Below, in pieces: positions 1 to 64,000 of a stretch of DNA of 64,000 nt (its first letter is position 1; each line of letters begins with the position of its first letter). The stretch spans positions 69,585 through 133,584 of the forward strand of contig CAYFJV010000002.1 of assembly GCA_964343575.1 (NCBI GenBank). The letters are read 5' to 3'. The notes under the pieces were generated by a model. That model made no database searches. It saw nothing but the letters and a program-made list of their open reading frames with translations, and was not told where the DNA came from. A program made the translations under genes and the position numbers. The DNA is from an uncultured Methanosarcinales archaeon. Lineage in GTDB: Archaea > Nanobdellota > Nanobdellia > Woesearchaeales > GW2011-AR9.

Positions 1-2027
1 TTGAAAAGTGGACAGTCAAGTACTAAAGATTCAAACTCTCCACCTTCTCCTGCAATATTAAAACCATTTTTGTTGTTGATTACTTTGAGCTTTTCTAGAT
101 GTTCTTGCGTGAGCGGAGTGTTGAGCCAAGTTTTATCGATTCCTTCACCTGCAATTGCTGTGAGAATGATAGTGAAGTTGTTGTTGATTACTTCTTGCAT
201 GTGCTGTACTTGCGGCTTATGCCAAAGTGGAGAGAATATTTTGAGTCCTAATTTGTCACAGATCTTTTCGATGCGTTCTCGTTGGTATCGTGAGAAAAGT
301 GCTCCCGAAACAATGCCATCGATCTTATGTTTCTCTTTTGCTCGTTTGATTGCCTTTTCTAGGTCTTTAAGCTCTTCTTCTTTCTCTCCTTGTGTTTCCT
401 GAATGATGATGGGTAATTCCATGGCTTTTGCTTGGAGCTCGACAAGTTCGGTTCCTGCGGATTGAAACATGTAAGAATGTGGGTTTTTGCTTTTGAGGGT
501 GATGAGACAAGAAAGCTCATAATTTTGCCTTTGCATAATCAGTGCTGCGCTGGTGCTATCTTTTCCTGAGCTGAACAATACTCCAAGTTTGAGATTATGT
601 TCGGGATAGAAAGTTCGAAGGTAAGCAGACTTTCCTTTGAACTTGTTTTTCTTTGCAAGCTTGCCAAGAGCACTATCAATTCTACTCCCGTACTGCGCTG
701 CTTTCTTTTTTCGTAAGGAGAACTCTTCTGAGATGCCTTTTTCTAGTGCGATTTCTCTTAAAATGTATTTTCCATAGCCTTCTGCGATCTTGTACTCTTC
801 AGGTATTTTGAGAGCGTAGTTGACTAGATCCTTGTCAAGGAAGGGAAGTCTGAGCTCAATGTTATTATCCATGGTGAGGACATCGTCACGGTAAAGGTCT
901 CGCTCATAGATTTTTCTCAGGCCCGCTAAGCATTCTTCATTGATGTGCTTTGCTTGCTTGTGCCTTTCATAGCCGGCAAAGATCTCTTCTGATCCTAAGC
1001 CAGAGAAGATCACTTTACAGCCATCCTTTTTGGCTGCTGCTGCTGCGAGGTAGAAAGTTAATGCTACTCCAACTTTTATCACATTGGAGTCTTCAATAAG
1101 CGGCACTAAGTGCTTGAGTTTAGCTGGAATTTCTTCTTCTTTGATTTTGATAACTTTATGTTTGAGCTTGAGTTCCTGTGCAACTTTAAGGGCTGCTGTG
1201 AGATCTTGCGGGACAGTTGTTTCTGAGTCCAAAGCTGCCGTGTAACAAGTGAAGTCGACATTTTTTTCCTTAAGGGTCTTTGCAATGAAGGTTGAGTCGA
1301 TCCCTCCTGAAAAAAGGAGTGCCACTTTTTTTTGAGGAAGGCGTTTTTCTATGGCTAAATCTAGAAGGGAGGCTAATTTTTGCTTTATTCCTTCCTTGCT
1401 TTCCTTATGTTCTGGTGTAATTGTGAAGAATTTTCTTTGAATTTGCTTGGTCTTCTTTGTCACAGTATCGTATACTAGTATCTGACGAGGGTTAAGCTCT
1501 TGGATGTCAATGTGGCCTAGTTTCTCGAGAGCTTTTGCTTCGGAAGTGAAGGTGAAGGCATCTGTGTTCCACGTGAAATGAAGGGGTTTCACGCCGAGAA
1601 GATCTCTAGCAATAATGATCTGATTTTTGCTCCAATAAGCAAAAGCGTAAACACCATCAAGTTCGTCTATCTTTTTGAGTTGGAATTTGTCGAGGAAGGC
1701 GTGGAGAAGCTCTGCATCGTTGTTTGCTTCTAGCTGATATTTTTCTTTGAGTTCTTGCCAGTTATAGATTTCACAGTTGGCTGTGAGCATGGTGTTTTCG
1801 TTTGATTTGAGTGGTTGTGGAATGTGGCCTACGATGGCATGCAGGGTGTGTCCAAGGATGGTGTCTCCCTTGATTGGTTTGAGTTCTTTTGCTGTTTTTT
1901 TGAGTTGAGTTGTGGTTTTGTTGGTGATTCCACAACCATCTTTTCCTCTGTTTTGGAGTGTTGTGAGGGCTTGGATAGCTTGCGCTGCTGCATTTTCTTG
2001 TCCACTGATTCCTATGATGCCACACAT
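1..2027 (-). CDS. Partial CDS running off the window start: asparagine-synthetase-like glutamine amidotransferase fused to a C-terminal DUF71/Dph6-type PP-loop ATPase domain
   Basis: Hand translation of the minus strand from the ATG at 2027 is uninterrupted to position 1. The N-terminus reads MCGIIGISGQ...NRGKDGCGI...CEIYNWQEL, a class II Ntn amidotransferase like AsnB. The AsnB synthetase PP-loop (LLFSGGIDSTFIA) and GSEEIFAGYERH...RLPFLDKDLV follow. A second PP-loop domain then reads LGVLFSSGKDSTSAALIM and ends with GEGGEFESLVLDCPLF, the hallmark MJ0570/Dph6 C-terminal motif. The ORF track shows nothing here because the ORF has no stop within the window. Confidence 0.7.
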   Translation of the reverse strand, partial: MCGIIGISGQENAAAQAIQALTTLQNRGKDGCGITNKTTTQLKKTAKELKPIKGDTILGHTLHAIVGHIPQPLKSNENTMLTANCEIYNWQELKEKYQLEANNDAELLHAFLDKFQLKKIDELDGVYAFAYWSKNQIIIARDLLGVKPLHFTWNTDAFTFTSEAKALEKLGHIDIQELNPRQILVYDTVTKKTKQIQRKFFTITPEHKESKEGIKQKLASLLDLAIEKRLPQKKVALLFSGGIDSTFIAKTLKEKNVDFTCYTAALDSETTVPQDLTAALKVAQELKLKHKVIKIKEEEIPAKLKHLVPLIEDSNVIKVGVALTFYLAAAAAKKDGCKVIFSGLGSEEIFAGYERHKQAKHINEECLAGLRKIYERDLYRDDVLTMDNNIELRLPFLDKDLVNYALKIPEEYKIAEGYGKYILREIALEKGISEEFSLRKKKAAQYGSRIDSALGKLAKKNKFKGKSAYLRTFYPEHNLKLGVLFSSGKDSTSAALIMQRQNYELSCLITLKSKNPHSYMFQSAGTELVELQAKAMELPIIIQETQGEKEEELKDLEKAIKRAKEKHKIDGIVSGALFSRYQRERIEKICDKLGLKIFSPLWHKPQVQHMQEVINNNFTIILTAIAGEGIDKTWLNTPLTQEHLEKLKVINNKNGFNIAGEGGEFESLVLDCPLF

Positions 2028-2079
2028 GATATGTGTACTGGAGAAGTGGTTTTATAAGGGTTTTGGGGGAATGTTAATC

Positions 2080-2814
2080 TTAACTAAAGTTTTCATTCAA
2101 TTTAAAAAGAAATAAATGAAAGATGGCATTTACTAAAATGGGATAAGATGCAATTTGTGGTTCAAAGATATTCTTGTAATCTTCATTAGTTAATCTCATT
2201 TCTTTGTAGATCTTTCCTTTATTGAAGATTAACAACTTGATTATCCCTTCATCACTCACGAATTCAAAATTGAAATGGGCTAAGGAATTTCTAATCTTAT
2301 GATCTACAAACTTCAAAATAATTGGATCAGCAACTTGGTTTTTCTTAAAGACTTCCTGGATTAGTACAATTCTTGCTCCATTTGTGTCAAGATGACTTAA
2401 GGTTGAGTCTTGGAGATAAAGTTCCTTGGCCTTCTCCTTATCAAGAAAATAACTTAAAAGATCCAAGATTGATTCAAAGTGAAAAATAGTTGTGGAGATA
2501 TAAGAGTATAGTGCCGAGCTACCATCAAGAAAATAATTCTTCTTTTTCTCTCCAAGATTATCTCTGTGGTACCTTGTTATTTCTGCAACGGATCTTTCTA
2601 ATTTCTGTATGACCCTGGCCCTCTCATTTCTCTCAATTATCTTTGGGTCTTTGGGAGGACATTTTTTTAAAAGTTCATCAATAATTAGCTGGATTTCCTG
2701 GTTTATCTTTTGAACAAACATATCCCCTTGTTCTCCGAGTATGTCTGTTAGGTAAGCAGCAACATCTTCAGAATTTCTTACATTCAAAACCGCCATTTTT
2801 TTGATAAACCTCAA
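2080..2814 (-). CDS. Hypothetical protein, very AT-rich; C-terminal R-x4-H (RNSLAH) motif is reminiscent of HEPN
   Basis: 244-aa ORF with no recognisable family. It contains IRNSLAHFNFEF near the C-terminus. The stop overlaps the start of the downstream DRG GTPase gene. Confidence 0.35.
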   Translation of the reverse strand: MRFIKKMAVLNVRNSEDVAAYLTDILGEQGDMFVQKINQEIQLIIDELLKKCPPKDPKIIERNERARVIQKLERSVAEITRYHRDNLGEKKKNYFLDGSSALYSYISTTIFHFESILDLLSYFLDKEKAKELYLQDSTLSHLDTNGARIVLIQEVFKKNQVADPIILKFVDHKIRNSLAHFNFEFVSDEGIIKLLIFNKGKIYKEMRLTNEDYKNIFEPQIASYPILVNAIFHLFLFKLNENFS

Positions 2815-3908
2815 TCTAAATGAATCTCTAAGATATCTTCATCTGCTAACTTATGATGTAACATCACACGCTGCGCATCAAACTTTGCACTCTTTCCCCA
2901 GACTCTTGCGAATCTGAAACGCTTTGGAAAGTCTCGATGGAGTTTGTTACAAACGTCTCGAATAGTAGCAGGTGATTGAATGATAAGCGGCTCTTTCATA
3001 TCAGCTTCTTTTCTTGGCTCTTTGAGATAGATACGCATGAACTGTAGCTTGTCAAAAATCATATCTTTGAGTTTATTGATATTCTTCCCAGTATGCGCAG
3101 AAAAGGCAATGTCTGCGCCAATTTCCTTTTTTACTTTAGCAAGTTCTTTTCTTCCAACTAAATCTTCTTTGCTTATACTGATGATTGCTGGCAAATATTT
3201 TTTGTGCCCCTCAATACAATCAATAAAATCGTCAATGTCTATTTTGCTTCGAATAAGAATCTCTGCATTATTGATCTTAAATTCTCTGAGGATTCTCTTA
3301 AGAGTTTCATCGGGCACATCAAGTTTGACCGTCTTTCCGATTTGCAATCCACCTTTAGCAGTCTTTTTGATGTAAACTTCTGGTTTTGTTTTATTGATAC
3401 GAATGCCCGAATCTTTGATCTCTTTGAGCAATGCTTTGTGATGCTTTGGTGTGGTAACATCAACCACCATAAGAACAAGATCTGCATTTCGAATTACTGC
3501 CAGCACTTCTTTTCCTCTTCCTTTCCCACTTGCTGCTCCTTCTACAATACCAGGAACGTCTAGAATTTGAATCTTAGATTGCTTATAGTTCATCATCCCT
3601 GGGACAACACTGAGTGTAGTAAAAGCATAAGCTCCCACTTCTGATTTTGAGCCAGTAAGTTTGTTGAGAAGCGTAGATTTTCCTGCACTTGGAAATCCTA
3701 GTAAGAGAACACTCGCATCCCCAGATTTTCTCACCGAATATCCGTGATCAGATTTTCCGGTTTTTTTAGAAGATCTGCCCGCTTCTTTTTCTTTAAGAAT
3801 GGCAATTTTAGCTTTAACAAGACCAATATGGTGCTGAGTTGCCTTATTGTATTTAGTCTTCTTAATTTCGTCCTCGAGTTCTTTGATCTTCTCTCGATAG
3901 CTGGCCAT
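2811..3908 (-). CDS. DRG/Obg-family GTP-binding protein with C-terminal TGS domain
   Basis: G1 P-loop GFPSAGKSTLLNKLTG, G3 DVPGIVEGA and G4-like motifs are present. An N-terminal coiled-coil region and a C-terminal TGS-like region (KEPLIIQSPATIRDVCNKLH) match the archaeal DRG architecture. Confidence 0.8.
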   Translation of the reverse strand: MASYREKIKELEDEIKKTKYNKATQHHIGLVKAKIAILKEKEAGRSSKKTGKSDHGYSVRKSGDASVLLLGFPSAGKSTLLNKLTGSKSEVGAYAFTTLSVVPGMMNYKQSKIQILDVPGIVEGAASGKGRGKEVLAVIRNADLVLMVVDVTTPKHHKALLKEIKDSGIRINKTKPEVYIKKTAKGGLQIGKTVKLDVPDETLKRILREFKINNAEILIRSKIDIDDFIDCIEGHKKYLPAIISISKEDLVGRKELAKVKKEIGADIAFSAHTGKNINKLKDMIFDKLQFMRIYLKEPRKEADMKEPLIIQSPATIRDVCNKLHRDFPKRFRFARVWGKSAKFDAQRVMLHHKLADEDILEIHLD

Positions 3909-3928
3909 GGGTACTTGAAGAAGGCCCT

Positions 3929-3946
3929 ACTCTTAAAAAGCTTTAG
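3929..3946 (-). promoter_or_regulatory. BRE/TATA-like motif (AAAGCTTTTTAAGA on the minus strand) about 27 nt upstream of the DRG GTPase start
   Basis: Matches the recurrent AAAGCTTT + A/T-rich motif seen upstream of many genes in this window. The spacing fits an archaeal leaderless promoter. Confidence 0.45.
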
Positions 3947-4314
3947 TTGGGGAAGGTTTGGAAAGAAAGATCTTTATGTGAAGCACCGTAACCAACCAAG
4001 ATTATATAGGCTTCATAAAGGGCAGGCTCTGCAGGCCCAAGGCAATTTGCAATCCCAACTTTTAATTTTCGAGCTTTAAAACCTTCATATTGAGCTTTTG
4101 CTCTGGCAACTTCTCCTCTTACTCTTGCAACAAGAGCAGGGTGCTCTCGATAAAGTCTTGCTCTATGGGGGTCGTCTGCGCAGACATCATCCCACTTTTC
4201 ATCAAAACGAGTCCAAAAGTTATTGTACCTTGGAACTCCGTTATGGTGTGGATTTCCTTTTGCATCCAACCTTTGTTTAAATTTTTCATACTCTAAGATG
4301 GTATCAAGTGTCAT
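3943..4314 (-). CDS. Hypothetical protein
   Basis: 123-aa ORF with a BRE/TATA-like motif about 25 nt upstream on the minus strand. No family recognised. Confidence 0.35.
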   Translation of the reverse strand: MTLDTILEYEKFKQRLDAKGNPHHNGVPRYNNFWTRFDEKWDDVCADDPHRARLYREHPALVARVRGEVARAKAQYEGFKARKLKVGIANCLGPAEPALYEAYIILVGYGASHKDLSFQTFPN

Positions 4315-4332
4315 CGAGAGCCCGGCTTCAGC

Positions 4333-4352
4333 CTTTTTTATAAAGCTTTAGC
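4333..4352 (-). promoter_or_regulatory. BRE/TATA-like motif (AAAGCTTTATAAAAAA on the minus strand) about 25 nt upstream of the ORF starting at 4314
   Basis: Same recurrent motif; spacing fits a leaderless transcript. Confidence 0.45.
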
Positions 4353-4552
4353 TATTATTTAGCTGCATACTTCTTAACGACTTAGCAGAAAAAGTCTTTT
4401 CCCCTGGCCGAGTCTAGAGCAAAAGGCTCTTTTCACGCTTTCGTTTTTCTGTGTAAAACAGAAAAACCGTTCAAAGAGAACTGCTTCCCTAGCATCGCTT
4501 GCCGACAAGAGGCAGGCGGGGTGACTTTTTCTACAGAGCTCTTCTTAACAGA

Positions 4553-4573
4553 AACTATTTAAAGCTAAAAATT
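4553..4573 (+). promoter_or_regulatory. BRE/TATA-like motif (TATTTAAAGCTAAAAATT) 15-30 nt upstream of the antiporter ATG at 4586
   Basis: Shares the AAAGCT core with an adjacent A/T-rich box. Confidence 0.4.
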
Positions 4574-4585
4574 GTTCTTTAGGGT

Positions 4586-5926
4586 ATGGATTTTGTAACT
4601 CTGGCACTCTTGTCCATTAGTTTTATCCTATTCTTTGGCTTTTTCTCAGAATTTATTTTCCGAAGATTCAACATTCCAGATGTTCTGTTCTTGATCATTT
4701 TAGGTTTTATTTTGGGACCACATGTCTTAGGTTACTTAGATCCAAGCTTCTTTGTTGATATCGCTCCAATATTCACGACCTTCGCCTTGCTCTTTTTGCT
4801 TTTTGATGGTGCCTTCAACATTAATCTCTCTTCGTTGATACGAGAGTTCTCACAAAGTTTTGTGCTTACCACCTACAACTTTTTCATCTCCTCTGCGGTG
4901 ATAACTGGAGTACTTTTCTTGTTCAAGTTTGATATCACCACCTCCTTATTAGTTGGTTTTGCTCTTGGTGGCGTTTCTTCAGCCTTTGTTATCCCTGTTT
5001 TGCAAGAAATGAAAGTTGGACAGAAAGTTTATTCTTTACTTGCTTTAGAATCTGCTCTTACGGATGTGTTTTGTATCGTTTTCTCCTTGACTGTTTTAGA
5101 AGTCATGAGCTTGGGAGGATTTGGTGTCCAAAAGATTTTGACGCAGCTCAGTTCTCTTTTTGCGGTTGCTGCAATGGTTGGGATCATTGGGGGGATTGTT
5201 TGGATTTTTTTAGTTCTGAAATTCTTTAGAGAACACAATTATATGATGGCTATTGCTTATCTTATCTTCATTTATGTTGCTGCTGATTTCTTGAATGGGA
5301 ATGGTGCAATTGCAACTTTGTTCTTTGGTCTTGTTTTGAATAACTCAAAGCAATTGTCCTCTATCATTAAAGGAATCACTACCAAAAATACTTCTCTCAA
5401 GAAAAGAAAGGATATTATCGCAGGAGATCTTGGTGTTTCTATCACTACGCCTTCCGAAGAATATTTTTATCACCAAATTTCCTTCTTTTTGAAAACCTTC
5501 TTTTTTGTGTACATTGGTATTCTTATTGATTTGAGTGATTGGAAAGCGCTTCTTATTGGGATTATTTTATCATTTCTACTTTGGGCTGCTCGTTGCGCAT
5601 CATCGCTGCTTACCAAACGTTATAGTAGTTGGGATAGAAAATTGATTAATGTCATTTTTGCCCGGGGTCTTGCTGCAGCAGCAATCGCACAAATTGCAAT
5701 CTCCCAAGGAGTTATGCATGCAGAGTTTTTGGCTAAGGTGATCTATGTGGTTATCACTGGAACCATTTTACTCAGCTCTTTGAGTGTCTTTGTCTTTCGT
5801 ATACAAAAGAAAAGGCAAGATGCTGTTTTGGAGACAACTAAAGCTGTTAAAAAGACAAAAAGAAGTAGCCAGAAGAAAGCAGCAGGCAAGACACAGAAAG
5901 CAAGGAGAAAAAAGAAGCGTTCTTAG
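4586..5926 (+). CDS. Na+/H+ (cation:proton) antiporter, CPA1/NhaP family, with a Lys-rich C-terminal tail
   Basis: About 11 predicted TM helices. The N-terminus FSEFIFRRFNIPDVLFLIILGFILGP is typical of NhaP. The C-terminal tail is KKTKRSSQKKAAGKTQKARRKKKRS. Confidence 0.75.
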   Translation: MDFVTLALLSISFILFFGFFSEFIFRRFNIPDVLFLIILGFILGPHVLGYLDPSFFVDIAPIFTTFALLFLLFDGAFNINLSSLIREFSQSFVLTTYNFFISSAVITGVLFLFKFDITTSLLVGFALGGVSSAFVIPVLQEMKVGQKVYSLLALESALTDVFCIVFSLTVLEVMSLGGFGVQKILTQLSSLFAVAAMVGIIGGIVWIFLVLKFFREHNYMMAIAYLIFIYVAADFLNGNGAIATLFFGLVLNNSKQLSSIIKGITTKNTSLKKRKDIIAGDLGVSITTPSEEYFYHQISFFLKTFFFVYIGILIDLSDWKALLIGIILSFLLWAARCASSLLTKRYSSWDRKLINVIFARGLAAAAIAQIAISQGVMHAEFLAKVIYVVITGTILLSSLSVFVFRIQKKRQDAVLETTKAVKKTKRSSQKKAAGKTQKARRKKKRS

Positions 5927-5964
5927 AGGAAATATTTAAAAGTTGGAAGAAAGAATCAATCCTT

Positions 5965-6507
5965 ATGTTTGAAAATCTTTGGCAGGGCCTTGCTGATTAC
6001 TTCTACCAGATCATTGCTGGCTTTATTATGCTCTTGGTTGGTTTCGGTTTGGGTGTGCTTGCAAAGCGCTTTAGCAGAAAGGGGCTCCAAGAAATTGGTT
6101 TTAACCGCATTTTGCGCATCATTAATGTTCCTTACAATGGAGAAGAGATTGTAAGTTCACTTCTTTCTTACATTATTTACTTAGTAACTATCATCTTTTT
6201 TTTACAGCAATTGGGAATAACAAGTATTGTACTGTATTTATTGCTTGGAGCAGTGCTTATGATCATTATTCTTAGCTTCGTAGTTGGTCTTAAAGATGTG
6301 ATTCCTAATTTTATTGCAGGTCTTTTCTTGCGAGGGAAAAACTCTTTGCATGTTGGTATGCGAGTGCAAGTAAAAGAAATTAGCGGGAAAATTGATAAAA
6401 TTGGACACCTTGAAACAGAAATTGAAACGGAGCAAGGAGATATCCTTTACGTGCCAAACAATTTGTTCTTGCGCTCTAAAGTGCTTGTTAAGAAGAAGAG
6501 AAAGTAG
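5965..6507 (+). CDS. Small MscS-like mechanosensitive channel protein
   Basis: Three N-terminal TM helices are followed by an MscS beta-domain-like region (MRVQVKEISGKIDKIGHLETEIETEQGDILYVPNNLFL). Confidence 0.55.
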   Translation: MFENLWQGLADYFYQIIAGFIMLLVGFGLGVLAKRFSRKGLQEIGFNRILRIINVPYNGEEIVSSLLSYIIYLVTIIFFLQQLGITSIVLYLLLGAVLMIIILSFVVGLKDVIPNFIAGLFLRGKNSLHVGMRVQVKEISGKIDKIGHLETEIETEQGDILYVPNNLFLRSKVLVKKKRK

Positions 6508-6540
6508 GTTAGTCCTTTGTATAAGATGCAAAGGGGTTTT

Positions 6541-6798
6541 TTAAGAAGAAGCATTTATACTTTCTAACTTAGAAATAAGGTCCCAAAGTTGTGTTCTGAT
6601 ATAAGAAGAAACTCCTTGTGAATTGATCTCTTCAAGCTCAAGCACAGCTTTTTCTACCTTTAAGGAATCGTCTGCTTTGAGAAGGCTAGCAATTCGATCA
6701 AGACTTTCTTTGAGTTTTTTACTCGCATCTTGGTCCTCTTTAATCATTTCAATTGCTTCTAAAATTTCTTCTTGATCCTCAGGTATCATTGTCATCAC
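6541..6798 (-). CDS. Small all-helical acidic protein (UPF0147-like)
   Basis: 85-aa helical, acidic protein encoded just downstream of prefoldin beta. The family assignment is from memory only. Confidence 0.35.
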   Translation of the reverse strand: MMTMIPEDQEEILEAIEMIKEDQDASKKLKESLDRIASLLKADDSLKVEKAVLELEEINSQGVSSYIRTQLWDLISKLESINASS

Positions 6799-6823
6799 CG
6801 TTTTTATCTCTGTTTTTTCGATC

Positions 6824-7144
6824 CTAACTTTTCATCTCTTCAATAAGTTTCTCTTGAGCTTGCTTAATGGACTCTTTAATCTTTTCTTCTTGTTCTTCTA
6901 CCGTTTTCAAACGAAGTTGCATGAGCTTTTTCTTCTCTTCAAGCTCAGAGAGAAGTTCTTCTTTTTTCTTGGCAAGCATAAGTTTTCCCACTATTTTGTA
7001 GACTTGCTCGCTGGAAGGAAGTTCTTTGAGTGCAGATTCAAATTCAAGAAGTTGTTGCTGGATCTGTCCTTTCTGCAAAAGATGTTGCTGTAAGTTTTGT
7101 TGTAACAATTGCAACTGCATTGCATGTGTTGAACTCATTTTCAT
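6824..7144 (-). CDS. pfdB: Prefoldin beta subunit
   Basis: Q/L-rich coiled coil, beta-hairpin segment (SEQVYKIVGKLMLA), then a second coiled coil, at the typical length. Confidence 0.75.
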   Translation of the reverse strand: MKMSSTHAMQLQLLQQNLQQHLLQKGQIQQQLLEFESALKELPSSEQVYKIVGKLMLAKKKEELLSELEEKKKLMQLRLKTVEEQEEKIKESIKQAQEKLIEEMKS

Positions 7145-7174
7145 GCCTCTTTGGCAGTGGGCTTTTAGGAAGAA

Positions 7175-7309
7175 TTATCTTGCTTTCACAGTAGTTGTAA
7201 CACTTCTTCCCTTAACTACTGCACGATATCCGCAATAAGGGCAACGAACCCTTGCTGCAGTGTACTCATCAGCAACTTCTTTCCCACATTCACCACAAGT
7301 ATATTCCAT
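7175..7309 (-). CDS. rpoP: DNA-directed RNA polymerase subunit P (Rpo12/RpoP), 44 aa; absent from the ORF track because it is under 60 aa
   Basis: Hand translation gives MEYTCGECGKEVADEYTAARVRCPYCGYRAVVKGRSVTTTVKAR, the zinc ribbon C-x2-C...C-x2-C characteristic of RpoP. It sits immediately downstream of the L37ae gene, the conserved archaeal gene pair. Confidence 0.7.
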   Translation of the reverse strand: MEYTCGECGKEVADEYTAARVRCPYCGYRAVVKGRSVTTTVKAR

Positions 7310-7310
7310 T

Positions 7311-7517
7311 TTAATGTGTTGTATACGCTTTTCCAGCGAATTTTGAGCCGCAGCTCGGTTTTGTACATTGCCAGATTCCTACTGCTTGACGCTTCACAGA
7401 AGTTGCGTTACAGTAAGGACATTTGTGTTTCTTTCTTTGGTTAGCTTCAATGCGCGCGAAGACTTTTTTTGTTCTTCTCCCGTAACGAGCTCCAAATCTT
7501 TTTGTTGATAATGACAT
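7311..7517 (-). CDS. rpl37ae: Ribosomal protein L37ae (eL43)
   Basis: C4 zinc ribbon CPYCNATSVKRQAVGIWQCTKPSCGSKFAGKAYTT. Confidence 0.85.
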   Translation of the reverse strand: MSLSTKRFGARYGRRTKKVFARIEANQRKKHKCPYCNATSVKRQAVGIWQCTKPSCGSKFAGKAYTTH

Positions 7518-7548
7518 TTCTTTTACCTACTCTCTTGAACGTAAAAAG

Positions 7549-7623
7549 TGGGGCTGCCCGGATTTGAACCGGGGTTCAGCGGTCCCAAACCGCTAGTGAT
7601 AGACCAAGCTACACTACAGCTCC
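7549..7623 (-). tRNA. tRNA-Pro (anticodon UGG)
   Basis: The minus-strand sequence GGAGCTGTAGTGTAGCTTGGTCTATCACTAGCGGTTTGGGACCGCTGAACCCCGGTTCAAATCCGGGCAGCCCCA folds as a cloverleaf. The anticodon stem AGCGG/CCGCT closes the loop TTTGGGA (anticodon TGG, G37). The T-arm is CCCGG-TTCAAAT-CCGGG. The acceptor stem GGAGCTG/CAGCCCC has one A3:C70 mismatch. No CCA is encoded; the gene is followed by a T-run. Confidence 0.65.
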
Positions 7624-7722
7624 ATCCCCTGTGGCTCTTTATAAAGGTTTTGTAGTGTTTGGCTGAAAGGAAGGGGGTTTAAAAGGTTTATGGTCCGAGG
7701 AGAATGGCCAATCCTAGCCTGT

Positions 7723-8769
7723 TTAGGAGAGAAAAAGAAGCTCTCGAGGAAACTTAGTGATTTCCCTTGCTTTTTTGTTTTTGAAAAGTAAGGTGTCTTC
7801 AAGTCTAAGGCCGAACTTGTTTTTGTAGTAGAGTCCAGGCTCTATGGTAAAAAGTTGATTCTCTTTGACTGTTTGCTGGGGATCTGCTTTTATGGAAACT
7901 CTTGGATTTTCATGGACTTCAATTCCTATCCCGTGGCCAAGCGAGTGGGTGAAGAATTTTTTGTCTTTTTTGAGAATGGATCTACAATGCTTCGCGATCT
8001 CTTTGAATGATCTGTTTGTTGTTGCTTGTTGTTTTGCTTCATATTGTGCCTCTTGAAGAAGTAAGAATTTTTCTTTTTCTTCTTTTGTTGGTCTGCCGAG
8101 ATAGAACATGCGCGTCATATCTGAATTGTAAAGGGTGTACCTTGCTCCCATATCTATGAGTAGAAATCCTTTTTTGAGTTTAGTTTTACTGGTGATGTGA
8201 TGTGGCACTGTTGCGTTTGCTTGATTGGCAACAATTGTTGGGAAAGCAACTTGCGCCCCTTGTTTTCTCATGTGGTTTTCAAGGAAAAGGGCGATGGAAA
8301 GCTCTGTTGGAAAACGCTTTCTTGTAAAGTTCTCTGTGAGTTCTTGAAGCGCCTTATCGGCGATACTTGCTGCTTTCTTGAGCTTGGAGATCTCTGTCTC
8401 TGTCTTTGTTTCTCTTAAATCGCTAAGTTCTTTTGAAAAGTCAATTATTTTTGCTTTGGGGTAGATCTTTTTGAGCGTCTCTTGGAAGGAAACAGTGAGT
8501 TTGCTTTTATTGACTGCAAGACGCTTGATTTTAGTTGACGTGAAGGCCTTTTGCCATTCTTTTTTTAGCTGCCTAATTTCTAGGCCCTTCTTTCTGGGAA
8601 CATGGTCTAATTTGGTGATGTGTAGTGTTGCTTTATTTGGGGTTATTTGTAGCAAGGCATAACTGAGGTCTTCTTGCGCTAAATAAGTAATGTTTGGATC
8701 CGGGAGGGTGAGAAAGAGAAGATCAATCTTTTTGTCTTTGAGTTGCTTTTGGAGAAGTTTGAGTTTCAT
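7723..8769 (-). CDS. M24 family peptidase (Xaa-Pro aminopeptidase-like)
   Basis: Pita-bread fold motifs are present (DMGARYTLYNSDMTRMF, HSLGHGIGIEVHE, and E...E ligands in the C-terminal part). Confidence 0.8.
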   Translation of the reverse strand: MKLKLLQKQLKDKKIDLLFLTLPDPNITYLAQEDLSYALLQITPNKATLHITKLDHVPRKKGLEIRQLKKEWQKAFTSTKIKRLAVNKSKLTVSFQETLKKIYPKAKIIDFSKELSDLRETKTETEISKLKKAASIADKALQELTENFTRKRFPTELSIALFLENHMRKQGAQVAFPTIVANQANATVPHHITSKTKLKKGFLLIDMGARYTLYNSDMTRMFYLGRPTKEEKEKFLLLQEAQYEAKQQATTNRSFKEIAKHCRSILKKDKKFFTHSLGHGIGIEVHENPRVSIKADPQQTVKENQLFTIEPGLYYKNKFGLRLEDTLLFKNKKAREITKFPRELLFLS

Positions 8770-8920
8770 AATGTTGGAAAGAAGGGGGCTTTGCGTATTT
8801 AAAGGTAGCTTTGTGGGGGGGCCCTAAGTAGATTAAGAGATTTGAAGTTTTATTTTTGGCTTTTGTAGACGATCAGAAAGGATTATAAAGCCAAAAATAA
8901 TGGTTTTCCTTGAGGGATTG

Positions 8921-10147
8921 ATGAAAAAACTAGTTCTTCCAAACGGCTTAACAGTACTTTATCAAAAAAAGAAAAGCAAGACCGTTGTAGTGCAAGCGCT
9001 TGTTAAGGCAGGAAGCAATCATGAGCCCGAAGGGGAGCGTGGTGTTGCGCACATGATGGAGCATTTGCTTTTTGAGGGGACTTTCAAGAGGCCAAGCGGA
9101 AAGTTGATTGCAAATGAAATTGAGAAGCTTGGTGGAGATTTTAACGCTTATACGAGCTTTAATCGAACAAGCTATTATATCAAGGTTTTGAACAAACATT
9201 TTTCTATTGCTATGGATGTACTTGGAGATGTTTTACAAAATCCCTTATTCCAGAAAAAAGATTTTGAACGCGAACGAGGGGTTGTGCTAAAAGAGATCAA
9301 CATGATCTACGATGATCCCCGTTCTTATCAGTGGGTATTAATGCAAGGAAAGTTGTATCGTGAACATCCTGCTAGGTTTCCGAGTTACGGTAGCGTTGCG
9401 GATTTAAAGGAGATGAAAGTGCGCACCGTTCGCTCTTTTTTTGAGAAACAGTACGTGGCGAACAACATGATCCTTTGTATCGTCGGGAACGTACGTGATT
9501 GGAAAAAAGTGGTCAAACGTGAGTTTGGCATGATGCGTTCTGGTCCTGTGAAAGCTTTGCGCTATAAGAAGGAGAAACCTTTGCGTAAGAAGCAAAGCGT
9601 TGTTGAGATTCGTAAAACCTTCAATAGCCATTTAGCGATGGGTTTTCGCACAGTTACTCGTGAGCATAAGGATAGTTATGTGCTTGATGTGATTCAAGGG
9701 ATTTTAGGTCGTGGACAAAGTGGAAGGGTGTTTGCTGAGCTTCGTGGGAAGCACGGGCTTGCTTATGATGTGGGAACCGAACACATTGCAGAAGAAGATC
9801 ACGGCTATTTTGCGCTTTATGCAAGTTTTAGTAAGGAGAATAAAGCTAAGGCTGAACGCTTAATGCGCGGCGAGATTAAGAAGTTGCTTTCGGTAACTGA
9901 AGATGATATTAAAGAGGCTAAAACCTACCTCGAGGGAGAATATTATTTAGGTTTAGAAGAGCCGCAGCAGCTTGCAGACACCATGTTATTCTGGGAGCAG
10001 GTAGGCAATGCACACTGGCTTGAGAAATATTTGAAAGAGATTGAAAAAGTGACTGTTGCTGATGTTCGTCGTGTGGTTCGTAAGTATTTGCAGTATCCTA
10101 CTGTTGCTTTTATTACCGGGAATGGTTCTGGGAGGAAGAAGAAGTGA
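8921..10147 (+). CDS. M16 (pitrilysin/insulinase) family zinc peptidase
   Basis: Inverted zinc motif HMMEHLLFEG. The track ORF starts at 8900, but a TATA box at 8881-8890 favours the ATG at 8921 (MKKLVLPNGL). Confidence 0.75.
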   Translation: MKKLVLPNGLTVLYQKKKSKTVVVQALVKAGSNHEPEGERGVAHMMEHLLFEGTFKRPSGKLIANEIEKLGGDFNAYTSFNRTSYYIKVLNKHFSIAMDVLGDVLQNPLFQKKDFERERGVVLKEINMIYDDPRSYQWVLMQGKLYREHPARFPSYGSVADLKEMKVRTVRSFFEKQYVANNMILCIVGNVRDWKKVVKREFGMMRSGPVKALRYKKEKPLRKKQSVVEIRKTFNSHLAMGFRTVTREHKDSYVLDVIQGILGRGQSGRVFAELRGKHGLAYDVGTEHIAEEDHGYFALYASFSKENKAKAERLMRGEIKKLLSVTEDDIKEAKTYLEGEYYLGLEEPQQLADTMLFWEQVGNAHWLEKYLKEIEKVTVADVRRVVRKYLQYPTVAFITGNGSGRKKK

Positions 10148-10638
10148 AGGAAAAACAAGTTTTAATTCTCATTCGTGGCCCAGCAGGAGTTGGGAAAAGT
10201 ACTATCTCTAAAGCATTGAAAAGAAAAAAGGAAGGGTTAGTACATCTTGATGTGGATAGTTTTAAACACCTTATCTCTAAAGAGTCAAGTAAGACCCGTA
10301 CAGAGATTGCGCATGAGGTAGGAAGTCTCTTCCTGCAAAAATTGTTGGAAAAAGGATATAGTGTTGTTATCGAAGAACTTTTTAGAGAAAAGGAATACAA
10401 AGAGATCTTGAAAAAAGTCAAGAAATTTAAAATTCTGGTTTTGAAAGTTTTTCTTAAGGCTCCGAAAAAAGTGTTGTATCTTAGAGATGCAAATCGTGGA
10501 AAAAATAAAGGAAAGGCAGTTATTTCTAAATTACATGGAATTGTTAAAGAAAGTGGTGAAGACATTGTAATTGATACTAGCAAAGTTTCTGTTGCTGAAG
10601 CCGTAAAAAAAATTCTTTTGGAAATAGAAAAAAAATAA
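10144..10638 (+). CDS. P-loop nucleotide/nucleoside kinase-like ATPase
   Basis: Walker A motif GPAGVGKST at the N-terminus. The 164-aa size and layout resemble AAA_33/adenylate-kinase-like proteins. Confidence 0.5.
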   Translation: MKEKQVLILIRGPAGVGKSTISKALKRKKEGLVHLDVDSFKHLISKESSKTRTEIAHEVGSLFLQKLLEKGYSVVIEELFREKEYKEILKKVKKFKILVLKVFLKAPKKVLYLRDANRGKNKGKAVISKLHGIVKESGEDIVIDTSKVSVAEAVKKILLEIEKK

Positions 10639-11721
10639 TTATCTTGTCACTTGAAAGGCCTGCACTTTTTCCAAAAGTTCTTTTGCCTTTTTATCTTCTT
10701 TAAAGTGTTTTCTTGTCGGCTCTAAAAGAAAGTTGATTGCAGCAGCGACCCCGGTTTTGAGATCAATGGATTTGAGCTCTCCTTTCTTGAAAGCAGCTTC
10801 AAGTTCTTGATAGCTTGAGAAGGAAAGGTTGCCCCCATACTTTTCTGGTCTTTCGATGTCTAACTTATCCATAAGCTGGAAAACTATGTACTTTGCATAC
10901 TCTAATACTGGATTGTCTTCCACTTCTCCATCAACACAGTGCGCTTTTTTGAACTTTCTTTGCACATCTTCTTTGGAGTCAGTCATAAAAATAGCAGTAT
11001 CGGGCTTTGACTTAGACATTTTCATTGCAATCTTCCTATCGATTCCTGTTGCGTCAGATTGTTTAAACTGTAAGCCTAAAAGCATATGGTGATGTAATGC
11101 CACTGGTTTCTGTAAACCAATTTTAGGGAAGACGTCACGAGCGAGCATATTTACTTTTCTTTGATCTAGGCCTAATTGCGCGATGTCTGCATTAAGGTGA
11201 TGAATGTCTGCTGCTTGCATCAGAGGATAAAGCACTTGCGCTGCAGGGTTAGAAGTTGATTCTTCTCTTCCCATAATTTGTCCGCACTTTAAGACTCTTG
11301 ATACAGTTGCGTTCATTGCAAGTTTCATTACTGTTTCCCAATACTCGGGATGTTCTTCATAGAATTTTGAAGTCCAAACAAACTCAACGTTTTTAAGATC
11401 CATGCCGCAAGATTTCCACACTTCGATTGCATACTCTCCGACAGTTTGAATCTTTTCTAAGTCTCCTCCATACTTATTATTAAGCATGCCAAAGTAATCA
11501 GCAACCCAGAACTTGAATTTTATCCCAAGTGAAGTTAACTTGTTGACAGTGATAGCTCGAAGGAGGCCTTGCGCAATGTGAATTTGCCCGGAAGGTTCGA
11601 AACCATCATAGGCGATTGGGTGCTCTTTTTCTTGGAAAAGTTTGAGTAAGTCTTCTTTGGTGATCAATTCTTCAAAAAGAGGATCATTTTCAATTGTTGC
11701 TACTTTTTGCTCTGGATTCAT
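10639..11721 (-). CDS. tyrS: Class I aminoacyl-tRNA synthetase, most likely tyrosyl-tRNA synthetase
   Basis: FEPSGQIHIAQG is a HIGH-motif variant, and the KMSKS motif is present. The roughly 360-aa length fits archaeal TyrRS; TrpRS is not fully excluded. Confidence 0.6.
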   Translation of the reverse strand: MNPEQKVATIENDPLFEELITKEDLLKLFQEKEHPIAYDGFEPSGQIHIAQGLLRAITVNKLTSLGIKFKFWVADYFGMLNNKYGGDLEKIQTVGEYAIEVWKSCGMDLKNVEFVWTSKFYEEHPEYWETVMKLAMNATVSRVLKCGQIMGREESTSNPAAQVLYPLMQAADIHHLNADIAQLGLDQRKVNMLARDVFPKIGLQKPVALHHHMLLGLQFKQSDATGIDRKIAMKMSKSKPDTAIFMTDSKEDVQRKFKKAHCVDGEVEDNPVLEYAKYIVFQLMDKLDIERPEKYGGNLSFSSYQELEAAFKKGELKSIDLKTGVAAAINFLLEPTRKHFKEDKKAKELLEKVQAFQVTR

Positions 11722-11743
11722 AGTTTGTTTTAAGGGCCTTAAC

Positions 11744-11761
11744 AGTTATTTAAAGCTTTTT
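11744..11761 (-). promoter_or_regulatory. BRE/TATA-like motif (AAAGCTTTAAATAA on the minus strand) about 25-30 nt upstream of the tyrS ATG
   Basis: Recurrent AAAGCTTT + A/T-rich motif. Confidence 0.45.
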
Positions 11762-11869
11762 GGAATGAACCATAATAGTTTGGGAAAAGGGATGCTTGTG
11801 CTGTGGTGTGGAAAAGTATAAATAGCAAGATAGGAGGTGTCCTGATTGGGTGTTGGGGGGATTAGACTA

Positions 11870-12514
11870 ATGAAAAAAATACTCTTGTTTGATTTCTGGG
11901 GAACGCTCGCTGAAAACGGAGTTTGGAGCCCAACAAAACAAATTCGAAACATTCTTGGTATCCGTTTGCCTTTCTCTGAGTACGTTAACCGTATGCAAGG
12001 AGCCATGATGACAAAAAAGCATGAAGATTTAGAAGCTGCTTTTCGTTCGGTGTGTTCAGAATTTGCCCTTGATTGTGATGATGCTAAAATTGAAGAACTG
12101 ATTGGCATGTGGAACAAAAATTGGATGCTTGCAAAACCTTACGAGGAGGTTGCTGATGAATTGGCCAAACTTAAAGAGAAAGGGTTTACTTTAGTGCTTG
12201 TTGCTAACACAGATCAATTTTCTATTCAAAATGTTTTAGAAAAGTTTTCTTTAACTGGTCTGTTTGATAAGTTGTACTTTAGTTGCGATGTTGGGCTTAT
12301 CAAAAATGATGAAGCTTTCTTTCCTGGACTTTGTTCTGAGCTTGGAGTGGGGGTTGGAGATTGTGTCATGATAGGCGATAGCATTCAAAGTGATGTGATT
12401 GCAGCAAAGGCTGTTGGGCTTTCTGCTGTGCTTGTTGATCGTAAGAATACTCGAGATTATCATCCTAAGATTCAGTCACTTAAGGAGTTAGAAGCAGTGC
12501 TTGAGAGTTTGTAA
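11870..12514 (+). CDS. HAD-superfamily hydrolase
   Basis: Motif I FDFWGTL (DxD variant), motif II and motif IV (GDSIQSDV) are present. The start is reassigned to MKKILLFDF at 11870. Confidence 0.7.
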   Translation: MKKILLFDFWGTLAENGVWSPTKQIRNILGIRLPFSEYVNRMQGAMMTKKHEDLEAAFRSVCSEFALDCDDAKIEELIGMWNKNWMLAKPYEEVADELAKLKEKGFTLVLVANTDQFSIQNVLEKFSLTGLFDKLYFSCDVGLIKNDEAFFPGLCSELGVGVGDCVMIGDSIQSDVIAAKAVGLSAVLVDRKNTRDYHPKIQSLKELEAVLESL

Positions 12515-12555
12515 TTTGGGGAATATTTAAGTAAGCATTTTGTTTTTATTGCCTT

Positions 12556-13455
12556 ATGGTCAAAGTAGTCTTTCTCGGCACCACATGTATGCAGCCTACC
12601 AAGGATCGTAACCATAGTGGTATCTATCTCAAATTTAAAGAGCAAGAAATTCTTTTTGACTGTGGTGAGGGGATTCAGCGGCAGATGCGCATTGCGGGAT
12701 TAAAGCCAACAAAGCTAAAGCATATTTGTATCTCTCATTGGCACGGTGATCACGTGCTTGGTTTGCCTGGGCTTTTGAGTACCATGGCAGCAAATCAATA
12801 TTCTGGGACTTTGCATATTTATGGTCCTAAGGGTTCTCGGAAAAGGTTCTTGGCTATGCAAAAAGCCTTCTCTTGTGGTCTTGATCAATTGGATGTGCAG
12901 TTGCATGAGTTAGGATCTTCGGGGCTTGTCTTTGAAGGAAAGGATTTTGAGTTGCATGCGCAGTCGCTCGAGCATTGCATGCCTTGTTTTGGCTATTCTT
13001 TTGTTGAAAAAGATCGCAGGCGTATCAAAGTTGCTCTTGCTAAAAAGTTGGGGCTGGCTGGTCCGGTTTTAGGTAAGTTGCAGCAAGGAAAGAATGTTGT
13101 GCATAAAGGTAAGAAGGTTAAGTGCGATGATGTAACGACCGTTGTTAAAGGTAAAAAAATTGCTTACGTTGCTGATACCAAGATGTGTCAAAGCGCCGTT
13201 GTACTTGCAATGGATGCCGATTTGTTAATTTCAGAGAGTACCTTTCATAGTGAAGATGCAAAGAAGGCTTTGGAGTTTCATCATATGACTTCGGCTGATG
13301 CTGGAAAATTGGCTGTTCAGGCAGGAGTTGGAAAGTTGGTATTAACTCATCCAAGTTTACGCTATAAGACGACAAGCGCACTGGTTCGTGAAGCAAAGAA
13401 GTACTTTAAGGGGTCCGTGAGCTTTGCTAAGGACTTTATGGAGATTAAGGTTTGA
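12556..13455 (+). CDS. rnz: Ribonuclease Z (tRNA 3' endonuclease), metallo-beta-lactamase fold
   Basis: The HxHxDH motif reads ISHWHGDHVLGLPGLL, with a short-form RNase Z N-terminus. Confidence 0.8.
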   Translation: MVKVVFLGTTCMQPTKDRNHSGIYLKFKEQEILFDCGEGIQRQMRIAGLKPTKLKHICISHWHGDHVLGLPGLLSTMAANQYSGTLHIYGPKGSRKRFLAMQKAFSCGLDQLDVQLHELGSSGLVFEGKDFELHAQSLEHCMPCFGYSFVEKDRRRIKVALAKKLGLAGPVLGKLQQGKNVVHKGKKVKCDDVTTVVKGKKIAYVADTKMCQSAVVLAMDADLLISESTFHSEDAKKALEFHHMTSADAGKLAVQAGVGKLVLTHPSLRYKTTSALVREAKKYFKGSVSFAKDFMEIKV

Positions 13456-13547
13456 GTTCTTGGAGTTTGGTTTGTTCTCTTTTTATTGCACTGGTCAAGT
13501 GCGGTGAGTGTATATAAAGCATTATTGCATTCTTGCTTTTGATATCT

Positions 13548-13937
13548 ATGAACCGCAAAGCTAAGGGGACAAACGCTGAACGTCAGCTAGTGCATGCAAT
13601 CCATTCTTTTGGTTGGTCTTGTTTGCGGGCAGCCGGGAGCGGGTCTTCACGTTATCCTTGCCCAGATATTTTGGCAGGTAATGGAAGCAGACGTCTTGCT
13701 ATCGAGTGTAAAGTTACGAAGGAGAAACGTAAATACTTTAGCGCTGAAGATGTGCAGCAGTTGCGTATTTTTGCTCGCAACTTTGGAGCTGAGTCTTGGC
13801 TGGGGGTGAAGTTTGGCTCTGAGGATTGGTATTTCGTGATGCTTGAAGATCTTATCGAGACCAAAAGTGCTTTTGTCATTTCTTTAGATGTTGCTGAACG
13901 TCGTGGCTTGAGGTTGAAAGAGTTGTTGGAGAGTTAG
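13548..13937 (+). CDS. hjc: Holliday junction resolvase Hjc
   Basis: KGTNAERQLV...GSGSS...PDILA...IECKV matches the Hjc catalytic core (E, D, E-x-K). Start reassigned to MNRKAKG. Confidence 0.75.
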   Translation: MNRKAKGTNAERQLVHAIHSFGWSCLRAAGSGSSRYPCPDILAGNGSRRLAIECKVTKEKRKYFSAEDVQQLRIFARNFGAESWLGVKFGSEDWYFVMLEDLIETKSAFVISLDVAERRGLRLKELLES

Positions 13938-14003
13938 TTTTTTTCTTTTTTAGGTGTTGATTGGCAGCTGCTTGTGAGGTTGGAAAAGTTGTCTTCTTTG
14001 ACG

Positions 14004-14017
14004 AAAGCTTTATAAGT
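14004..14017 (+). promoter_or_regulatory. BRE/TATA-like motif AAAGCTTTATAAG upstream of the TFE gene
   Basis: Recurrent motif about 52 nt upstream of the ATG at 14068, implying a short 5' UTR. Confidence 0.35.
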
Positions 14018-14067
14018 GTCGTCCTTTGTCGTAGAGGACAAGATAGTGGGGTCTGTCCAGTTCTAAG

Positions 14068-15108
14068 ATGCGTCTAACCAAACAAAAAATTGATGGAGTC
14101 ATCATAAAAATCCTTGGAGAACAAGGTTTATCCCTGGTGGAACTTCTTCAGGGGCAAGAAAACGTTTCTGAGTTTGATATTGCAAAAAAGCTCAAGAAAG
14201 ATATCAAAGTTGTTCGTAAGATGCTCTATTTGCTTTACAATCACAATTTAGTTTCTTTCACACGAAAAAAAGACAAGCAAAAAGGATGGTATATTTACTA
14301 TTGGACCCTTATGCTCGAATCTTTACGCTTTCAATACCTTAAACAGAAAAAGGAGACTCTTGCTCGGCTTGAAAAGATGCTTGAGCGAGAGAGAAAAGAG
14401 ATTTTCTTTGTCTCTCCAGATGGAAGCACTCGTTTAAGTTTTGATGAAGCAATGGAGTTTGACTTTCACTGCCCTGAGACGGGAGCGCTTCTTGAGCAAG
14501 AAGATAATGCTGAGCGTATAACTTTGCTTGAAAAGCGAATCACCGAACTTCGCAAAGAGATTGAAGCTGAACAAAAGTTCCGTGATGCTCAACGCAAGAA
14601 GAGAAGAGAAGAAGCGAAGAAAAAAGCAGCAAAAGAAAAAGCTCGAGAAGAGCGCCGACTTGCAAAAGAGAAGGCTGACAAGGAAAAAGCAAAAGAGGCT
14701 AAACGAAAAGCTAAGGAGCTTGAGAAGAAGAGGGCTGCTCGTGAGCGAGCAAAGGTTCGTGAGGCTAAGAGAAAGGCAAAAGAAGCTGCGAAAAAGAAAG
14801 CAGCAAAAGAAAAAGCTTTGAAGAAAAAGGAAGCTGAGCGTAAGAAAAAAGAGGCTGCAAAGAAGAAGAAGCAAAAGGCAGCAAAAAGAAAAGCAAGCAA
14901 ACGCAAGGTTGCTCGTAAAAAAGCGAGTAAAGCAAAAAAAGCAGTTAAGAAGAAAGTTGCTAAAAAGAAAAAAGTGGTGAAAAAGAAAGCCACAAAGAAG
15001 AAAGCTGCTAGAACAAAATCAAAAGCTTCTAAGAAAAAAACAGTTAAGAGAGTGAAGGTTCCTGCTAAAAAGAAAACTGTAAAAAGAAAGAGCGGGAGAA
15101 AAAAATAA
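14068..15108 (+). CDS. tfe: Transcription factor E alpha (TFIIE-alpha homolog) with an unusual ~190-aa Lys/Ala/Glu-rich C-terminal extension
   Basis: N-terminal winged helix with the GWYIYYWTL motif. The zinc-ribbon region is degenerate (a single Cys, FHCPETG). It is followed by a histone H1-like low-complexity tail (AKKKAAKEKAREE...KKKVAKKKKVVKKKATKKK). Confidence 0.7.
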   Translation: MRLTKQKIDGVIIKILGEQGLSLVELLQGQENVSEFDIAKKLKKDIKVVRKMLYLLYNHNLVSFTRKKDKQKGWYIYYWTLMLESLRFQYLKQKKETLARLEKMLERERKEIFFVSPDGSTRLSFDEAMEFDFHCPETGALLEQEDNAERITLLEKRITELRKEIEAEQKFRDAQRKKRREEAKKKAAKEKAREERRLAKEKADKEKAKEAKRKAKELEKKRAARERAKVREAKRKAKEAAKKKAAKEKALKKKEAERKKKEAAKKKKQKAAKRKASKRKVARKKASKAKKAVKKKVAKKKKVVKKKATKKKAARTKSKASKKKTVKRVKVPAKKKTVKRKSGRKK

Positions 15109-15152
15109 ACTGTTTTATCTTCTAAAATTAAAATTTAAGAAAAAAAGAAGAT

Positions 15153-15422
15153 TTATCTTCGTCTTCTAGTTGTTCTTCGAGAAGTTGTTTTCTTACGAGC
15201 AGGACTTTTTTTCTTCTTTGCTGGAGACTTCTTCTTGATACCAAGAGCTCTCTCAATTACTGCTTCCTCTCGCAAAACTCGCATGGTCATTCTTTGAATG
15301 TTGGACTCCATTCCTGCAACACGTCGCTCAAGCATGATAAGCACACGCAAACTGTAAACAATTGCAGCTAAGGTTCCAATGATGGTTGCGAGAATAACTT
15401 GTAGTAAGGATAATTCTGCCAT
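15153..15422 (-). CDS. Small membrane protein with a basic C-terminal tail
   Basis: One N-terminal TM helix, then a K/R-rich tail. Confidence 0.35.
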   Translation of the reverse strand: MAELSLLQVILATIIGTLAAIVYSLRVLIMLERRVAGMESNIQRMTMRVLREEAVIERALGIKKKSPAKKKKSPARKKTTSRRTTRRRR

Positions 15423-15543
15423 TTGTGCACCTCTTTTGATTGCTAAATTGCTTTGGAAAAAGTGTTTTGAGCTATATAAATGTTTGCTTAGCTAGTTTCA
15501 AGAAGAGGAAAGGTTAACAAAAAGAAAATTTCTGTGTGCGTGC

Positions 15544-15771
15544 ATGAGAAAAACGTATCGTGGAAGTGAAGCACCTGGTTTTCCAATGCTCACTTATGGG
15601 CTAGTTTTTGGAACTGTTTTATTGGCCTCTTTAGGAAGTTATGGCATATTCTCTTTGTCCGATGCTGCCAATGCCTCTCCAGAAATTGGTGGAATGGAAA
15701 GAATACTTGGGTCTGATCCTCTTTATGAAGATACTGCTGGGAGGTACTTTTCTTTAGAGAGAGAACCCTAA
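15544..15771 (+). CDS. Hypothetical small membrane protein
   Basis: 75-aa ORF with one hydrophobic segment; weak support. Confidence 0.25.
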   Translation: MRKTYRGSEAPGFPMLTYGLVFGTVLLASLGSYGIFSLSDAANASPEIGGMERILGSDPLYEDTAGRYFSLEREP

Positions 15772-15775
15772 GCCA

Positions 15776-15790
15776 AAGCTTTATAAAAAT
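15776..15790 (+). promoter_or_regulatory. BRE/TATA motif AAAGCTTTATAAAAA, 20-30 nt upstream of the aIF2-beta ATG (leaderless)
   Basis: Best example of the recurrent motif. Confidence 0.5.
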
Positions 15791-15809
15791 GACCTAGCTT
15801 TGCCTCTTT

Positions 15810-16220
15810 ATGGATGATTATGAAGCTTTACTCAAAAAGGCTCTTGAAGAACTGCCAGAACACTCGGTTGCAGCAGAGCGTTTTACTATTGAGAAAGTGA
15901 AAGGCCACATTGAAGGAAGTAAGACTATTATTTCTAACCTTAAACAGATTGCTAAAGACCTTGGTCGAGATGCTGATCATCTTTTGAAATATCTTCTTCG
16001 TGAGACTGCAACTGCAGGAAAGTTTTCTAGAGGGCGCGTTATCTTCGCATCCAAGATTTCGGCGAAACGTTTGAATGATAAAATTCGAAAGTACGCTAGT
16101 GAGTTTGTTTTTTGTAGCGAGTGTGGTAAGCCTGAAACTCAACTTATCGAAGAAAAGGGGATTGCTTATTTGCGTTGTCAAGCTTGCGGTGCAAAAAAGC
16201 CGGTAAAAACAATCAAATAA
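15810..16220 (+). CDS. eif2b: Translation initiation factor 2 beta subunit (aIF2-beta)
   Basis: C-terminal C4 zinc ribbon CSECGKPET...CQACGAKK with a conserved N-terminal helix. Confidence 0.85.
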   Translation: MDDYEALLKKALEELPEHSVAAERFTIEKVKGHIEGSKTIISNLKQIAKDLGRDADHLLKYLLRETATAGKFSRGRVIFASKISAKRLNDKIRKYASEFVFCSECGKPETQLIEEKGIAYLRCQACGAKKPVKTIK

Positions 16221-16238
16221 TTTTGTGGGTTTCGTGCG

Positions 16239-16544
16239 ATGGGATCAGATGTCTTTATTCTTGCCGAACATAATTCTCCAGAAGGTATTGTTATGGTACT
16301 CACTGATGCAGAGATCATTGGTCAAAAGTTTGAAACGGAGAAACTGCAACTTGATTTGTCCGGAAAGTTTTATGCTGGGGAAGAGAAGAGTCGTGAAGAA
16401 GTTTTGAAACGTTTGCAGAAGGCCTACATTGTGAACTTTACTGGAGAGCGAAGCGTTGCTCTTGGTCTAGAGTTAGGTATTCTTGATTCAGAGCGTGTGC
16501 TTGTGATTGGCGGCGTTGAGCATGCACAAGCTTGGCTTGGGTAA
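16239..16544 (+). CDS. Hypothetical conserved small protein
   Basis: 101-aa ORF directly downstream of aIF2-beta. Confidence 0.35.
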   Translation: MGSDVFILAEHNSPEGIVMVLTDAEIIGQKFETEKLQLDLSGKFYAGEEKSREEVLKRLQKAYIVNFTGERSVALGLELGILDSERVLVIGGVEHAQAWLG

Positions 16545-16549
16545 AAAGA

Positions 16550-17527
16550 CTACCAAACTGCAAGAGTCCTTGAAGATCTTCTTGGTTGAGCCCTTGGCAT
16601 CTCTGAGAGTGGGATGTGATGTTGAGAGTATAGAGTTTTCAAATCATGTGGATCTTCGTATTGCCCCACCCCTTCTAAATTATAATTGCTACAACCAGTT
16701 TTTACTTGGTCAGCACTAAGTCCTAATTGTCCCGTTAACTCTCTTGTTGCTCTGTCAACTGAAAAAGCAAGAGTTTCTCCTCGAATGTATGTTATCCTGG
16801 TCCCAACTCCCGGAGGACAGATACTGCTTGTATGCGCTCCTTCAACTCTAAGCTCCAAATTTGGAGCACCGGGCCCATCATGTACCAGAAGAATTCTGTT
16901 ATCTCCTGCAAAGAGATATTTTACTCTAGACCCATCTAGTTGGATTGGTCTGCTTGGTGTGGCCATAGAGGATCTTGATCTCCCTCTCCTATACTCAAAG
17001 GGTAGGCCTGCAGATTCATATAGCTCTGCAAGAGAACTAAGATCTCCACTTCTCGTAACTCTTTGCATCTTAGGTCCCTTCCCATAAAGGTTTGCTTGGT
17101 GGGAAGGATTCAAGACATCCAGTACCTGATAGCCCTCAAGCCCCCTTGGGAGAACAACAGTCGTGATTCTTCTACCACGAAGAGTATGTTCTCCTCCAAG
17201 GGTTCTAGCTCTTCTTCCTGTGGCCTTAGACAGGCCCGGAGTTCTAGGATAATGAACGAGAAGAAGTGTTCTTGAACAGTCATCATAAAGAGCAGTTTCA
17301 ACTTCTACCCCTGCAAGCATATCAATAAAAGACCTTTCTGGTTCTGGTGCTCTCACTCCTTCAGCTTGCGTAGAGCCCTGAGATTCTTCTCTTGCGTGTT
17401 GAAAGTTTGGGTTTTTAGGCTTTGGGCCCTTATTTGCTTTCCCTCCCCGACTAGGGTGGTGCGCATTTTTAGCAGCTATTCTTGCTCTTGTCTTTTCTCT
17501 TGCTCTTAATCTTGATTTCCTTGACAT
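16550..17527 (-). CDS. Arg/Gly/Pro-rich ORFan with a highly basic N-terminal arm; compositionally atypical (about 48% GC)
   Basis: 325 codons with no stop. The first 45 aa are R/K-rich (MSRKSRLRAREKTRARIAAKNAHHPSRGGKANKGPKPKNPNF) and the rest looks globular. GC is clearly higher than in flanking genes. A TATA-like box lies 30-40 nt upstream. Confidence 0.45.
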   Translation of the reverse strand: MSRKSRLRAREKTRARIAAKNAHHPSRGGKANKGPKPKNPNFQHAREESQGSTQAEGVRAPEPERSFIDMLAGVEVETALYDDCSRTLLLVHYPRTPGLSKATGRRARTLGGEHTLRGRRITTVVLPRGLEGYQVLDVLNPSHQANLYGKGPKMQRVTRSGDLSSLAELYESAGLPFEYRRGRSRSSMATPSRPIQLDGSRVKYLFAGDNRILLVHDGPGAPNLELRVEGAHTSSICPPGVGTRITYIRGETLAFSVDRATRELTGQLGLSADQVKTGCSNYNLEGVGQYEDPHDLKTLYSQHHIPLSEMPRAQPRRSSRTLAVW

Positions 17528-17645
17528 TTATTTCTTCACTTTTTCTTGGAAATCTAAATTTTATATAAAATCTTAGATATTAAAAAAGAATATTCTCTTG
17601 TTTTGTGTTTTTTTAGGGCTGTTTTTTGGTTTTTTGTGAAAAAAG

Positions 17646-20600
17646 TTACTTCCCCATAAACGCGCCCAGACCCACTTGCTTATCTTTGGCTTTACCAAAG
17701 ACGGTGTCAATGTTATGTTTAAGCAGATTAATGGTTTGCTTCAAGTAGGGAGAAAAATCGTATTTCTGCGCAAGCTCAAGGCTTGGTTCAAGATACTTCA
17801 CTACCGATCCTTCAGAGATGGTAAAAATTATCTTTCCTGTTTTACAAGTATGGCACTTATTGCTTATCGGTGGGCGACGATATTTCGTGTTACATTTCCC
17901 GCAACGAAAGCCTTGCATAGAAAACTTTCTAAAATTCCCTTTGATATCCGCTAAAAAGTGTCGCTGGATTACCATTCGAGCAACATCATCCATATCAACT
18001 GCGCGCACTTTTCTTGCGATTTCCATTTGACCGAATAATTTTTCTTTCATACTCGGCAAAATTTTGTAGGCTGAGCAGTTTACTCCTTTGTTAAAGTTGT
18101 CAACATGGTGTGTAAAACCAAAACCTTCATACTGTTCTGGAGTATCAAGCTTGTGATCAAGCTGTACGATTTTCTTTTTTTCTTTACCATAACGCACTTC
18201 CCAAGGAGCTTTCATTTCCAACGCTGCTTCATAAAGTTCTAAAGGATAACGCCATTCCATATCAACTCCTAAGACTTGGTCGTCAACCTCACTTGGAGAA
18301 AGTACTGGGGTGAGTACCAGCGCAGCATCCATGGTTGATCCCCTACTACTTGGAAGATATCTCTTGGAGAAATTAAGTAAACCATCAAGAAGGAGCATTA
18401 CTGCTGCTTCGTCACCATCGCAGTCCCTTCGCAGTCCCGCATGGTACATTGGGTGCGTAATAAGCCCTTGCGTGTGTGCAAAACCAATAATTCTCCCCAC
18501 CGTTCCTGCAGAAATGTGCGGAGCTAAACCAATTACTAAATGACCCACAAGATCTTTTTCATTTTTTACTTTATAGAAGGGTTTGAGACCATAGTGGTTG
18601 ACCAGCATATCATCAATAAACTGCGCTACCCTTGTGAGCACTTGCGCAGCTGATTCTTCAAGCACATCAACGGCAGGCAAGATGACATCTTGTGGCCTCA
18701 TTTCCAAAATTTGGTCGTCATTTTCAAGGTATTTTCCATGAATGTCTCTTTCATAACCAAGTTCTTTGAGTCTTTCAATACTTGTTCCAATCTCTTTTGG
18801 CTTGAAATGGGTAAGAGGTAGTTCAGTACAATCGTAGCGCGTGGTGCCATCTTTATTTACGGCAACGTTGTGTTTTGCTCGCAAGATGCCTTTCATTAAG
18901 TGTTCAGCAATTTTTTCTCTGTTGCTTGTCCCACGGACCCCTTTGATAAGATCGGGAATGATTTTGGTATTGAGTTTCTTTTTGAGAGCATCTACAATTT
19001 CGATAATCTCAATCTTTTGTAAGAGTTTTTCTTGCTCAAACTCTTCTGTTGGTTCTCCTGTTTGATGGCAACAACGAAAAGGACTAAGCTTACCTTCTTT
19101 GGTCTTGAACATTTTAATGGGAGCGTTAATCTCTCCCTCTTCAAGAGCTGCTTGAATGCTTCGCATTCTTCCTCCTTCTTCTCCAACTGGAAAAAGTACG
19201 TGAGGAGAGCCCGTCATTTTGCGCATCTTGGCTTTTTCTGGTCTTCCCATTCGCGCGCCGATAAAAGTTCCTGCCTTATCACGCTGTTTTATGGGCGCGT
19301 GCTGATTAAGGTATCTAAGAGGATTTTTGTAGCTTCCTTCTTTGAGAGTTTTGAGAGAGAGAGAAAGATTTTTGATCTCTTCTAGCGTTGAAAAATTGAG
19401 TAAGAAAGAGAGTACTTGACTCTCTGTTTTCTCAAGTACAATATTTTCTTTATTGATTAATTGATGAGGGATCCCTAGCAATTCGAGTGCTTGCTTTGCT
19501 TCTTGGCAAGCTTGCTCTTTTTTGTCAAAAGGAATGATGATTTTTTTGATCTCTTCGCTCTTTTCTTCCTTCTTTAGTTTTGAAGAGGAGAGAATAGATA
19601 TAAGAGTTTGAAATTGTCGCATAGCCAGTAGTTTCCAAAAGTAAGTAAAGTCAGAGTGTAATGGTACTTGAAGCTGCTTGCTAATCGTCTTTGCTTCTTG
19701 AAATGTTGGTGAGAAGAAAAGTGGCTTTTGGATGTATTTGAGAAAATTTTCTGTATCTATTTTGAAATCACTTGCAGCCTTGCTTAAATGCTCTTTAGTT
19801 GGAATCTCTACTTCGATTGCATATTTTTCTCTTATTGTTTTTTCTACTTCTTGCGCCCACCATTCTGGACAATACCCCGCGGGGACCAGTTTGTGTCCAT
19901 TCTCAGAAAAATCTCCATAATTAAACAAGATATCTCCAAGGTAAAGTACTTCCTCAACCTCGTTAGCATGTTGTTTTGCTAGCTCTTGGGTAGGAAGTTG
20001 TAACACATTTCCATTATTGAGCCGTACAATCGGTCCTTCAAGCGTGTCGCAAACAGTTACCGTCGCTGCTTTTCCGGGTCGCTCTACTTTCATTTGCGTT
20101 CCGATGGCAATGAACTTGTCAAGCACCACAAGCGTCGCTGGGTGTAAAGCTGCTGCAGAAAACCCAGAGGTTCTTCCTCTTCCGTAACGAAGACGAAATC
20201 CTCCCTCTCTTACTGGATGTGTAAGTACGGGTCTTCCTGCAACCATATCTGAAATAAAGGTATTGTTTGCCTTTACCTTTACTTCTTCCTCTTTTCCCTT
20301 TGCATTTTTGTCTTTTGGTCCTGCTTTTTTTTCCTTCTTCTGACCGTGCTGCGCATGAATCTTATCTTTAAGATCAATAAATTCTTTGATGAACTCCCAC
20401 TCTAAATCAAAATCCTTTCCCCACTTGCTTAGTCGTTTCCATAGTTTTGGTGCCTTTTGACAAAGTCCTTCTGCTACTACCAAACACATTCCTCCACGAA
20501 TGAGGTTTGTAGCAATTCTTGGAAGGTCTTTATAATTAGAAACCTCAATTTTTTCAGTTGGATCCCCGTCAACTTCAACAGGCAAATGAGAGAGCATAAA

Positions 20601-21251
20601 GTTTAACTCTTCATCACTTGGATGGTATTGGAGGTTGGTTACCCGATCATGATAATCATGCACTTCTGCAGTGTAACGTTTTACTTCGGTTTCATTCGGA
20701 TCGTAAGGAGCATAACCCATCTTTACTCGAACATAATCAGCAAGAATAACACTTGTGGAGGAAGCGGTACCCCCTGCTCCTCGAATTGGTCCAGCGTATC
20801 TTAGCGCAAGGTATTCTTTTCCATCCTTTCTTTTCTTTACTTCAATACCGATGAAGCCCTCCAAAGGTGCTGCCACAATCCCAAGTGTGAGGTAGGCAAA
20901 GCCTGTTCTGATTCCCACTTCAATTGCTTCTTTTTTGTTTTTGAATTTACAAAATTTTTCTTTGGCAACTTCTTCGGCGATTTTGAAACCGACGCGCCAA
21001 TCAAGCGTTCCGTATTCTTTTTCTAACTCTTGAACACGCTCAGGAATATTTGTTTCTAGAATTTGGGGGGCCACAATGCTCACAAGTCCAAGCACCCGAT
21101 CTGCCATGGTGTTTGCCAAGATGATTTCTGGTTTGTCTTCGGGATCGAGTTGTTTTGCTCTTGCTTGGTTAGCGATGGTGTAGCAGATGTCGACATCCTT
21201 TCGTAAATTTTCGAAGTATTTACTAATGGTTGGGGAAGCGACTATTGCCAT
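17646..21251 (-). CDS. polC: DNA polymerase D large subunit (DP2)
   Basis: 1201 aa with conserved DP2 segments throughout, including the catalytic region (GDEAAVMLLLD) and C-terminal Zn fingers (CGKCNTKYRRPPISNKCHTCK). Length is typical; no intein is apparent. Confidence 0.95.
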   Translation of the reverse strand: MAIVASPTISKYFENLRKDVDICYTIANQARAKQLDPEDKPEIILANTMADRVLGLVSIVAPQILETNIPERVQELEKEYGTLDWRVGFKIAEEVAKEKFCKFKNKKEAIEVGIRTGFAYLTLGIVAAPLEGFIGIEVKKRKDGKEYLALRYAGPIRGAGGTASSTSVILADYVRVKMGYAPYDPNETEVKRYTAEVHDYHDRVTNLQYHPSDEELNFMLSHLPVEVDGDPTEKIEVSNYKDLPRIATNLIRGGMCLVVAEGLCQKAPKLWKRLSKWGKDFDLEWEFIKEFIDLKDKIHAQHGQKKEKKAGPKDKNAKGKEEEVKVKANNTFISDMVAGRPVLTHPVREGGFRLRYGRGRTSGFSAAALHPATLVVLDKFIAIGTQMKVERPGKAATVTVCDTLEGPIVRLNNGNVLQLPTQELAKQHANEVEEVLYLGDILFNYGDFSENGHKLVPAGYCPEWWAQEVEKTIREKYAIEVEIPTKEHLSKAASDFKIDTENFLKYIQKPLFFSPTFQEAKTISKQLQVPLHSDFTYFWKLLAMRQFQTLISILSSSKLKKEEKSEEIKKIIIPFDKKEQACQEAKQALELLGIPHQLINKENIVLEKTESQVLSFLLNFSTLEEIKNLSLSLKTLKEGSYKNPLRYLNQHAPIKQRDKAGTFIGARMGRPEKAKMRKMTGSPHVLFPVGEEGGRMRSIQAALEEGEINAPIKMFKTKEGKLSPFRCCHQTGEPTEEFEQEKLLQKIEIIEIVDALKKKLNTKIIPDLIKGVRGTSNREKIAEHLMKGILRAKHNVAVNKDGTTRYDCTELPLTHFKPKEIGTSIERLKELGYERDIHGKYLENDDQILEMRPQDVILPAVDVLEESAAQVLTRVAQFIDDMLVNHYGLKPFYKVKNEKDLVGHLVIGLAPHISAGTVGRIIGFAHTQGLITHPMYHAGLRRDCDGDEAAVMLLLDGLLNFSKRYLPSSRGSTMDAALVLTPVLSPSEVDDQVLGVDMEWRYPLELYEAALEMKAPWEVRYGKEKKKIVQLDHKLDTPEQYEGFGFTHHVDNFNKGVNCSAYKILPSMKEKLFGQMEIARKVRAVDMDDVARMVIQRHFLADIKGNFRKFSMQGFRCGKCNTKYRRPPISNKCHTCKTGKIIFTISEGSVVKYLEPSLELAQKYDFSPYLKQTINLLKHNIDTVFGKAKDKQVGLGAFMGK

Positions 21252-21425
21252 AACAATTTTTAGGGATTTTCTGCTTTATATTTCTTGTTCTTGTCCAATG
21301 GTCCAGTGCAGATAGTGAGGATGGAATATAGTCTTGCCTGGTCTTACTATTGTTCTTTCTAGGCTAAAGGAGATGAGGAGAGAATGCGAGAAGGGAAAAA
21401 GAAAATGAAAAAAAAGGATATGAAA

Positions 21426-21833
21426 CTATACCCAAGATACTAAAATTGCTGCAGCAACTAAAACAGTTACTAACCAATACGCTCCATTAAGGAAAAAGAG
21501 CTTAACATCTTTTCTCTCCCAAAGCACAGGGCCCAAAGCAAGCGGCATCATAAACCCTAACCAAAGCCAAAAACCAAGCATGAGCCCTTGTGGAACTGTT
21601 GCTGCTCCTGTAAGATTTACAAAACGGTCAAGCACATAGACCATAACTAAGGTTGCTAGAAAGCCAATGAACATGTGCCCAGCCATACCTTCTTTTTGCG
21701 CCTTTTGCATATCTTTTTTCTTGAGGCCGGTTAGTTTCATCCACATTGATCCAAAGACTTTTGGGTGATACCAGACCATTCCAAGTACCATTGCAGCAAG
21801 CGCTGCTACTAAAACAGAGACATAGTTTACCAT
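21426..21833 (-). CDS. Hypothetical integral membrane protein (4 TM)
   Basis: Hydrophobic 135-aa core from MVNYVSVLVAALAAMVLG. The upstream Lys/Asn-rich extension in the track ORF is probably not translated. Confidence 0.45.
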   Translation of the reverse strand: MVNYVSVLVAALAAMVLGMVWYHPKVFGSMWMKLTGLKKKDMQKAQKEGMAGHMFIGFLATLVMVYVLDRFVNLTGAATVPQGLMLGFWLWLGFMMPLALGPVLWERKDVKLFFLNGAYWLVTVLVAAAILVSWV

Positions 21834-21925
21834 TGTATTTACCTCTTTTTGTTTATTCTTTTGTTTGTTTTTTAGATTTGTTTTGCTACTTATCTTATTG
21901 AGATAGTTAGAAGAAAGAATTTGCA

Positions 21926-23716
21926 CTATATAAATTTCATTACTTTTACTTCTCTCGTCTTTAAGTTAATTACTGGTACCCTCCCTGGCTGCGGATCATG
22001 GCCTAACTTTTCTTGAAACTTTGTTCTTGCTTGCCAACAACTGCCACTCATCATGGTAATTCCCTTATAATTTGCAATGGCAGAATAATGGATGTGGCCA
22101 GTAATCATAATATCTGGAACTTTTTTGATAAGGAGCGGATCTTCGTTGTGAGAAGGTAAGTAAGGAGTTGATTTGAATGCAGGTGCGAGATGTCTTCGCT
22201 TGAGTAAGTATTTCATAATGAGGTCTGCTCGATGATAGCCACCGTTGTTTCGAATGCTATCAACATTTGCTACATAAAAATCAAAACTATAACCATGGTA
22301 CATGAGCACATTAATGCCAGGGAAATCCTCGGTTTTAGCAATGTTAATCATAGAAGGGTTGCTGACAAGCTCAACGTTTTCCATCTCGTGAAGATCTTCG
22401 GTGTATTCTTTATAGAAAACTGGCTGGGGTTCTGCTAAGTGCACAACGTCGTGGTTTCCTGGACAAATAAAGATCTTTTTATCTTTAGGAATCTCTTTGA
22501 TGAGGTCAGCAAAAGCCTTGTACTGTCCTTCAATGGTTTGAATAGTAAGCTCATCTGGTTGTTTGGGATAGATTCCTACACCATCAACCACATCTCCAGC
22601 AATGAAGATGTACTTTACTTTTCTAGCAATATTTTTTTGATCTTCTGATCCGACTTCTGCTCTTGCCCAAGAGATGAACTTTTTGAAGGCATCTTCCATG
22701 AAATAGCTCGATCCCACATGGATGTCTGAGAGAAAAATCGCATATTCTTCTTTAGGCGCCTTTCGCATTTCTTTGGTGCTTGGTACATCTGGCCAAACTA
22801 TTTGATCAGCAAAAATAATATCTCCGCCACTCACTCCCGTTATCCCAATTACTTCATCAAAAGTAAGTTCTTTTCCTTGTTCTAAAAGATCGGGCTTGTT
22901 CTTACTGATGAGAATTTTGATATCTCCTGTAATATCTTCAACGGTGAGCAAAAGATTTCCATTTTTAGTTTCAGCAATTTCGCTTACAAGGCCAATGACA
23001 GCAATGGTTTCTCTCTCTCTTTTCTGCCTTACTCTACTAATGCTGGTGACATTTTTCATTTCTGGGTGTTGGCGAATTACTTTCTCTAGGAAGTAATAAC
23101 GGGTTTTGAAAATGTTGGCAAAATCTTTTACAGCGTATTTCTTAGAAATGGTTTCAAAAGAATAGACGACCTCATATTGGTACTCTTGCTGAATTTTTTC
23201 AAGAACTGCAAGGTCCTCTTGGGCATCAATAGTAGTTACTGTTTCTTTGAGTTGAATGCTCTGGCCATCAAGAGCTTTTTCTAAGCTGCTCTTTTCTACT
23301 TCTGTTTCAAGACTAGAAAACACTTCTTCATGACTGCTCGCTGCACTGCTTGCAAGGTTAGAGCCTTGGGAGCTTGCTGCTGCTTGTGGAACTTGAAGAG
23401 AAGAAGAGCGTAAATCTTGAAGTTGCGCCTCGTAACGGTCAAAATCTCCTTGACGCTCAAAATCAACTCGATATTTATCTGCTTCATACCAATCAACAAA
23501 GCTTTCCTCTTTTCCCACAATGTCAGCATAATCTGGAGTGAGCACCAACATGTCTTGCTCTGCTTCTAACTTAGCAATAAGCTCAGCTTCAATCCCTTGC
23601 TCAAGCTGTTCTTTGCTTAAAAGTACACCCTTTTCGAAGAGTTTTTTGATTAAATCTTCTTTGCTTTGCGTCATTTTATTTGATTCTGCAGTTGCAGAGA
23701 TGTGGGAATCTCCCAC
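21926..23716 (-). CDS. polB: DNA polymerase D small subunit (DP1), 3'-5' exonuclease of the calcineurin/Mre11 phosphoesterase type
   Basis: Metallophosphatase motifs (GDVVDG, ICPGNHD, GHIH) sit in the C-terminal half; the N-terminal OB-like region is typical of DP1. Confidence 0.9.
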   Translation of the reverse strand: MGDSHISATAESNKMTQSKEDLIKKLFEKGVLLSKEQLEQGIEAELIAKLEAEQDMLVLTPDYADIVGKEESFVDWYEADKYRVDFERQGDFDRYEAQLQDLRSSSLQVPQAAASSQGSNLASSAASSHEEVFSSLETEVEKSSLEKALDGQSIQLKETVTTIDAQEDLAVLEKIQQEYQYEVVYSFETISKKYAVKDFANIFKTRYYFLEKVIRQHPEMKNVTSISRVRQKRERETIAVIGLVSEIAETKNGNLLLTVEDITGDIKILISKNKPDLLEQGKELTFDEVIGITGVSGGDIIFADQIVWPDVPSTKEMRKAPKEEYAIFLSDIHVGSSYFMEDAFKKFISWARAEVGSEDQKNIARKVKYIFIAGDVVDGVGIYPKQPDELTIQTIEGQYKAFADLIKEIPKDKKIFICPGNHDVVHLAEPQPVFYKEYTEDLHEMENVELVSNPSMINIAKTEDFPGINVLMYHGYSFDFYVANVDSIRNNGGYHRADLIMKYLLKRRHLAPAFKSTPYLPSHNEDPLLIKKVPDIMITGHIHYSAIANYKGITMMSGSCWQARTKFQEKLGHDPQPGRVPVINLKTREVKVMKFI

Positions 23717-23788
23717 AAGAACATCTAAGACTTTCTCACTCTTTTTAGTAAGCTACACCACCCCTAGCGCAACCCTTGAGCTAATGTT

Positions 23789-24991
23789 TTAATCCTTTAA
23801 TTGAATGGAACGTTCAATAAGTTCTTTAAGTTTTGCTTTAATACCTTCTTCTAAGGACATAGAGATCTCTCTTGTTCGCCCATACCTTCCTTTGGAAACG
23901 ATTTTTGCATTGATGATCCCCAGCATATCAAACTCGGCTAGAATATCAGAGACTCTTCTTTGGGTAAGCACATTGAAACGTACTTTCTTACAAAGTGTTT
24001 GATACACATCATAAATCTCTCCAGTGTAGATGGTCTTTTTCTTTGGTGCAAGTAGGAGGATTGCGTAGAGGACGGCTTGAAATTGCTTTGGTTGGCTTAC
24101 TACGGCATTAATGATCTTATCTGATTCAATTTTTTTCTCTGCTTCATCAAGGTGCTCTATCTCAATTGTTTTAGAAGTGCTTCTCTCTGCTAATTCTCCT
24201 GCAACTCTGAGAAGATCAATTGCTCTTCTTGCATCGCCATGTTCTCTAGCGGCGTAGGCAGCACATTTTTCGATAACTCCGGGTTTGACAACCTCTGGTC
24301 GAAAAGCACTTTGCGCCCTTTTTCTTAAGATGTCCTGGATCTGTAAGGCATTATAAGGAGGAAAGATAAGTTCTTCTTCGCTCAGAGAAGATTTTACTCT
24401 GGGATCTAAGTTCTCTGCAAAAATAAGATTGTTAGAGATTCCAATAAGACAAATTTGTGCATTTTTGAGCTCTGAATTAATCCTTGTAAGATTATAGAGA
24501 ATCTCATCTCCTATTTTTTTAGTAAGCTGATCTATTTCATCAAGGACAAGCAAAATAAGCTTCTTTTCTTTGTCAACAAGAGAATAGAATATATTGTAGA
24601 CTTCATCTGTTGGAAGACCGGTGGCAGGAACTTCTTTACCAAACTCCTTAATGAGCTGGGCTATGAGCCGATACTCAGTATCTGCTATCCTTTTTAATTT
24701 ACAATTTACATAGATGCTTTGCAAAGGAACTTCGTTTTTCTTTGCAATCTCTTCCATTGACTGTAAGATGTATTTTATAGAGAGTGTTTTCCCGGTTCCT
24801 GTTTTTCCATAAATAAGAAGGCTAGAGGGTTTTTCTAAACGCAGAGCGGGAGCTAAGATGTTTGCAACCTCTTGAATAAGTTCCTCACGAAATAAGACTT
24901 CTGATGGAACATAGGCAGAGAGAAGATACTCTTTACTTAAAAAGATTGAATCTTTCTTAAGAAAGTTTTCGAAAAAATCTGTAATCCCCAT
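23789..24991 (-). CDS. cdc6: Orc1/Cdc6 replication initiator (AAA+ ATPase with C-terminal winged helix)
   Basis: Walker A motif GKTGTGKT, Walker B motif LVLDEID, sensor motifs and a C-terminal wH domain. Confidence 0.95.
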   Translation of the reverse strand: MGITDFFENFLKKDSIFLSKEYLLSAYVPSEVLFREELIQEVANILAPALRLEKPSSLLIYGKTGTGKTLSIKYILQSMEEIAKKNEVPLQSIYVNCKLKRIADTEYRLIAQLIKEFGKEVPATGLPTDEVYNIFYSLVDKEKKLILLVLDEIDQLTKKIGDEILYNLTRINSELKNAQICLIGISNNLIFAENLDPRVKSSLSEEELIFPPYNALQIQDILRKRAQSAFRPEVVKPGVIEKCAAYAAREHGDARRAIDLLRVAGELAERSTSKTIEIEHLDEAEKKIESDKIINAVVSQPKQFQAVLYAILLLAPKKKTIYTGEIYDVYQTLCKKVRFNVLTQRRVSDILAEFDMLGIINAKIVSKGRYGRTREISMSLEEGIKAKLKELIERSIQLKD

Positions 24992-25790
24992 TGGAAATGC
25001 CCCACCCCTTAGTTTCTTCTGGAAAGCCTTTTTTGAGAAAATATTCTCTTTGGCTTGAATTGTTGAAGTGGTTTGTTTCCTTTAAATCTTTTTTGTTCAT
25101 TGAAGAATGAAGTAGAAAAGAAGTATATTCTGTTCTCTTTACTTGAATGGTTGTTTCGTAGTTGTTTTATCATTGTTCTTTTGCGTTGGGAGGAGAGATG
25201 AACTACACGAGTTAAATGCACTCTTTTTCTTTTCCTTTTTCTTCTCATTTTTTCTTTTATTTGTTTCTCTCTTGTTTGTTTTCTATTTATATTATTTATT
25301 TCAATATTGTAAATAATAATAATAATAATAAGCTTAGCTAAAAAAGAAGATTTAGAAAAAGCATTTGCGATTTGAGAACTGCGCTTAACTTTTCAGAGAG
25401 CAGTGTTTCTTTTTTTAGGTTTTTTTCTTTTTTCTTCTAACTCTAAAAATTTCTTTTTCTTTTCTAAACAAAGAGAAGATTTCTTTTCCTTTCTTACTTT
25501 TCTTTGTTTTCCTTTTTTTTTTGGTTTTTTGAAAAAGAGTTTTCCATGAGAAGAGAGGGGGATGGTGCGTTTGTGCTTGTTAGTGTTTGGAGAAAAGAAT
25601 ATTGGTTTCTTAGTTTTCTTCTTTTTGTGTTGTTTTTGACTATTCTTTGAAAGAATTTGAATGAATTGTATCGAAGGCGAGCCAAGTTTTTAACAAGTTT
25701 TTCTCTTCTTTTTTCTTTTTCTGACAATTTTTCCTCTTTTCCGGAAACATTTAAATAATAGTTTTGGCTGTTTTTTGCTAATGGTTCTTG
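24992..25790. other. Candidate chromosomal replication origin (oriC)
   Basis: An ~800-bp non-coding region lies immediately upstream of orc1/cdc6 and just beyond the orc1-DP1-DP2 gene array, the conserved Pyrococcus-type arrangement. It is extremely A/T-rich with long T/A tracts and an (AAT)6 microsatellite. It also contains GGAAA-type elements (CTTCTGGAAAG at about 25016 and the palindrome TTTCCGGAAAC at about 25738) reminiscent of mini-ORB cores. Confidence 0.45.
25312..25331. repeat. (AAT)6 microsatellite inside the putative origin region
   Basis: Directly visible as aataataataataataat. Confidence 0.9.
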
Positions 25791-26626
25791 AGGCATTGCT
25801 GAATCCATTTTCTGTTAAGAAAAAACCCTGGGAAATGTTTTTTGCGGGAATGCTCTATGCCATTGTGGGAATGCTTCTTTCTTACTTTGTCTTTCGACAG
25901 CTTTCTGGCTTTCTCATGGTCTTTCTTATATCAATAGCAGCTATGCCTTTGGTCTATAATGCTATTAAGAGAGAAGAAGAGATTGATGTTCAAGTTAAAG
26001 GAGAGTGGCGTATTCTCAAAGAGCACAGTAGAGTTATCTTTTTTCTCCTCTACTTTTTCTTAGGAATAGTTATTAGTTTAACCATTGCTTACGTTGTTTT
26101 ACCTTCGGCGATGGTGAGTGAAATCTTTTACATTCAAGCAAATGCGATTCAAGATGTTAATAACAGTGTTTCAGGAAATCTGGCTTTGTTTGGTTTGTTT
26201 AAGGCAATCTTTTTGAATAACCTCAAGGTACTTTTCTTTTGCCTTGTCTTTTCTTTCCTTTATGGGATGGGAGCTATCTTTATTCTTACTTGGAATGCTT
26301 CAGTTGTAGCGGCAGCAATTGGTAATTTGATAAAGACAAGCCTTGCAGATGCTGGTGCGAATTTAGGTATGCAAAATATTGCTTTATACTTTAATGTAGG
26401 AGCGTTTAGCTTTATGAGGTACATGACCCACGGTCTTCTGGAGATTACTGCCTATTTTGTTGCTGGTTTGGCAGGAAGTATCATTTCTATTGCCGTAATT
26501 CGGCATAATCTTGAGAATGAAGCAGTACTTTATGATGCGCTTGATTTAATCTTCATTAGTTTAGGTATTTTGCTTATTGCTGCAATTGTAGAAGTCTATG
26601 TAACACCACAGTTCTTCCACGCTTGA
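25775..26626 (+). CDS. Polytopic membrane protein, DUF95/SpoIIM-like
   Basis: 283 aa with about 6 TM helices and no soluble domains. The family assignment is from memory. Confidence 0.4.
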   Translation: MLMVLEALLNPFSVKKKPWEMFFAGMLYAIVGMLLSYFVFRQLSGFLMVFLISIAAMPLVYNAIKREEEIDVQVKGEWRILKEHSRVIFFLLYFFLGIVISLTIAYVVLPSAMVSEIFYIQANAIQDVNNSVSGNLALFGLFKAIFLNNLKVLFFCLVFSFLYGMGAIFILTWNASVVAAAIGNLIKTSLADAGANLGMQNIALYFNVGAFSFMRYMTHGLLEITAYFVAGLAGSIISIAVIRHNLENEAVLYDALDLIFISLGILLIAAIVEVYVTPQFFHA

Positions 26627-26654
26627 AGTTTAGTTTATAGCTTGTTTGTTTTTT

Positions 26655-27440
26655 CTAAAGAATTTTTACTTTCCCTGGAAGATTTTGAAAGATTTCTCCC
26701 ATCTCAAGCATACGCTCAATTGCTTTTTCTGTTTCAGAATTGTTAAGGAGATCAATAAGCTCCTCAATAGCAACACCATTTCCTTGATCTAATTCTTTTA
26801 TTTTCTCTCTAATGAGCTCATTGAGTTGTACTTTTTGCCCTAAGTTTTCAAGGCTTTGATTGATTTCTTCTTTGACTTCACTTATTTCGTCCTTATTTTC
26901 TATCTCAATGGTTTCTACTGTAATCTTTTCATCCTCTTTTTTCGCTTCTTGTTCTGTATGCAATTGCTCTGAGTGTAAAGCTGGCTCTTGAACTGCTGCT
27001 TGGTGTTTTTCTTTATCTACTTGGATCTCTTCTTCTTTTTGTTCTTCCTTATCCTGTTTAAGTTCAAGGGCCCTTAGCTCAAGCCACTCTTTTTCAACTA
27101 CTTTTAGAATTTCAGGTGCTAAATATTTTTCCTGGTTAAAGACCCGCACTCTTGCGATGCAAAGGGCAATGTCACCAACGTTGAGCTCTTCAAGACGTTT
27201 GTGCTCTTCAAAAACTCGAGCTAGAATTTGGCCTGAACCATCGTCGAGAAGCACAGAAGTAGTTGAACCATTTTTGGCAATAGAAAGAATAATGGCAATA
27301 ATGTTTACTCGGTAGAGTTTTTCTTGCTTTGTTGTGAGCAAAAAGTTGGCTTGTCCTTCCTCTTCTGTAATATATTCTCCAGAAATGATAGCCCCAATGG
27401 TGGTCTTTCTTGCTGTGTGTCTGGTGTAAGAGGCTTGCAT
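26655..27440 (-). CDS. OB-fold plus C-terminal winged-helix protein (RPA32/Stn1-like architecture), acidic linker
   Basis: The N-terminal ~110 aa have a beta-rich OB-like pattern (LYRVNIIAIILS...VLLDDGSGQILARVFEE...VGDIALCIARVRVF). A Glu/Lys-rich linker follows. The C-terminal ~50 aa are wH-like (VAIEELIDLLNNSETEKAIERMLEMGEIFQ). The gene is adjacent to MCM. Confidence 0.35.
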   Translation of the reverse strand: MQASYTRHTARKTTIGAIISGEYITEEEGQANFLLTTKQEKLYRVNIIAIILSIAKNGSTTSVLLDDGSGQILARVFEEHKRLEELNVGDIALCIARVRVFNQEKYLAPEILKVVEKEWLELRALELKQDKEEQKEEEIQVDKEKHQAAVQEPALHSEQLHTEQEAKKEDEKITVETIEIENKDEISEVKEEINQSLENLGQKVQLNELIREKIKELDQGNGVAIEELIDLLNNSETEKAIERMLEMGEIFQNLPGKVKIL

Positions 27441-27479
27441 AATCCTTTGGAACTTTTTGTGGTTTTAATCTTTGTTTTT

Positions 27480-27625
27480 GTAGAGAATATAGGTTCTTTT
27501 TAGGTGGCACTTGCCAAGCGGGGCCGGAAAGACCCTTGTCCGCCTGGTGCTTTTTCTTTCCTGGAAAAAGGGCTCCCAAGGAATTCGCTTCTTTATTCTG
27601 ATTTTCCCAGCAACCAGGCAAGTGC
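27480..27625. ncRNA. Candidate structured small RNA (class unknown) in a GC-rich island between MCM and the OB/wH gene
   Basis: GC is about 60% in an otherwise AT-rich intergenic region. The 5' segment GGTGGCACTTGCC (about 27508) is complementary to GGCAAGTGCGCC (about 27608), forming a long terminal helix. Internal hairpins include GGGCC-GGAAA-GACCC and AGGCGG...CCGCTT. The two overlapping minus-strand ORFs in the track are low-complexity and are rejected as coding. Confidence 0.35.
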
Positions 27626-27636
27626 GCCGCCTTTGC

Positions 27637-29670
27637 CTATAATCTTTGCACAAAGCCCTTTTTTGGCTCAAAGATGTCTCCTGACCTTCTTAATTTGGTA
27701 AGTACCTCATCAACATCATCTTCAGAAATATTCTTCTCTTTAGCCGCTTGCATAATCATTTCAATTGGAATGATTTTTTCTCCAACTTCTTTCTCTACTT
27801 TGCTAACTAGATCTTTAATAATGCTGATTTTGCTTCGTTGTGTTGCCGTAATCTTACTGCTAATACGGTCAATGTCAATCTTTCCAGTCTCACTGTCTTT
27901 TGCAATTTGGTTAAGGCTATAATCAAGTAGCTCAATTGCTTTTTGCGCGTCTTTTTTGGTAACTTTTTTTGCCAGGCGCAACTTTGCTGAACCTTCAGCT
28001 AAACGCACCAGAGCTTCAAGCTGCCGAGCCGAAATGGGGATGGAGCGAACTCCTCCTTCTTCAACATTGCCAAAGTTTCTCATATTTACATAATATTCTT
28101 GAATCTCTTGAATTGCGGCGTCTGTAAGTTCTGGGTTTGCAGTATTTCTCACATACATGAAATATTTTTTTAAGACGTCAGTTGGAATATCTGATTTTGC
28201 TCTTTCCGGATTTTGATGAAGTTTAAGGATAAAGGAAGCCATGATTTTGTCTTTCTCTTTGCTTGGTAAATCCTTTACTGGAAAAATAAGATCAAATCTG
28301 TTGATGAGTGCCGGTGGGAGGTTGATTTGATTTGCTATTAAGTCGTAGGGATCGAATCTTCCAAACTTTGGGTTTGCTGCTGCCAGAAGAGTGGTTTCAC
28401 AGCGGAGTGTTGCTTGAATGTTTGCTTTACTCACACTTACTGTTTGCTGTTCCATCGCCTCGTGCAAGGCAGATCTATCTTCCTTGGTCATCTTATCCAT
28501 CTCATCAATAATTGCAAAACCACGGTTAGCAAGGACTAATGTTCCTGCTTCTAAGCTCCATCCGCCAAGAAATTCATCCTTAACAACACTTGCCGTAAGA
28601 CCTGCCGCGCTTGCCCCTTTACCGCTAGTAAAACGAGATTTTGGTGCAACCTTGGTTATCCTCTTAAGCAGCTGAGATTTTCCTGCTCCGGGATCTCCTA
28701 TTAAGAGCATGTGCATATCTCCTCTTGTTTTTACACCATCAGGTCTTGCTTTTTTACAACCGCCAGCGAGTTGAAGCACAAGCGCTTCTTTGATTTTATC
28801 ATGCCCATAAATGGATGGGGCGATATTTTCGGAAAGATAACCATGTACTTGAGGATGTTTAGCAATATCTTTTATCTGTTCAAGTTCGTCTTCAGTAATT
28901 TTCATCTCGGAAGGATCATTTTCCATCGGTTCAATGAAGTTCGCTTCTAAGATAAGATCATATTTAGTTGACTTTCCTCCGCTTCGTAAGGTGATTGGTA
29001 CTTCGCTTACCCAACCGTAGAGCTTTACGCGCGCCCCTGGGCTGCTTTTTCTCTCTGGGATGGGACTCACCAAGTCTCCTTTAAGAAAAACGTTCATACG
29101 CTTTGGTTGCGCGCCGTCAAGATCATCTGGTGATTCTTCAAGTACCAATGCTTGTCCATCGATGAGCTCTTTGCTCATCTCTTTGAATTTTCCCTTTCTT
29201 CCGCAAGAGCATCTGCTTGGCTCTTTGAATTTTTGATCAAGCTGCAGTACCTTGAGAATGTTCCCGCAAGATGGGCATTCAAAAGTTGCACGTGCTACAT
29301 GGGGACGCACATCACTTTTTTGTCTAACAATTCCATCACACCATAGAAATTTTCCAAGGTGTTTGCTTCGAATTTCACTTACTCTCACTTTAAGAGATTC
29401 AGGAAAGTTTTTGAGACGTACATTGAACTTGTCTAATTTTTTGGGAAGATCAAACTCTTTGATAGCTAACTCTGCAGCTTTGAGAAGGTTCTCTGGGTCT
29501 TCAATAATTTCTTCAGTAAGCTCGGTGTTAAATTTTAGGAGAGCAGAAAAGTCGAGCACCATAGAATTTTGTCCTTTTCGCACTGCTTCAAGAAGTTGCG
29601 CGTGATAGTGCTGTTCAATAAACTCTCTAAAAAGAGTAATTTGTTTGTCTACTTCCAATGTCCACCCCAA
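27637..29670 (-). CDS. mcm: MCM replicative helicase
   Basis: N-terminal Zn finger (CPSCGN...CSCG), Walker A GDPGAGKSQLL, Walker B IDEMDKM, arginine finger and C-terminal wH domain. 677 aa with no intein. Confidence 0.95.
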   Translation of the reverse strand: MGWTLEVDKQITLFREFIEQHYHAQLLEAVRKGQNSMVLDFSALLKFNTELTEEIIEDPENLLKAAELAIKEFDLPKKLDKFNVRLKNFPESLKVRVSEIRSKHLGKFLWCDGIVRQKSDVRPHVARATFECPSCGNILKVLQLDQKFKEPSRCSCGRKGKFKEMSKELIDGQALVLEESPDDLDGAQPKRMNVFLKGDLVSPIPERKSSPGARVKLYGWVSEVPITLRSGGKSTKYDLILEANFIEPMENDPSEMKITEDELEQIKDIAKHPQVHGYLSENIAPSIYGHDKIKEALVLQLAGGCKKARPDGVKTRGDMHMLLIGDPGAGKSQLLKRITKVAPKSRFTSGKGASAAGLTASVVKDEFLGGWSLEAGTLVLANRGFAIIDEMDKMTKEDRSALHEAMEQQTVSVSKANIQATLRCETTLLAAANPKFGRFDPYDLIANQINLPPALINRFDLIFPVKDLPSKEKDKIMASFILKLHQNPERAKSDIPTDVLKKYFMYVRNTANPELTDAAIQEIQEYYVNMRNFGNVEEGGVRSIPISARQLEALVRLAEGSAKLRLAKKVTKKDAQKAIELLDYSLNQIAKDSETGKIDIDRISSKITATQRSKISIIKDLVSKVEKEVGEKIIPIEMIMQAAKEKNISEDDVDEVLTKLRRSGDIFEPKKGFVQRL

Positions 29671-29820
29671 GTAAGCTTCCTTTTGTTGTTTAGCTCAAGT
29701 AATCTTAGCAGCCTTGCTCATTAAAAAGCTTTGCTCCATACCAAATATGTCTTTTTGAAAATGTGTTTTAGAATGTCAAGAAGAGAATAAGACAGAAATA
29801 AAGGGAGAAAAATAAGAAAA

Positions 29821-30384
29821 TTAAGCGTTAAGTAACTTTTCTAAGTTTTGGATTAACTTATCTGTTGCTTCATGCACTTCTTCTTCGGTTCGACAACCAG
29901 TACACACAATTTTCCCGTTACTGAAAAGCAAGAAGGTTGCTCGTGTTCCTTTTAGTTTGTGTACAAGACCTGGAAACTGCTCAGGCTCGTATTCTGTGTT
30001 AGGCAATTTAAGTCCTAAGAAGTTCAAATTAAGTGCCATACCAATGGATCCAGCAGCTACAATGTTCTGCACATTGATCTCAGGTTTAATGGTAACGTGA
30101 ATGTCAAGCTTTTTAAGGCTCTTAATAATGCTTTGAATACTCTTTTCTACTTCACCAAGATTTTTTGCTCCAGTACATACAATTTTTCCACTAGAGAAGA
30201 TAAGTGCTGAAGTCTTTGGATTTTTGATTCGAAGAACAAGTCCAGGAAATTGCTCTGGATTGTATTCAGTGTTTGGCAGAGTTGCTGCCATTTTCTCTAA
30301 AGGAATATCTTTTTCTAAGGAGCTGGACACAACAATGTTTACGATAGTGATTTCTTTTTTTCCTGTTTTTTTCTTTGTTGCCAT
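29821..30384 (-). CDS. tbp: TATA-box binding protein (TBP)
   Basis: Two direct TBP repeats: NIVVSSSL...GKIVCTGAKN and NIVAAGSI...GKIVCTGCRT. Confidence 0.9.
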   Translation of the reverse strand: MATKKKTGKKEITIVNIVVSSSLEKDIPLEKMAATLPNTEYNPEQFPGLVLRIKNPKTSALIFSSGKIVCTGAKNLGEVEKSIQSIIKSLKKLDIHVTIKPEINVQNIVAAGSIGMALNLNFLGLKLPNTEYEPEQFPGLVHKLKGTRATFLLFSNGKIVCTGCRTEEEVHEATDKLIQNLEKLLNA

Positions 30385-30691
30385 GAATTAACGCCTCCGG
30401 AAGTGATTTGAGTGTTTTATTCTCTTCTTTCTCGGACTTTTAAGGAATTCTTTACAGACTATTTAAATATTCCCTTTATAAATGGTTTCTTTACCTTTTT
30501 AAAGGAGAAGGAGAGTCTTCCCTTCTCAGTAAAAAAGACCCCCTCATTTCCGATGGAAAGAGCCTAAAAACAAGTAATTTTTGTATTTTGGCTGTTTTAT
30601 TTTAGGCAGCTTTGCTTTTTTTGGCCTTTGTTTGAGATTGAAGCCTTTCTTCGAGAAAGTATTTTAAAATGGACATTTTCTTTGTTTCTCT

Positions 30692-31579
30692 ATGGTTAGT
30701 GCTACTTTTACTCATATTCTTCTCTCTTATGGGGAGATTTTTTTGAAAGGAAAAAATAAGGGTAGTTTTGAGCAGAAGTTGCTTTCTAATATTCGAAAAC
30801 AGTGCGGTTTTGGACAAGGTAGGTTGGACTTTGAGCGAGCGGGAAGCCGTTTTCTTTTACCTTATTTCGAAGAGCATGAAAAGCTGCAAAGAGTATTTGG
30901 TTTGAGTAATTATGCTCTAGCAGTTCGAGTTGAGAAAGAAATTGAGCAAATTAAACAAGTTGCTCTTAAGTTTATGTCTGAAAAGAAAGGAACTTATCGC
31001 GTGATGGCTAAGCGAGCCGATAAACGTTTTGCTTTGACTTCTCCAGAGATTAATGTTGCGGTAGGTAGTTTTTTGGGAGAGCAGTTGGGGGAATTAGAAT
31101 TTTCTTTGAAGGGTGCAGAACATGTTTTGCATGTTGAAATTAATGAAAAGGGAGCTTTTGTGTTTTTAGAAGTTGTTTCTTGCTTTGGTGGTCTTCCAGT
31201 TGGCACCGGAGGTAAAGTTGGTGCTTTACTTGATGGGAGCGAGCAGAGTTTGCTTGCTTGTTTGCTTATGATGAAACGAGGCGTGGTTCCTATACTCTTT
31301 TCTTCTGGTCTTGTTGCTGATAAGGATTTGAAGTTGCTTCGTAGCTATTCTCCAAAGAATTTGTCGGTAGTGCAGTTTGCCGATGAAAAAGAGTTGATTG
31401 CTAAGATGTCTGCGAAGAGACTTTCTGTTTTGGTTGTTGGGCAGCAGTTTTCCACTTTTGAAGAGTTTTCTTTTGAGAAGAGAGGGGACTTGCTTGTCTT
31501 TCGTCCTTTGATTGCTTTTAGTTCTGCAGAAGTTGAGGGGAAGTTTTGTAACTTTTCTCAAGCAATTGGAAAGGAATAA
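30692..31579 (+). CDS. ThiI-like THUMP-domain protein with a degenerate PP-loop (possible pseudo-enzyme or tRNA-binding partner)
   Basis: The N-terminus (ILLSYGEIFLKGKNKGSFEQKL) matches the ThiI ferredoxin-like and THUMP domains. Where ThiI has LLSGGIDS, this protein has LLDGSEQS. At 295 aa it is about 100 aa shorter than ThiI. Confidence 0.6.
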   Translation: MVSATFTHILLSYGEIFLKGKNKGSFEQKLLSNIRKQCGFGQGRLDFERAGSRFLLPYFEEHEKLQRVFGLSNYALAVRVEKEIEQIKQVALKFMSEKKGTYRVMAKRADKRFALTSPEINVAVGSFLGEQLGELEFSLKGAEHVLHVEINEKGAFVFLEVVSCFGGLPVGTGGKVGALLDGSEQSLLACLLMMKRGVVPILFSSGLVADKDLKLLRSYSPKNLSVVQFADEKELIAKMSAKRLSVLVVGQQFSTFEEFSFEKRGDLLVFRPLIAFSSAEVEGKFCNFSQAIGKE

Positions 31580-31596
31580 AAGGAATAAGCTTTTTC

Positions 31597-31797
31597 TTGT
31601 CTCTTATGGGGATTTGGGATGGGTTTTCTAGAAGTGCTGCTGTTGCAGAAGTGGAAGAGGAGCTTACCGAGGAAGAGTTTCTTGCCTTTTCTGATTCTAT
31701 CCGTAACACTGTAACTAGTTTGCGTGGTTCTTTGCACAATTATACTAAGATTTTTAGAGAGTTTGCAGTTGAGTTGGAAGCGGCTGCGCAGAATTAA
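31597..31797 (+). CDS. Hypothetical small acidic protein
   Basis: 66-aa ORF; weak support. Confidence 0.25.
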   Translation: MSLMGIWDGFSRSAAVAEVEEELTEEEFLAFSDSIRNTVTSLRGSLHNYTKIFREFAVELEAAAQN

Positions 31798-31847
31798 TTC
31801 TTGTTCTTTTTGGAAAAATATAAGAGGAAAGATCTTTCTCTTCTTGT

Positions 31848-32397
31848 TATGGTTATTAAGTTTCTGCTTGGTTTGATCCCTTTTATTAGAAGAGAAGCTG
31901 AAGAGGAAAAAATTGCTGGTCATATTGAAAATCATGCCGAGGAGTCTGATGCTTTGGCTCGTCTTCTCATGAAACGCTTACGAGAGGTTTTCGTTGCTAA
32001 TGACTCTTTTTTCCCAAATGGTGTTCAATATGAACTTGTTACCGTAAATGGGACTGCCCCTGTGGGTAAAGTTCTTCATAGGAAGAAGAGAACCTACTTT
32101 GCAAACTTGGCGCTTGCCGAGAGAATTGTGGAAGAACTGTTTAGAAGAAATCTTATCCCGGCAGAAGACCAAGATTACTTCAAAAAATATAAGAAAGACC
32201 TTCTTGACCTTCTTGCACTTAAAGACCAAGTTGACTTTTATCGGCGTGAAGTGTTTCACAGAGCCTTGGGTCGCAAAATTTCTCTTTATATTTTTGTCTT
32301 TTACAGCCAAGGGGCTATTTCCATCTATCAAGACAAAATTTTTGCTGTCAAAGAACCTTTTGGCTTACTTGGTGGTGAAGATGATGAAGAAACTTAG
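31848..32397 (+). CDS. Hypothetical protein
   Basis: The track ORF starts at a TTG at 31801; the first ATG (MVIKFLLG) is at 31848. No family recognised. Confidence 0.35.
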
Positions 32398-32420
32398 TTC
32401 TCTTTGTTTGTTATTGTTAA

Positions 32421-34754
32421 TTACATAACTCCTTTATTGAAGTTACCAATGGTGGTTCCTTTCTTGAGCAGAGAGATGTCTCCTGGATCTTCTCCATCGA
32501 GGATTTTTTTGTAGGCTTGCACTTCTTCTTTTGCTTTTTCTAGAAGCTTGTTGCTGCAATAATCTTCTCTGAGAAATTCAAGGTAGAAATGTTTGATGCC
32601 TTGTTCTTTGAATACTTTTATTTTGTCAAGAAGAGCAACCTTTCTTGAGTAACGCATTTCTGTGTTTTGATTTGGTGTGATTAAGAGCGGGAAAGTAATT
32701 TTCTTCTCATCAGTGAGCTTCTTTTCTTCTCTTGCTCCTTTGAAATTCATTACCACTGGGCGCCCATGAGCAAAAACCATGAAGTCTTTATCTTTGAATT
32801 GAGCTAGTTCTTTGGCGTTAAGTTCGATTGAGACGATAGGGCTTGCGTTTTCTTTTTTGACTTCTTGTAGATCAATATCATTGAAGACGTTCATGGTATA
32901 GAAAAGGTGTTTTTTGAGCTTTGGAAGCCCTTTTGTGCCTTCTGAGCGTTTTAGCTCCTTGTCCACTCTGTAGAGCCCGTGGTTTGCAATCATAATTCCA
33001 CCTGGCTTTTCCTTTTCTAGAAGAATGAGTATCTTTTTGATATCTGCATCACTCAGTGTTAAGTGAGTAAAAGCAAAGAACTCTGCTTTAGGATTAAGTT
33101 TTTTGGTAAGTTGTTTTGCCTTTGCAAACCCAGGAGAGAAGATATCATAGTAGATGGTGTTTGCCTTCTTTGCAACTATTTTGAGCAGCTCTAGGGAATT
33201 CACCCTAATGTTAAGGCTTTCCTGTGTCTTTTTTTCTCCTTTGTTTTTTGTTTTGCTCCCTTTTTCTAAAATTTCTTCTGCCCTGAGCATTCCAGGAGAA
33301 GTTCTCGCTACTTTTGGTAGGAAAACTGAGTTTAGTTCCTCTTTGATTTGAGTTATGCTTGAGGAAGGTAGGAAAAGATTCTTTGGAAGTTTTCCTTCTA
33401 GCGTGATTGTAAAGAAGTTGTTTTTGTTTAGTTTCTCTTCAATAGTTTCTTTGTTAAGTGCGCTTGTCTTTGCCTGTTGTAAAAGATCTTTGCTGGCGAA
33501 AATATGTTCTTTTCCTTTCCAGTTTGTGTTGAGCTCTAGGGCTTTTCCAATCTCCGCTTGGCTAATGCTGAGGGCGAGCGGATATCTTTTATTCTTCCCA
33601 GCCAGGGGTTTTCCTTTGCTTTGTGAAGTAAGATAAACTCTTGCCCCTTCTCTGAATGAAGGGTTTGGAATTTGTACCTCTTGGCCTTTTATAGCATGTT
33701 TGATTATTTTTCCATTCTTGTCCAAGAGTTTTTGTACAAACTCTCCTTTCATTTCTCCTTTTCTTTTATCCCAAAAACCAATGCCATCATGGATATAAAG
33801 CTCGTGAAGCAACTTTATCTTTTTGTTATGCACTTCTCCTAAGAAAATTCCCCTATGGGTGGGGAGTGTTGTGCTGAGTACTTCTTTATACTCATTTTTG
33901 AGGAAGAAGCCAGTAGTAAAGTCTCGATTGAAACTCATTCTGATGCGATCAAAATCTTCTTGGGTAAATTTTTTCCAGTTTCCAGAGTAGTACCTATCAA
34001 TTGCTTCTCGATAACATTTGGTGACTACCCCAACATACTCTGGAGATTTCATTCTCCCTTCAATCTTGATGGTGTGAACCCCACTTTCGATAATTTTTGG
34101 AATTTGATTGAGCAGCGCAAGATCTTTTGGACTGAGTAAGAAGCCTTCTTTGTTGTACTCTTTACGACAACTAGAAGCGCAAAGTCCTCGATTCCCTGAA
34201 CGTTTTCCGATGAGAGATGAGATGAGGCATTGTCCTGAATAAGAAATGCAAAGATGTCCATGACAGAAAATTTCTATAGGAAATTGTGATCGCTCTGAGA
34301 TGTATCTTAGCTCGTTAAAGTCAAGTTCTCTAGCAACTACTGCCAAGTCTGCGTATTGTTGCCAATTTTTGAGGCCCGCGTAGTTCATAATGCTTGCCTG
34401 CGTTGAGATGTGTACTTTGAGATCCGGATAGCGTTCTTTAATGAATGGAAGAAGATAGATGTCTTGTACAATTACTGCATCAACACCAGCTTCGTAGGCT
34501 TTGTCAAGCGCTTTGAACCATAGATTTAATTCATTGTTTTTTATGAGCGTGTTTAATGTGAGGTTAATCTCTACTCCATGAAAGTGGGCAAGCTGTATTG
34601 CAGCTGGGAGCGTTTCAAAAGTTAAATTTCCTTTGTTTTTTCTTCTGGCGTTGAAGTTCTTCACCCCAAGATAAACTACATCAGCACCATTATTGATAGC
34701 TGCTTGCAGAGCTTCTAGTGAACCTGCCGGAGAGAGGAGTTTGAGTTTTTTCAT
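32421..34754 (-). CDS. Peptidase U32 family protein (RlhA/TrhP-type; possible RNA 5-hydroxylation factor) with a long C-terminal extension
   Basis: N-terminal U32 TIM-barrel core with the signature EIFCHGHLCISYSGQC...GNRGLCASSCR. At 777 aa it is roughly twice the length of the minimal U32. Confidence 0.8.
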   Translation of the reverse strand: MKKLKLLSPAGSLEALQAAINNGADVVYLGVKNFNARRKNKGNLTFETLPAAIQLAHFHGVEINLTLNTLIKNNELNLWFKALDKAYEAGVDAVIVQDIYLLPFIKERYPDLKVHISTQASIMNYAGLKNWQQYADLAVVARELDFNELRYISERSQFPIEIFCHGHLCISYSGQCLISSLIGKRSGNRGLCASSCRKEYNKEGFLLSPKDLALLNQIPKIIESGVHTIKIEGRMKSPEYVGVVTKCYREAIDRYYSGNWKKFTQEDFDRIRMSFNRDFTTGFFLKNEYKEVLSTTLPTHRGIFLGEVHNKKIKLLHELYIHDGIGFWDKRKGEMKGEFVQKLLDKNGKIIKHAIKGQEVQIPNPSFREGARVYLTSQSKGKPLAGKNKRYPLALSISQAEIGKALELNTNWKGKEHIFASKDLLQQAKTSALNKETIEEKLNKNNFFTITLEGKLPKNLFLPSSSITQIKEELNSVFLPKVARTSPGMLRAEEILEKGSKTKNKGEKKTQESLNIRVNSLELLKIVAKKANTIYYDIFSPGFAKAKQLTKKLNPKAEFFAFTHLTLSDADIKKILILLEKEKPGGIMIANHGLYRVDKELKRSEGTKGLPKLKKHLFYTMNVFNDIDLQEVKKENASPIVSIELNAKELAQFKDKDFMVFAHGRPVVMNFKGAREEKKLTDEKKITFPLLITPNQNTEMRYSRKVALLDKIKVFKEQGIKHFYLEFLREDYCSNKLLEKAKEEVQAYKKILDGEDPGDISLLKKGTTIGNFNKGVM

Positions 34755-34788
34755 TTTGTTTTATTTTTCTGTTTCTTGTTTATTCCAG

Positions 34789-35823
34789 TTAATTACCCAC
34801 ATATTTTGAATAAAGGGCTTGCGCTTCTTTTTCTTTCTTTGCTTTTATGAGTGCTCTTCCATCTTTGAAGATGAGAAGGTTGAAGGAGTTGTCTTTTGCT
34901 TTTATGGCGAGTGCAGTGTTGTCATAGATAGTTGTGATGTTTTCTTCTTTGTTTAGTTTTTCTTCTAGCTCTTTGAGATCGATAGCTTTATTTCCTAGGA
35001 TTTGGAAGTTTCCAGAGGAACAGAAGCGTTTAGTCCTTTCCTCCTCTCTTTCTGGGTTGAGGTGGGTGAAGTTTCCCTGACAAGTAGGACAGTTTTCTCT
35101 TCTTTTTGCTTTGAGTTTTCTCAGATCATTGTTCCAGATGTTGAAAGTGATAAGTTCTCCTTGATCTACTGTTTTGCCTAGAATTATTTTGAGGGCCAGA
35201 GTTACTTGCATGCTTGCTATGATATGTGTTGTGCTGTTCAAAACTCCAGCAGAAGCGCAGGTCTCCCCTCGCGCATTGTTTGGCAGTGCGCAGTTAAGGC
35301 AAGAGATGTTCTCTTTACCTTCTTCTTGGGTTATTGCCATAAGCATACCCTCTTTTTGGATAGCTCCAGCATAGATCCAAGGAATCTTTTCTTTTGCACA
35401 AAAGTCGTTGATGAGCAGTTTTGTTTGAAAGTTGTCTGTGCAGTCGAGTAGAAGAGAATACTCTTTTAGTTTGAGAGAAAGGATGTTTTTTGCATTAAGA
35501 TGCATGTTTTCAGTTTCTATCTTTACTTGAGAGTTAATCTGTAACAATTTTTCCTTGCAGACTTCTGCTTTGTTCTTTCCAATGTCTTTTTCTGTAAAAA
35601 GCGCTTGTCTTTGTAGATTAGAAAGCTCGATTGTGTCTCGATCAATAAGCAAGAGTTCTTGCACACCTGCTCGAACTAGAAGTTCTGCTGCCACAGTTCC
35701 AAGGGCTCCGCAGCCAATTATTGCTATTCTTGCAGCACAGATTTTTTCTTGCCCTTCTTCTTGGATGTCTGGGATGAGCATTTGTCTTGAGTACAGCTCC
35801 TTTTGTTTGTTTGTGAGTTTCAT
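34789..35823 (-). CDS. E1-like MoeB/ThiF/UbaA adenylyltransferase for ubiquitin-like sulfur carriers, with a ~90-aa C-terminal extension
   Basis: Rossmann motif IIGCGALGTVAAELLVRAGV and two CxxC pairs (CLNC...CPTC). An uncharacterised C-terminal domain follows. Confidence 0.85.
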   Translation of the reverse strand: MKLTNKQKELYSRQMLIPDIQEEGQEKICAARIAIIGCGALGTVAAELLVRAGVQELLLIDRDTIELSNLQRQALFTEKDIGKNKAEVCKEKLLQINSQVKIETENMHLNAKNILSLKLKEYSLLLDCTDNFQTKLLINDFCAKEKIPWIYAGAIQKEGMLMAITQEEGKENISCLNCALPNNARGETCASAGVLNSTTHIIASMQVTLALKIILGKTVDQGELITFNIWNNDLRKLKAKRRENCPTCQGNFTHLNPEREEERTKRFCSSGNFQILGNKAIDLKELEEKLNKEENITTIYDNTALAIKAKDNSFNLLIFKDGRALIKAKKEKEAQALYSKYVGN

Positions 35824-35826
35824 CTT

Positions 35827-36816
35827 TTATTGCGTTTCTTCTGCTTTTTGTAGCACTGCTTTGAGCTTACAAGCATTACAAACTTTTCCGTTACTTGGCT
35901 CGCCGCAGCTTTGGCAGGATTGGATGCCTTTTTTTGAACTTGTGTTTCTTGCACTGGCCATTTCTCTTTCTTTGAGTAAAGGGAGCATGTCTAGGAAAGA
36001 ATTAATGATCCCTGTTTTGGTCCCAGGGAATTTTTCTTCAAAAGTATTGAGCAAATCACGTACTTCTGCGCGGTAGCTTTGGGTTACATTTGGACACTCA
36101 GTGTATTCTACTTTGAATCCTTTGAGAAAAGTGTAGAGCCTGGTTTCTTTCTCTGAGCAAAAATAAAGTGGCTTTACTCTACGAACAAAGTCTTGGTGCG
36201 CCTCAACCCCACTTATAGGGCCGAGTTTTGCTGCAAGCTTGGTATTTGCCTTGAACAGGTTCATAAGCACAGCTTGGGACTCATCATCAAGGTTGTGTCC
36301 AGTTACTAGTTTTGTTGCCTTTAGTTCCTTTGCATATTTGTTGAGAAGGTACCTTCGCCACACACCACAGATGTTACAGGGCTTTTTTTTTGTCTCTTTG
36401 TTGATGATAGGGAATGCTTGGTCAAGTGTTTTCCCAAAGTCTTCTTCAAAAGAAGCAATTTTGAGTGGGACATCATGTTGTTTACAGAAAGTTTTGAGAT
36501 CGTCAAGTGTTTTTTCTCTGTAGTCTGCAATCCCTTCATTGATAATGAGCGCATGCAAATTGTCTCTTGGAAAGTTGTTTTTTTCCATGTACTTTTTGAC
36601 TAGATAGAGAACGGTTAGAGAATCTTTCCCTCCAGAAGCTGCAACACAAACCTTATCGTTTCTCCCGATAAGCTGAAAGCGATTAATTGTTTTGATAACC
36701 TTCTCTTCAAAATAAGAAATGAAATGTTTTTTACAAAGTTTCCCGTGCTGTAATTCGATTACTGCCTTTTCCTCGCATTTGATGCAAGAGTTTGTTTTGT
36801 TTCTTGTTTCTTGCAT
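35827..36816 (-). CDS. ncsA: tRNA 2-thiouridine synthetase, NcsA/TtuA/Ncs6 family (PP-loop ATPase with Zn fingers)
   Basis: N-terminal CxxC...C zinc finger, PP-loop AASGGKDS, central CNICG and C-terminal CQSCG...CNAC motifs. Confidence 0.85.
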   Translation of the reverse strand: MQETRNKTNSCIKCEEKAVIELQHGKLCKKHFISYFEEKVIKTINRFQLIGRNDKVCVAASGGKDSLTVLYLVKKYMEKNNFPRDNLHALIINEGIADYREKTLDDLKTFCKQHDVPLKIASFEEDFGKTLDQAFPIINKETKKKPCNICGVWRRYLLNKYAKELKATKLVTGHNLDDESQAVLMNLFKANTKLAAKLGPISGVEAHQDFVRRVKPLYFCSEKETRLYTFLKGFKVEYTECPNVTQSYRAEVRDLLNTFEEKFPGTKTGIINSFLDMLPLLKEREMASARNTSSKKGIQSCQSCGEPSNGKVCNACKLKAVLQKAEETQ

Positions 36817-36818
36817 TG

Positions 36819-37046
36819 CTAGCCCCCAGAGATGACGCTCAGGAGCAAAATGTTATCATTGTCTTGGAGAAGATCGTCAGTAGTAAGCACTTCATTGCCT
36901 CTAGTGACAAGAACGGTTTGCGCATTGACTTGAATCTCTTGAAGAAGTTCTTTGACAGTGCTGCCTTCAAAGCCTTCTAGCTTGAATGTTTGGCCCGTCT
37001 TTTCATTATGTACTTCAATGCTTTTACTTGTGCTGTTTGTGTTCAT
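36819..37046 (-). CDS. SAMP/TtuB/Urm1-type ubiquitin-like small sulfur carrier protein ending in Gly-Gly
   Basis: 75 aa with a beta-grasp-like pattern and the C-terminus ...LLSVISGG followed by the stop. It lies 3 nt upstream of ncsA in the same orientation. Confidence 0.7.
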   Translation of the reverse strand: MNTNSTSKSIEVHNEKTGQTFKLEGFEGSTVKELLQEIQVNAQTVLVTRGNEVLTTDDLLQDNDNILLLSVISGG

Positions 37047-37149
37047 TTTCCCTCCTAGACTGCTTCTAATAAGCAGAATGCTTAGGCGTTTTTTTCAGTA
37101 TTCCTTTTTCCTGAGTCCTTTTATAAGTTTTACCTGCTTATTTGCGGGC

Positions 37150-37161
37150 AAAGCTTTATAA
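37150..37161 (+). promoter_or_regulatory. BRE/TATA motif AAAGCTTTATAA about 25 nt upstream of the lipoprotein ATG at 37185
   Basis: The TATA box overlaps the ATG at 37161 used by the track ORF, which argues that the real start is the downstream ATG. Confidence 0.5.
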
Positions 37162-37184
37162 TGGCCCCCCAAACTTGGAAAAGC

Positions 37185-37772
37185 ATGAAAACTTACACAC
37201 TACCTCTTGCTTTTCTGCTTGCCTGTTCAACAGGGGAAAAAGCAGAAGAACCTGACGCAGATTCATTAGGAGAAGCAGTTTATACTGCGGATTCTGGTCA
37301 AGTGGATAGCAAAGGAGCAGACTCGGGTGTTGTGGATGAGGAGGTTGAGCCACTTTTACCAGACTTAGTTATTTTAGGTTATACTGTCGATGATACCCAA
37401 CTTACTTCTGGTAGTGTGGGCTATTCTCTTGAAATAGTAAACCAAGGAGAAGGTCAAGCGCCAAACTCAGTAATTTATACAAGTGTTAGACTTGTTAGCT
37501 CAAACGTTTGTAACGGTTCTGGTTCTGGGGGGGCTGGCCCAGCAGTTGAGGAATATACTCCAATAGAGGCATTGGCTTCTGGAGCAAGTGATACTCTTGA
37601 AGGAAGTAGAAGCTTTGGTCCAAGTGGAGAGGGTTGTCAAAAGCGAATAACTTTGGAAGTTTTGGCAACAGCAGACTGTCCAGAAGATGGTTGTCTTGGA
37701 GCAATTGTTGAGTTTGATGAGACAAACAACTCTCTTGAGTTTGTTTACGAATCTGGTCTTTTTGATTATTAA
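37185..37772 (+). CDS. Predicted lipobox-containing secreted protein with a CARDB-like domain
   Basis: Signal peptide MKTYTLPLAFLLAC|S with the lipobox LLAC. The C-terminal part is Ig-like and ends with the E-x-x-E-T-N-N motif (IVEFDETNNSLEF) typical of CARDB domains. Confidence 0.55.
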   Translation: MKTYTLPLAFLLACSTGEKAEEPDADSLGEAVYTADSGQVDSKGADSGVVDEEVEPLLPDLVILGYTVDDTQLTSGSVGYSLEIVNQGEGQAPNSVIYTSVRLVSSNVCNGSGSGGAGPAVEEYTPIEALASGASDTLEGSRSFGPSGEGCQKRITLEVLATADCPEDGCLGAIVEFDETNNSLEFVYESGLFDY

Positions 37773-37789
37773 TTCTGCTTTTTCTCTTT

Positions 37790-38539
37790 TTATTTATTCT
37801 TCTTTTTAAGCTGCCAAAGTTGCCACCCCGAAATTAAAGCAAAGACAAGGCACAAATATTGCCCCATAGTAAGCCCTTGGCTAAGAATGAGGTATTCTTT
37901 GAAGAATTCTAAAAAGAAACGAATAGTAGAGAAAAGAAAGATGAAGAGCCAAAAGATGAAGCTTTCTGGAAGTTTGTTTTCCTTTTTTTGATGAAGTGTA
38001 ATGAGGGCAATAAAGATGAAGGTGTTTTGCAGCGCTTCGTAGAGCTGCACGGGGTGGCGTTTACCTTCGTATCCTTCAAAGAGAACTCCAAAAGAAGAGT
38101 TTGTTGCTCTTCCTACAATTTCTTGGTTGAGGAAATTACCGAATCTCACAAAAATAGCCCCAAGGGCTACTACAATCATACTTAAATCGGCTAGCTTCCA
38201 AAAGTTAAGTTGCTTTTTCTTCGCGTAAAGGTAGGCTCCAAGACTTCCTCCAACAATTGCTCCATGGGATGAGAGACCTCCTTCCCAGAAGAAAAGAATT
38301 TGTATGGGGTTGTAAAGAAAATGTGTTGGACTGTAGAAAATTGCGTGAAAGATTCTTGCTCCGATGAAAAGACTGATAACTGTTACAAGATAGTACTCCA
38401 TAGCAATCTCTTCTTTGATGCCTTCTTGTTTTGCTAGATATTTGAACAGGAAAAAAGAGCAGAGTAGAGCTAGCATAATCATAACGCCGTACCAGCGAAT
38501 GCTTAGAGTTCCGATTTGAAGCGCGATAGGATCTATCAT
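37790..38539 (-). CDS. lgt: Prolipoprotein diacylglyceryl transferase (Lgt) homolog, a bacterial-type lipoprotein biogenesis enzyme
   Basis: Starting from MIDPIALQIGTLSIRWYGVMIMLALLCSFF, the protein follows the Lgt N-terminal consensus (IDPVAFxIGPLxIHWYG) with about 7 TM helices. It carries the Lgt signature region GGLSSHGAIVGGSLGAY and a C-terminal basic stretch. The track ORF extends 38 codons upstream into a GC-rich intergenic region and is trimmed here. Confidence 0.6.
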   Translation of the reverse strand: MIDPIALQIGTLSIRWYGVMIMLALLCSFFLFKYLAKQEGIKEEIAMEYYLVTVISLFIGARIFHAIFYSPTHFLYNPIQILFFWEGGLSSHGAIVGGSLGAYLYAKKKQLNFWKLADLSMIVVALGAIFVRFGNFLNQEIVGRATNSSFGVLFEGYEGKRHPVQLYEALQNTFIFIALITLHQKKENKLPESFIFWLFIFLFSTIRFFLEFFKEYLILSQGLTMGQYLCLVFALISGWQLWQLKKKNK

Positions 38540-38758
38540 TTTTTGTTTTAGCTTTGGAGAAAATCTCGCTACGCTCGTGTTGGGCCGGGCAAAACATCTG
38601 CTTCTTTTTTTGATTGTGCTACGTCCCCGGATGGGGCCACCCCCGTAACGCACTCGCTTGTTTCTTCTATGATGTTTTGCGAATTGACCCCAACAACATT
38701 TCCTCCAAATCCAGTAGTTAAGCTAAGTATTTTAAAGTTGCTCGGCTTTCTCTTCTTT

Positions 38759-39334
38759 ATGCCTAGACAGAAGAAATTGAGAGCAGGTTTTGAAGGAGTA
38801 TTTCTTCGTTTTACTCCATCGGAAGCAGAGCTCTCCTTGGTAAAAGAACTTGGTTTTTCTAGCTCTAGCGTTCTTGTTGCGGGCAAAGATTTTGTGTTTT
38901 TAGAAGAGAAACAGAAGAAAAAAGTTTTGAGTGAAGCCCGAAAGGCAAAGAAAAAAGGAAAATTTCTTGTTGCTCGAGTTTTTGATGAAGATCATTTGCG
39001 TTTTGTGGTAGAGCATAGCCCAGTTGATATGGTTTTAGGAATGGAAAAGATCAACCCCAAAGATAGCATGCATTATCCAAGATCAGGAGTTGATCAAGTG
39101 ATCGCAAAGATTGCTGCTAAGAAAGGAAAAACTCTTGCTTTTTCTTTTCAAGACATTTTGGCTGCTAGGCCAGGAAAGGAGCGAGCGCAGCTTTTACATC
39201 GTATGCGTTTTACTTTGAAGTTTTGTAAGAAGTATGGCGTTAAAGTTTTCTTTGGAAATTTTGCGCTTAGGAGAATGGAACTTCGAGCCCAAAAAGATCT
39301 TATGGCTTTTTTTAGATTGTTGCAGAAGAAATAG
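38759..39334 (+). CDS. rnp3: RNase P protein subunit Rpp30 (Rnp3)
   Basis: GVDQVIAKIAAKKGKTLAFSFQDIL...RAQLLHRMRFTLKFCKKYGVKVFFGNFA matches the Rpp30 TIM-barrel C-terminal half. A TATA-like TTTTAAAG lies at 38731-38738. Start assigned to MPRQKK. Confidence 0.55.
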   Translation: MPRQKKLRAGFEGVFLRFTPSEAELSLVKELGFSSSSVLVAGKDFVFLEEKQKKKVLSEARKAKKKGKFLVARVFDEDHLRFVVEHSPVDMVLGMEKINPKDSMHYPRSGVDQVIAKIAAKKGKTLAFSFQDILAARPGKERAQLLHRMRFTLKFCKKYGVKVFFGNFALRRMELRAQKDLMAFFRLLQKK

Positions 39335-39350
39335 TAACAATAAGGTGAAG

Positions 39351-39359
39351 ATTTATAAG
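39351..39359 (+). promoter_or_regulatory. TATA-like box ATTTATAAG 21-29 nt upstream of the first gene of the pilin-like cluster
   Basis: Position and A/T composition are typical of an archaeal TATA box. Confidence 0.4.
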
Positions 39360-39379
39360 GAAAAATTTCTTGTTTTCTT

Positions 39380-41809
39380 GTGATGTTAGCGTCAGCTCAA
39401 AAAAGAGGACATTGTAGGGATAGCAAGCGTGGGCAAGTTACCCTGTTCATAATTCTAGGAATGGTTATTCTTATCTCCGTTGGTTTCATGCTAGCGCTTA
39501 CTGCCATGATTCAGAAAGGACAATTGCAAGTTGCTGAAGAAGATGTAGTTTCCAATTTATTTCAAACCGAGAGTTTGCGTTTGTTTATAGATGATTGTTT
39601 GTATGATGCCCTTGAGGAGGGTTTAGTTCAAATTGGAGAGCAAGGGCGTTTGTGGAAAGAGCAGGATGGTGGCACTGTTCCTTTTGTTGCAGGAGAGACC
39701 GGAACCTTTCATTTTGGAAAACAGGTTTATTATGCAATCAGTTATGATAACAACAGTAATCATAGCGAGGCTTACCCTTGTTCCAATTCCACAGATCTTT
39801 CTCCTGATTATTGTCGCTACAGTTTTCCTGAGGAAGGAAAATTTGGTGAGAAGGAGCATTTGAGTGCAAGTGCAATTGAAGGAGATTTGCTCCGATACAT
39901 TACTCAGGAAGCAGCTCTTTGTATGGAAGAAGTGCTTCAAAGTAATTATTCTTTGTTCGTCCCGGTTGTTGCTGAAGAAATTGATCTTTCTTTAGATATT
40001 GCTACAAATGGCATTGCTGTAGAAGCAAGCTATCCTTTACATCTTGAGCAAGGGGGAGAAGAATACACCCAACTTACCGAGTTTGATTTTTTTTACTCTA
40101 GCTCTTTGAGCTCTTTTTTACTTCAAGCAGTAACACGCCCTATTAATGAAGAGCAAAGTGATCCAACTTATCTTTTTTCAGAAGCTGATTTGCAAAGTTC
40201 GGAGCCCTATCAACTTTTAGATCCCACTTTTACAAAAACAGAGGCGAGCAGTGGGGATACTATCATTCAATATAACTTGAACCCGGGAGTGATTCTTGAG
40301 AACCAAGATTATTTCTTTCAATTTGCTTTAGAAAATCGCCCTCCTGCACTTGACTACATTGAGCGTAATGCTTGTTTAAGTTATGATTATTTGGTTTTAG
40401 AGGGAGAGCAAGGAGATATGGGAAAATTACTTTTAGATGCATCAGCTAGTGACCCTGAGGAGGATAGCGTTACTTTTTCTTTGCTTGACGATCATTTGCC
40501 AGTGCCACTTAGTTCGGTAGATTCTGATTCTTGGAGTGCAGACTTACAAGGTGCGGCTCCAGGTTATTATAACTTCACTCTTTTAGCGGCAGATGAACAT
40601 GGTAGGACTGATTTGCAAAATGTTCGCGTCCTTCTTGATCGAGAAATCACCGCTGAATTTTCGGTCGCTTCCCCTTATTGTACTTTTGCAGGAGACCATA
40701 GTTGTTTACTCTCTACCGAAGATCCTTTTTTTGTAACACTTACTAACCCAGGAGAATCGTTAGCAGCAGACGTTGATGAAGTGCTTGAGCTTAGTTACGA
40801 TGGTTTTAATGGAGAGAGCTTTGTTTCAGGAGCTTTGTATCCTTCCTTACTTGGTGCAGAGAGTTGTATTGGTCTTCCAATGGAAACTGAGACTAGCCCA
40901 GCATCTTGTAACATTAGTGCTTACGACCCATTCATTGAAAGTTGGAAAGATTCTTTGTTGGGCCCGAGCAGTACGCACCCCTACTTAAGCCAAACGACGC
41001 CAGATGGCGAACTTAGTGTGGCCTTTTTTACAGGTTATTGCGGCGCCTGGGAGTATGAAAATAAGGAGTTCTTACATTTTGAAGTTGCAGAGTGTATCCC
41101 TCATGAAAATCTTGAGAATCCCTTCGCTTACCCTTACCACCACCAAACTTTTGATCCGATCAGCGGAGAATATCTTGGTCTTGATGAGGAAATTAGTCCT
41201 TTCTTGGCGGCCCACAGTTGTTGTAATATGAATGGAACTTACAAGGCAGCAGGCTCAAGTTGTTATGAAAGTGCTCCTGGTTGTTATGGAGGTATTGTTG
41301 GTTGGACTTCTAGCGCTCCCGGTCTTGTCTTGGAGCAGGAAAGCGATACTTGTAGTGGGCTTCGTGGGAATGTTTGTGGGACTGGAAGTTCTAAAATAAG
41401 CGAATTGTATCAAGGAAACCTTGTTTGTGGAAGCAGTTTTGATGTTTCTTGCTCTTTAGATCAAATCCCAGATGTCTGTGAAGGAAGAGATGCTTGGGGT
41501 TATGTTGATGAGAACTTTGATGGTATTAACGATGCTTGGTGTCACGGGCAAATGGGTTGTAGTGCTCTTTGCTCACTCGGCGATGGCGGGTCAGTAGTTT
41601 ATTCAGGAGGAGGAGTTGCTCCAAGTGGGCCAGAGGGCATTAACCAACAGGCAGTTTTGGGACAGGCAAGTGATGATGCTTTTGCGCCTTTCGATCCTTT
41701 TTTCTCTTTTAGTTGTGGATGTAGTTCTGCTACAGAAGGAAGTGTTTGTGATGCTAACTTTGATGGAGAATTCTTAGGGCAGTGTGTTTCTAGTGTTTGT
41801 GTTGAGTAG
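39380..41809 (+). CDS. Large (809 aa) acidic, Cys-rich extracellular protein with a class III (prepilin-like) signal peptide
   Basis: The N-terminus is ...SKRG|QVTLFIILGMVILISVGFMLALTAM, a basic tract then G|Q then a 22-aa hydrophobic stretch. The mature part is D/E-rich with many paired Cys residues. Confidence 0.6.
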   Translation: MMLASAQKRGHCRDSKRGQVTLFIILGMVILISVGFMLALTAMIQKGQLQVAEEDVVSNLFQTESLRLFIDDCLYDALEEGLVQIGEQGRLWKEQDGGTVPFVAGETGTFHFGKQVYYAISYDNNSNHSEAYPCSNSTDLSPDYCRYSFPEEGKFGEKEHLSASAIEGDLLRYITQEAALCMEEVLQSNYSLFVPVVAEEIDLSLDIATNGIAVEASYPLHLEQGGEEYTQLTEFDFFYSSSLSSFLLQAVTRPINEEQSDPTYLFSEADLQSSEPYQLLDPTFTKTEASSGDTIIQYNLNPGVILENQDYFFQFALENRPPALDYIERNACLSYDYLVLEGEQGDMGKLLLDASASDPEEDSVTFSLLDDHLPVPLSSVDSDSWSADLQGAAPGYYNFTLLAADEHGRTDLQNVRVLLDREITAEFSVASPYCTFAGDHSCLLSTEDPFFVTLTNPGESLAADVDEVLELSYDGFNGESFVSGALYPSLLGAESCIGLPMETETSPASCNISAYDPFIESWKDSLLGPSSTHPYLSQTTPDGELSVAFFTGYCGAWEYENKEFLHFEVAECIPHENLENPFAYPYHHQTFDPISGEYLGLDEEISPFLAAHSCCNMNGTYKAAGSSCYESAPGCYGGIVGWTSSAPGLVLEQESDTCSGLRGNVCGTGSSKISELYQGNLVCGSSFDVSCSLDQIPDVCEGRDAWGYVDENFDGINDAWCHGQMGCSALCSLGDGGSVVYSGGGVAPSGPEGINQQAVLGQASDDAFAPFDPFFSFSCGCSSATEGSVCDANFDGEFLGQCVSSVCVE

Positions 41810-42034
41810 GTTTGGGTTTTGTTTTAGAGATGGTAGAAAAAGTCTTACCTTCTGCCGAAGCTTATTCCTGAAGGACTCTTGTCCGCCTTTGGATTTTCTC
41901 CTTTTGGTAGAAAATGGCTACCAAGAGCATCGCTCATTGGAAGTTTCTTGCCAGCAAAGGGGCAGAGAAGGAGACTTTTTCTACATCTTTTTTGGAGTAG
42001 AAAGTTTTAAGTTTTCTTAGGATTTGTTCTTCTT

Positions 42035-42604
42035 ATGGACCCGGTAAGTTTTTTGCTTCTTCTCGTAGTTCTTTTAGGAGTATTCTTTACTCTTCTCTAT
42101 CTTCTTTTTAAGCAGAAGGAAGAACACTTTGAGTATAGTTTGCCTTTGGAAGATGGGGAAGACGATGAGAAAAAAAGATCTTTTTTTGATCCTTCATTTT
42201 TTGCTAGAATTCAAGAACACCTCTTTTTTTTGCGTAAGAAGCACAAGAGAAAAGTGAGCTCTTACAAGCGTCATGAAGAGTTTGCAACCTTCCCTGAAAC
42301 TAAGGCTGCTTTTGTTGCTGGAAAAGACACTTCACAAAAGACAGGGAAAGGGATTGGAAAGGGTAGACACATGCACCGTCTTGGTAAGCTAGTTGATAAA
42401 CATCAACGAAAAAAAGTAAAAGCGTCTGCAGGAGGTAAGAAGAAGGAAAAAAAGTTTTTTCTGAACAGAGTTTTGGCTAAACGTATTGATTTTTGGAAAG
42501 AGAATACTCCTTTGCATTCTATCGAACGCATTGATGCTCTTGAAAGAGTTCGTTCTGTAGCAAAAGGTGCTGTGAAAAAGAAAGAAATTAAGAAAAAGAA
42601 GTAA
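42035..42604 (+). CDS. Membrane protein with an N-terminal TM helix and a long basic cytoplasmic region
   Basis: MDPVSFLLLLVVLLGVFFTLLYLLF followed by a K/R-rich region. Confidence 0.4.
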   Translation: MDPVSFLLLLVVLLGVFFTLLYLLFKQKEEHFEYSLPLEDGEDDEKKRSFFDPSFFARIQEHLFFLRKKHKRKVSSYKRHEEFATFPETKAAFVAGKDTSQKTGKGIGKGRHMHRLGKLVDKHQRKKVKASAGGKKKEKKFFLNRVLAKRIDFWKENTPLHSIERIDALERVRSVAKGAVKKKEIKKKK

Positions 42605-42714
42605 GGGTGTGTTTCTCTTCTCATTCTTTTCATTCTATTTTTTAAAGGTCTTCGTCGGTTCCTTTAAAACGAAGGTTTATAAAGCAAAATGCTTTCTTCC
42701 CTGAGGTATTTTCC

Positions 42715-45700
42715 ATGGTGGAAACGAGTAAAAAGAGGACCCTTGTAGATGTAATTCTAGCTCGAGCTTTTTTCTTTGGCCTTCTGTTTATTCTTACTGT
42801 GATTTCGCTTAACGGCGCCTTTGCTGTTGGCTTAGAAGGGTGTTACACTTATGCGGGAGGAAGCCCAGACCTTTTTTGTCAAGATGATGTCTTAGAAGAA
42901 GATGCTTTGGCTGACTATGAGCTCTTAGTTGGAGACGGGCTTTTTGATGATTATTTTTTCCCTGGGCAGAGTTGTGATGTTTTTCCTGACCTTTGTGAAG
43001 AAGTGACTTGCTCTTTGGATTGTAGCACGCAGGCGATTGGTTCTTGTGAATTTGAAGGAGGACAAGCAGTTCCAGATGATGAATATGATTTGTGGTGTAG
43101 TTGGGGTTGTTGTCAAATCCCTTCAGGTTATTGTGGTCAAGTAGATCTGCGCTCTGTTTGTGTGGAAGAAGCTTCTTACCAAGGATATTCTATCGATGAA
43201 GTAACTTACATCAGTTCAGCTTACAGTCCGATCACCACAGATGAATGTGTAGATCTTTGTGTTGCAGGATTGGAGGATGCGAGCTTAAGTGGTTACATCT
43301 TTGATGCAGCGGACGGAGTAACTCCAATTGAAGGAGCAACAGTTGAACTTCGATCGGGAGTTACAGCTCAAAGTGATGTGGCAGGATTTTATCAATTTCA
43401 AACAGTGAGCCCTGGAACTTATGTGGTAAGTGTTAGTGCAACTGGCTATTCTGGAGCTTCGCAGACAATAACTTTGGAATCTGGGGAAGTTGAAGAACTT
43501 GATTTCACTTTGAGCGTTGCAGACCAAGTAGCAAGTCTTTCTGGAACTGTGGTGGATGAGTTTGGTGTTGCAGTAGCTGACGTTTCTTTATGTTGGACTG
43601 GCCCAGGGGTTGGTTGTACTACTTCTGCAGTAGATGGTTCTTATTTGGTTAGCGAAATCTTACTTGGAGATTATACTTTTACTCTGAGTAAGTTTGGTTA
43701 TGAGACAAGTAGCGATAGTCTAAGCATTCAATCAGACCTGGTCTATGATTTTGTTCTCTTCTCTCAACCGTTCCAAGGTATTAGTGGAAGCACCTGGATT
43801 GATCCAGAAGGAGATGGTTTGCTTCTTGGCGGAACAGATTACTTGCAGTATGGGGTAAGTATCTTCGTAGATGGGATCTATCGGGGAAGTTCACAATACC
43901 CTGATGGAGATTTTAATATTTATCTTGATGAAGGAGATTATACCATAACAGCGAGCTACCTTGATTTTGTCTCTCCTGAGTACAGTGTTACTGTTCTTGC
44001 TGGACAGTCAAGTTCTGTTGATCCTGTGTTAACACAGTACATTGGAGAGTGTAGTTATGGTCAACCGGACGAGTCAAAACCAGTTGCAGAATTACATGCG
44101 GTCGCGGTTGCTGGTTCTCTTGCTGTAGATTTGAGTTGGGATAAACCTTGTGCTGAGGTGAGTGGTTATAATCTTTATCGTGACGGTGAGCTACACATGC
44201 AACTTTCACCTTTCGCTTTAAGTTTTACCGATTCAATTGATTTGGAATGGGGAATGGGTTATATCTATGGAATCCAAGCGATTTATACTGATGGTCCGAT
44301 GATTGATGACCAACCTCAAACTCGCTTTTCAGAGATTACTGAGACAAGCATCACTCTTGGAAATGCCGCTTGTGAAGGAAAAGAACCCGGAGATCTTTTT
44401 TGTCTGGCTGACGATCTAAAGTCAACTTACACTTGCGATATTTTCAACACTCTTTTGATCAGTACAAGTTGTGCTGCTTTAGATACAAGTACGAGCGATT
44501 ATTATTGTGTAGAATCAAGCCCAGGATTTGCAACCTGTAAAGACGCAGGTATGTGTAACGCCTTTACTCTTGGCGCCGATCCTTTTGGTTTGTACCACAG
44601 CGAAGAAGTTTGTTATGGCCCTTACCTTGGCGCAGAGAGCGGTTATGAGAATTATTGTTACTATGATTACACTTCTGGAGTTGTTGATCAGTGTACGAGT
44701 TGCGTGGAGGTAGAAAGTTGTTTTGATTATGTTAGTGAGGGGGCTTGTGGTATCAACAACTGTTTGGGAGTTGGTTGTCAATGGATCAACGGAAGTTCTT
44801 CTTCTGGAGAAGGAGATATTAGTGCTTATGAAGAAGAGAGCGAACCTTTCTTAGATTATGGTTACCTTTTCCCTGTGAGCGAGGAGACGGGCCATGGTTA
44901 TTGCGCCCCGCTTGAGTATGAAGAGGATGATAATTGCGCCCTTTGTTCTCCTGGAAGCAGTCTTTTTGAAAACAACTTGTGTACTCCTGAAGTTTGTACT
45001 GAATTGGGCGCTTGTTACTCTGATAAGGATTTGCCTTTGAGTACTTGCCATTCCTGTGGCGAAGAAAGTAGTCCCGAGGTGAACTGTTACAGTTATGCTT
45101 CAGAGCTGGAATGTACTGCAGGAAGCCCAACTGTGAACGATAATGGACAAATTTTGCGTTCAGCAGATAGCTGTACTTGGGGTGCTTGCGCTTGGATTGC
45201 CGATGACTTTGATCCTGCCGGTGGTTATTGTATCAAAGATGGGGATGCCAACCGTATTGATGATTGTTCTGAGTTTGTCTCAGGAGATTATTCTTCTTGT
45301 ATTGCAGATACTGCTCCGCCAGTGACTTCTTTGCAAGCAGAGGGCTTTGCAATTGTATCTGAGACATTTTCACAATTAGAATTTGTTGCTGTTGATAACG
45401 AGAGGATGGGGAGTCTGTGGTTCTGTTTGGAAAGCGCTGATGCAAGTGATTGTACTGATTTTGAAGCCGCAGATTATCCTTTCACCTTGCAGGGAGAAGA
45501 AGCTCTTTTGGAACTTAACATGAGTGAGTCAAGTTTTTTACAGTCAGAATTGGTTGATGGCGAGACTTACAAACTTCGCTTCTACTCCGTTGATGAGTTC
45601 TATAACCAAGAATCTGTACAAGAAGCTTTTGTTTTCGTTGATAACAAACTTCCCGATTTTACTGTTGTAACTGAGCCAAGCATAGATGGAGATGTTGTAG

Positions 45701-48700
45701 ATCTCTTAGTCTATCTTACTGATTTGAGCGAGCCAGTGAGTTGTAGTTTTACATTGGAAGAAATTTTGCCTCCTGCTGCAGAGCAAGTTATTGGGTTTGA
45801 ACGTGACGAGGACAAAGAATACACTTTTGTAGGCCTTGGGGCTACTCTTGCCGAGTTGAGTGTTTCTTGTACTGATGATCATGGAAACTCTTTTGTGCAT
45901 GAAGAGACCCTTAGTTTTGATCTAGAACAAGATATTAGTATTGTTTATCCTCCTTTGGGTGGCTCTGTTTCTGAGACCACAATTATTTTTGAGATTGAGA
46001 CCGCAGTGTCTGCAAGTTGTGACTTGTATTACGATAATGATGGCGACCTTATCTTTGATTATCTAAGTAACTTTAACAGTATCGATATTGATAATAAGGT
46101 TCACGAAACTAACCCGATTCCTGGCTTCTTCGAAGGAGAATATGTTGGTAACTTACAGGTGATTTGTCGAGAATCTTTGGATCAGAGCCAAGTGTTAGAA
46201 GATTATTTTGATTTTGTCGTAGATTTTACCGGGCCAGAGACACAGATTATTTTGACTGAAGGGACCAGAGAAGAAACCCCAATTGCTTATGGTTGGGAAG
46301 AATACTTTATCTCTGAAGTGCAGGTGGACTTTAGTTGTGAGGCAGATGGATTTGATTGTGACCAAAGTTTTTATTGTCTTGGAGAAGGTTGTGAATTTGC
46401 AAGTGCCCCGGGTTATGTAGAGTACACTGGAAGCGGCAGTTTGTTTGTAAATGAAACAACAGAAATTTGTTATTACTCTACAGATCTTGGCGGTTCTACT
46501 GTTTATCCTACTTGTGGAACCATCATCGTAGAGGGCTTTGGCATCAATTTAGTTCAACCGGACCCTTATTTCTATCAAGGAGAAGTTTATGGAGTAAGTG
46601 CAGCCGATAGCTTTGATTGGGAAGTTATGAGCAAGATTGATACTCAAGGCTGCGTTTTTGATTTCACTTCAGAATTTGATTATCATGGGGTCCCTCTAAT
46701 CCGAACTTTCTCGGAAAGTCTTAGTGGAGAAAATTACTACCTTTATTCTCCTTTCCCTGGAGATGGGGCGAGCGCTTACGACGCAATTGGCGGGCTTAAA
46801 GTCCTTTATGTGAAATGTGAAGATTACCAAGGAGAGATTGGTCCTGCACAGAAAATGAACCTTGAGTTCGATCCTTCTGCTCCAAGTATTAGTGATGCTT
46901 ACGCTGAGCCAGATTTTATCACCGAAGGAGTTGTTACTCATCTTTATGTGACCACCGATGATCCTACGCTTTGTAGGTACAGTGATAACTCAGATGGGGA
47001 CGGAAGTACTGAATTTGCAACTATGCCATTCAGTTTCCCTGGTTACGATGAAGGAGAATTGCATCTTGCTCATCAAGACGATTTTATTTTCAGTTTTGTT
47101 GGTGCAACAAGAGATTACAGCTTAAATGTACAATGTATGAACGGGGCAGGAGACCTTTCTGAAGTTGAAACCATTGATTTTAGTGTAGATTATACTGTTG
47201 CAGGAAACATTATGAGTGTTGCTCCGAGTGGTTTTATCTCTGGAGAAAACGTTACTTTACTTGTTGAGACTAACAAAAACGGCGTTTGTTCTTACGAAGA
47301 AAATGGCAGTTCAGTTGATTTTGAAGTAACTGGTGGCACAAGTCACAGCCATTTGATTGGGTCTCTTGAAGAAGGAGATTATCAATACCTTGTCACTTGC
47401 CATATCGCAGAAAATGTACGCACTGCCGAGATTATCTTTACTGTAGATCAAACTGCGCCAACTGTGACCATGGTAGAGGATGGTTCTTACTCTTGTAGTT
47501 TGGAGCAAGTGAGCATTTATGTTTACACAGACGAAGAAAACATTAGCACTTATTACTATCAACTCTATCAAGGAGAATCAGATCTTGGAGAATCTTCTTT
47601 GAGTACTTACTTTACTACTACTAATGATACAGCCCCAGATGATGAAGAAGCAGTGCTTATTGGAGAAGGAACCTTGTTAGGGGACAATGGTACTGTGATT
47701 ACTGGACTTAGTTTAGAAGAAAATGAGAGTTACTTTGTGAAGGTTGCAGCAAGCGATGTTGCTGGAAACACTGGCGGATACACTTCAAGTGATGGTTTTA
47801 TTGCAAGTGGTTCTGACCTTACTGTTTGTGCTGCTGATGGTGATGCGCCAAACGTTCGCGTACAAACCAACAGTAGTAGTTGTACTGAAGTCACCGCCGA
47901 AATTATTTGTGAGGATGAACTTGCTTGTAGTAGCATTAGTTATGGACAGAGCACAAGTTCCGAGACCTGCTCTGCCGATTCAAGTTATTATGGACAAAAA
48001 CTTTCCTTCTCAAGCTCTGGGTGGGTTTGTTACTCTGCAAGCGATCCAAGCGATAACCAAGAGAATGGGAGTGCTCAAATAACCTTTAGTGATAATGATG
48101 GAGATGGCATCTCTGATAGTTGTGATCTTTGTAGTGGTACTCTGTCTGGACAAGATGTTGATGCAGAAGGTTGTGGTCTAGGGCAGGTTCCAGATGATGA
48201 GCGAACAAATGATGAAGATAACGATGGTTTGCCAGATCATTGGGAAAGAGTCTATCACAGAGAAGGTGTTTGTCCTTTGTTTGCCGAAGCAATAGACTCG
48301 GACAGTAATGGTATTACTGATACTGATGAAGATTATGATGGGGACGGTTACACTAACTATGAAGAGTACATTGCTGGTTTAGACCCTTGTGTTGCTGATG
48401 CTCCGAGCACCTTTATTGATGACAATGATCTTGACAGCGAACTTCTGGGCCTTCCTGGAAGTGGAGAAGGAAAGGAAGGGGCCGATGTTGTAGCTATTAT
48501 CTTCTTTGTCATTGGCGCACTGTTCATGCTTGGTGGTGCGGGTTATCTTTATTATTATTATAATTACACTCCAGAAGGGAAGGTTCTTTTGAAGCAAGGG
48601 GGGAAAGGGAGTCTGAGAGGAGTCGGTTCTGGCGGCGCTCTTGGAAGTAGCGTTGGTGGCGGCCTATATCGTCAAGGAATTGGTTCTCGATCAGCAGGTG

Positions 48701-49140
48701 CAGGTCTTGGGGGTTCCGGGGCTAGGGCTGGGTTCGGGGCCACGGGAGTTGCAGGCGGAGGACTTTTAGATAGTATGAGACGGAGAGTTTCCTCTCGTAA
48801 GCGATCCCGAGAACGAAAGTTACGATCTTTGCAAAGGCAGAACGTCTTTGGAAGTTTTAGTAAAGAGAGTGGAGAATTCCCCCACTTTAAGGATATTTTG
48901 AGCTCTCGAAAGAGTCATCATGCAAAGGTAGGAGATCTTGTTGAGCGTTACAACGATCACCATGATGTTGTACAACAAGGTTTGAAGAAAGAAGAAAAGG
49001 CTCTTTTTAGGCGCTTAGATAAAATCTCTAGTGAAGCAGAGAAAAAGAAGCAAAGTGTTCGAGCAACAGTTGGTAAAGATGAAGCTAAAGATATTTTTGA
49101 AAAGTTGAAGAAATTGAGCGAGAAGCGTAAGTCAAGCTGA
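42715..49140 (+). CDS. Giant (2141 aa) surface adhesin-like protein: Sec signal peptide, CarboxypepD_reg-like domains, Cys-rich modules, TSP3-type Ca-binding repeats, C-terminal TM anchor and Gly-rich basic tail
   Basis: The signal peptide carries an AFA|VG signal-peptidase site. Two CarboxypepD_reg-like beta-sandwich repeats are present (SGYIFDAADGVTPIEGATVELRSG...GFYQF...PGTYVVSVSATGY, and a second copy). Near the C-terminus are D-x-D-x-D-G motifs (DEDNDGLPDHWE, DTDEDYDGDGYTNYEEYIAGLDPC) typical of thrombospondin type 3-like calcium-binding repeats. The protein ends with a TM helix (VVAIIFFVIGALFMLGGAGYLYYYY) and a Gly/Arg-rich tail. Confidence 0.7.
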   Translation: MVETSKKRTLVDVILARAFFFGLLFILTVISLNGAFAVGLEGCYTYAGGSPDLFCQDDVLEEDALADYELLVGDGLFDDYFFPGQSCDVFPDLCEEVTCSLDCSTQAIGSCEFEGGQAVPDDEYDLWCSWGCCQIPSGYCGQVDLRSVCVEEASYQGYSIDEVTYISSAYSPITTDECVDLCVAGLEDASLSGYIFDAADGVTPIEGATVELRSGVTAQSDVAGFYQFQTVSPGTYVVSVSATGYSGASQTITLESGEVEELDFTLSVADQVASLSGTVVDEFGVAVADVSLCWTGPGVGCTTSAVDGSYLVSEILLGDYTFTLSKFGYETSSDSLSIQSDLVYDFVLFSQPFQGISGSTWIDPEGDGLLLGGTDYLQYGVSIFVDGIYRGSSQYPDGDFNIYLDEGDYTITASYLDFVSPEYSVTVLAGQSSSVDPVLTQYIGECSYGQPDESKPVAELHAVAVAGSLAVDLSWDKPCAEVSGYNLYRDGELHMQLSPFALSFTDSIDLEWGMGYIYGIQAIYTDGPMIDDQPQTRFSEITETSITLGNAACEGKEPGDLFCLADDLKSTYTCDIFNTLLISTSCAALDTSTSDYYCVESSPGFATCKDAGMCNAFTLGADPFGLYHSEEVCYGPYLGAESGYENYCYYDYTSGVVDQCTSCVEVESCFDYVSEGACGINNCLGVGCQWINGSSSSGEGDISAYEEESEPFLDYGYLFPVSEETGHGYCAPLEYEEDDNCALCSPGSSLFENNLCTPEVCTELGACYSDKDLPLSTCHSCGEESSPEVNCYSYASELECTAGSPTVNDNGQILRSADSCTWGACAWIADDFDPAGGYCIKDGDANRIDDCSEFVSGDYSSCIADTAPPVTSLQAEGFAIVSETFSQLEFVAVDNERMGSLWFCLESADASDCTDFEAADYPFTLQGEEALLELNMSESSFLQSELVDGETYKLRFYSVDEFYNQESVQEAFVFVDNKLPDFTVVTEPSIDGDVVDLLVYLTDLSEPVSCSFTLEEILPPAAEQVIGFERDEDKEYTFVGLGATLAELSVSCTDDHGNSFVHEETLSFDLEQDISIVYPPLGGSVSETTIIFEIETAVSASCDLYYDNDGDLIFDYLSNFNSIDIDNKVHETNPIPGFFEGEYVGNLQVICRESLDQSQVLEDYFDFVVDFTGPETQIILTEGTREETPIAYGWEEYFISEVQVDFSCEADGFDCDQSFYCLGEGCEFASAPGYVEYTGSGSLFVNETTEICYYSTDLGGSTVYPTCGTIIVEGFGINLVQPDPYFYQGEVYGVSAADSFDWEVMSKIDTQGCVFDFTSEFDYHGVPLIRTFSESLSGENYYLYSPFPGDGASAYDAIGGLKVLYVKCEDYQGEIGPAQKMNLEFDPSAPSISDAYAEPDFITEGVVTHLYVTTDDPTLCRYSDNSDGDGSTEFATMPFSFPGYDEGELHLAHQDDFIFSFVGATRDYSLNVQCMNGAGDLSEVETIDFSVDYTVAGNIMSVAPSGFISGENVTLLVETNKNGVCSYEENGSSVDFEVTGGTSHSHLIGSLEEGDYQYLVTCHIAENVRTAEIIFTVDQTAPTVTMVEDGSYSCSLEQVSIYVYTDEENISTYYYQLYQGESDLGESSLSTYFTTTNDTAPDDEEAVLIGEGTLLGDNGTVITGLSLEENESYFVKVAASDVAGNTGGYTSSDGFIASGSDLTVCAADGDAPNVRVQTNSSSCTEVTAEIICEDELACSSISYGQSTSSETCSADSSYYGQKLSFSSSGWVCYSASDPSDNQENGSAQITFSDNDGDGISDSCDLCSGTLSGQDVDAEGCGLGQVPDDERTNDEDNDGLPDHWERVYHREGVCPLFAEAIDSDSNGITDTDEDYDGDGYTNYEEYIAGLDPCVADAPSTFIDDNDLDSELLGLPGSGEGKEGADVVAIIFFVIGALFMLGGAGYLYYYYNYTPEGKVLLKQGGKGSLRGVGSGGALGSSVGGGLYRQGIGSRSAGAGLGGSGARAGFGATGVAGGGLLDSMRRRVSSRKRSRERKLRSLQRQNVFGSFSKESGEFPHFKDILSSRKSHHAKVGDLVERYNDHHDVVQQGLKKEEKALFRRLDKISSEAEKKKQSVRATVGKDEAKDIFEKLKKLSEKRKSS

Positions 49141-49183
49141 TCTATAGCTTTGTGGCTCAGATGGGAAGTTGGTTGATAGGAAG

Positions 49184-49717
49184 ATGTTTTGGAACAAAAA
49201 AGGGATGGGCATTCAGCAAGTTTTTGTCTTTATTGTAGCGGCAATAGTTTTTGCTATCATTACTATTTTTGGTTACAGTGCTATTACTGATTTTATTGAT
49301 AAGGGAGAGCAGGTTGAGTTTTATCAGTTTAAGACAGAGATCGAATCAAGTATCAAGAAGATTTATCCTGAGTTTGGAGCAGTGCGCCAAGAAGAATATC
49401 GAGTACCAGTAGAGTATGAACAGATTTGTTTTGTTGATTTGGACGCTCCTTTTGATCCGAGCTCTGAACTTTGCGAGAAAGACCCCATTGCTTGTGATGT
49501 TTGGGAAACTGCGCAAGACCCTTTAGCAGAAATTACTGGTTATGCTGCTGCTGACGAGAATGTGTTTTTGAAACCTCCTGCGCCAATTGCCTTAAAGGTG
49601 TTCACTTTAGATATTGATGGTGGATTCCTTTGTGAAGATATTAATGGGGGGCGCTTCTCACTTCGTTTGGAAGGAAGGGGCTCTTCTGTTGAACTGAGTT
49701 CGGTTGTGTATCAGTAG
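49184..49717 (+). CDS. Type IV pilin-like protein (class III signal peptide)
   Basis: MFWNKKG|MGIQQVFVFIVAAIVFAIITIFGY. An SD-like TAGGAAG precedes the ATG at 49184; the track start is 49169. Confidence 0.5.
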   Translation: MFWNKKGMGIQQVFVFIVAAIVFAIITIFGYSAITDFIDKGEQVEFYQFKTEIESSIKKIYPEFGAVRQEEYRVPVEYEQICFVDLDAPFDPSSELCEKDPIACDVWETAQDPLAEITGYAAADENVFLKPPAPIALKVFTLDIDGGFLCEDINGGRFSLRLEGRGSSVELSSVVYQ

Positions 49718-49782
49718 GGCATGGTTTGGTGAAGGGGTGTGAGCGAGTTTTTTGGTAGCTAAGATACTTGGAATATTGGAAA

Positions 49783-50934
49783 ATGAAATTTTTTGAGAGT
49801 GGCGGAATTTTTGGAAAGAAAGGGCAGTTTACACTTACTTTCAATTGGATTTACGTGCTCATAGTTGGAGCAGTTATCTTGCTTTTTTTTGTTGGTTTGG
49901 CAGTAAAGCAAACTGAAGTTTCTGAGCAACAACTTACTTTTGATGTAACCCAAATTTTAGATTCTATTTTTACGGGAGCCACAGTTTCTGAGAAGACGAA
50001 GAATTTTATAGATACTTCGGCGCTGCTTGATTTTAGTTTGACTTTTGAGTGTGAGTTAGATGCTGGTGGAGGTTTTCGTGATATTTTCTCTGGCTACGGT
50101 TTGGAGGGAACAAGCTCTAGCATCGAAACTCCCATAGAAGCAATTTTTGCTCCAGAAGAGATTCAGTCTAATGAAGTTATTACTTGGAGTTTACCTTATT
50201 ATTTGCCTTTCAAAGTAATGGATGTACTTTTGCTCAGCTCTCGTAACATTCAGTATTATGTGCTTGGTGGAGAAGGAACAGACTTTCGTATTGAGATGGA
50301 GAACATAACTGAAGGCTTTAACATAGCTTTTATCGATTCGCTCGATGAAGTTGAATCTGGAGATAATTTTCATGTGCGTGTAGTTGAATTTTCTTCTGGC
50401 GGAGTTGGTGATTCTCTTGTTTCGGGAGGAGCAGTGCCTGGAAGTTTGCTGATGCTTGCAGATAGTCAAGTCTCTGGTGTTTCTTTAACTCCTTCAAATG
50501 GGGCCTTTTATTTTTCTAAACAAGGTGGCGTATGGCAGAAAGATCATATTGAAGAAGTAGCAATTGTTTCTTTAGATGGTGAGCGTGATGCAGCAAAATA
50601 TGCTGCTTTGTTCTCTGGGTCTGCTGAAACTTACCAATGTAACATGATGAAGGTTTTCAAGCGTTTGGAAATCGTAAGCCAAGTCTATTTGAGCAAGTAT
50701 GAAGAATTGCTTGAGTATTATGATGTTACGGGAACAAGTTTGGTTGATCCTTCTTTGAAATCTTTGTGTTCAAACATCTTGGATGGAGATATTTCTTTAC
50801 AACAACTTTCTTCGGCAGCGACTGTGTGTACAATAAGTGGGTACACAGAATGTGTTGAATTAGAAAACTTTGCTTTTGATTTGGCTGCAATTAACGAGCG
50901 TTTGGACGAACGCGGTTGTGTTACTTTGTATTAG
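49783..50934 (+). CDS. Type IV pilin-like protein (class III signal peptide), 384 aa
   Basis: MKFFESGGIFGKKG|QFTLTFNWIYVLIVGAVILLFFVGLAV. Confidence 0.55.
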   Translation: MKFFESGGIFGKKGQFTLTFNWIYVLIVGAVILLFFVGLAVKQTEVSEQQLTFDVTQILDSIFTGATVSEKTKNFIDTSALLDFSLTFECELDAGGGFRDIFSGYGLEGTSSSIETPIEAIFAPEEIQSNEVITWSLPYYLPFKVMDVLLLSSRNIQYYVLGGEGTDFRIEMENITEGFNIAFIDSLDEVESGDNFHVRVVEFSSGGVGDSLVSGGAVPGSLLMLADSQVSGVSLTPSNGAFYFSKQGGVWQKDHIEEVAIVSLDGERDAAKYAALFSGSAETYQCNMMKVFKRLEIVSQVYLSKYEELLEYYDVTGTSLVDPSLKSLCSNILDGDISLQQLSSAATVCTISGYTECVELENFAFDLAAINERLDERGCVTLY

Positions 50935-50943
50935 CTTTGGTTG

Positions 50944-52539
50944 TTAATCCAATCTGTCAAGACGAACGTACTCTAGTTCCCCGCTGCCTGTGACTTCTAG
51001 GCTTGCTTGCAAGTTTTCGCTTGCTCCTGCAGGAATGCAAGCGCCATCCTCTCCTTGCACACTTACTGCATGACTTCCATTCATGTAAAGAGAAGCCGTA
51101 CCATCTGGAGAGATGCGAATCTCCCCATTAGCAAAAGAATCTTGTGATGCCGTCCCACTATAGCTTTCAGTATCTGGGTAGGAACCGTCAGGGTTTAAAC
51201 AAAGCAATGCAAACCTTCCTCCTTGTCTGTGGACGAAGGCAACTCCTGTCTTTCTCCCGAGCCAGTCCAAATCAGTAAAATCTCTCCCATAAACCCTCAC
51301 TGCAAAGTCTTCTGGATCAGAACTTTCTCTTTTCCATCTGAACTTTACTGAATAATCACTCTGAGGATCATAGGGTAATTCATTAGTTGTGAGACACTCG
51401 TCTCCTTCCAGTGTTGTTTCTAGTGTTTCGCTTGCAGGGTGGACTTGGTAGTTTCCTCCTGCGTGGCTATCGTCCCACTGGTCTACCGCAGTTCCAACAT
51501 CCAAACGGGGCTCAACAAAGCCGTCGCAGAAGACATTTGCATAGCTGTCTTCTTCGCATTCTGGATCAGCTGAATGTGTTGTGTAGTCGGTATCCCAAAG
51601 ACCTGTGTCCTGTTCAGTGAGAGAAAGATCTGTGTCTTGTGTGATTGGGTCGCTAACTATTGTCACGACTGTGCTCACTCCTGTTCCGCCACAAGAAATT
51701 TCATCCCCATCTATAATATCATTACAGTTGTTATCTAAACCATCATGACAAAGTTTTCCTGTTTCTTCTTCAAGACCTTCGAGTCCAGTTGCAAGATACA
51801 AACTTGCAGTTGCAGGGTGGCTGCTTCCATCAACCAAAGCATGATAGTTAAAATGTGTTACTTTGTCCTCGTCTGCCCGAAGACCAACCCCTTTTCTACT
51901 AGCTATCTCAAACAAACTATCTACTGTTTGATCAATCCCTGAGACGACCCCAATGATTGGAAACTTCTTAGTCATGAAAGTGTAAATTGTACTGGATAAG
52001 CCAGGTATTGCTTCATCTTTTTCTTTACAACCAAGATACCCGCTTCCTCCAACACCTTGTGTGGCATCCATTCTTAGGCTATCTGTGGTTCTTCTTGCCT
52101 CCCAGTAGGGATCTTGACCCACTTTGCCCATTCCTTCTTGATAAACAGTAACCCTCAAATCTTCAGTAATTGGGTCAAGCGTTGCGGTGTAAGGACTGAA
52201 ATGCTCGACAAACACTGCATCAGGTAGATAACCGCTTTCCGGCCCAGGGTCAATGAATAGTAATTCTGCTTTATCTCCTTTGGTGTCATGAAAACCTACA
52301 AGAGCATTTGCCATTGGCTCTCTGGTATCTTGAGCAAGAACAGTGATATCTGCTGGATCTCTTGGCTCGCCCGACTTTTTGGTGCCCTTCTCATATTGGG
52401 CCATGCTCACAAAACCATTGTCATTGGTGTGAGCAAACTTAAACATGGGCTTTGCTCCAGGTTGACATGCCCCGGCTAACGCTACTATTGGAAGAATTCT
52501 TGTTACATTTCTTACGATGGTCTCTAAGCCGCCCAACAT
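50944..52539 (-). CDS. Secreted protein, convergent with the cluster; contains a Cys/Asp-rich metal-binding-like motif and a possible C-terminal LamG/concanavalin-like domain
   Basis: The Sec-type signal peptide RILPIVALAGAC has a lipobox-like ending. The motif CHDGLDNNCNDIIDGDE resembles the Cu/Ca-binding C-x-D-G-x-D-N-D-C repeats. The C-terminal ~200 aa are beta-rich. Confidence 0.45.
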   Translation of the reverse strand: MLGGLETIVRNVTRILPIVALAGACQPGAKPMFKFAHTNDNGFVSMAQYEKGTKKSGEPRDPADITVLAQDTREPMANALVGFHDTKGDKAELLFIDPGPESGYLPDAVFVEHFSPYTATLDPITEDLRVTVYQEGMGKVGQDPYWEARRTTDSLRMDATQGVGGSGYLGCKEKDEAIPGLSSTIYTFMTKKFPIIGVVSGIDQTVDSLFEIASRKGVGLRADEDKVTHFNYHALVDGSSHPATASLYLATGLEGLEEETGKLCHDGLDNNCNDIIDGDEISCGGTGVSTVVTIVSDPITQDTDLSLTEQDTGLWDTDYTTHSADPECEEDSYANVFCDGFVEPRLDVGTAVDQWDDSHAGGNYQVHPASETLETTLEGDECLTTNELPYDPQSDYSVKFRWKRESSDPEDFAVRVYGRDFTDLDWLGRKTGVAFVHRQGGRFALLCLNPDGSYPDTESYSGTASQDSFANGEIRISPDGTASLYMNGSHAVSVQGEDGACIPAGASENLQASLEVTGSGELEYVRLDRLD

Positions 52540-52749
52540 TTTGGTTTCACCTTAGTTATACACCCACAAGGACCACTTTTTCTTAACTTATTACTGCAAA
52601 GTGACGGAATTATATAAGAATTTCGTTATATTTTTCGAAAAAACAACAAATTGCTATGCTTTTTTCTCTTGTCTAAGAGGTCTTTTCTGGCAGTTTTTGA
52701 CGGGTTTTGGCCGGAATTTGTTTGAGAAAAGTTTAAGTGGGCTAAAAAA

Positions 52750-53313
52750 ATGATTCTTTTTATGTTTGCTTTCTTTGCTGGTAGAAAAAGAGGACAAATT
52801 CAGATGATGGAAACTATTGCAGTGCTTTTCATCTTCTTTATTTTGCTTGTTTTTGGCCTTCTTTTCTATTTTAAGTTTCAAGATCTTGGCTTTGAACAAC
52901 GCCAAGAAGAAGTGCTTGGTGCGCGAGCAATGGATAGCACTTTGCAAGTGCTCTTTTTACCTGAATTGCAATGTAGTAGGGGTGATGCTGAAGCAGAAGA
53001 TAATTGTATTGATCTTGCGAAGCTACGAGCGCTTGAAGAGATTGTGCCAACATACCTTAATGACTATTATTTCAACCTTTTTTCTTTTGCAACAGTTACT
53101 GTTCAAGAGACCTACCCTGGGGATGAGACTTGGGTAATTTACGATCGACCAAAAGTAATTGATGATGGTCAAGGGGGAGAGATTGCTAACTGGCAGAGAA
53201 AGGAGCCGAGTTATTTTGTGGTTGCTTTGAAAGACGAGTTGGCTGAAGAATATGGTGCGATTGGAAAAGATAAGTACAGTTATGGGTATTTGGTAGTTGA
53301 GGTGTACTCATGA
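52750..53313 (+). CDS. Type IV pilin-like protein (class III signal peptide)
   Basis: ...GRKRG|QIQMMETIAVLFIFFILLVFGLLFYF. The stop overlaps the next gene's ATG (ATGA). Confidence 0.5.
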   Translation: MILFMFAFFAGRKRGQIQMMETIAVLFIFFILLVFGLLFYFKFQDLGFEQRQEEVLGARAMDSTLQVLFLPELQCSRGDAEAEDNCIDLAKLRALEEIVPTYLNDYYFNLFSFATVTVQETYPGDETWVIYDRPKVIDDGQGGEIANWQRKEPSYFVVALKDELAEEYGAIGKDKYSYGYLVVEVYS

Positions 53314-53858
53314 AGCTTTGGAAGAAAATATCTCGTAAAGGTCAAGCAGAAATCATTGGTTTGGTAATTATAGTTATTATGCTTAGTTTGGGTTTTTTGT
53401 TTTTAGCGCAGTTTGCTGTGCAAGAACAACCTGAAAAAACAGTATTTACTCGAAAAGGTTTAGCTTACAGTAGTATGAGCGCAGTACTTAAGACAACTTT
53501 AGAATGTGATATGACAAGTCGTGTTGAATACTTAAGTGTTGGTGACGATCTGTTTGAAGATTGTGCTAAAAACCGTTGCGTTCCAGGACTTCCTTGCGGC
53601 GCATCAAATTTTATGTGTTCAGACATGCACAGTTGCGAGTATTTAGAGCAAGAAGTTGGTCTAATGCTTGATGAATCTCTTGGACTTTGGAATAAAGAGT
53701 ATGAATTTCGCTCAACTCTTGTCTCTGGAACTGATGAGTATGAATTGTTTTTGATTCAAGAAGGCGACTGTGGCGGCGAGCGCGACAGTTCGGGATTGTT
53801 CCCCACTTACATTACTGGTTTGGGTTTAGTGCAGAACACTTTGTATCTTTGTAATTGA
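53310..53858 (+). CDS. Type IV pilin-like protein (class III signal peptide), Cys-rich
   Basis: MKLWKKISRKG|QAEIIGLVIIVIMLSLGFLFLAQF, matching the archaeal KGQAAIE-type prepilin N-terminus. An SD-like GAGGTG sits 7 nt upstream. Confidence 0.6.
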   Translation: MKLWKKISRKGQAEIIGLVIIVIMLSLGFLFLAQFAVQEQPEKTVFTRKGLAYSSMSAVLKTTLECDMTSRVEYLSVGDDLFEDCAKNRCVPGLPCGASNFMCSDMHSCEYLEQEVGLMLDESLGLWNKEYEFRSTLVSGTDEYELFLIQEGDCGGERDSSGLFPTYITGLGLVQNTLYLCN

Positions 53859-54075
53859 TTTTTTTGTTTCTTGTTTTATTTTTCTGTTTCATTGTGCTTG
53901 GCTTCGTTTAGTTTATTTTGTTCTTTTCTTGTTCATTTAGTTCTCTGTTAACGCAATCTTTATATATGCAAAATGGTTTTTGCTTTATTAATTTACAGTC
54001 GTAAAAACTCATTACAACTTGCTTGTAGCAATCTAGTTGCTTGCAAATGTTGTTGTGGGATCACAAAGAGGTGTA

Positions 54076-54458
54076 TGATGATGAACTTGTTTGCAAACAA
54101 AAAAGGACAAGGACTTTCTTTAACTGTTATAATTGTTGCAGCGCTTGCTTTGATTGTTTTAGTTGTTTTAGTTGCTATCTTTTTAGGAAGGATTGGTACT
54201 TTCGGAGAGGGAGTGAGTAAAGCGGGACAAGCAGATTTGTTGGAACTTAAGGTAAGTTATGGAACTTGTCATCCTGCAAAAGCGCAGGAAACAGTGTTTT
54301 TGAATGCTTATGCTGCTGCTGAAGGACTTGATGATTTAACAGCTCAGCAAGAAGAAAAAGATGCAGCCTATCAAGATCTAAGTAGTGAGATTAGCAGATG
54401 TAAGTCTGCTGCTAGTGATGAAGCAAATTGCCTATCCTTTGGCTGTGCTTGGGGATAA
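54076..54458 (+). CDS. Type IV pilin-like protein (class III signal peptide)
   Basis: MMMNLFANKKG|QGLSLTVIIVAALALIVLVVLVAIF. The track ORF begins at 53973 with an unlikely Cys-rich leader. Confidence 0.55.
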
Positions 54459-54470
54459 GAGGTTAGATAG

Positions 54471-54740
54471 ATGAGTGCCAGAAAGGGACAAGCGAACACC
54501 TTTTGGATTATCATTGGAGCAGTTATTGCTTTGGTGGTGATGGTTGTTTTGCTCTTGATGTTTACCACAAAGGGGAACATTTTAGAACAAGGGGTGAGCA
54601 GCTGCGAAGGTAAGGCCGGGAAATGTGAACTTGGTACGACTTGTCCCACTGGCACGCTGAAATCTCCTTTTGAGTGCGGCAGCCCCGATGAAGTTTGTTG
54701 TATCGGCGATATTGGCGGCGACGACGATGACGAAAGCTAA
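54471..54740 (+). CDS. Small type IV pilin-like protein (89 aa)
   Basis: MSARKG|QANTFWIIIGAVIALVVMVVLLLMF followed by a Cys-containing C-terminal knob. SD GAGGT lies 8 nt upstream. Confidence 0.55.
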   Translation: MSARKGQANTFWIIIGAVIALVVMVVLLLMFTTKGNILEQGVSSCEGKAGKCELGTTCPTGTLKSPFECGSPDEVCCIGDIGGDDDDES

Positions 54741-54855
54741 ACTAGTTGGTCGTCGTGGACAAGCCATGCCCTCGGTTGTTGTCATTGTTTTGGCAATCGT
54801 CTTTTTTGTGGTTGCCTTGCTTATTGTTGCTAAGATCCTCGGGTATTTAGAATAG
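54727..54855 (+). CDS. Mini-pilin (42 aa): class III signal peptide plus hydrophobic helix only; absent from the ORF track
   Basis: MTKAKLVGRRG|QAMPSVVVIVLAIVFFVVALLIVAKILGYLE. The start overlaps the stop of the preceding gene. Confidence 0.45.
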   Translation: MTKAKLVGRRGQAMPSVVVIVLAIVFFVVALLIVAKILGYLE

Positions 54856-54891
54856 AGCCGGCTTTGGTTTGTTAGTTGAGGTGTTGCCAAG

Positions 54892-55026
54892 ATGTGGAAC
54901 AAGAAAGGGATGGAATTTTGGCAATTGGTGTTGATTGTTCTTGCAGTGCTTATCATGCTTTTCTTTATTGTCTTTTACAACCAATTAGGAGATAAGTTGC
55001 GTGAAATTATAGGGGGCTTTTTTTAG
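54892..55026 (+). CDS. Mini-pilin (44 aa), not in the ORF track
   Basis: MWNKKG|MEFWQLVLIVLAVLIMLFFIVFYNQLGDKLREIIGGFF. SD-like GAGGTG lies 9 nt upstream. The stop is 1 nt before the next ATG. Confidence 0.45.
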   Translation: MWNKKGMEFWQLVLIVLAVLIMLFFIVFYNQLGDKLREIIGGFF

Positions 55027-55027
55027 G

Positions 55028-55813
55028 ATGGAGTTTACTTTTGCTAAACTTGGCTCTGGTATTTTGGCGGTGATTGCTCTTTTTTTTCTAGCAGCTTGGT
55101 TCTGGAGTAGTTCTGCTGAGGCAAAGGAATCAGTTTTTGAAGGGATTGATAACACACTCCCAGATATTGGTGCTGCCGAAGTTGATGGCGTTGATAAGAT
55201 TGTTCTGAGTGAAGAGCATCAAGCAGCAGTTGATGAACTTGTCTTTATGATGGAATTTATGGCGGTCAGCGAAGAGGCTTGTTTTTCTCAGTATAATGGC
55301 CTGGCAAGTTATGGAGAGAATGGTTTTCCTGCCCTTGGAACTGCAACGGGCGGAACTGCTTTGAGTTTTGTTTACAGTGCTGAGAAAGAGGAGACCGCAA
55401 TTACCATCTCTGGAGGTGCCCAAAGTCAGCTTATTCAGAGAATAGAAATTCCAGAAGTACGCCCTTGTATTATCGCAGGTAGTGAGGAAGTTTCTGGACT
55501 TTTACTTGCGCTTTGGCATAACATTGATGAAAAAAGAATCAGTGATGACCACCACATTCCTGTTGAGTCTCTTATTATCTCGGATGATGGGGGGGAGAAT
55601 ACAATAAATTATGGTTTTGGCCCCCAAGAATTTTTGGACTCTGGCTATCTTTATACCCCTGGGAATGGAAATGTTTGTTTCTTCCCAACAGTAGAAGATG
55701 AGGGAGATGTTTGTACTGCTACAAGAGAAGGGCTGGAAGAAAGTTGTTTTGATGAAGGCATGGAGAATGGTATCCCAGCATTGCTTGATGAAGGTTATTT
55801 GTTAGAATGCTAG
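55028..55813 (+). CDS. Secreted acidic Cys-containing protein (Sec-type signal, AEA|KE site)
   Basis: MEFTFAKLGSGILAVIALFFLAAWFWSSSAEA|KE. The post-signal AEAKE motif is shared with the next gene, which suggests paralogs. Confidence 0.5.
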   Translation: MEFTFAKLGSGILAVIALFFLAAWFWSSSAEAKESVFEGIDNTLPDIGAAEVDGVDKIVLSEEHQAAVDELVFMMEFMAVSEEACFSQYNGLASYGENGFPALGTATGGTALSFVYSAEKEETAITISGGAQSQLIQRIEIPEVRPCIIAGSEEVSGLLLALWHNIDEKRISDDHHIPVESLIISDDGGENTINYGFGPQEFLDSGYLYTPGNGNVCFFPTVEDEGDVCTATREGLEESCFDEGMENGIPALLDEGYLLEC

Positions 55814-55838
55814 TATTTTTTGAGTAGAGAAAAGGAAA

Positions 55839-56828
55839 ATGGTGAGAATGGAAAAAAAAGGCCAAATGCAGTTTGATCTGACCAGAATGATTGTTGTCGT
55901 CGTTGGTTTTCTTGTGATTGTTGGCCTTATCTTTTTTACAACTAGTAATGCTGAAGCAAAAGAGCCAGAACTTATCTGTGAAGAAAGTGTTGCCTTTCGT
56001 GCAGCGAGCGCCGTAGAATTTGCTGGGCAAGACATTAAGTACGCGCCAATTCTTTGTAAAACTGAGGATGAAGTTGTTTCTGGAAGTCAAGAAGAAGTCT
56101 TGGAAGAGTTTGCAGATTCCATGGCGAGTTGTTGGCAGATGTTCGGTGAAGGAAGATACAAAAATGATGTCTTTAGTAGCATGAGCATCTTCCAGCAAAA
56201 TAGTTGTTTTGTTTGTAATACTCTTTTAATTGAAGATATTAAGGCAGATGATGGTGATGAGCCTCTTGCTGGGGCTGCGTTTAGTTTTCCATTTGGGGTT
56301 GAAGAAGAAGGTGGTTCAATCTCTACGGACGAATTCCTTGAGTATATCATTGAAGAAGAACACCCTAAATTAGATGAAGTTAGCTATTTAGATTATTTTC
56401 AGAGTTATGCTGGAGATGGGAGGATTGTTCCTATCTTTAGTGGAGAAGAGGTTGACGGGGCTGTTGAAGTAGTTGGTATTGAAGAAGACCGAGCTTATGC
56501 TATTGCATTTGGTTCGCGAACAAGTTCTTGTGATTTTTGTGATACGCTCTTTGGTGGTGGAGTTGCCACCACTGCCTTAGGAGTTGCAGCTTTTGCTTAC
56601 TTGCCAGTTGGAGGAACACTTGCTTTGTACACTATTGGTGCAGGGGGGGTTGCTACTGTGGTTGGTGGAACCGGTGTGTTTAGTGATGTTTTTGGTGATG
56701 TTTTGTACGCTGATGATTTTGTTGAAAGTAGAGATGTAAGTACTGTTTATGTGGTTGATATTACCAACAGTGCTGCGCTGGAAGATTTTGGAAATAGTTG
56801 CGCCATTGTGCCGGAGTATATAAGATGA
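55839..56828 (+). CDS. Type IV pilin-like protein (class III signal peptide)
   Basis: MVRMEKKG|QMQFDLTRMIVVVVGFLVIVGLIFF, followed by TTSNAEAKEP. The mature part is acidic and Cys-rich. Confidence 0.55.
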   Translation: MVRMEKKGQMQFDLTRMIVVVVGFLVIVGLIFFTTSNAEAKEPELICEESVAFRAASAVEFAGQDIKYAPILCKTEDEVVSGSQEEVLEEFADSMASCWQMFGEGRYKNDVFSSMSIFQQNSCFVCNTLLIEDIKADDGDEPLAGAAFSFPFGVEEEGGSISTDEFLEYIIEEEHPKLDEVSYLDYFQSYAGDGRIVPIFSGEEVDGAVEVVGIEEDRAYAIAFGSRTSSCDFCDTLFGGGVATTALGVAAFAYLPVGGTLALYTIGAGGVATVVGGTGVFSDVFGDVLYADDFVESRDVSTVYVVDITNSAALEDFGNSCAIVPEYIR

Positions 56829-57223
56829 TTAATTTGGGTACTAGTGGGACTCTCTTTGGAAAGAAGGGACAAGGTTCACGAACCATTGTGGTCCTTATTG
56901 CTGCAGTATTGGTACTTGTTGTTGTTATTCTTCTTATTGCCATGTTCTCTCGAGGGGGAAGTACCGCTTTTGGAGGTATTAGTGATACCATTAGCTCTCT
57001 TGGTGATTGTGATGAAGATCTTGTTGCTAATTTGCAAGATAAATGTCCTTGTCTTGCTGGAGATCCTGCCAGTGAATTTGCAGGTTGTCCCTCCTCAGTT
57101 CGAGAAGAAGCAGATCTAGAAAATTATCAATGTAGTGAAGAAGAGCTTGCTGCTTGCGCTGCTGAAGAAGAAGAAGAGGATCCAAGAGGAGGAGATGGAG
57201 AAGAAGCGGGTGATGAAGTATGA
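56825..57223 (+). CDS. Type IV pilin-like protein (class III signal peptide)
   Basis: MINLGTSGTLFGKKG|QGSRTIVVLIAAVLVLVVVILLIAMF. The ATGA overlaps the upstream gene. The acidic C-terminus has Cys pairs. Confidence 0.5.
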   Translation: MINLGTSGTLFGKKGQGSRTIVVLIAAVLVLVVVILLIAMFSRGGSTAFGGISDTISSLGDCDEDLVANLQDKCPCLAGDPASEFAGCPSSVREEADLENYQCSEEELAACAAEEEEEDPRGGDGEEAGDEV

Positions 57224-58002
57224 GCTCTGTTTTTAGAAGTAGAAAGGGGTCTACGGTGATGCTTCCTTTTGTAGTTTCTATTCTTATTGGATTATTGTTA
57301 GTTGGATCCATTACTGGGATTGGCTATCGGCTTTTTGCAGAGAACGATCAAGCAGAAGAGAGTTTCGTAGAGTTTGCTGAGAAAATTAATGAAGCATCTC
57401 TCGCTGGCGAGGGAACTTCAAGCATTGTTCATTTAGATAGAGATAGTTTCATTATTGCTTACAATGCAGGCAAAGATACTTCTATCTGTACGGGGGGAGT
57501 AGATGGCTCGGTTTATGCTTGTGGGCCAAGTAATTATCCTTCTTCTGATGAAAATTGTGCGGGGGACGCTTGTATCTGTCTTTGTAGTGATTATTATACT
57601 CGCTCGGTGGTGGAAGGAGATAGTGATGATGAAGTGCTTGTTTGTGAGCAGCGTCAGTGTCTTGGAACTCCAGGTGTTATCTATACTGATAATTTGGCGC
57701 TTGAAAACTTTTATCTTGATGAAAGCGTTGTGGTTCCCAATATTGCTACTGGTCATTTCGATCAAGGATTTATTATTACTCGAGATGTTTTGAATCCAAG
57801 TTTTTTTGCATTTCCTTTCATGGATTTTGGCAGACAATTTTTTACTATTACTTACGTAGAGGGGGTTGAAGGCGGAGCAGAAATTGCTGTGTGTAGAAAC
57901 GATCCTTGTGTCATTTTTGGAGAAGAAACAGTTTTTGAAGAGGAGCAAGAGGAAAGAATTTTGGAGGGGGAGCAGGAGGAAGAAGCTGCACTGCTTTCTT
58001 AG
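57220..58002 (+). CDS. Type IV pilin-like protein (class III signal peptide), Cys-rich
   Basis: MSSVFRSRKG|STVMLPFVVSILIGLLLVGSITGIGY. The ATGA overlaps the upstream gene. Confidence 0.55.
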   Translation: MSSVFRSRKGSTVMLPFVVSILIGLLLVGSITGIGYRLFAENDQAEESFVEFAEKINEASLAGEGTSSIVHLDRDSFIIAYNAGKDTSICTGGVDGSVYACGPSNYPSSDENCAGDACICLCSDYYTRSVVEGDSDDEVLVCEQRQCLGTPGVIYTDNLALENFYLDESVVVPNIATGHFDQGFIITRDVLNPSFFAFPFMDFGRQFFTITYVEGVEGGAEIAVCRNDPCVIFGEETVFEEEQEERILEGEQEEEAALLS

Positions 58003-58005
58003 AAC

Positions 58006-58485
58006 ATGTATTCGCTTTTCTCCAACAAAAAAGCAAGCACTATTATGATTTTTATCATTCAGCTAGTTTTAGTTGTCTTGATTGTTGGAAGCATTTCTGT
58101 GTATATGAAAGATTCCGCTACTGGTGAGCGCGTGAATAAAATTTTACTTGCTGATGAGCTTGCAGGAGCAGTGCAGTTGTTGGTTGCGCAGCCAGGAGAT
58201 GCTGTGTTAGAATTCCCTTTGCAAGAAGGCCAAGACCTTTCTTTGTATGTGATTACTTTGTCTGGAGGAGAGGTATCTGTCTTTTTGGAAGATGAAGGTT
58301 CTTTGACTGCAATTACTCGTGATCTTTTATTGCCAAAAGAGTATGATGCTGTTGGTGCATCTAACCAGTTAGCATATTTTTGTTTGAGGAAAGAGGGAAG
58401 GAGTGTTTTCTTAGAGTCTTGTGTTTCTGAGGAAGTCCTTGAAGAAGAAAGTGAGATGGAAGAAGAGGTCTTTGCAAATGTTTAG
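58006..58485 (+). CDS. Type IV pilin-like protein (class III-like signal, Ala at position -1)
   Basis: MYSLFSNKKA|STIMIFIIQLVLVVLIVGSISVYM. Confidence 0.45.
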   Translation: MYSLFSNKKASTIMIFIIQLVLVVLIVGSISVYMKDSATGERVNKILLADELAGAVQLLVAQPGDAVLEFPLQEGQDLSLYVITLSGGEVSVFLEDEGSLTAITRDLLLPKEYDAVGASNQLAYFCLRKEGRSVFLESCVSEEVLEEESEMEEEVFANV

Positions 58486-59008
58486 CATTATGTTTAGAGG
58501 CATGCTTGAGAATAGAAAAGGAGAGTCTTCTGCTCCCATCGCTTGGACTTTTATCTTTTTTATGGCGCTTATCCCATTAATAATTGTACTTGCTTTTGTT
58601 ACTTTGTTTACTATTGGTACTTTTCAAGGGAATGTTACTGAGCAGCCCCTGGCTTTACAGGCAGATTCTTTGGCAGAACGCTTCTTTTCTAGTTCAGAGT
58701 GTTTTGCTTACGAAGATCCTTTTACTGGGGAGTTTGTAAAAAATAGCATTGATTTGGAAAAGTTTACTGCAGAGCAGTTTGAGCGGTGTTATTTTACAGG
58801 AGAAGGTGGTTTTGAAGATGTTAATTTTGCCATTGTTTTGCCGGCCTATGAGGGTGTTGGTTTAACAAGTGATAATTATTACAATGTTTATGGAACTATT
58901 TTTGAGCAGTTAGTATTGGTGTATGAGGAGAGAGAAGAAGGGCAGGAAGGAGAGAGAAGGAGACCTGTTTTGAGTCAGATTGAAATTCATGTGCAAGGAG
59001 AAGTATGA
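58478..59008 (+). CDS. Type IV pilin-like protein (class III-like signal)
   Basis: MFSIMFRGMLENRKG|ESSAPIAWTFIFFMALIPLIIVLAFVTLF. The start is reassigned from the track's 58421 and overlaps the upstream gene by 8 nt. Confidence 0.45.
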   Translation: MFSIMFRGMLENRKGESSAPIAWTFIFFMALIPLIIVLAFVTLFTIGTFQGNVTEQPLALQADSLAERFFSSSECFAYEDPFTGEFVKNSIDLEKFTAEQFERCYFTGEGGFEDVNFAIVLPAYEGVGLTSDNYYNVYGTIFEQLVLVYEEREEGQEGERRRPVLSQIEIHVQGEV

Positions 59009-59523
59009 TGTTGTTATTAAAAAACAAAAAGGGAGCATTTGCGGGGGCAGCAGACATAATTCTTTTTGCTGGCCTTGTACTTATTTTGCTTGTACTTGTT
59101 GGTATCTTTAACACAGCTGCTGCTGCTGAAAATGTTGGGGCAACAACTTCTGTCTTACAGCTCGATGCCAACGAAGATGTACTTACTTTGCTTCGCAGTA
59201 CAGTGAACTATGATGATCAGGAGATTAGCTTTGGGCACTTGGTGGAGTTGTCTCAAAACCAAGGCCAAGAAGAACTTGAGCGAGGTATTCTGAAGGAGAG
59301 TCATGAGCTTTTAGATCCTGTTGTTGGTGAGAATAATTGGGCAATAAACATTTGTTATGAAGATAAAGGAAGCCATGATAGCAAGTGTTGGTTGTATTTG
59401 AACTCTAATCGTTGGAGTGCTACGGTTAAAGGACCAAAAGGCAATTTAGAAAGTGAAGGAAGTATTACTTTTATTGATCAGAAAAGCGAGCGTGTGACAG
59501 TTACTTTGCGCTTGCTGAAATAG
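59005..59523 (+). CDS. Type IV pilin-like protein (class III signal peptide)
   Basis: MMLLLKNKKG|AFAGAADIILFAGLVLILLVLVGIF. The ATGA overlaps the upstream gene. Confidence 0.55.
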   Translation: MMLLLKNKKGAFAGAADIILFAGLVLILLVLVGIFNTAAAAENVGATTSVLQLDANEDVLTLLRSTVNYDDQEISFGHLVELSQNQGQEELERGILKESHELLDPVVGENNWAINICYEDKGSHDSKCWLYLNSNRWSATVKGPKGNLESEGSITFIDQKSERVTVTLRLLK

Positions 59524-59543
59524 ACGAGAAGTTATTAATTTAG

Positions 59544-60908
59544 GTGTTAAGGATGTTGTTTGAAAACAAGAGAGGAGAAATTATGCATTGGGCAGTCATT
59601 GGTGTGATTTTAGCTCTTGGCATGTTTTTTGTTTATTCTTACGGAACAACCCTTGATTTTGGCGGTAAGGATTTTACTGCTCTTGAGGTTGGTAATGTTT
59701 TTGAGCAAGCAGAGATTGATAAGTATTATCTTGAGAGGAGCATGCAACATTTGGCTTGGGAGACTGTTCTGGATTTAGCTGCGGTTGGTGGTATGCCTGA
59801 TCAATACTGTGGAGAATATTTGGGTTATACTTTGTGGAACAATAAAGTTGAGAGTTGTTATGTAGAAGAGGGAGATGGTTTTGTTGAGTTATTTGCAAGC
59901 AATTTTGCTTTAGAATCTAACTCTTTGTTTTATGAAAATGAAGTGGTACTCGGGGGCGACTATTCTTCAGAAGATGAGCTTGGGGATGTTGTTTTGCGTG
60001 AAGTTGAGACTACTTTTCCCGAGGATTTTGCTTATGAGTTTAGTTATGAAGGAGGGCGTTTTTCTGGAAAAAGTTCTGAAGAAGTGTTTATTAGTGATGA
60101 TCGAGAAAAAATAAGTTACTCTTTTTCACCTTCCTTTAGTGTTGACCTTGGTTACGGTTTAAGCTCTGAGTATGCTGTTTTGAAAGAAGAATCTGCATTG
60201 CTTCTTGCTTCTTGTAGCTCAAGTTTACTCTTGCGTGAATGTTTAGAGAGAGAAATGAAAGATCGTTGGCACTTTATGCACTGTGATTTGCCAGCTTATC
60301 AAGAAGAGCGTCGTCAAGTTGCCTTTTGTGTAGAGAGTCCTGGCGAAGAGAAGGTGTTTAAAGGCGTTAGTGAGTTAGTTCCTGTGCAGTATAAGTTTGC
60401 CTTAGATTTTAGTTCTCCTGGCGCTTTTCCAGTGCAAGATCTTATCGTGGGGTATGATGCAGCTTTTGATCTTTATGAGATTAGCTTTGTTGGCGGGGAT
60501 GTGGGGCTTGCTGCTGATTGGTATCATATTTACCTGACAACTTATGATGATAGTATGTACGTTGGCCCTATTGAAGATTTTTTGGGCTATCAATTTTCAG
60601 GAATTTATTTTGAAGAGTTTGCTTTCTCTTCTGAGGATGTTAGCTTGGAATGTCCTTTGACAAATCCAGTTGCGGTTGCTGGCGGAGCTTTTGCTTGTGG
60701 TGATAGGGTGTATTATTACCTTGCTCCAGAAGATTTGCCGAGTTTGCCTTTATTTGAGGAGTATTTTGTAGGGGTTGGTGCTTGGGAAGGTGGTGAAGAG
60801 TCGGTAGTCAATGGTTTTGTCGCTTTGCCTGAACATCCTCTTAGTTTAGATATTGGCTCGGGTCCTGGTCTAGAAGAATCCTTGGAAGAAGAGATGGCAA
60901 CTATCTAG
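59544..60908 (+). CDS. Type IV pilin-like protein (class III signal peptide), 454 aa, acidic
   Basis: MLRMLFENKRG|EIMHWAVIGVILALGMFFVYSYG. SD-like AGGTG lies upstream. Confidence 0.55.
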   Translation: MLRMLFENKRGEIMHWAVIGVILALGMFFVYSYGTTLDFGGKDFTALEVGNVFEQAEIDKYYLERSMQHLAWETVLDLAAVGGMPDQYCGEYLGYTLWNNKVESCYVEEGDGFVELFASNFALESNSLFYENEVVLGGDYSSEDELGDVVLREVETTFPEDFAYEFSYEGGRFSGKSSEEVFISDDREKISYSFSPSFSVDLGYGLSSEYAVLKEESALLLASCSSSLLLRECLEREMKDRWHFMHCDLPAYQEERRQVAFCVESPGEEKVFKGVSELVPVQYKFALDFSSPGAFPVQDLIVGYDAAFDLYEISFVGGDVGLAADWYHIYLTTYDDSMYVGPIEDFLGYQFSGIYFEEFAFSSEDVSLECPLTNPVAVAGGAFACGDRVYYYLAPEDLPSLPLFEEYFVGVGAWEGGEESVVNGFVALPEHPLSLDIGSGPGLEESLEEEMATI

Positions 60909-60983
60909 ATTGTATGAGCAAAATGCTTATAAAGCATTTTTCTTGTGTTTTCTTCATTATTTTGATCTTTCGGGGTGGTCATT

Positions 60984-62003
60984 ATGTATAAGATTCCTTT
61001 AGCTGAATTAAAAGAAAAAATTGTGGCTTCTGGCAAGCTTGACGCTGCTGGACTTGATGAGCGTATTCGCTCTAAAATAAATGAACTTTCTGGGCTTATT
61101 AGTGAGGAGGGTGCAACACACATCATTGCTAACGAACTTGGTGTTGAAGTTGTTGCTCCAGATAAGGATCGTTTGAAAGTAAAAGAGATCTATGCTGGTA
61201 TGGCAAAGGTGAACACACTTGTTAAAGTAATTCAAAAGTATGAAGTGCGCGAATTTAACAGCAATGGGCGTGCAGGAAAGGTTTGTTCTTTATTCGTAGG
61301 AGATGATACGGGGGTTACTCGCCTTGTTTTTTGGAACGATCAAGTTGATCAGTTAGGAGAAGTTGTTGAAGGAAGCATTTTGCTTGTTAAAGAAGCTTAT
61401 GCTCGTGATAATCGTGGGAGGGTAGAAGTGCACATGGGAAGAAATGGTACTTTTACTCTGAATCCAGAAGGAGAGAGTGTTGAAGTGATCGCCCGTGCTG
61501 CTTCTGGAGATGGTGGTGCTGGTGGCGCAGATTACTCTCGTAAAAGTATTGGTGAACTTGGTGGTGGCGAAGAAGGTGTTGAACTCTTAGGCACCATAGT
61601 ACAAGTTTTTGATCCTCGCTTTTTCTTCTTGTGTCCTGAATGTAACAAACGAGCAAGTGAAGGTGGCGAAGGCGGAGCTTATACTTGCGCTGCTCATGGT
61701 GCAGTTAGTCCTGTCTTGTCTTACGTCCTTAATGCTATCGTTGATGATGGTTCTGGAAACATTCGTGGCGTTTTTTGGAAAAACCAGACAAACAATTTGT
61801 TGAAGATGACTGAAGAAGATTTGAGCTCTTATCGAGATAATCCTGCCTCTTTTGAGGATATAAAGACTGAGCTGCTTGGCGAGCAAGTTTTACTTATGGG
61901 GCGTGTTAAGAAAAATGAGATGTTTAATCGTCTTGAGTTTAGTGTGCAGCGGGTTGCTAAGGCAGATGCTGGAGCTGAGCTTGCCCGTGCTCGTGGAGAA
62001 TAG
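60984..62003 (+). CDS. rpa: Replication protein A (RPA), OB-folds plus zinc ribbon
   Basis: The N-terminus MYKIPLAELKEKI...ISEEGATHIIANELGV is typical of archaeal RPA. The protein contains OB-folds and a C4-type Zn motif (CPECNKR...C..H). Confidence 0.8.
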   Translation: MYKIPLAELKEKIVASGKLDAAGLDERIRSKINELSGLISEEGATHIIANELGVEVVAPDKDRLKVKEIYAGMAKVNTLVKVIQKYEVREFNSNGRAGKVCSLFVGDDTGVTRLVFWNDQVDQLGEVVEGSILLVKEAYARDNRGRVEVHMGRNGTFTLNPEGESVEVIARAASGDGGAGGADYSRKSIGELGGGEEGVELLGTIVQVFDPRFFFLCPECNKRASEGGEGGAYTCAAHGAVSPVLSYVLNAIVDDGSGNIRGVFWKNQTNNLLKMTEEDLSSYRDNPASFEDIKTELLGEQVLLMGRVKKNEMFNRLEFSVQRVAKADAGAELARARGE

Positions 62004-62053
62004 TTATGATAAATAGAATGATTGAAATAACTAGTTTTTTATAGCTTTCTTTT

Positions 62054-62521
62054 TTGTTCTTTTTGATGTTATTTGTTGGGCATGTGTTATTGGGCTTAGT
62101 TGTGTATCTTATCTTTAGTCCTTTTTTCTCTGCAGGTAACGAGCTGATTTTTTTTCTTGTGCTTATGTTGGGCTCTTTGCTCCCAGATATCGATGAAGAA
62201 CACAGCAAAATTAACCAATGGAGTGGTATTGTTGGGAAAGTTGTTGCTAAAATTTTTCCTCACCGTGGCTTTTTGCACTCACTCTTATTTTTTGGAATCC
62301 TTGCAGGGCTTATCTCTTATTTTTGGCAAAGCGCTTATGCGGTTGCTTTGTTGCTTGGTTACCTTGCTCACATTATTGGGGATGGTATTTCTTTGTCTGG
62401 GGTGCGGGTGTTTTTCCCTTTTCGAGTTAAGATTAGGGGGCCTTTGCGAGTTGGAAGTCATGCAGAGATGGCAATAACTCTTCTTTTGTTTATTCTGGTG
62501 CTCAAGCTTCTTTTCTTCTGA
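62054..62521 (+). CDS. Membrane-bound metal-dependent hydrolase (YdjM/DUF457-like)
   Basis: Four TM helices with conserved His/Asp residues (LLPDIDEEHS, HRGFLHS, HIIGD). Confidence 0.5.
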   Translation: MFFLMLFVGHVLLGLVVYLIFSPFFSAGNELIFFLVLMLGSLLPDIDEEHSKINQWSGIVGKVVAKIFPHRGFLHSLLFFGILAGLISYFWQSAYAVALLLGYLAHIIGDGISLSGVRVFFPFRVKIRGPLRVGSHAEMAITLLLFILVLKLLFF

Positions 62522-62560
62522 AGATTTTTTCTAAATTCCTTATTGATAATCATTTTCACC

Positions 62561-62574
62561 AAAGCTTATAAAAG
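62561..62574 (+). promoter_or_regulatory. BRE/TATA motif AAAGCTTATAAAAG about 25-30 nt upstream of the ZIP transporter ATG at 62597
   Basis: The motif lies inside the N-terminal extension of the track ORF (62543), which argues for the downstream start. Confidence 0.5.
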
Positions 62575-62596
62575 GGAGTTTTGTTTTCTTGGAACT

Positions 62597-63364
62597 ATGT
62601 ACGTTGTTTATGCAATTTTGGCATCAGCTTTGGTATCTTTAGTTTCTATTCTGGTTGCCATTCCTTTTCTTTTTAGGAAAGAAATTCCGCAGAAGACGCT
62701 TTTGGTTCTTTTGGCGGTTTCAGTTGGAACCTTGCTCGGAGTTGTATTTTTAGATTTTTTACCTGAAGCTACATCCCATGGTTATACTCTTGGAATGGTT
62801 TTTACACTCTTGTTTGGTTTTTTGTTTATGCTCTTGGTTGAAAAGTTGGTGCATTTTGAGCATGAAGAACACCACTCTAAGCATCAGGGGCACAGGCATG
62901 CTTACGCTTTAGCTCCGGTAAATTTAATTGGAGAAGCAGTGCACAATTTTGTTGACGGCTTAGTTATTGCGGGAAGTTTTGCAGTTGACATTGGTTTAGG
63001 AATAGCGGCTACTGTTTCCATTGCTTTGCATGAGATTCCACAGGAAATTGCGGATTTGGGCGTATTGCTTTATGCTGGGCTTTCTCGTAAGCGGGCATTG
63101 TTGTTTAACTTCATTTCTGCCCTCACTGCAATGTTGGGAACGGTTGTAGGTCTTGTGCTTGTTGGAAAACTCAGCGGTTTTACTACGTTTATCTTACCTT
63201 TTGCTGCCGGAAATTTTTTGTATATCGCGGCTTCTAATTTGACACCCCAACTCCACAAAGAATGTGATTTGAAACAAACTTTCTTACACTTGTTTGCTAT
63301 TTGTGTAGGGGTAGGAATAATTGTTTTGATTGTTCTTTATGGTCCTGGACATGTCCATGGTTAA
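62597..63364 (+). CDS. zupT: ZIP family (ZupT-like) zinc/metal transporter
   Basis: His-rich loop HEHEEHHSKHQGHRH and the conserved TM4/TM5 motifs HNFVDGLVIAG and HEIPQEIADLG. Confidence 0.8.
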   Translation: MYVVYAILASALVSLVSILVAIPFLFRKEIPQKTLLVLLAVSVGTLLGVVFLDFLPEATSHGYTLGMVFTLLFGFLFMLLVEKLVHFEHEEHHSKHQGHRHAYALAPVNLIGEAVHNFVDGLVIAGSFAVDIGLGIAATVSIALHEIPQEIADLGVLLYAGLSRKRALLFNFISALTAMLGTVVGLVLVGKLSGFTTFILPFAAGNFLYIAASNLTPQLHKECDLKQTFLHLFAICVGVGIIVLIVLYGPGHVHG

Positions 63365-63398
63365 TTTGTTAGATGTTTAAATTCGAGGTATTTGAAAA

Positions 63399-63623
63399 AT
63401 GATAAAGAAAAGTTTACTTGTAGTTTTGTTAGTTATTTTGGCTCTTGGCTTGCTTGCTTGCTCTACTGAGCTTGGGCACAGTGATGATGGAGATCATGAC
63501 CACGATGGTGATGGTGTGCAAGATCATGCTGCTGAAGATCATGATGATGATCACGAAGAGGAAGCTCATGAAGATGATGAAGAGCACGATGATGAGCACT
63601 CTGAAGAAGAGGAAGGGGAGTAA
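63399..63623 (+). CDS. His/Asp/Glu-rich putative metal-binding lipobox protein
   Basis: Signal peptide MIKKSLLVVLLVILALGLLAC|S with the lipobox LLAC. The mature 50 aa are almost entirely H/D/E (HSDDGDHDHDGDG...HDDDHEEEAHEDDEEHDDEHSEEEEGE). Confidence 0.55.
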   Translation: MIKKSLLVVLLVILALGLLACSTELGHSDDGDHDHDGDGVQDHAAEDHDDDHEEEAHEDDEEHDDEHSEEEEGE

Positions 63624-63644
63624 AGTTCCCTTCTTGTTTCATCA

Positions 63645-64000
63645 TTAAAATCTTCTTTCTGTTATGGCTCCTTTGATTCTTTGTCCATCATTTAGATAGA
63701 GAGTTAATCTTACATTGCTATAGGGCGTTTCTTCTGCACCAGATTTCGGAGGATTAGCCGGGGTAGAAAGTCCTACTTTCATCAGCACCATTGGATCTGC
63801 ACTTACTCTGTCAGAAAGAATGCCTCCAAGTCTTTTGGTTCTTGTTTCACTTCTCACAAGATTACAATCCGTAACCCTTGCACCACTATGGCCTGCTTCC
63901 TCAAGAAATTTAGGTAGTCCGTACTCTTCAGGATCTGCTGCAGTGTAACGAGAAACTCTTTGATGGTTGGGTGTACTATCTATAGTTCTTCTTGACTCAA
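63645..64000 (-). CDS. Partial CDS (C-terminal end), unknown function; continues beyond the window end
   Basis: The open frame on the minus strand runs to the window edge. No family recognised. Confidence 0.25.
   Translation of the reverse strand, partial: ESRRTIDSTPNHQRVSRYTAADPEEYGLPKFLEEAGHSGARVTDCNLVRSETRTKRLGGILSDRVSADPMVLMKVGLSTPANPPKSGAEETPYSNVRLTLYLNDGQRIKGAITERRF

Follow-up and report, generated by a model that had tools for sequence, protein, structure and literature searches.

A probable pseudo-ThiI with a degenerate PP-loop, conserved in Woesearchaeota and Nanoarchaeota and encoded near a ubiquitin-like-protein-dependent tRNA thiolation cassette

Introduction

[quoted passage not shown] In the ThiI dimer the NFLD/THUMP part of one subunit holds the tRNA and the PPase domain of the other acts on it; the dimer interface of the T. 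maritima enzyme (TmThiI) is formed mainly by the PPase domain (PMC4041423). A truncated ThiI-like architecture is already known from PH1313 of Pyrococcus horikoshii, of which a crystal structure (PDB 1VBK) has been available since 2005. [quoted passage not shown] Presentation of tRNA by a non-catalytic protein is represented by Tan1/THUMPD1, an NFLD+THUMP protein that presents tRNA to the acetyltransferase Kre33/NAT10 (PMC9957541). Gene links between E1/ubiquitin-like proteins and ThiI in archaea were noted earlier (PMC2948915), archaeal NcsA reportedly functions as a single enzyme, and a Ctu1/Ctu2 complex is mentioned in PMC10067955. In this study, we describe a ThiI-like gene in a window of 64 kb, by which the whole stretch of DNA analysed is meant, and its relatives in other archaea.

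Results

The RNA-binding domains are kept and the catalytic elements are lost

The ThiI-like (pseudo-ThiI) gene is an ORF with an ATG start on the forward strand (30692..31579, including the stop codon) and encodes 295 aa. A TATA-like box (tattttaaaa, 30660..30669, forward strand) can be read in the sequence 23-32 nt upstream of the ATG, in the intergenic region that is shared divergently with the TBP gene. It is a putative archaeal promoter, which might give rise to a leaderless or short-leader mRNA of the ThiI-like gene. The protein features described below are likewise encoded on the forward strand. The NFLD (aa 8-74, 30713..30913; PF22025, ThiI_fer, E 1.9e-12) includes the RNA-binding loop GEIFLKGKN, and the THUMP domain (aa 83-159, 30938..31168; PF02926, E 3.2e-12) is the predicted binding module for the 3'-CCA end and acceptor stem. 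With the RNA- and ATP-contact residues of TmThiI taken from PMC4041423, K19, K21, K23, R49 and R53 of the NFLD align to the RNA contacts K17, K19, R21, R42 and R46, and N121, G125, F137 and K140 of the THUMP domain align to N122, G126, V138 and R141 of the CCA groove. Both domains are thus intact, as a sequence-only reading of this DNA had suggested. They are followed by a GGLPVG linker (aa 166-171, 31187..31204) that is common to true ThiI and occurs in the same form in 4KR6 and 2C5S.

The remainder of the protein (aa 172-295, 31205..31576) is a vestigial Rossmann (PPase-like) domain, delimited by alignment with true ThiI and by the profile match to 1VBK; it probably serves for dimerisation or docking. 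The ThiI catalytic domain PF02568 found no match in the 295-aa protein in a Pfam search. TIGR00342 (ThiI) scored 115.1 bits, where the cutoff is 264.5, and matched only at model positions 1-197 of 373, and the HMMER match to 4KR6 (TmThiI; 105 bits) extends over aa 10-199. In this alignment LLDGSEQSLLA (aa 179-189, nt 31226-31258) takes the place of LLSGGIDSPVA, so that the degenerate PP-loop DGSEQS (aa 181-186, 31232..31249; aligned to 4KR6 and 2C5S) occupies the position of SGGxDS. The earlier claim that LLDGSEQS stands for LLSGGIDS, with the first Ser, the second Gly and the Asp all changed, is confirmed: S is replaced by D, the second G by S, I by E and D by Q, and only the first G and the last S are kept. 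The ATP-contact residues S182/G184/I185/D186 of TmThiI accordingly correspond to D181/S183/E184/Q185.

The losses extend beyond the PP-loop. The DI-loop that contacts the ATP phosphates (GESLGQVSSQT in true ThiI, G286-Q295 of TmThiI) is deleted down to VGQQF, and the R264/M267 region is deleted as well. The chain ends about 20 residues past an RPLIA motif, ahead of the catalytic Cys region, and neither the Cys344 loop nor the CXXC+C [4Fe-4S] ligand region is present. MKRG and RPL motifs of ThiI are kept, and the Lys of the RPLxGxDK motif is not conserved in the ThiI-like family. C164, the only well-conserved Cys of the family, corresponds to the dispensable C165 of TmThiI. Compared with true ThiI (371-413 aa) the protein is 76-118 aa shorter, in agreement with the estimate of about 100 aa made before. 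Judged from these sequence features the ThiI-like protein is almost certainly catalytically dead and would not adenylate or thiolate U8 by itself, which upholds its designation as a probable pseudo-enzyme.

An AF2 model of the protein reached a pLDDT of 94.6 and superimposes on 4KR7 and 1VBK with TM scores of 0.81-0.82 (Foldseek gave 0.82/0.79 for 1VBK); a compact fold is therefore predicted with high confidence. ThiI and PH1313 were matched by fold at E 1e-25. The THUMP methyltransferases Trm11, Trm14/TrmN and RlmKL were matched in the THUMP part only (TM 0.34-0.44, E 1e-8 to 1e-9), and 2DIR, a THUMP domain of the Tan1/THUMPD1 type, was matched weakly (E 2e-3). A methyltransferase domain was not detected with Pfam. 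An identity as THUMP methyltransferase, which had been named as a possible objection, was therefore rejected: the closest relatives in sequence and fold are ThiI and PH1313.

The ThiI-like proteins form a conserved family

Among 140 distinct orthologues from Woesearchaeota/Nanoarchaeota (DPANN), all of them intact and 260-300 aa long, none possesses SGGxDS. The degenerate loop is instead kept across the family as a shared acidic replacement, L-x-E-[ND]-E-x-S, with the consensus E/D(0.94)-N/D-(gap)-E-A-S(0.87) over the 140 members; S183 of the window protein is an extra residue in this loop that occurs in 4% of them. E15, L18, K19, G20 and N22 of the RNA-binding loop and R108 and S117 of the THUMP domain are invariant, and G166, G167, P169 and G171 of the linker are invariant or conserved at 0.99. 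In the C-terminal domain R196, G197, P272 and L273 are conserved at about 1.0, and D212, S220 and G250 are also conserved. The dN/dS ratio is 0.11-0.22 over the whole gene and 0.13-0.34 in the vestigial C-terminal domain (best pair: dS 0.50, omega 0.11). Both halves of the ThiI-like protein are under constraint. The pseudo-ThiI family is large, under strong purifying selection and apparently near-universal in a major DPANN lineage. Many of its members carry the label 'tRNA 4-thiouridine(8) synthase ThiI', which for proteins without a PP-loop amounts to systematic mis-annotation.

The conserved loop and the low dN/dS bear on the fate of the gene. Decay, which had been considered before, is rejected on account of these ratios and of the large intact family. 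The loss of the signature motif and of about 100 aa would be expected of a pseudogene in decay, or of a normal thiI gene distorted by assembly or sequencing, and we give this explanation next to no credence. An identical protein is found in two independent ENA assemblies and in a 485-kb NCBI contig, and no leftover coding sequence for the ThiI C-terminus was found downstream in any frame, so that a frameshifted or misread thiI was rejected; the 140 intact orthologues and the predicted compact fold argue against it as well.

The family profile matched PH1313 (1VBK) best, with 199 bits and from end to end: its positions 4-267 of 275 align with residues 2-300 of the 307-residue chain. PH1313 shares 53-57% identity with the 380-aa TtuI of Thermococcus and only about 25% with the window protein. 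In neighbour-joining trees the PH1313 group joined the Thermococcales TtuI in 200/200 bootstraps, whereas the DPANN family and the Thermococcales short forms were united in 0/200, as were all short forms together. Orthology with PH1313 was thus ruled out. Since PH1313 groups with its own TtuI and never with the DPANN family, the two short families arose independently: the Thermococcales forms derive, as the trees show, from their own ThiI, and the DPANN family has an independent, convergent origin. A similar acidic loop also arose independently in the Thermococcales and in Thermoplasmata-like short forms.

No canonical ThiI was found in the 64-kb window or in its examined flanks. A real ThiI is encoded in a few Woesearchaeota MAGs (P0248, in an archaeal context). 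True ThiI is represented by about a dozen close relatives versus more than 140 ThiI-like members, its nearest outside relatives being from Patescibacteria, and it looks rare in the clade. ThiI and the ThiI-like protein were not found in one genome among the traceable assemblies (GCA_018675265.1 versus GCA_018656565.1, GCA_002762785.1, GCA_016188115.1 and GCA_964405725.1).

The neighbouring thiolation cassette and its gene order

A set of tRNA thiolation genes lies on the reverse strand of the window. It comprises a SAMP/ThiS-like ubiquitin-fold sulfur carrier of 75 aa with the C-terminus ...VISGG (36819..37046; weak ThiS/SAMP2 matches, Pfam ThiS in the called gene), a TtuA/NcsA-family PP-loop [Fe-S] tRNA thiolase of 329 aa (35827..36816; PF01171), a ThiF/MoeB/UbaA-type E1 adenylyltransferase of 344 aa (34789..35823; PF00899, E 1.4e-70, with NCBIfam matches to MoeB/ThiF and UbaA) and a U32-family protein of 777 aa with a TrhP/UbiU-like N-terminal domain (32421..34754; PF01136, E 1.5e-70; NCBIfam TrhP 208.8 bits, below cutoff). 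The U32 gene is the last of the operon and occurs, apart from the window, in the P0003 lineage only (L003/L009). The thiolase has an intact SGGKDS, two Zn fingers and the CxxC...C ligands. An assignment to TtuA or NcsA was abandoned, as the NCBIfam scores tie (205.5 bits for TtuA and 204.9 for NcsA, neither of which reaches the cutoff) and the PDB matches are close (PH0300 TtuA 176 bits, NcsA 6SCY 164 bits). If the thiolase is NcsA, which acts on U34, a ruler for the CCA end would grip the tRNA at the wrong end, which counts against a pairing. On its other side the cassette has a conserved neighbour as well, an RNase P p30-like gene on the forward strand (38669..39334; PF01876, E 3.8e-6), which in L033, L034 and L058 likewise comes after the cassette and in L035 stands directly after the ThiI-like gene.

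Related loci were located with a 13-sequence family alignment. In about 30 of the 38 archaeal family loci examined the ThiI-like gene lies beside the SAMP and TtuA/NcsA-type thiolase cassette, in part with E1. Adjacency to the thiolase outlasts the loss of E1 and SAMP (L010, L011, L014, L017, L023) as well as inversion of the cassette. The order ThiI-like gene, SAMP, thiolase is found on one strand in L033 and L058, and ThiI-like gene and thiolase are co-oriented in L034; in L033 and L034 there is a 4-nt overlap with the following gene at the ThiI-like stop. Co-orientation with the cassette was thus observed in three divergent lineages, with 4-nt overlaps in two. The cassette is not beside the ThiI-like gene in L018, L035 and L038, and in L038 the gene that follows and overlaps the ThiI-like gene codes for a UPF0004 + radical-SAM methylthiotransferase. 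In the window itself the ThiI-like gene and the cassette converge, with two small ORFs and the U32 gene between them; therefore they are not co-transcribed there. By itself, such adjacency could be a matter of inherited gene order: synteny across the clade extends over the whole block from PolD/Cdc6/MCM/TBP to Rpp30, and the thiolase is no more constant a neighbour than TBP and MCM.

A Rosetta-stone fusion of NFLD-THUMP with TtuA/NcsA was searched for and rejected, as the longer members P0108, P0105, P0026 and P0069 have ThiI_fer/THUMP only; PF22023, which appeared in this search, is the Pus10 THUMP model. A NAT10/Kre33/TmcA acetyltransferase gene was not noticed beside the locus in the context tables. 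Outside the DPANN family, no thiolase adjoins the PH1313 orthologue of P. furiosus, where a SAMP2 gene lies 3 kb off and is not adjacent, and none adjoins the Thermoplasmata-like short form P0237. In P. furiosus the PH1313 orthologue PF1487 co-exists with an active TtuI (PF1288).

Discussion

The reading that we favour, and in which we place about even confidence, is that the ThiI-like protein derives from ThiI, has lost catalysis, has kept tRNA binding under selection across Woesearchaeota/Nanoarchaeota and may serve as a tRNA-presenting subunit, possibly together with the adjacent thiolase. NFLD and THUMP would keep their hold on the acceptor end of the tRNA, while ATP site and Cys region are gone, and what is left of the Rossmann domain, the part of ThiI that makes its dimer interface, would become a docking surface of a non-catalytic subunit. 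Tan1/THUMPD1 serving NAT10 is a precedent for such a role. The likeliest partner would be the neighbouring [Fe-S] PP-loop thiolase of TtuA/NcsA type, which SAMP thiocarboxylate and E1 would feed. As one subunit of the ThiI dimer holds the tRNA and the other acts, a heteromer of this kind would amount to a thiouridine synthase that is 'split' over two proteins, or to a pair resembling Ctu1/Ctu2. The thiolase as partner is plausible from gene order, and we propose it tentatively. A role as targeting subunit for the NcsA/TtuA system was already part of the sequence-only reading; the conserved adjacency and the operon-like order in divergent lineages lend it real but indirect support as a candidate function. 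It is tempting to speculate further that the function of ThiI was divided, with the dead ThiI-like CCA-end ruler docking on the [4Fe-4S] SAMP-thiocarboxylate thiolase and retargeting it to position 8 (s4U8) or to another uridine near the acceptor or T arm, although we regard this version as unlikely. If true, it would represent a new two-subunit thiouridine synthase and give a function to the unexplained PH1313-type proteins, and the repeated independent truncation would point to a general 'adaptor' fate of ThiI.

The ThiI-like protein might also bind tRNA without catalysis and owe its link to the cassette to inherited gene order only, acting alone as an acceptor-end chaperone or shield, or with another enzyme: a canonical ThiI, which it would join as heterodimer partner or regulate, a NAT10-type acetyltransferase or a MiaB-type methylthiotransferase. 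This possibility carries some weight, short of being probable: the block is syntenic with TBP and MCM as equally constant neighbours, the genes converge in the window, and the Pyrococcus short form shares its genome with an active TtuI and has no thiolase neighbour. However, passive synteny is hard to accept in view of the three lineages that are co-oriented with SAMP and/or thiolase and of the overlaps at the ThiI-like stop. As to the partner, the few Woesearchaeota MAGs with real ThiI would allow a ThiI heterodimer, but its rarity and the failure to find both proteins in one traceable assembly weaken this idea; the overlapping methylthiotransferase gene of L038 suggests a MiaB-type enzyme in that lineage, and the Tan1 precedent, which would suit NAT10, is set against a fold that comes from ThiI and not from Tan1.

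Dead nucleotide-binding folds typically have acidic residues where phosphate was once bound, and the acidic loop of the family fits this pattern. Nevertheless, the loop (E-[ND]-E-x-S) together with KRG and RPL could potentially form a non-canonical nucleotide or metal site for another reaction on the acceptor or position-8 region. The conservation of the replacement loop and of the C-terminal residues listed above, a constraint nearly as strong in the C-terminal as in the N-terminal part, and the independent appearance of similar loops in the other short forms are consistent with an enzyme. We consider it improbable, since all residues known to contact ATP or to carry sulfur are lost or deleted and the domain is reduced to about 120 aa. 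KRG and RPL are conserved in real ThiI too and may therefore be structural, and for PH1313 no activity has come to light in about 20 years (PMC9957541).

In summary, the ThiI-like architecture is no Pyrococcus curiosity, as a large selected DPANN family arose separately from that of Thermococcales and is linked in the genome to a tRNA thiolation cassette that depends on a ubiquitin-like protein. This yields a testable hypothesis for all proteins of the class, namely that they may be non-catalytic tRNA-presenting subunits of TtuA/NcsA-type thiolases.

Among known systems, ThiI/TtuI (TIGR00342; 4KR6, 2C5S) is clearly homologous over the N-terminal 170 aa and shares the GGLPVG linker, but it has SGGxDS, the DI-loop, the RPLxGxDK Lys and Cys344 or CXXC+C, none of which is found in the window protein. 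PH1313 is alike in its NFLD, THUMP and shortened PPase-type domain, its length of about 300 aa and the missing catalytic cysteine region, and its loop is, like that of the family, acidic and one residue shorter than a PP-loop (ILHDELSALA versus LLENEASLLA); it differs in its low identity. Tan1/THUMPD1, unlike the window protein, does not descend from ThiI and carries no remnant of a Rossmann domain. Ctu2/Ncs2 is a degenerate member of the PP-loop family that partners Ctu1/Ncs6, the U34 thiolase of eukaryotes. It is not known to have a THUMP or NFLD domain, in which it differs from the window protein. By analogy only, it resembles the arrangement proposed here, in which a dead PP-loop ATPase relative would be paired with a thiolase of the TtuA/NcsA family that uses a ubiquitin-like thiocarboxylate.

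Loss of catalytic features and retention of tRNA contacts

The ThiI-like gene (30692..31579, + strand) is an ORF encoding 295 aa, with a TATA-like box, read from the sequence and possibly a promoter element, 23-32 nt 5' of the ATG. Pfam matches the ThiI ferredoxin-like domain (aa 8-74) and the THUMP domain (aa 83-159), both of which a sequence-only reading had considered intact, and nothing in the C-terminal 135 residues. The NCBIfam ThiI model TIGR00342 scores 115 bits (cutoff 264.5) and covers only model positions 1-197 of 373. Real ThiI proteins are 76-118 aa longer, in agreement with the earlier estimate of about 100 aa. In HMMER alignments 'LLDGSEQSLLA' lies opposite 'LLSGGIDSPVA' of 4KR6 (T. 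maritima ThiI) and 2C5S; as previously read, SGGxDS has replacements at its first Ser, its second Gly and its Asp. Alignment with real ThiI proteins also showed an internal deletion of ~20-30 residues, shrinkage of the segment 'GESLGQVSSQT' to 'VGQQF' and loss of the Asp-Lys pair that follows the RPL motif. The chain stops ~20 residues past 'RPLIA', ahead of the cysteine-bearing loop.

Functional residues were mapped using the HMMER alignment to 4KR6 and the contacts in the T. maritima (Tm) ThiI-RNA-ATP structure (PMC4041423). The Tm ATP contacts Ser182, Gly184, Ile185 and Asp186 correspond to D181, S183, E184 and Q185. Deletions remove both the DI-loop (Gly286-Gln295) and the Arg264/Met267 region, and the protein lacks the loop Lys338-Asn351, which carries the catalytic Cys344. 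[quoted passage not shown] The sole exception is Tm Arg10, which is S12 in the window protein and Arg in at least 90% of its DPANN family. C164, the only well-conserved cysteine of the family, aligns with a residue that ThiI can do without, Tm Cys165. From these correspondences, the protein is predicted to be incapable of adenylation or thiolation and would bind the 3'-CCA/acceptor stem as ThiI does. With the catalytic motifs gone and the tRNA-binding domains kept, its earlier interpretation as a ThiI-like pseudo-enzyme is upheld.

An AlphaFold2 model built from the family alignment is compact and three-domained (pLDDT 94.6, pTM 0.90). It matches ThiI 4KR7 (E 2.8e-25, TM 0.81) and PH1313, a Pyrococcus horikoshii ThiI-like protein (PDB 1VBK; E 4.9e-25, TM 0.82/0.79). 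A THUMP methyltransferase identity was rejected, as those fold matches were far weaker (E ~1e-9, TM 0.34-0.44).

Conservation and selection

Database searches yielded over 100 proteins, 260-300 aa long and 35-47% identical, the named ones from Woesearchaeota/Nanoarchaeota MAGs. Together with genes taken from fetched loci, they gave 140 distinct family members, none of which has SGGxDS. The replacement loop is conserved in these orthologues, with the consensus L-[VLI]-E/D(0.94)-[N/D]-E-A-S(0.87)-[LI]-L-A-G-L-L-M-M-K-R-G-C and one residue fewer than the PP-loop; the window protein, a minority variant, has one additional residue. In the databases, many PP-loop-less proteins (P0004, P0006, P0007 and P0121-P0128) are called 'tRNA 4-thiouridine(8) synthase ThiI', 'adenylyl- and sulfurtransferase ThiI' or 'thiamine biosynthesis protein ThiI', which is systematic over-annotation.

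For six orthologue pairs (Nei-Gojobori), dN/dS was 0.11-0.22 for the whole gene, 0.07-0.24 for the NFLD and THUMP half and 0.13-0.34 for the vestigial domain. In the pair with least saturation (L018/L021, dS 0.50), the values were 0.113 overall, 0.095 for the N-terminal and 0.129 for the C-terminal half. Both halves are under purifying selection; therefore the suggestion that the gene might be decaying is rejected, and PP-loop loss is a family trait. The truncation could also have reflected a pseudogene or an artefact. This is refuted by the identical protein encoded in two independent ENA assemblies and a 485-kb NCBI contig, by the family-wide lack of SGGxDS and by the selection data. With four true ThiI catalytic domains as tblastn queries, no remnant of the missing part was found downstream or elsewhere in the window.

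Gene neighbourhood and thiolation cassette

The window represents a core region for information processing in a DPANN archaeon, with genes for PolD large and small subunits, Cdc6, MCM, TBP, TFE-alpha, TyrRS/TrpRS, RNase Z, RPA and RNase P p30. The ThiI-like gene is divergent from the TBP gene and convergent with a minus-strand operon. The operon encodes a SAMP/ThiS-like carrier with a terminal GG (36819-37046), a thiolase of the TtuA/NcsA family that has two zinc fingers, CxxC...C ligands and an intact SGGKDS (35827-36816), a ThiF/UbaA-type E1 (34789-35823) and, last, a 777-aa U32/TrhP-like protein (32421-34754). The thiolase scores 205.5 bits for TtuA and 204.9 for NcsA (NCBIfam), both under cutoff, so that neither name can be assigned. 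The N-terminal part of the U32 protein resembles TrhP (tRNA U34 hydroxylase; 208.8 bits) and UbiU (190.6 bits), both again under cutoff; its gene belongs to the operon only in the window lineage and its closest relative (L003/L009). Its position here hints at U34 as the target of the cassette, for hydroxylation and thiolation.

Between the ThiI-like and U32 genes lie two plus-strand ORFs, 31597-31797 (66 aa) and 31801-32397 (198 aa, or 182 aa from the gene caller). Neither has a Pfam or NCBIfam match, and tblastn matched only the identical contigs L001/L002 and no related locus. An Lgt (prolipoprotein diacylglyceryl transferase) homologue (37790-38653, - strand; PF01790, E 1.7e-63) is kept in some related loci (L006, L026). 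A long series of large ORFs follows (39380-60908), one of 2141 aa (42715-49140); those at 39380-41809, 49768-50934, 50944-52539, 55028-55813, 55839-56828, 57220-58002 and 59544-60908 have no Pfam match at 1e-5. Giant proteins occupy the equivalent place in related loci, one in L003/L009 with CarboxypepD_reg repeats. The MCM of this closest genome (L003/L004/L009; L003 5700-9110) has 1136 aa including a LAGLIDADG-endonuclease intein; that of the window (27637-29670, 677 aa) is without intein.

The ThiI-like gene adjoins a TtuA/NcsA-type thiolase in ~30 of 38 archaeal family loci, and the arrangement is likewise present in a marine clade. Since TBP and MCM are equally constant neighbours, this could be inherited gene order. 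More telling than simple adjacency is its persistence where E1 and SAMP are lost (L010, L011, L014, L017, L023) and after cassette inversion. On a single strand, the order is ThiI-like, SAMP, thiolase, Rpp30 in L033 and L058 and ThiI-like, thiolase, Rpp30 in L034, and in L033 and L034 there is a 4-nt overlap between the ThiI-like gene and the one that follows. Rpp30 directly follows in L035, where the cassette is absent, and an unrelated gene adjoins in L018. In L038, a Nanoarchaeota MAG locus without the cassette, the ThiI-like gene (6299-7099, +) overlaps by 41 nt a different tRNA sulfur-insertion enzyme, a UPF0004 and radical-SAM (MiaB/MtaB-type) methylthiotransferase (7059-8132, +). A 2010 paper (PMC2948915) had already pointed to links of archaeal E1/Ubl genes with ThiI genes.

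Shortened thiolases without the N-terminal zinc finger lie co-oriented and downstream of the ThiI-like gene in L034 (7771-8643, 290 aa; directly next, with the 4-nt overlap) and L051 (2604-3419, 271 aa; ~860 nt away, with an opposite-strand ORF in between). Nine loci (L009, L013, L017, L018, L020, L021, L024, L028, L031) come from MAGs labelled 'uncultured Methanosarcinales archaeon'; their MCM-TBP-ThiI-like-thiolase cassette synteny is of Woesearchaeota type, with TBP/MCM 70-92% identical, and the labels are probably wrong.

Other short forms and canonical ThiI

The family profile matches PH1313 best (199 bits; profile 4-267 of 275, chain 2-300 of 307), above 4KR6 (181 bits) and 2C5S (176 bits). 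PH1313 was termed a 'ThiI-like protein' with a PP-loop domain reduced through C-terminal deletion and several conserved residues missing; its activity was never confirmed, and its crystal form is a dimer (PMC9957541). The truncated architecture is therefore known. Orthology of the DPANN family to PH1313 was ruled out: PH1313 is 53-57% identical over its full length to 380-aa Thermococcus TtuI (4-thiouridine synthetase) proteins with SGGIDS and a CXXC motif, and in bootstrapped NJ trees short and full-length Thermococcales forms grouped in 200/200 replicates, compared with 0/200 for all short forms together and 0/200 for the DPANN family with Thermococcales short forms. Thus, the truncated, acid-looped design has evolved at least twice. 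A third set comprises 293-aa proteins labelled Thermoplasmata or Euryarchaeota (loop 'LVEDESDLVAA').

The Thermococcales short forms show a graded loop series (LLSGGIDSPVAA, LLSGPNSALAA, LLSGKNSALAM, ILEDKKSALAI, ILHDELSALAI). Among P0121-P0134 the steps run from SGGIDS to SGPNS and SGKNS to EDKKS and HDELS, with an identical one-residue deletion at every step. The series looks like a snapshot of gradual ATP-site loss following duplication. The P. furiosus member (P0127, AAL81611.1) has zero cysteines and occurs alongside the biochemically active [4Fe-4S] TtuI PF1288. No thiolase neighbours the short forms of P. furiosus or the Thermoplasmata-like lineage.

One Woesearchaeota MAG (GCA_018675265.1) encodes a canonical 371-aa ThiI with SGGIDS (P0248; L091 6001-7116) among clearly archaeal neighbours (Cbf5, S3Ae, L31e, RIO kinase). 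Its close archaeal relatives are few, the named ones being Woesearchaeota and one Kariarchaeaceae; the next named matches are Patescibacteria ThiI (45-49% identity). These similarities suggest that this ThiI type has moved between domains, among episymbiont lineages.

Proposed function and comparison with known systems

The ThiI-like protein is very probably a non-catalytic tRNA-docking protein under selection. We regard the adjacent SAMP-dependent thiolase as its partner only tentatively. It could instead be a stand-alone binder or serve another enzyme, including canonical ThiI, which some Woesearchaeota MAGs do encode and whose nearest outside relatives are in Patescibacteria. Less probably, it could still be an enzyme, the conserved acidic loop being the centre of a new chemistry.

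In ThiI, one subunit holds the tRNA through its NFLD/THUMP and the partner subunit carries out the modification with its PPase domain; the dimer interface is mainly PPase (PMC4041423). Given this cross-subunit action, the PPase interface and the PH1313 dimer, a dead ThiI with a conserved Rossmann remnant would be well suited to presenting tRNA to a catalytic domain provided in trans. Non-catalytic adaptors made of NFLD and THUMP have an established precedent in Tan1/THUMPD1, which works with NAT10. In Ctu2/Ctu1, a dead PP-loop relative is paired with a TtuA/NcsA-type thiolase; for the ThiI-like protein and thiolase this analogy is looser.

The finding is real, but not categorically new, because PH1313-type proteins were already known. 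The DPANN version evolved independently, is very widespread and has a conserved link to a thiolation cassette that depends on a ubiquitin-like protein, and this independent origin and link make the function of PH1313-type proteins directly testable.

Follow-up and report, generated by a model that had tools for sequence, protein, structure and literature searches.

E. coli prolipoprotein diacylglyceryl transferase (Lgt; 5AZB/5AZC), which is assigned to the profile families PF01790 and TIGR00544, has six absolutely required residues (Y26, H103, R143, N146, G154, and R239), and a further set (G99, G142, G145, Y235, and R246, in E. coli Lgt numbering) has been reported as essential for viability (PMC13251419). 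The published Lgt signature is G142-R143-LGN146FINGE151LW, the replacement of R246 by K occurs in several Lgt proteins, and small head domains have been described for the enzymes of H. pylori, S. aureus, and E. faecalis (PMC13251419). According to recent papers, archaea have no Lgt (PMC12462473, PMC13251419, PMC6098224), and the original prediction, which held that no recognisable Lgt is known in archaea, agrees with this literature. The archaeal lipoprotein lipidation proteins described in Haloferax volcanii are AliA and AliB (arCOG02177; PMC12462473, PMC13631571). Their proposed job, the transfer of a glyceryl lipid onto the archaeal lipobox cysteine, is the same as that proposed below for an archaeal Lgt homologue. 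AliA has been reported in Euryarchaeota and, 'with some gaps', in DPANN archaea (PMC12462473).

The lgt gene and its product

The stretch of archaeal DNA analysed here (64 kb, hereafter the window) contains the following gene:

37790..38539, minus strand: lgt, a 249-aa prolipoprotein diacylglyceryl transferase homologue with 7 long helices and a short head domain

The translation opens with MIDPIALQIGTLSIRWYG and also includes GGLSSHGAIVGGSLGAY. A 287-aa ORF beginning at GTG 38653 was considered and rejected; homologues all begin at the MIDP/MNP position, and the start was therefore placed at ATG 38539. The product matches the Pfam LGT profile (PF01790) over positions 1-238 of 240 (E = 1e-63, 215.3 bits; cut-off 24.9 bits) and scores 174.6 bits with the NCBIfam equivalog TIGR00544, above the curated cut-off of 118.9 bits. 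These searches bear out the predicted identity of the protein. A phmmer comparison with 5azb gave an E-value of 1.7e-24. The predicted 7-TM body is likewise found in the AF2 model (pLDDT 92.9, pTM 0.89), which consists of seven long helices, two short arm helices, and an N-terminal hairpin and has the E. coli Lgt fold: in a Foldseek search, 5azb was the sole significant PDB match (E = 3.5e-12, TMq 0.88, rmsd 3.0), the next match having an E-value of 0.79.

The window Lgt shares ~23-30% identity with E. coli Lgt and is shorter (249 vs 291 aa), its head domain (G154 to R-H-P) lacking ~22 residues of the E. coli periplasmic head. The two proteins have in common an N-terminal beta-hairpin followed by W-Y-G, the HG motif, the R-x-G-N-F-x-N-x-E-x-x-G signature, and R-x-x-x-E-F-F-K/R in TM6. 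In length and head size, the window Lgt resembles the small-head enzymes of Patescibacteria (CPR), Firmicutes, and Helicobacter (~250-265 aa), and Patescibacteria-labelled proteins are among its nearest non-archaeal relatives (36-42% identity).

All six absolutely required residues have equivalents in the window Lgt, i.e. Y17, H92, R132, N135, G143, and R207 in the order given above, as do R73, G98, G99, G104, D129, E151, and E243. Among the residues reported as essential for viability, G99 and G145 are kept, whereas G142 is replaced by V, Y235 by F, and R246 by K; the G142 and Y235 positions are variable in the sequences compared, and G142 is mostly I or V. The signature reads V131-R132-FGN135FLNQE140IVG143, in which R, G, N, F, N, E, and G are kept. 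The segment GGLSSHGAIVGGSLGAY had been taken for this signature; it is present as described, but corresponds to the region of the H103-G-G-L motif of E. coli Lgt, which in the window protein is H92-G-A-I. In the 55 closest homologues, the catalytic positions are about 98-100% conserved (53-55 of 55 for the required ones), and an alignment of 85 homologues contains 12 invariant and 18 nearly invariant columns, which include all of the required residues.

The window protein is thus a genuine full-length member of the Lgt family in which the catalytic residues are preserved. Nothing specific, apart from the replacements at G142 and Y235, would mark the gene as the decaying relic of an old transfer that is no longer functional. 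Such a relic is highly improbable given the intact, full-length ORF, the confident AF2 model, the conserved columns, and the retention of lgt across a DPANN clade whose Lgt members have diverged to ~45-55% identity. The Lgt family itself is already known, and in GenBank these sequences are already labelled as Lgt by automatic annotation. The novelty lies in the recognition and the context of an archaeal Lgt rather than in the protein family.

Archaeal host and age of the gene

Archaeal genes on the two sides of lgt are as follows:

38669..39334, plus strand: RNase P protein component 3 (p30; PF01876 E = 3.8e-6, NCBIfam RNaseP3 models E ~1e-12)
36819..37046, minus strand: ThiS/SAMP-like protein (Pfam)
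35827..36816, minus strand: PP-loop tRNA-thiolation ATPase (Pfam)
34789..35823, minus strand: ThiF/UbaA-like E1 (Pfam)

The p30 gene, an archaeal marker, is the gene that is truly divergent from lgt, and the three genes at 34789..37046 form an archaeal housekeeping block downstream of it, with an identical gene order in relatives (L027/L028). The GC-rich interval 38545..38665 upstream of lgt was considered as a small RNA and dropped, having no Rfam match at E<=1 and no folding advantage over shuffled sequences (z = 0.37 and 1.60). Other archaeal markers share the contig with lgt: both PolD subunits (DP2 and DP1), Orc1/Cdc6, MCM with an archaeal winged helix, TBP, TFE, Hjc, and RPA. The named relatives of the MCM protein (72-81% identity) are from Woesearchaeota, Nanoarchaeia, or an 'archaeon'. 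The host is clearly archaeal, as the original prediction held, and of the Woesearchaeota type within DPANN.

CPR bacteria and DPANN archaea co-occur and are often mis-binned, and one related Lgt lies on a Methanosarcinales-labelled contig of mixed gene content (L002), as might be expected if a bacterial (e.g. CPR) fragment had been joined to an archaeal contig during assembly or binning. For the present locus the probability of such an artefact is almost negligible. On either side of lgt, archaeal genes lie at distances of 150 bp to 1 kb, the junctions around it are 100% identical in independent ENA assemblies of two runs, the gene order recurs in different samples at different levels of divergence, and at least six further homologues are found in archaeal contexts. 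The relatives number in the dozens (40-57% identity), and all of the contexts inspected are archaeal; archaeal genes around other homologues include those for exosome, SBDS, and Rpb6 (L024), thermosome (L025), and Alba, S17e, and tRNA intron endonuclease (next to P0032).

The arrangement around lgt is kept in three related loci (L027, L029, and L032), in all of which p30 lies beside or near it. The conservation is most extensive in L027, in which the whole block (RNase P p30, lgt, ThiS, PP-loop, ThiF, THUMP, TBP, and MCM) is present. Lgt is 49% identical to its counterpart there (49-51% with relatives of this type), and its neighbours have diverged to a similar extent (p30, 50%; ThiF, 50%; ThiS, 54%). 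The GC content of lgt (0.40) is the same as that of its local surroundings. Because of this syntenic block, the local GC content, and a divergence matching that of the neighbours, lgt can be regarded as an old resident of the DPANN clade, and because the Lgt family is otherwise bacterial, a bacterial origin is plausible.

A phylogeny had been proposed earlier as a means of finding a bacterial donor. A neighbour-joining tree recovered a clade of 14 sequences around the window Lgt (bootstrap 188/200), but its deep nodes were obtained in only 7-51 of 200 bootstraps, and no donor lineage is therefore named. A second group of archaeal-labelled Lgt proteins (P0057, P0064, and P0092) may or may not be interleaved with true CPR sequences, the context of a 'Nomurabacteria' locus (L003) being uninformative on this point. 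In a scan of genome contigs with exact-peptide patterns from the single Lgt protein, the matches were confined to remote Lgt proteins of CPR type (24-38% identity) and a single contig with an odd label. Taken as a whole, the bacterial-type lgt most likely entered a DPANN ancestor by an ancient inter-domain transfer, with vertical inheritance thereafter.

Lipobox proteins and their position relative to lgt

Three lipobox proteins were called among the ~60 genes of the window with a home-made, PROSITE-like rule; they are listed here with the features adjoining them:

37185..37772, plus strand: acidic lipobox protein of 195 aa, MKTYTLPLAFLLAC followed by STGE (ORF and lipobox; the ENA gene call starts at 37185)
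37155..37161, plus strand: TTTATAA, a TATA-box-like heptamer read from the sequence, centred ~27 nt upstream of ATG 37185
37773..37789: 17-nt T-rich spacer between convergent stop codons
50944..52539, minus strand: candidate lipobox protein of 531 aa, IVALAGAC followed by Q (RILPIVALAGAC followed by QPG)
62543..63364, upstream of the next gene: ZIP metal transporter (PF02535 E = 3e-38)
63399..63623, plus strand: His/Asp/Glu-rich lipobox protein of 74 aa, starting with MIKKSLLVVLLVILALGLLAC followed by STELGHSDDGDHDHD (ALGLLAC followed by STELGHSDDGDHDHD)

The first of these carries the LLAC-S lipobox that had been predicted for the neighbour of lgt, and a weak beta-sandwich signal (CARDB E = 0.027, DUF11 E = 0.018, both below threshold); it is likely to be a substrate of the adjacent Lgt. 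An alternative ATG is present at 37161. A spacing of ~27 nt between this TATA-box-like element and the start would be in keeping with archaeal promoters, and the placement of TTTATAA would fit a leaderless transcript from 37185. The His-rich protein, also predicted and confirmed here, begins 35 nt downstream of the ZIP gene in an arrangement repeated in an independent ENA assembly (L035), and is likely to be a metal-binding lipoprotein. The 531-aa protein fits the rule with a less typical lipobox (A at position -3) and has no significant Pfam match. An example of a lipobox-type peptide that may serve as an Lgt substrate is MKTYTLPLAFLLACSTGEK.

A lipobox gene adjoins lgt in five of nine related DPANN loci, corresponding to 5 of 18 neighbour slots vs 3 of 170 other genes (Fisher p = 2e-4, with lipobox calls by the home-made rule). 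In a control of 39 generic Lgt loci, lipobox genes occupy 1 of 74 neighbour slots vs 10 of 292 other genes; the control was drawn from metagenome contigs matching the general patterns RHPxQLYE and GGLSSHG, and none of the 80 loci listed belongs to the DPANN clades. A lipobox gene beside lgt is thus a recurrent feature of the DPANN clade and not of the generic control, and bacterial Lgt loci, unlike the DPANN loci, have no enrichment of lipobox genes beside lgt. The adjoining lipobox proteins of different DPANN loci are mutually non-homologous.

The original prediction went further and proposed the horizontal acquisition of a module consisting of Lgt and its substrate. A recent transfer of lgt together with the adjacent lipobox gene from bacteria could draw on the otherwise bacterial distribution of the family, on the 17 nt that separate the two genes, and on the nearest non-archaeal-labelled relatives, which include Patescibacteria-type proteins and one locus with lgt and lsp together. 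The bacterial origin remains plausible, but the co-transfer is very improbable. The two genes, described earlier as divergent, are in fact convergent, tail to tail, and therefore do not form one transcription unit; the most syntenic locus, L027, lacks the lipobox gene, and no homologue of the lipobox protein is found beside lgt elsewhere. The GC content of lgt and its place within an archaeal housekeeping block, where it has diverged in step with its neighbours, also argue against a recent arrival. Thus, lgt is most likely neither a recent import nor a gene transferred together with its lipobox neighbour.

Proposed lipidation route and its meaning for DPANN archaea

Searches for Lsp (PF01252) that covered the window, a further 7.5 kb past its limits, and ~150 kb of sequence from archaeal relatives of the locus were negative. 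An Lsp HMM trained on 63 sequences likewise had no match in the window, in L035, or in eight further archaeal loci, although it did detect Lsp in three other loci (L031, L015, and L036). A search that started from the Lsp encoded beside the nearest bacterial-type lgt gave 63 matches, the only organism-named one being from Nealsonbacteria. In one of the loci detected (L031, unlabelled, with peptidoglycan-type enzymes), lsp lies directly 3' of lgt, an arrangement seen in no DPANN locus. The two genes are linked in only three of ~100 mostly bacterial loci examined, so that the absence of Lsp near the archaeal lgt carries little weight. Among the ~55 window proteins scanned with Pfam, no match to CN_hydrolase or Lnt was obtained; Lnt is missing from many bacteria too.

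No unassigned polytopic membrane protein of the AliA kind was seen in the window. Because AliA has been reported in DPANN (PMC12462473), a native lipidation pathway might exist, and Lgt might be redundant or repurposed. The protein could then have kept the Lgt fold with a changed job, e.g. the remodelling or turnover of host-derived phosphatidylglycerol-type lipids, the lipobox proteins being handled by AliA/AliB. DPANN archaea rely on host lipids, which would suit such a job, as would the failure to find Lsp nearby. Some bacterial Lgt subgroups are, moreover, thought to take other substrates (PMC13251419), but the divergent subgroups lack R143 and R239, whereas the window Lgt keeps every required residue, and lgt repeatedly adjoins lipobox genes in the DPANN clade and not in the control. 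A changed job is therefore unlikely, though less so than the relic, the artefact, or the co-transferred module.

The best explanation is that the product of lgt is probably an active integral membrane transferase of the Lgt type in a Woesearchaeota-type DPANN archaeon, the gene being anciently acquired and vertically inherited. The substrates of the enzyme would be secreted precursors with a short Sec-type signal peptide ending in a lipobox. The CARDB-like neighbour and the His-rich protein encoded next to the ZIP transporter would be two examples, and the genome probably encodes many more. On the model of its E. coli homologue, the enzyme would be docked sideways by the precursors within the membrane and would transfer the glyceryl-lipid part of a phosphatidylglycerol-type donor to the thiol of the +1 cysteine, giving a thioether anchor with the release of glycerol phosphate. 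The host differs from E. coli in being archaeal, with isoprenoid ethers on sn-glycerol-1-phosphate as its usual lipids. Diacyl phosphatidylglycerol is normally missing from archaeal membranes, which counts against this explanation. The lipid donor might be archaetidylglycerol, an ether lipid built on sn-glycerol-1-phosphate and thus of the opposite glycerol stereochemistry, or else diacyl phosphatidylglycerol of the bacterial type, either made or scavenged. Some Woesearchaeota are reported to carry bacterial G3P dehydrogenase and fatty-acid genes (PMC8204110).

This locus and its relatives contradict, for a large uncultivated lineage of archaea, the statement that the domain lacks Lgt, and the search for an archaeal lipidation enzyme rested on that premise. 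They raise the questions of whether archaeal ether lipids can be used by a bacterial-type Lgt or DPANN cells contain bacterial-type phosphatidylglycerol, whether Lgt occupies the 'gaps' that AliA leaves across DPANN, and whether lipid-anchored adhesin-like proteins are part of the surface by which these archaea attach to their hosts. We regard the chances as evenly balanced that an entire clade within DPANN (Woesearchaeota/Nanoarchaeia) anchors surface proteins with a bacterial-type Lgt, instead of or alongside AliA/AliB. If so, either the chemistry of Lgt would cross the lipid divide, using ether-linked sn-glycerol-1-phosphate archaetidylglycerol, or DPANN membranes would hold diacyl phosphatidylglycerol that is made or scavenged, and the location of lgt beside unrelated lipobox genes, a trait specific to the clade, would represent a local neighbourhood for surface-protein lipidation not seen in bacteria.

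Family membership and catalytic residues

37790..38539, minus strand: lgt; 249-aa product, N-terminus MIDPIALQIGTLSIRWYG, containing GGLSSHGAIVGGSLGAY

The Pfam LGT profile (PF01790) covers the product of this gene end to end (profile positions 1–238 of 240; E = 1e-63, 215 bits), and the NCBIfam equivalog TIGR00544 'lgt' is matched with 174.6 bits against a curated cut-off of 118.9. Among its relatives, only E. coli Lgt has a solved structure (5azb/5azc; E = 1.7e-24). An AlphaFold2 model built with 85 homologues has high confidence (mean pLDDT 92.9, pTM 0.89), and a Foldseek search with this model identified 5azb as the only significant match in the PDB (E = 3.5e-12, TM-score 0.88 on the query, rmsd 3.0 Å; runner-up E = 0.79). 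These profile and fold matches confirm the original prediction of an Lgt homologue. A longer reading frame starting at GTG 38653 was rejected because the MIDP/MNP position is the start in every homologue.

When aligned with E. coli Lgt (a reference sequence whose residues 11–169 and 173–268 agree with the database alignment), the window protein was found to possess all six residues reported as absolutely required in E. coli (PMC13251419), i.e. Y26, H103, R143, N146, G154, and R239, which correspond to Y17, H92, R132, N135, G143, and R207, respectively; the proposed check on conserved residues thus supports the assignment. R73, G98, G99, G104, D129, E151, and E243 are likewise retained, and the catalytic and retained positions are 98–100% conserved among the 55 closest homologues. 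The differences from the E. coli enzyme include R246, replaced by K as in other Lgt proteins (PMC13251419), G142, replaced by V (I or V in most sequences compared), and Y235, replaced by F at a position that varies between Y, F, and D. In addition, the periplasmic 'head' (G154 to the RHP motif) is ~22 residues shorter, which makes the protein similar to the small-head Lgt enzymes described in H. pylori and Firmicutes. The published Lgt signature motif corresponds to V131-RFGNFLNQEIVG-143, whereas the segment initially designated as the signature maps to the H103-GGL region. The gene is apparently under purifying constraint. By every testable criterion, the window protein belongs to the Lgt family, and the unusual part is its host.

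Archaeal host and age of the gene

Archaeal markers encoded in the window
13533..13937: Hjc
14068..15108: TFE
17646..21251: DNA polymerase D large subunit
21926..23716: DNA polymerase D small subunit
23789..24991: Orc1/Cdc6
27637..29670: MCM with archaeal winged helix
29821..30384: TBP
38669..39334: RNase P p30
60975..62003: RPA

The named relatives of the MCM protein (72–81% identity) are all labelled 'Candidatus Woesearchaeota archaeon', 'Candidatus Nanoarchaeia archaeon', or 'archaeon', and the host is a Woesearchaeota-type archaeon. Positions 33730..39132 and 62001..64000 are found with 100% identity in two independent ENA assemblies, which therefore reproduce both lgt junctions; contamination or chimerism is very unlikely. 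Six close MCM relatives (P0187, P0201, P0231, P0236, P0260, and P0291; about 1060–1160 aa) carry LAGLIDADG or intein-type Pfam domains and represent intein-containing MCM proteins from related Woesearchaeota; the 677-aa MCM of the window lacks one.

The GC content around lgt (0.40) is similar to that of the remaining window. In the most syntenic relative (L027/L028), the gene order is shared with the window: RNase P p30 divergent from lgt, followed by ThiS, PP-loop, ThiF, THUMP, TBP, MCM, OB-fold, SpoIIM, and Cdc6. Between the window and L027, Lgt is 49% identical and its neighbours are 50% (p30), 50% (ThiF), 54% (ThiS), 39% (THUMP), 68% (PP-loop), 78% (MCM), and 88% (TBP) identical; the divergence of Lgt is thus similar to that of its neighbours, a pattern predicted by vertical co-inheritance. 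A p30, THUMP, TBP, or PP-loop gene also adjoins lgt in two further loci (L029 and L032), and archaeal genes surround it in others: exosome subunits, SBDS, and Rpb6 in L024; the thermosome in L025/L026 (GCA_002762985.1); and Alba, ribosomal protein S17e, and tRNA intron endonuclease next to the gene for the homologue P0032. On these sequence comparisons, lgt is an old resident rather than a fresh import.

Neighbour joining of 133 Lgt sequences placed the window Lgt inside a 14-member clade (bootstrap 188/200), close to which branches a larger group that includes the Woesearchaeota CG10 and Nanoarchaeia sequences. The phylogeny proposed for finding a bacterial donor resolves the window clade, but the deeper nodes, with bootstraps of 7–51/200, point to no particular donor lineage; the closest bacteria-labelled sequences, including those of Patescibacteria, share 36–42% identity with the window Lgt.

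Two further observations were made. The GC-rich divergent intergenic stretch between lgt and the p30 gene (38545..38665, in a genome of otherwise 40% GC) has no Rfam match and folds no better than shuffled sequence. The GTDB contig L002 (872..6458; 'uncultured Methanosarcinales archaeon') encodes an Lgt with strong similarity to the one on a 'Nomurabacteria' contig (L003); the genes beside it code for a sigma-70 protein of bacterial type and an ABCE1/RLI of archaeal/eukaryotic type. Either this bin is mislabelled or the source organism has mixed gene content.

Lipobox genes beside lgt

Lipobox proteins encoded in the window
37185..37772, plus strand: CARDB-like protein, acidic; N-terminus MKTYTLPLAFLLAC, then the lipobox cut and STGEKAEE...
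50944..52539, minus strand: third candidate; ...ALAGAC, Q at the cut
63399..63623: 74 aa; ...ALGLLAC, then STELGHSDDGDHDHD...

The first of these genes had been described as divergent from lgt; the two are convergent, with stop codons 17 nt apart. The CARDB/DUF11-like signal of its product is sub-threshold (E = 0.02–0.03). A TTTATAA heptamer (37155..37161) lies ~27 nt 5' of the ATG at 37185 and would suit an archaeal TATA box with a leaderless transcript; its position would favour a start at 37185 over 37161. The second lipobox protein, at 63399, is present as originally predicted. Its gene lies 35 nt 3' of a ZIP metal transporter gene (start 62543), an arrangement also found in the independent assembly L035 (597..1623), and past the lipobox cysteine its product consists almost wholly of His, Asp, and Glu. 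It is plausibly a metal-binding lipoprotein and may serve the transporter as a lipid-anchored partner for metal capture.

The CARDB-like gene is missing from the syntenic L027, where ThiS directly follows lgt, so lgt and this neighbour were neither inherited nor transferred as a unit; the proposed acquired module of Lgt and substrate is wrong in its specifics. A lipobox gene nevertheless adjoins lgt immediately in five of the nine DPANN loci with readable DNA.

DPANN loci with a lipobox gene adjoining lgt
Window: CARDB-like gene
L025: ISGC, K at the cut
L029: FGGC, N at the cut
L030: FSGC, D at the cut; downstream Trypsin_2 protein with LAAC, G at the cut
L032: SLGC, G at the cut

With a single gene-calling and lipobox rule used on all loci, lipoboxes occupy 5 of 18 lgt-neighbour slots versus 3 of 170 other genes in the nine DPANN loci (one-sided Fisher p = 2e-4, from small numbers and loci related to one another). 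The identical procedure gave 1/74 versus 10/292 in 39 generic, mostly bacterial-type metagenome Lgt loci. Subject to the small numbers, related loci, and home-made predictor, the association seems to be genuine in the DPANN clade. No similarity was detectable among the five lgt-adjacent lipobox proteins, and the association may reflect the location of lgt in a neighbourhood of surface-protein genes. These lipobox proteins are Cys-rich. Thioredoxin, DsbA, VSR_TRX, and glutaredoxin-type genes lie a few genes from lgt in three DPANN loci (L024, 8314..9348 and 19595..20611; L033, 8149..9989; L034, 7371..7616), which may hint that surface lipoproteins are connected with disulfide handling.

A family of giant secreted or surface proteins (1040–1879 aa, ~30% identical) is encoded divergently from or near lgt in three loci: L027 (4079..9328), which has no lipobox gene; L030 (4449..7571), where the lgt-adjacent member has the lipobox FFSGC with D at the cut; and L032 (1871..7510), where Y replaces Cys (LSGY, not scored as a lipobox). 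The contrast between L030 and L032 suggests that lipid anchoring was seemingly gained or lost within this family.

Putative surface locus, lipoprotein pathway, and published statements

About a dozen proteins encoded in 39380..60908 have class III (type IV pilin-like) signal peptides, as read from their N-termini ([KR]-G-[QAESM], then a hydrophobic helix).

Examples of class III signal peptides, by gene position
39380: SKRGQVTLFIILGMVIL
49169: NKKGMGIQQVFVFIV
49768: GKKGQFTLTF
53310: SRKGQAEIIGLVIIV
53973: NKKGQGLSLTVIIV
55839: EKKGQMQFDL
56798: GKKGQGSRTIVVLI
59005: NKKGAFAGAADIILF
59544: NKRGEIMHWAVIGV

The run includes a 2141-aa CarboxypepD_reg protein (42715..49140), and most of its proteins have no Pfam match. 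It resembles a large surface locus for pili or adhesion, of a DPANN-typical kind.

The proposed search for Lsp and Lnt homologues found neither in Pfam scans of ~55 window proteins. An Lsp HMM of 63 sequences, seeded with the Lsp encoded directly after lgt in the bacterial-type locus L031, matched only in L031, L015, and L036; the window, the adjoining 7.5 kb (L035), and the other archaeal loci gave no match. Even among the bacterial loci examined, lgt–lsp linkage is rare.

The premise that archaea are not known for a recognisable Lgt agrees with the literature: archaea are not known to have Lgt, SPII, or Lnt (PMC6098224), a signal peptidase II has yet to be identified in archaea (PMC7613921), and the only DPANN papers found to treat diacylglyceryl transferase (Hong et al., two versions) state that archaea lack the enzyme. 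An account of bacterial systems in DPANN (PMC8204110) mentions neither Lgt nor lipoproteins, and the literature searched contained nothing pairing 'diacylglyceryl transferase' with Woesearchaeota. GenBank automatic annotation already names several homologues 'prolipoprotein diacylglyceryl transferase [Candidatus Woesearchaeota archaeon …]'.

The window lgt is a real, correctly identified, and long-resident Lgt gene in a DPANN archaeon. Substrates encoded beside it are plausible, and we infer its lipidation mechanism by homology. The broader point of the original prediction stands and extends to the whole clade: the presence of a bacterial-type lipoprotein lipidation enzyme in an archaeal clade contradicts current statements that archaea lack Lgt.

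What the first reader, a model, noticed from the sequence alone, without database searches (positions are those of the whole stretch)
39380..60908. About 21.5 kb operon-like locus with at least 14 paralogous class III signal peptide (type IV pilin-like) genes, Gln at +1, and no assembly machinery in sight
About nineteen of twenty consecutive genes are co-directional with short gaps. Several stop/start pairs overlap as ATGA (53310, 56825, 57220, 59005), and internal genes are preceded by GAGGTG-type Shine-Dalgarno motifs. This points to polycistronic, translationally coupled expression. At least 14 products begin with a short basic tract, then Gly (once Ala), then Gln/Ser/Met/Glu, then a 20-25 aa hydrophobic helix. 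Examples are SKRG|QVTLF, NKKG|MGIQQ, GKKG|QFTLT, KRG|QIQMM, RKG|QAEII, NKKG|QGLSL, RKG|QANTF, RRG|QAMPS, EKKG|QMQFD, GKKG|QGSRT, SRKG|STVML, NKKA|STIMI, NKKG|AFAGA and NKRG|EIMHW. This is the archaeal prepilin-peptidase (PibD/EppA/FlaK) substrate signature. The frequent Q at +1 is the feature reported for EppA-processed pili rather than archaellins. Mature domains range from nothing (42-44 aa mini-pilins) to more than 700 aa. They are strongly acidic and Cys-rich, and they diverge quickly between paralogs. No FlaI/PilB ATPase, FlaJ/PilC platform or prepilin peptidase is encoded in the window. Either the machinery is elsewhere, or this is a large substrate/adhesin repertoire for a pilus or other surface structure. 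In a small-genome DPANN-like archaeon that would be a candidate host-attachment apparatus.
Basis: partly seen in the sequence, partly recalled or inferred. Interest (0 to 1): 0.85.

Follow-up and report, generated by a model that had tools for sequence, protein, structure and literature searches.

The report
Conserved pilin-like surface operon of Woesearchaeota
This 21.5 kb stretch is a strictly conserved operon of uncultivated DPANN archaea (Woesearchaeota) that encodes one giant cysteine-rich surface protein plus about 16 different pilin-like proteins; it is probably a cell-surface fibre or attachment apparatus, and I found no description of it in the papers I searched.

Summary
At 39380-60908, 19 of 20 genes are co-directional. 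Sixteen products start with a short basic leader, then Gly/Ala, then a ~20 aa hydrophobic helix. The window holds no pilus ATPase, platform or prepilin peptidase.

Two parts of the interpretation needed correcting.
- **Not paralogs.** BLASTP and profile-profile comparison find no similarity between mature domains. Only g09, g10 and g15 share an N-terminal region.
- **Not a variable repertoire.** The same gene order (giant protein, then g04-g20) recurs in 80 fetched loci, from 143 species genomes with a g05 relative. These are Woesearchaeota/Nanoarchaeota MAGs at 35-55% identity.

Evidence for a pilin-like system:
- In 14 families, 834 of 868 orthologs keep [K/R]-[G/A/S] just before the helix.
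- Cysteine counts are even in at least 95% of orthologs, which fits extracellular disulfides.
- AlphaFold2 models of g04 and g05 (pLDDT 94 and 91) have 55- and 47-residue N-terminal helices on beta-rich heads.
- An exact TTTATATA box precedes g09 in 56 of 63 loci, marking it as the likely major subunit.

Best reading: a type-IV-filament-like apparatus whose assembly machinery lies elsewhere (flaI/J/K are reported in Woesearchaeota). Cleavage and filament formation are untested. No Pfam or PDB match supports membership.

The parts
39380..41809 (+). g01: 809 aa modular pilin-like protein (leader ...SKRG|QVTLF). The large mature domain is acidic with 29 Cys.
   Evidence: Orthologs in 42 loci, upstream of the giant gene. 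Eleven of the 14 orthologs whose N-terminal helix lies inside the fetched locus carry the motif, 8 of them with Q at +1. No Pfam hit in 9 orthologs.
42035..42604 (+). g02: 189 aa protein with an N-terminal TM helix and a very basic cytoplasmic tail. It has no pilin-like leader and is poorly conserved.
   Evidence: Found in only 3 loci. Other loci carry analogous small TM-plus-basic proteins.
42715..49140 (+). g03: giant 2141 aa surface protein. It has an N-terminal signal, an ectodomain of about 1900 aa with 78 Cys (CarboxypepD_reg x3, Big_3_3), a C-terminal TM helix and a cytoplasmic Gly-rich/basic tail.
   Evidence: Pfam. Present in about 79 loci directly upstream of g04. 59 of 60 full-length orthologs have the C-terminal TM and a tail of about 160 aa, with 74-90 Cys in the ectodomain. 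Ortholog N-termini read KKRG + h-region + AxA-like site + GCYxYP.
49169..49717 (+). g04: pilin-like protein, likely start ATG 49184 (MFWNKKG|MGIQQ). Part of module A.
   Evidence: 82 loci. 79 of 81 orthologs keep the motif. AF2 pLDDT 93.7: helix 6-60 followed by a beta-rich head. The family has 1645 representatives at 50% clustering. Distant members start MKKA|Q or MKRG|Q.
49768..50934 (+). g05: 383-388 aa modular pilin-like protein (GKKG|QFTLT), likely start 49783. Part of module A.
   Evidence: 233+ homologs, all annotated as hypothetical. AF2 pLDDT 90.9: helix 27-73, beta domain, C-terminal helical bundle. No significant PDB match.
50944..52539 (-). g06: 531 aa acidic protein with a lipobox-like N-terminus (VALAGAC). 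It is a window-specific insertion and not part of the conserved operon.
   Evidence: No ortholog in any of the 80 loci. In relatives the median g05-to-g07 gap is 37 nt, against 1834 nt here.
52750..53313 (+). g07: pilin-like protein (RKRG|QIQMMETIAV). An acidic residue at about +6 is conserved. Part of module A.
   Evidence: 80 loci.
53310..53858 (+). g08: pilin-like protein (SRKG|QAEII). Its start overlaps the g07 stop (ATGA). Last gene of module A.
   Evidence: 76 loci. In distant lineages the unit giant-g04-g05-g07(-g08) occurs without module B.
53959..53966 (+). TTTATATA: putative archaeal TATA box of an internal promoter for g09.
   Evidence: The exact octamer occurs upstream of g09 in 56 of 63 loci, against 0-1 for each of 13 other genes. 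Position in the window. The g08-to-g09 spacer is the one conserved long gap not filled by a further gene (median 158 nt).
54068..54073 (+). GAGGTG Shine-Dalgarno-like motif, 1 nt upstream of the first of three consecutive ATG codons (54075, 54078, 54081) that open g09.
   Evidence: An SD-like motif precedes g09 in 58 of 63 loci.
54075..54458 (+). g09: small pilin-like protein (MMMNLFANKKG|QGLSLTVIIVAALALIV). The mature part is about 110 aa with 4 conserved Cys. Predicted major subunit and first gene of module B.
   Evidence: Most conserved family tested (53% mean column identity). It has its own TATA box and SD. 66 of 67 orthologs keep the motif, with Q at +1 in 58. No Pfam or PDB sequence match.
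54471..54740 (+). g10: 89 aa pilin-like protein (SARKG|QANTF) with 6 Cys. Its N-terminal region is related to those of g09 and g15.
54727..54855 (+). g11: mini pilin-like protein of about 42 aa (MTKAKLVGRRG|QAMPS). The full ORF starts at 54670.
   Evidence: Too short for homology detection, but relatives usually have 2 mini-ORFs at this position.
54892..55026 (+). g12: 44 aa mini pilin-like protein (MWNKKG|MEFWQ).
   Evidence: 52 loci. 51 of 53 orthologs keep the motif.
55028..55813 (+). g13: 261 aa acidic secreted or anchored protein with a plain N-terminal hydrophobic segment and no K-K-G motif. It serves as an internal control.
   Evidence: Only 13 of 61 orthologs show any [KRH][GAS] before the helix.
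55839..56828 (+). g14: 329 aa modular pilin-like protein (EKKG|QMQFD).
   Evidence: No Pfam hit in 18 orthologs.
56825..57223 (+). g15: 132 aa pilin-like protein (FGKKG|QGSRT). The full ORF starts at 56798; the ATG at 56825 overlaps the g14 stop.
57220..58002 (+). g16: 260 aa pilin-like protein (SRKG|STVML). Its start overlaps the g15 stop (ATGA).
58006..58485 (+). g17: 159 aa pilin-like protein (NKKA|STIMI).
58478..59008 (+). g18: 176 aa pilin-like protein (NRKG|ESSAP). The full ORF starts at 58421.
   Evidence: This is the weakest family: 42 of 50 orthologs keep the motif.
59005..59523 (+). g19: 172 aa pilin-like protein (NKKG|AFAGA). Its start overlaps the g18 stop.
59544..60908 (+). g20: 454 aa modular pilin-like protein (ENKRG|EIMHW). 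Last gene of the operon; the RPA gene follows.
   Evidence: RPA is the conserved downstream neighbour in 32 loci.

Best explanation
The locus is a lineage-conserved, two-module operon for a type-IV-filament-like cell-surface apparatus of Woesearchaeota (DPANN).

- **Module A** (g01, g03, g04, g05, g07, g08) encodes a giant Cys-rich surface protein that is anchored by a C-terminal helix. It also encodes pilin-like proteins that always accompany it.
- **Module B** (g09-g20) starts at its own TATA-box promoter. Its first gene is g09, a small and highly conserved subunit that I predict to be the major structural subunit. About ten further pilin-like proteins follow, some carrying large extra domains, plus one non-pilin secreted protein (g13).

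Proposed mechanism:
1. Each precursor inserts into the membrane.
2. A FlaK/PibD/EppA-type prepilin peptidase removes the 4-12 residue basic leader after the K/R-K/R-G/A/S site.
3. An ATPase/platform pair (FlaI/FlaJ, also annotated CpaF/TadC) encoded elsewhere in the genome assembles the processed subunits, through their hydrophobic N-terminal helices, into a fibre or short pseudopilus.
4. The large modular subunits and the giant protein supply adhesion, most likely to a host cell or a surface.

Shown here: the motif and its conservation, collinear orthology, signs of extracellular disulfides, the helix-plus-head architecture of two members, the internal promoter element, and the absence of machinery in the window.

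Inferred: cleavage, polymerisation, which subunit is the major one, the partner machinery and the biological role.
For: **Motif.** Sixteen window genes carry the leader/Gly/hydrophobic-helix signature. In 14 families, 834 of 868 orthologs keep [K/R]-[G/A/S] immediately before the helix. The co-encoded g13 does so in only 13 of 61. Distant g04 relatives begin MKKA|Q, MKRG|Q or MRNKKS|Q, as do nearly all genes of a distant locus, L095. These sites have the same form as the KG|Q and RA|Q sites of EppA-processed Epd pilins (PMC4371748).

**Helix conservation.** The N-terminal helices are strongly conserved within each family. Several families hold an acidic residue at +2 to +6 (g07, g08, g12, g19), which is unusual for a simple anchor.

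**Architecture.** AF2 of g04 (pLDDT 93.7) gives a 55-residue N-terminal helix and a beta-rich head. AF2 of g05 (pLDDT 90.9) gives a 47-residue helix and a beta domain.

**Extracellular location.** Cys counts are even in at least 95% of orthologs of every family.

**Fixed apparatus.** The order 01-03-04-05-07-08-09-10-12-...-20 holds in 80 loci from a scan that found 143 species genomes. Forty-six complete loci have 13-16 motif ORFs. Intergenic gaps are about 0-40 nt.

**Major-subunit signal.** TTTATATA lies upstream of g09 in 56 of 63 loci and an SD-like motif in 58 of 63, against 0-1 TATA hits for the other genes.

**Module structure.** Distant lineages keep giant-g04-g05-g07(-g08) alone.

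**Machinery in the lineage.** flaI/flaJ/flaK are reported in Woesearchaeota genomes (PMC5994134). CpaF/TadC(/FlaF/PilA) loci are reported across cluster-2 DPANN, including Woesearchaeota (PMC11291902).
Against: - No pilin-like product matches any Pfam or NCBIfam model, including the archaeal pilin/class III models. Only sub-threshold helix-driven hits appear (Flp1_like E=0.015, Pilin_N E=0.019).
- Profiles of g09 and g04 find nothing among PDB sequences.
- No ATPase, platform or peptidase lies in the 64 kb window or in about 18 kb of extra flank. No secretion-ATPase Walker A motif turned up in any of the 80 related loci.
- One paper states that type IV pilus components are missing from DPANN genomes (bioRxiv 10.1101/2020.05.14.094862).
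- The giant protein keeps a C-terminal TM helix and a cytoplasmic tail. That is hard to reconcile with riding on the tip of an extended pilus.
- For g04, g07 and g20, public gene calls start downstream of the motif. The leader therefore rests on conservation, not on mapped starts.
Confidence: 0.6

Rival explanations
1. Uncleaved signal anchors. The N-termini are ordinary type II membrane anchors. The operon builds a membrane-tethered extracellular complex around the giant protein (an envelope scaffold or S-layer-like canopy), with no prepilin processing and no filament.
For: - No peptidase, ATPase or platform is linked to the operon in any of 80 loci.
- No structural or sequence match to any known pilin.
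- The giant protein is itself membrane-anchored with a cytoplasmic tail.
- T4P components are said to be missing in DPANN.
- S-layer-like proteins are known neighbours of archaeal pilus genes (PMC4858521).
Against: - A positive-inside anchor needs basic residues but not an invariant small residue at the helix boundary. Yet G/A/S follows K/R in 96% of 868 orthologs across 14 unrelated families, while the co-encoded anchored protein g13 lacks it.
- Leaders are extremely short (MKKA, MKRG) in distant relatives.
- Conserved acidic residues sit inside the helices.
- Mini-proteins that are little more than the helix (g11, g12) make little sense as anchors with nothing to anchor.
Confidence: 0.2
2. 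Bindosome-like assembly. The proteins are true class III signal peptide substrates. After cleavage they form a surface-anchored multi-protein platform with enzymatic or binding functions, rather than a polymeric pilus. This would resemble the sugar-binding proteins that the Sulfolobus Bas system assembles.
For: - The mature domains are diverse, unrelated and often large.
- In a distant relative, a leader-bearing protein at the end of the operon carries a peptidoglycan amidase domain (Amidase_3, E=4.3e-18). Functional cargo can therefore be attached.
- The precedent is described in PMC3047682 (listed).
Against: - No substrate-binding or enzyme domain is detectable in any window product or in 60 orthologs of the four large families.
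- The small, highly conserved g09 with its own strong promoter looks like a polymerising major subunit.
- The composition is fixed and collinear, which suggests one machine rather than a set of independent cargo proteins.
Confidence: 0.15
3. Variable adhesin repertoire, or decayed fragments of one ancestral gene. The genes are fast-evolving duplicates used for antigenic or host-range variation, or they are pseudogene pieces.
For: Only superficial features fit: many adjacent genes share the same N-terminal signature and have very different C-terminal parts.
Against: - One-to-one collinear orthologs at 25-62% identity across three distant genomes, and then across 80 loci.
- No similarity between mature domains, even with profiles.
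- Conserved even Cys counts.
- High-confidence folds for two members.
Confidence: 0.02

Closest known systems
Epd pili of Methanococcus maripaludis (EppA-processed type IV-like pilins)
   Same: - Leader and cleavage-site form are alike: K-G|Q-hydrophobic. Epd sites are KGQV, KGQL, KGQI and RAQI (PMC4371748); window sites include KRG|QV, KKG|QF, KRG|QI, RKG|QA and KKG|QG.
- Several different minor pilins are needed besides one small major pilin.
- A single genome carries many predicted substrates (14 predicted EppA substrates in M. maripaludis).
   Different: - No sequence match to the Pfam/TIGRFAM class III or archaeal pilin models.
- Gln at +1 is conserved in only about 5 families, and there is no regular Glu at +5.
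- Here 15-16 families sit in one collinear operon together with a 2141 aa protein.
- No epdJ/K/L-like platform or ATPase genes lie in the locus.
Bacterial type IVa pilus minor pilins plus PilY1 priming/tip complex (for example Myxococcus xanthus, PMC7541494), and the T2SS GspH-I-J-K tip
   Same: - A gene cluster of about four different minor pilin-like proteins lies next to a very large adhesin-type protein. Here that is giant-g04-g05-g07-g08, the unit that stays together even in distant lineages.
- A separately promoted small major subunit is present.
   Different: - The resemblance is analogy only, with no detectable homology.
- PilY1 is not membrane-anchored, whereas the giant protein has a C-terminal TM helix and a cytoplasmic tail.
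- The host is archaeal.
- About ten further pilin-like genes follow.
Modular type IV pilins (for example Streptococcus sanguinis PilB, PMC8179133)
   Same: A pilin-type N-terminus is fused to large extra modules. g01 (809 aa), g20 (454 aa), g05 (388 aa) and g14 (329 aa) fit this pattern. So does the Amidase_3-bearing protein in L095.
   Different: The modules in the window have no recognisable domain family. Nothing is known about whether they are incorporated into a fibre.
Conserved type IV pilus loci of cluster-2 DPANN (CpaF, TadC, FlaF, PilA, coiled-coil proteins; PMC11291902)
   Same: They occur in the same lineages, Woesearchaeota included. They are the most likely source of the ATPase and platform that would assemble the products of this operon.
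   Different: They are different loci. This operon has no CpaF/TadC. Its neighbours are RNase P p30 and Lgt upstream and RPA downstream.
Sulfolobus bindosome (Bas system; PMC3047682)
   Same: Class III signal peptides sit on proteins that are not classical pilins.
   Different: No substrate-binding domains and no bas genes are present. This operon also has a small, major-subunit-like gene.

Membership tests
Type IV pilin-like proteins / class III signal peptide substrates (type IV filament superfamily) | A short positively charged leader, a small residue (G/A/S) at -1, then a hydrophobic stretch of about 20 residues at the mature N-terminus. | tested here: met
   Sixteen window genes. 834 of 868 orthologs in 14 families. 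Distant relatives as well.
Type IV pilin-like proteins / class III signal peptide substrates (type IV filament superfamily) | The leader is removed by an A24-family prepilin peptidase (PibD/FlaK/EppA). | not testable with these tools
   No peptidase in the window or its flanks. flaK is reported in Woesearchaeota genomes (PMC5994134). The rest of this genome could not be read.
Type IV pilin-like proteins / class III signal peptide substrates (type IV filament superfamily) | Pilin architecture: an extended N-terminal alpha-helix of about 50 residues whose C-terminal half packs on a globular, beta-rich head. | tested here: inconclusive
Type IV pilin-like proteins / class III signal peptide substrates (type IV filament superfamily) | A cognate assembly ATPase (FlaI/PilB/CpaF) and a polytopic platform (FlaJ/PilC/TadC) in the same genome. 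| not testable with these tools
   Absent from the 64 kb window and from about 18 kb of extra flank. A Walker A search of the 80 related loci found no secretion ATPase. Reported for the lineage in PMC5994134 and PMC11291902. A contrary statement appears.
Type IV pilin-like proteins / class III signal peptide substrates (type IV filament superfamily) | A significant match to curated pilin/class III models (Pfam Class_IIIsignal/DUF361, Pilin_N, Flp1_like; NCBIfam archaeal flagellin N-terminal domain). | tested here: not met
   No hit for any window product. Among 57 g09 orthologs only sub-threshold hits appear: Flp1_like in 6 members (best E=0.015) and Pilin_N in 1 member (E=0.019).
EppA-type (Epd) pilins | Conserved Gln at +1 (required by EppA) and Glu at +5. 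| tested here: inconclusive
   Gln at +1 is conserved in g01, g05, g07, g08 and g09, and in distant g04 members, but not in the other families. Acidic residues occur at +2 to +6 in only some families. The rule is taken from PMC4371748. The presence of an EppA homolog is unknown.
Archaellum | Archaellin domain proteins plus FlaF/G/H/I/J in the locus. | tested here: not met
   No archaellin or Fla-family Pfam hit in any product.
Bindosome (Bas) substrates | A class III leader on solute-binding proteins, with basEF nearby. | tested here: not met
   No solute-binding domain and no ATPase or platform in the locus.

The most novel reading that the evidence does not exclude
The operon encodes a previously unrecognised class of type-IV-filament-related machine specific to Woesearchaeota and their relatives. 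It would be a heteropolymeric stalk or pseudopilus built from about 15 different pilin-like subunits, coupled through the membrane to a 2000-residue disulfide-rich adhesin that has a cytoplasmic tail. This would be the core host-contact (and possibly host-wall-attacking) organelle of one of the most widespread uncultivated archaeal lineages. It might be assembled by machinery that is not the canonical FlaI/FlaJ pair.
Probability: 0.25. Interest if true: 0.85.

Novelty: new variant of a known kind. Interest (0 to 1): 0.68.

Why it matters
Woesearchaeota are among the most abundant uncultivated archaea in groundwater, sediments and lakes. They are thought to depend on hosts, but no attachment structure has been tied to genes.

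This operon is conserved in gene order across at least 80 fetched loci, from 143 species genomes that hold a relative of g05. One of its families has 1645 representatives at 50% clustering. Every product is annotated as hypothetical, and public gene calls even cut off some of the leaders.

If the reading is right, the operon gives a concrete parts list for that question:
- a candidate major subunit, g09;
- a candidate tip or priming module, g04/g05/g07/g08 with the giant protein;
- modular subunits that may carry binding or lytic functions.

It also offers about 15 new pilin-like families for models of type IV filament diversity. And it bears on conflicting statements in the literature about whether DPANN archaea have type IV pili.

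Tried and rejected
- **Family scans.** Pfam and NCBIfam scans of all 20 products, then of 57 g09 orthologs and 60 orthologs of g01/g14/g16/g20, gave nothing significant.
- **PDB sequence search.** Profile searches with g09 and g04 found only TM-helix noise.
- **Paralogy.** BLASTP and hhalign between families rejected paralogy of the mature domains.
- **Hunt for machinery.**
  - I scanned 30 further ORFs of the window with Pfam and translated two ORFs that had no family.
  - I extended the window by look-ups on both sides.
  - I searched all ORFs of the related loci for a secretion-ATPase Walker A motif. The only hit is an ORF of unknown family, with the motif near its N-terminus, in L074.
  - I clustered the unassigned neighbours; they are RPA, YdjM and housekeeping genes.
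  - No machinery was found. I could not read the rest of any genome.
- **Giant protein as a pilin.** Most orthologs have KKRG before the hydrophobic stretch. However, that stretch is followed at once by an AxA-like site and the conserved GCYxYP start of the mature domain, so a Sec signal is more likely. The window copy lacks the Gly.
- **ORF at 15153-15491 (- strand).** I considered it as a further pilin. It more likely starts at MAEL, downstream of the motif, and has a basic C-terminal tail.
- **Literature.** Eight searches found no description of this operon.

Full report
**1. What is in the window**

The window comes from an archaeon. Outside the locus it encodes both subunits of DNA polymerase D, Cdc6/Orc1, MCM, TBP, TFIIE-alpha, aIF2-beta, Hjc and an RNase P p30-like protein. 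G+C content is about 40% throughout.

Between 39380 and 60908 lie twenty ORFs. Nineteen are on the + strand. I numbered them g01 to g20. A GAGGT-like motif precedes 7 of 19 called starts.

Sixteen products have the reported N-terminal signature: one to three basic residues, then Gly (once Ala), then a hydrophobic stretch of about 20 residues. These are g01, g04, g05, g07-g12 and g14-g20. A simple rule finds these 16 genes in the 21.5 kb locus. The rule asks for [KR][KR][GAS] followed within 8 residues by 17 residues of mean hydropathy 2.2 or more. It gives only four hits in the remaining 42.5 kb, none of them a convincing further member.

The remaining four products differ:
- g03 is a 2141 aa protein with three CarboxypepD_reg domains, 78 Cys, an N-terminal signal, a C-terminal TM helix and a Gly-rich/basic cytoplasmic tail.
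- g02 is a small protein with one TM helix and a very basic tail.
- g13 is an acidic protein with a plain N-terminal hydrophobic segment.
- g06, on the opposite strand, has a lipobox-like N-terminus.

**2. Not paralogs, but a fixed set of distinct families**

All-against-all BLASTP finds no similarity between mature domains. I built profiles of the mature domains of 14 families, each from up to 60 orthologs. No pair scored above 3% probability in hhalign. Only g09, g10 and g15 are related, and only in their N-terminal regions.

None of the pilin-like products matches Pfam or NCBIfam. Sixty orthologs of the four large families gave no match either.

**3. The locus is a strictly conserved operon**

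The last gene, g20, has relatives at 26-29% identity on two unrelated contigs. Both contigs show the same layout: a giant CarboxypepD_reg protein, about 15 small genes of matching sizes, then the RPA gene. BLASTP gives one-to-one collinear orthologs for nearly every gene.

g05 has more than 233 homologs. All are annotated as hypothetical, and the few that carry an organism name are nearly all Woesearchaeota/Nanoarchaeota. A scan of one genome per GTDB species found 143 genomes with a relative, and I fetched 80 loci. The record titles name Woesearchaeota, Nanoarchaeota or Nanoarchaeia. Many are labelled only 'archaeon', or, oddly for this family, 'uncultured Methanosarcinales'.

jackhmmer with the 20 window proteins recovers the order 01-03-04-05-07-08-09-10-12-13-14-15-16-17-18-19-20 in essentially every locus, as far as the fetched DNA reaches.
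- g06 and g11 have no detected orthologs.
- g06 is an insertion: the g05-to-g07 gap is 37 nt in relatives and 1834 nt here.
- g11 is too short to detect, but relatives usually have two mini-ORFs at that place.
- Forty-six complete loci carry 13-16 motif-bearing ORFs between g04 and g20.

The g04 family alone has 1645 representatives at 50% clustering with E of 0.001 or better. More distant members sit in the same kind of operon (L095). Others sit in a shorter unit: giant-g04-g05-g07 in L096-L098, and g04-g05-g07-g08 behind a cut upstream gene in L099, each followed by unrelated genes.

**4. Evidence that the N-termini are processing signals**

In the 14 families, 834 of 868 orthologs with a detectable helix have [K/R/H] followed by G, A or S just before it. 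Position -3 is usually also K or R. Most exceptions still have a small residue at -1 (KQG|Q, KNA|M, KLG|Q). The co-encoded g13 family shows the motif in only 13 of 61 orthologs, so it is not a general property of N-terminal helices in these genomes.

Distant g04 relatives begin MKKA|Q, MKRG|Q, MRKRA|Q or MRNKKS|Q. Nearly every gene of L095 has such a leader. These sites have the same form as those tabulated for the EppA-processed Epd pilins of M. maripaludis: KGQV, KGQL, KGQI and RAQI. Gln at +1 is required by EppA (PMC4371748). In this operon Gln at +1 is conserved in five families and variable in the rest.

Within each family the helix sequence is strongly conserved. Several families hold an acidic residue at +2 to +6.

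The mature parts carry an even number of Cys in at least 95% of orthologs of every family. The giant ectodomain has 74-90 Cys. This points to disulfide-bonded extracellular domains.

**5. Structure**

I modelled two members with AlphaFold2, using alignments of database homologs.
- g04: pLDDT 93.7. Residues 6-60 form one helix, followed by a beta-rich head.
- g05: pLDDT 90.9. Residues 27-73 form one helix, followed by a beta domain and a C-terminal helical bundle.

In secondary-structure order this is the general lollipop layout of type IV pilins; I did not check the three-dimensional packing of the helix against the head. The head domains, however, match no solved pilin, pseudopilin or archaellin.

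The architecture therefore agrees with a pilin-like protein, but fold membership is not demonstrated.

**6. Internal organisation**

Intergenic gaps are about 0-40 nt. Two are longer:
- g08 to g09, median 158 nt;
- g10 to g12, which holds the second mini gene.

The g08-g09 spacer contains an exact TTTATATA in 56 of 63 loci. A GAGGT/AGGTG motif lies close to the g09 start in 58 of 63. The same octamer occurs 0-1 times upstream of each of the other 13 genes tested. In the window the box is at 53959-53966, the SD-like motif at 54068-54073 and the first ATG at 54075.

g09 is small (about 110 aa mature) and is the most conserved family examined (53% mean column identity). Taken together with the short operons of distant lineages, this suggests two modules:
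- Module A: the giant protein with g04, g05, g07 and g08 (and g01).
- Module B: led by g09, which I predict to be the major structural subunit.

This division is an inference.

**7. Machinery**

Nothing resembling FlaI/PilB, FlaJ/PilC/TadC or an A24 peptidase is present in any of these places:
- the window;
- about 10 kb to its left (A-type ATPase genes);
- about 8 kb to its right (RadA, PPDK);
- the 80 related loci.

I could not read the rest of any genome.

The literature is divided. One study reports flaI, flaJ and flaK in Woesearchaeota genomes (PMC5994134). Another reports two conserved CpaF/TadC loci across cluster-2 DPANN, including Woesearchaeota (PMC11291902). A groundwater study states that type IV pilus components are missing in DPANN.

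Unlinked pilin genes are normal in archaea (PMC4371748; PMC4858521). The absence from the window is therefore not informative by itself.

**8. Interpretation**

The best-supported reading is a type-IV-filament-like surface apparatus of fixed composition. The steps would be leader cleavage at K-K-G/A/S, assembly through the N-terminal helices by machinery encoded elsewhere, g09 as the bulk subunit, and the large modular subunits and giant protein providing binding. I give this reading a confidence of 0.6.

The closest functional analogies are these:
- The Epd pili, for signal type and for having many minor pilins.
- The bacterial minor-pilin/PilY1 tip complex, for four small pilin-like genes beside a huge adhesin (PMC7541494). 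This paper appeared only in a search listing and I did not read it.
- Modular pilins (PMC8179133, likewise seen only in the listing).

The giant protein's C-terminal anchor and cytoplasmic tail argue for a short, cell-proximal structure rather than a long pilus tip.

The rivals are an uncleaved membrane-anchored complex (0.2) and a bindosome-like, processed but non-filamentous platform (0.15). The repertoire or pseudogene reading is excluded by the data.

Host attachment is plausible for a DPANN lineage but is not shown. One hint comes from L095. There, a leader-bearing protein at the end of the operon carries an N-acetylmuramoyl-L-alanine amidase domain (E=4.3e-18).

**9. Novelty**

Eight literature searches found no description of this operon. 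A 2026 preprint that classifies archaeal type IV filament systems around ATPase/platform loci (10.64898/2026.04.22.720090) would not capture it, since it has neither gene.

I classify the locus as a new variant of a known kind: archaeal pilin-like gene clusters. It is unusual in four ways:
- its size (15-16 families);
- its strict collinearity across a whole lineage;
- the giant partner protein;
- the complete lack of matches to existing family models.

Noticed in passing
window 37790-38653 (-), 37161-37772 (+), 50944-52539 (-), 63399-63623 (+): A bacterial-type prolipoprotein diacylglyceryl transferase (Lgt; PF01790, E=1.7e-63) is encoded in this archaeal genome. It sits next to a protein with a clear lipobox (LAFLLAC|S). 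Two further lipobox-like N-termini occur in the window: VALAGAC in g06, and LGLLAC in a 74 aa His/Asp/Glu-rich protein. This suggests a bacterial-style lipoprotein pathway in a DPANN archaeon.
   Followed up: partly
L095:9516-10538 (+): In a distant relative, a protein at the end of the operon has a class-III-like leader (…KKA|Q…) and an N-acetylmuramoyl-L-alanine amidase domain (Amidase_3, E=4.3e-18, 66 bits). It could be a pilin-like carrier of a peptidoglycan hydrolase, which would hint at interaction with bacterial cell walls. This rests on a single locus.
   Followed up: partly
window 50944-52539 (-): g06 (531 aa, acidic, 10 Cys) is inserted on the opposite strand between g05 and g07. It has no ortholog in any of the 80 related loci.
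   Followed up: partly
related loci, e.g. L019:1560-2753, L026:1593-2825, L029:2033-3085: About half of the related loci carry an extra secreted Cys-rich protein of 310-460 aa just upstream of the giant gene. jackhmmer groups it with the giant family (g03), and like the giant it opens its mature part with a Cys-aromatic motif ('GCFLY...' against 'GCYxYP'). The window lacks it and has g02 (one TM helix plus a basic tail) instead.
   Followed up: no
window 49205, 52804, 59583 (starts called in ENA record ERZ930065 k127_12616): Public gene calls start g04, g07 and g20 at a Met downstream of the K-K-G site. Automatic annotation therefore hides the leader peptide of these proteins.
   Followed up: yes
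L043, L044, L045, L046: spacer between g08 and g09: In these loci the spacer holds an additional segment with hairpin potential (…aggattaggtcct…) between a GAGGTG-like motif and the g09 start. It might be a regulatory RNA element or a small insertion.
   Followed up: no
window 15153-15491 (-): A small ORF between the TFIIE-alpha and aIF2-beta genes encodes one TM helix and an extremely basic C-terminal tail (…KKKSPAKKKKSPARKKTTSRRTTRRRR). It matched the motif rule, but it probably starts at MAEL, downstream of the KRG.
   Followed up: partly
record titles of L012, L013, L017 and others: Many genomes that carry this operon, which is otherwise seen only in records named Woesearchaeota/Nanoarchaeota, are titled 'uncultured Methanosarcinales archaeon' in their public records. 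These look like placeholder or wrong taxonomic labels.
   Followed up: no
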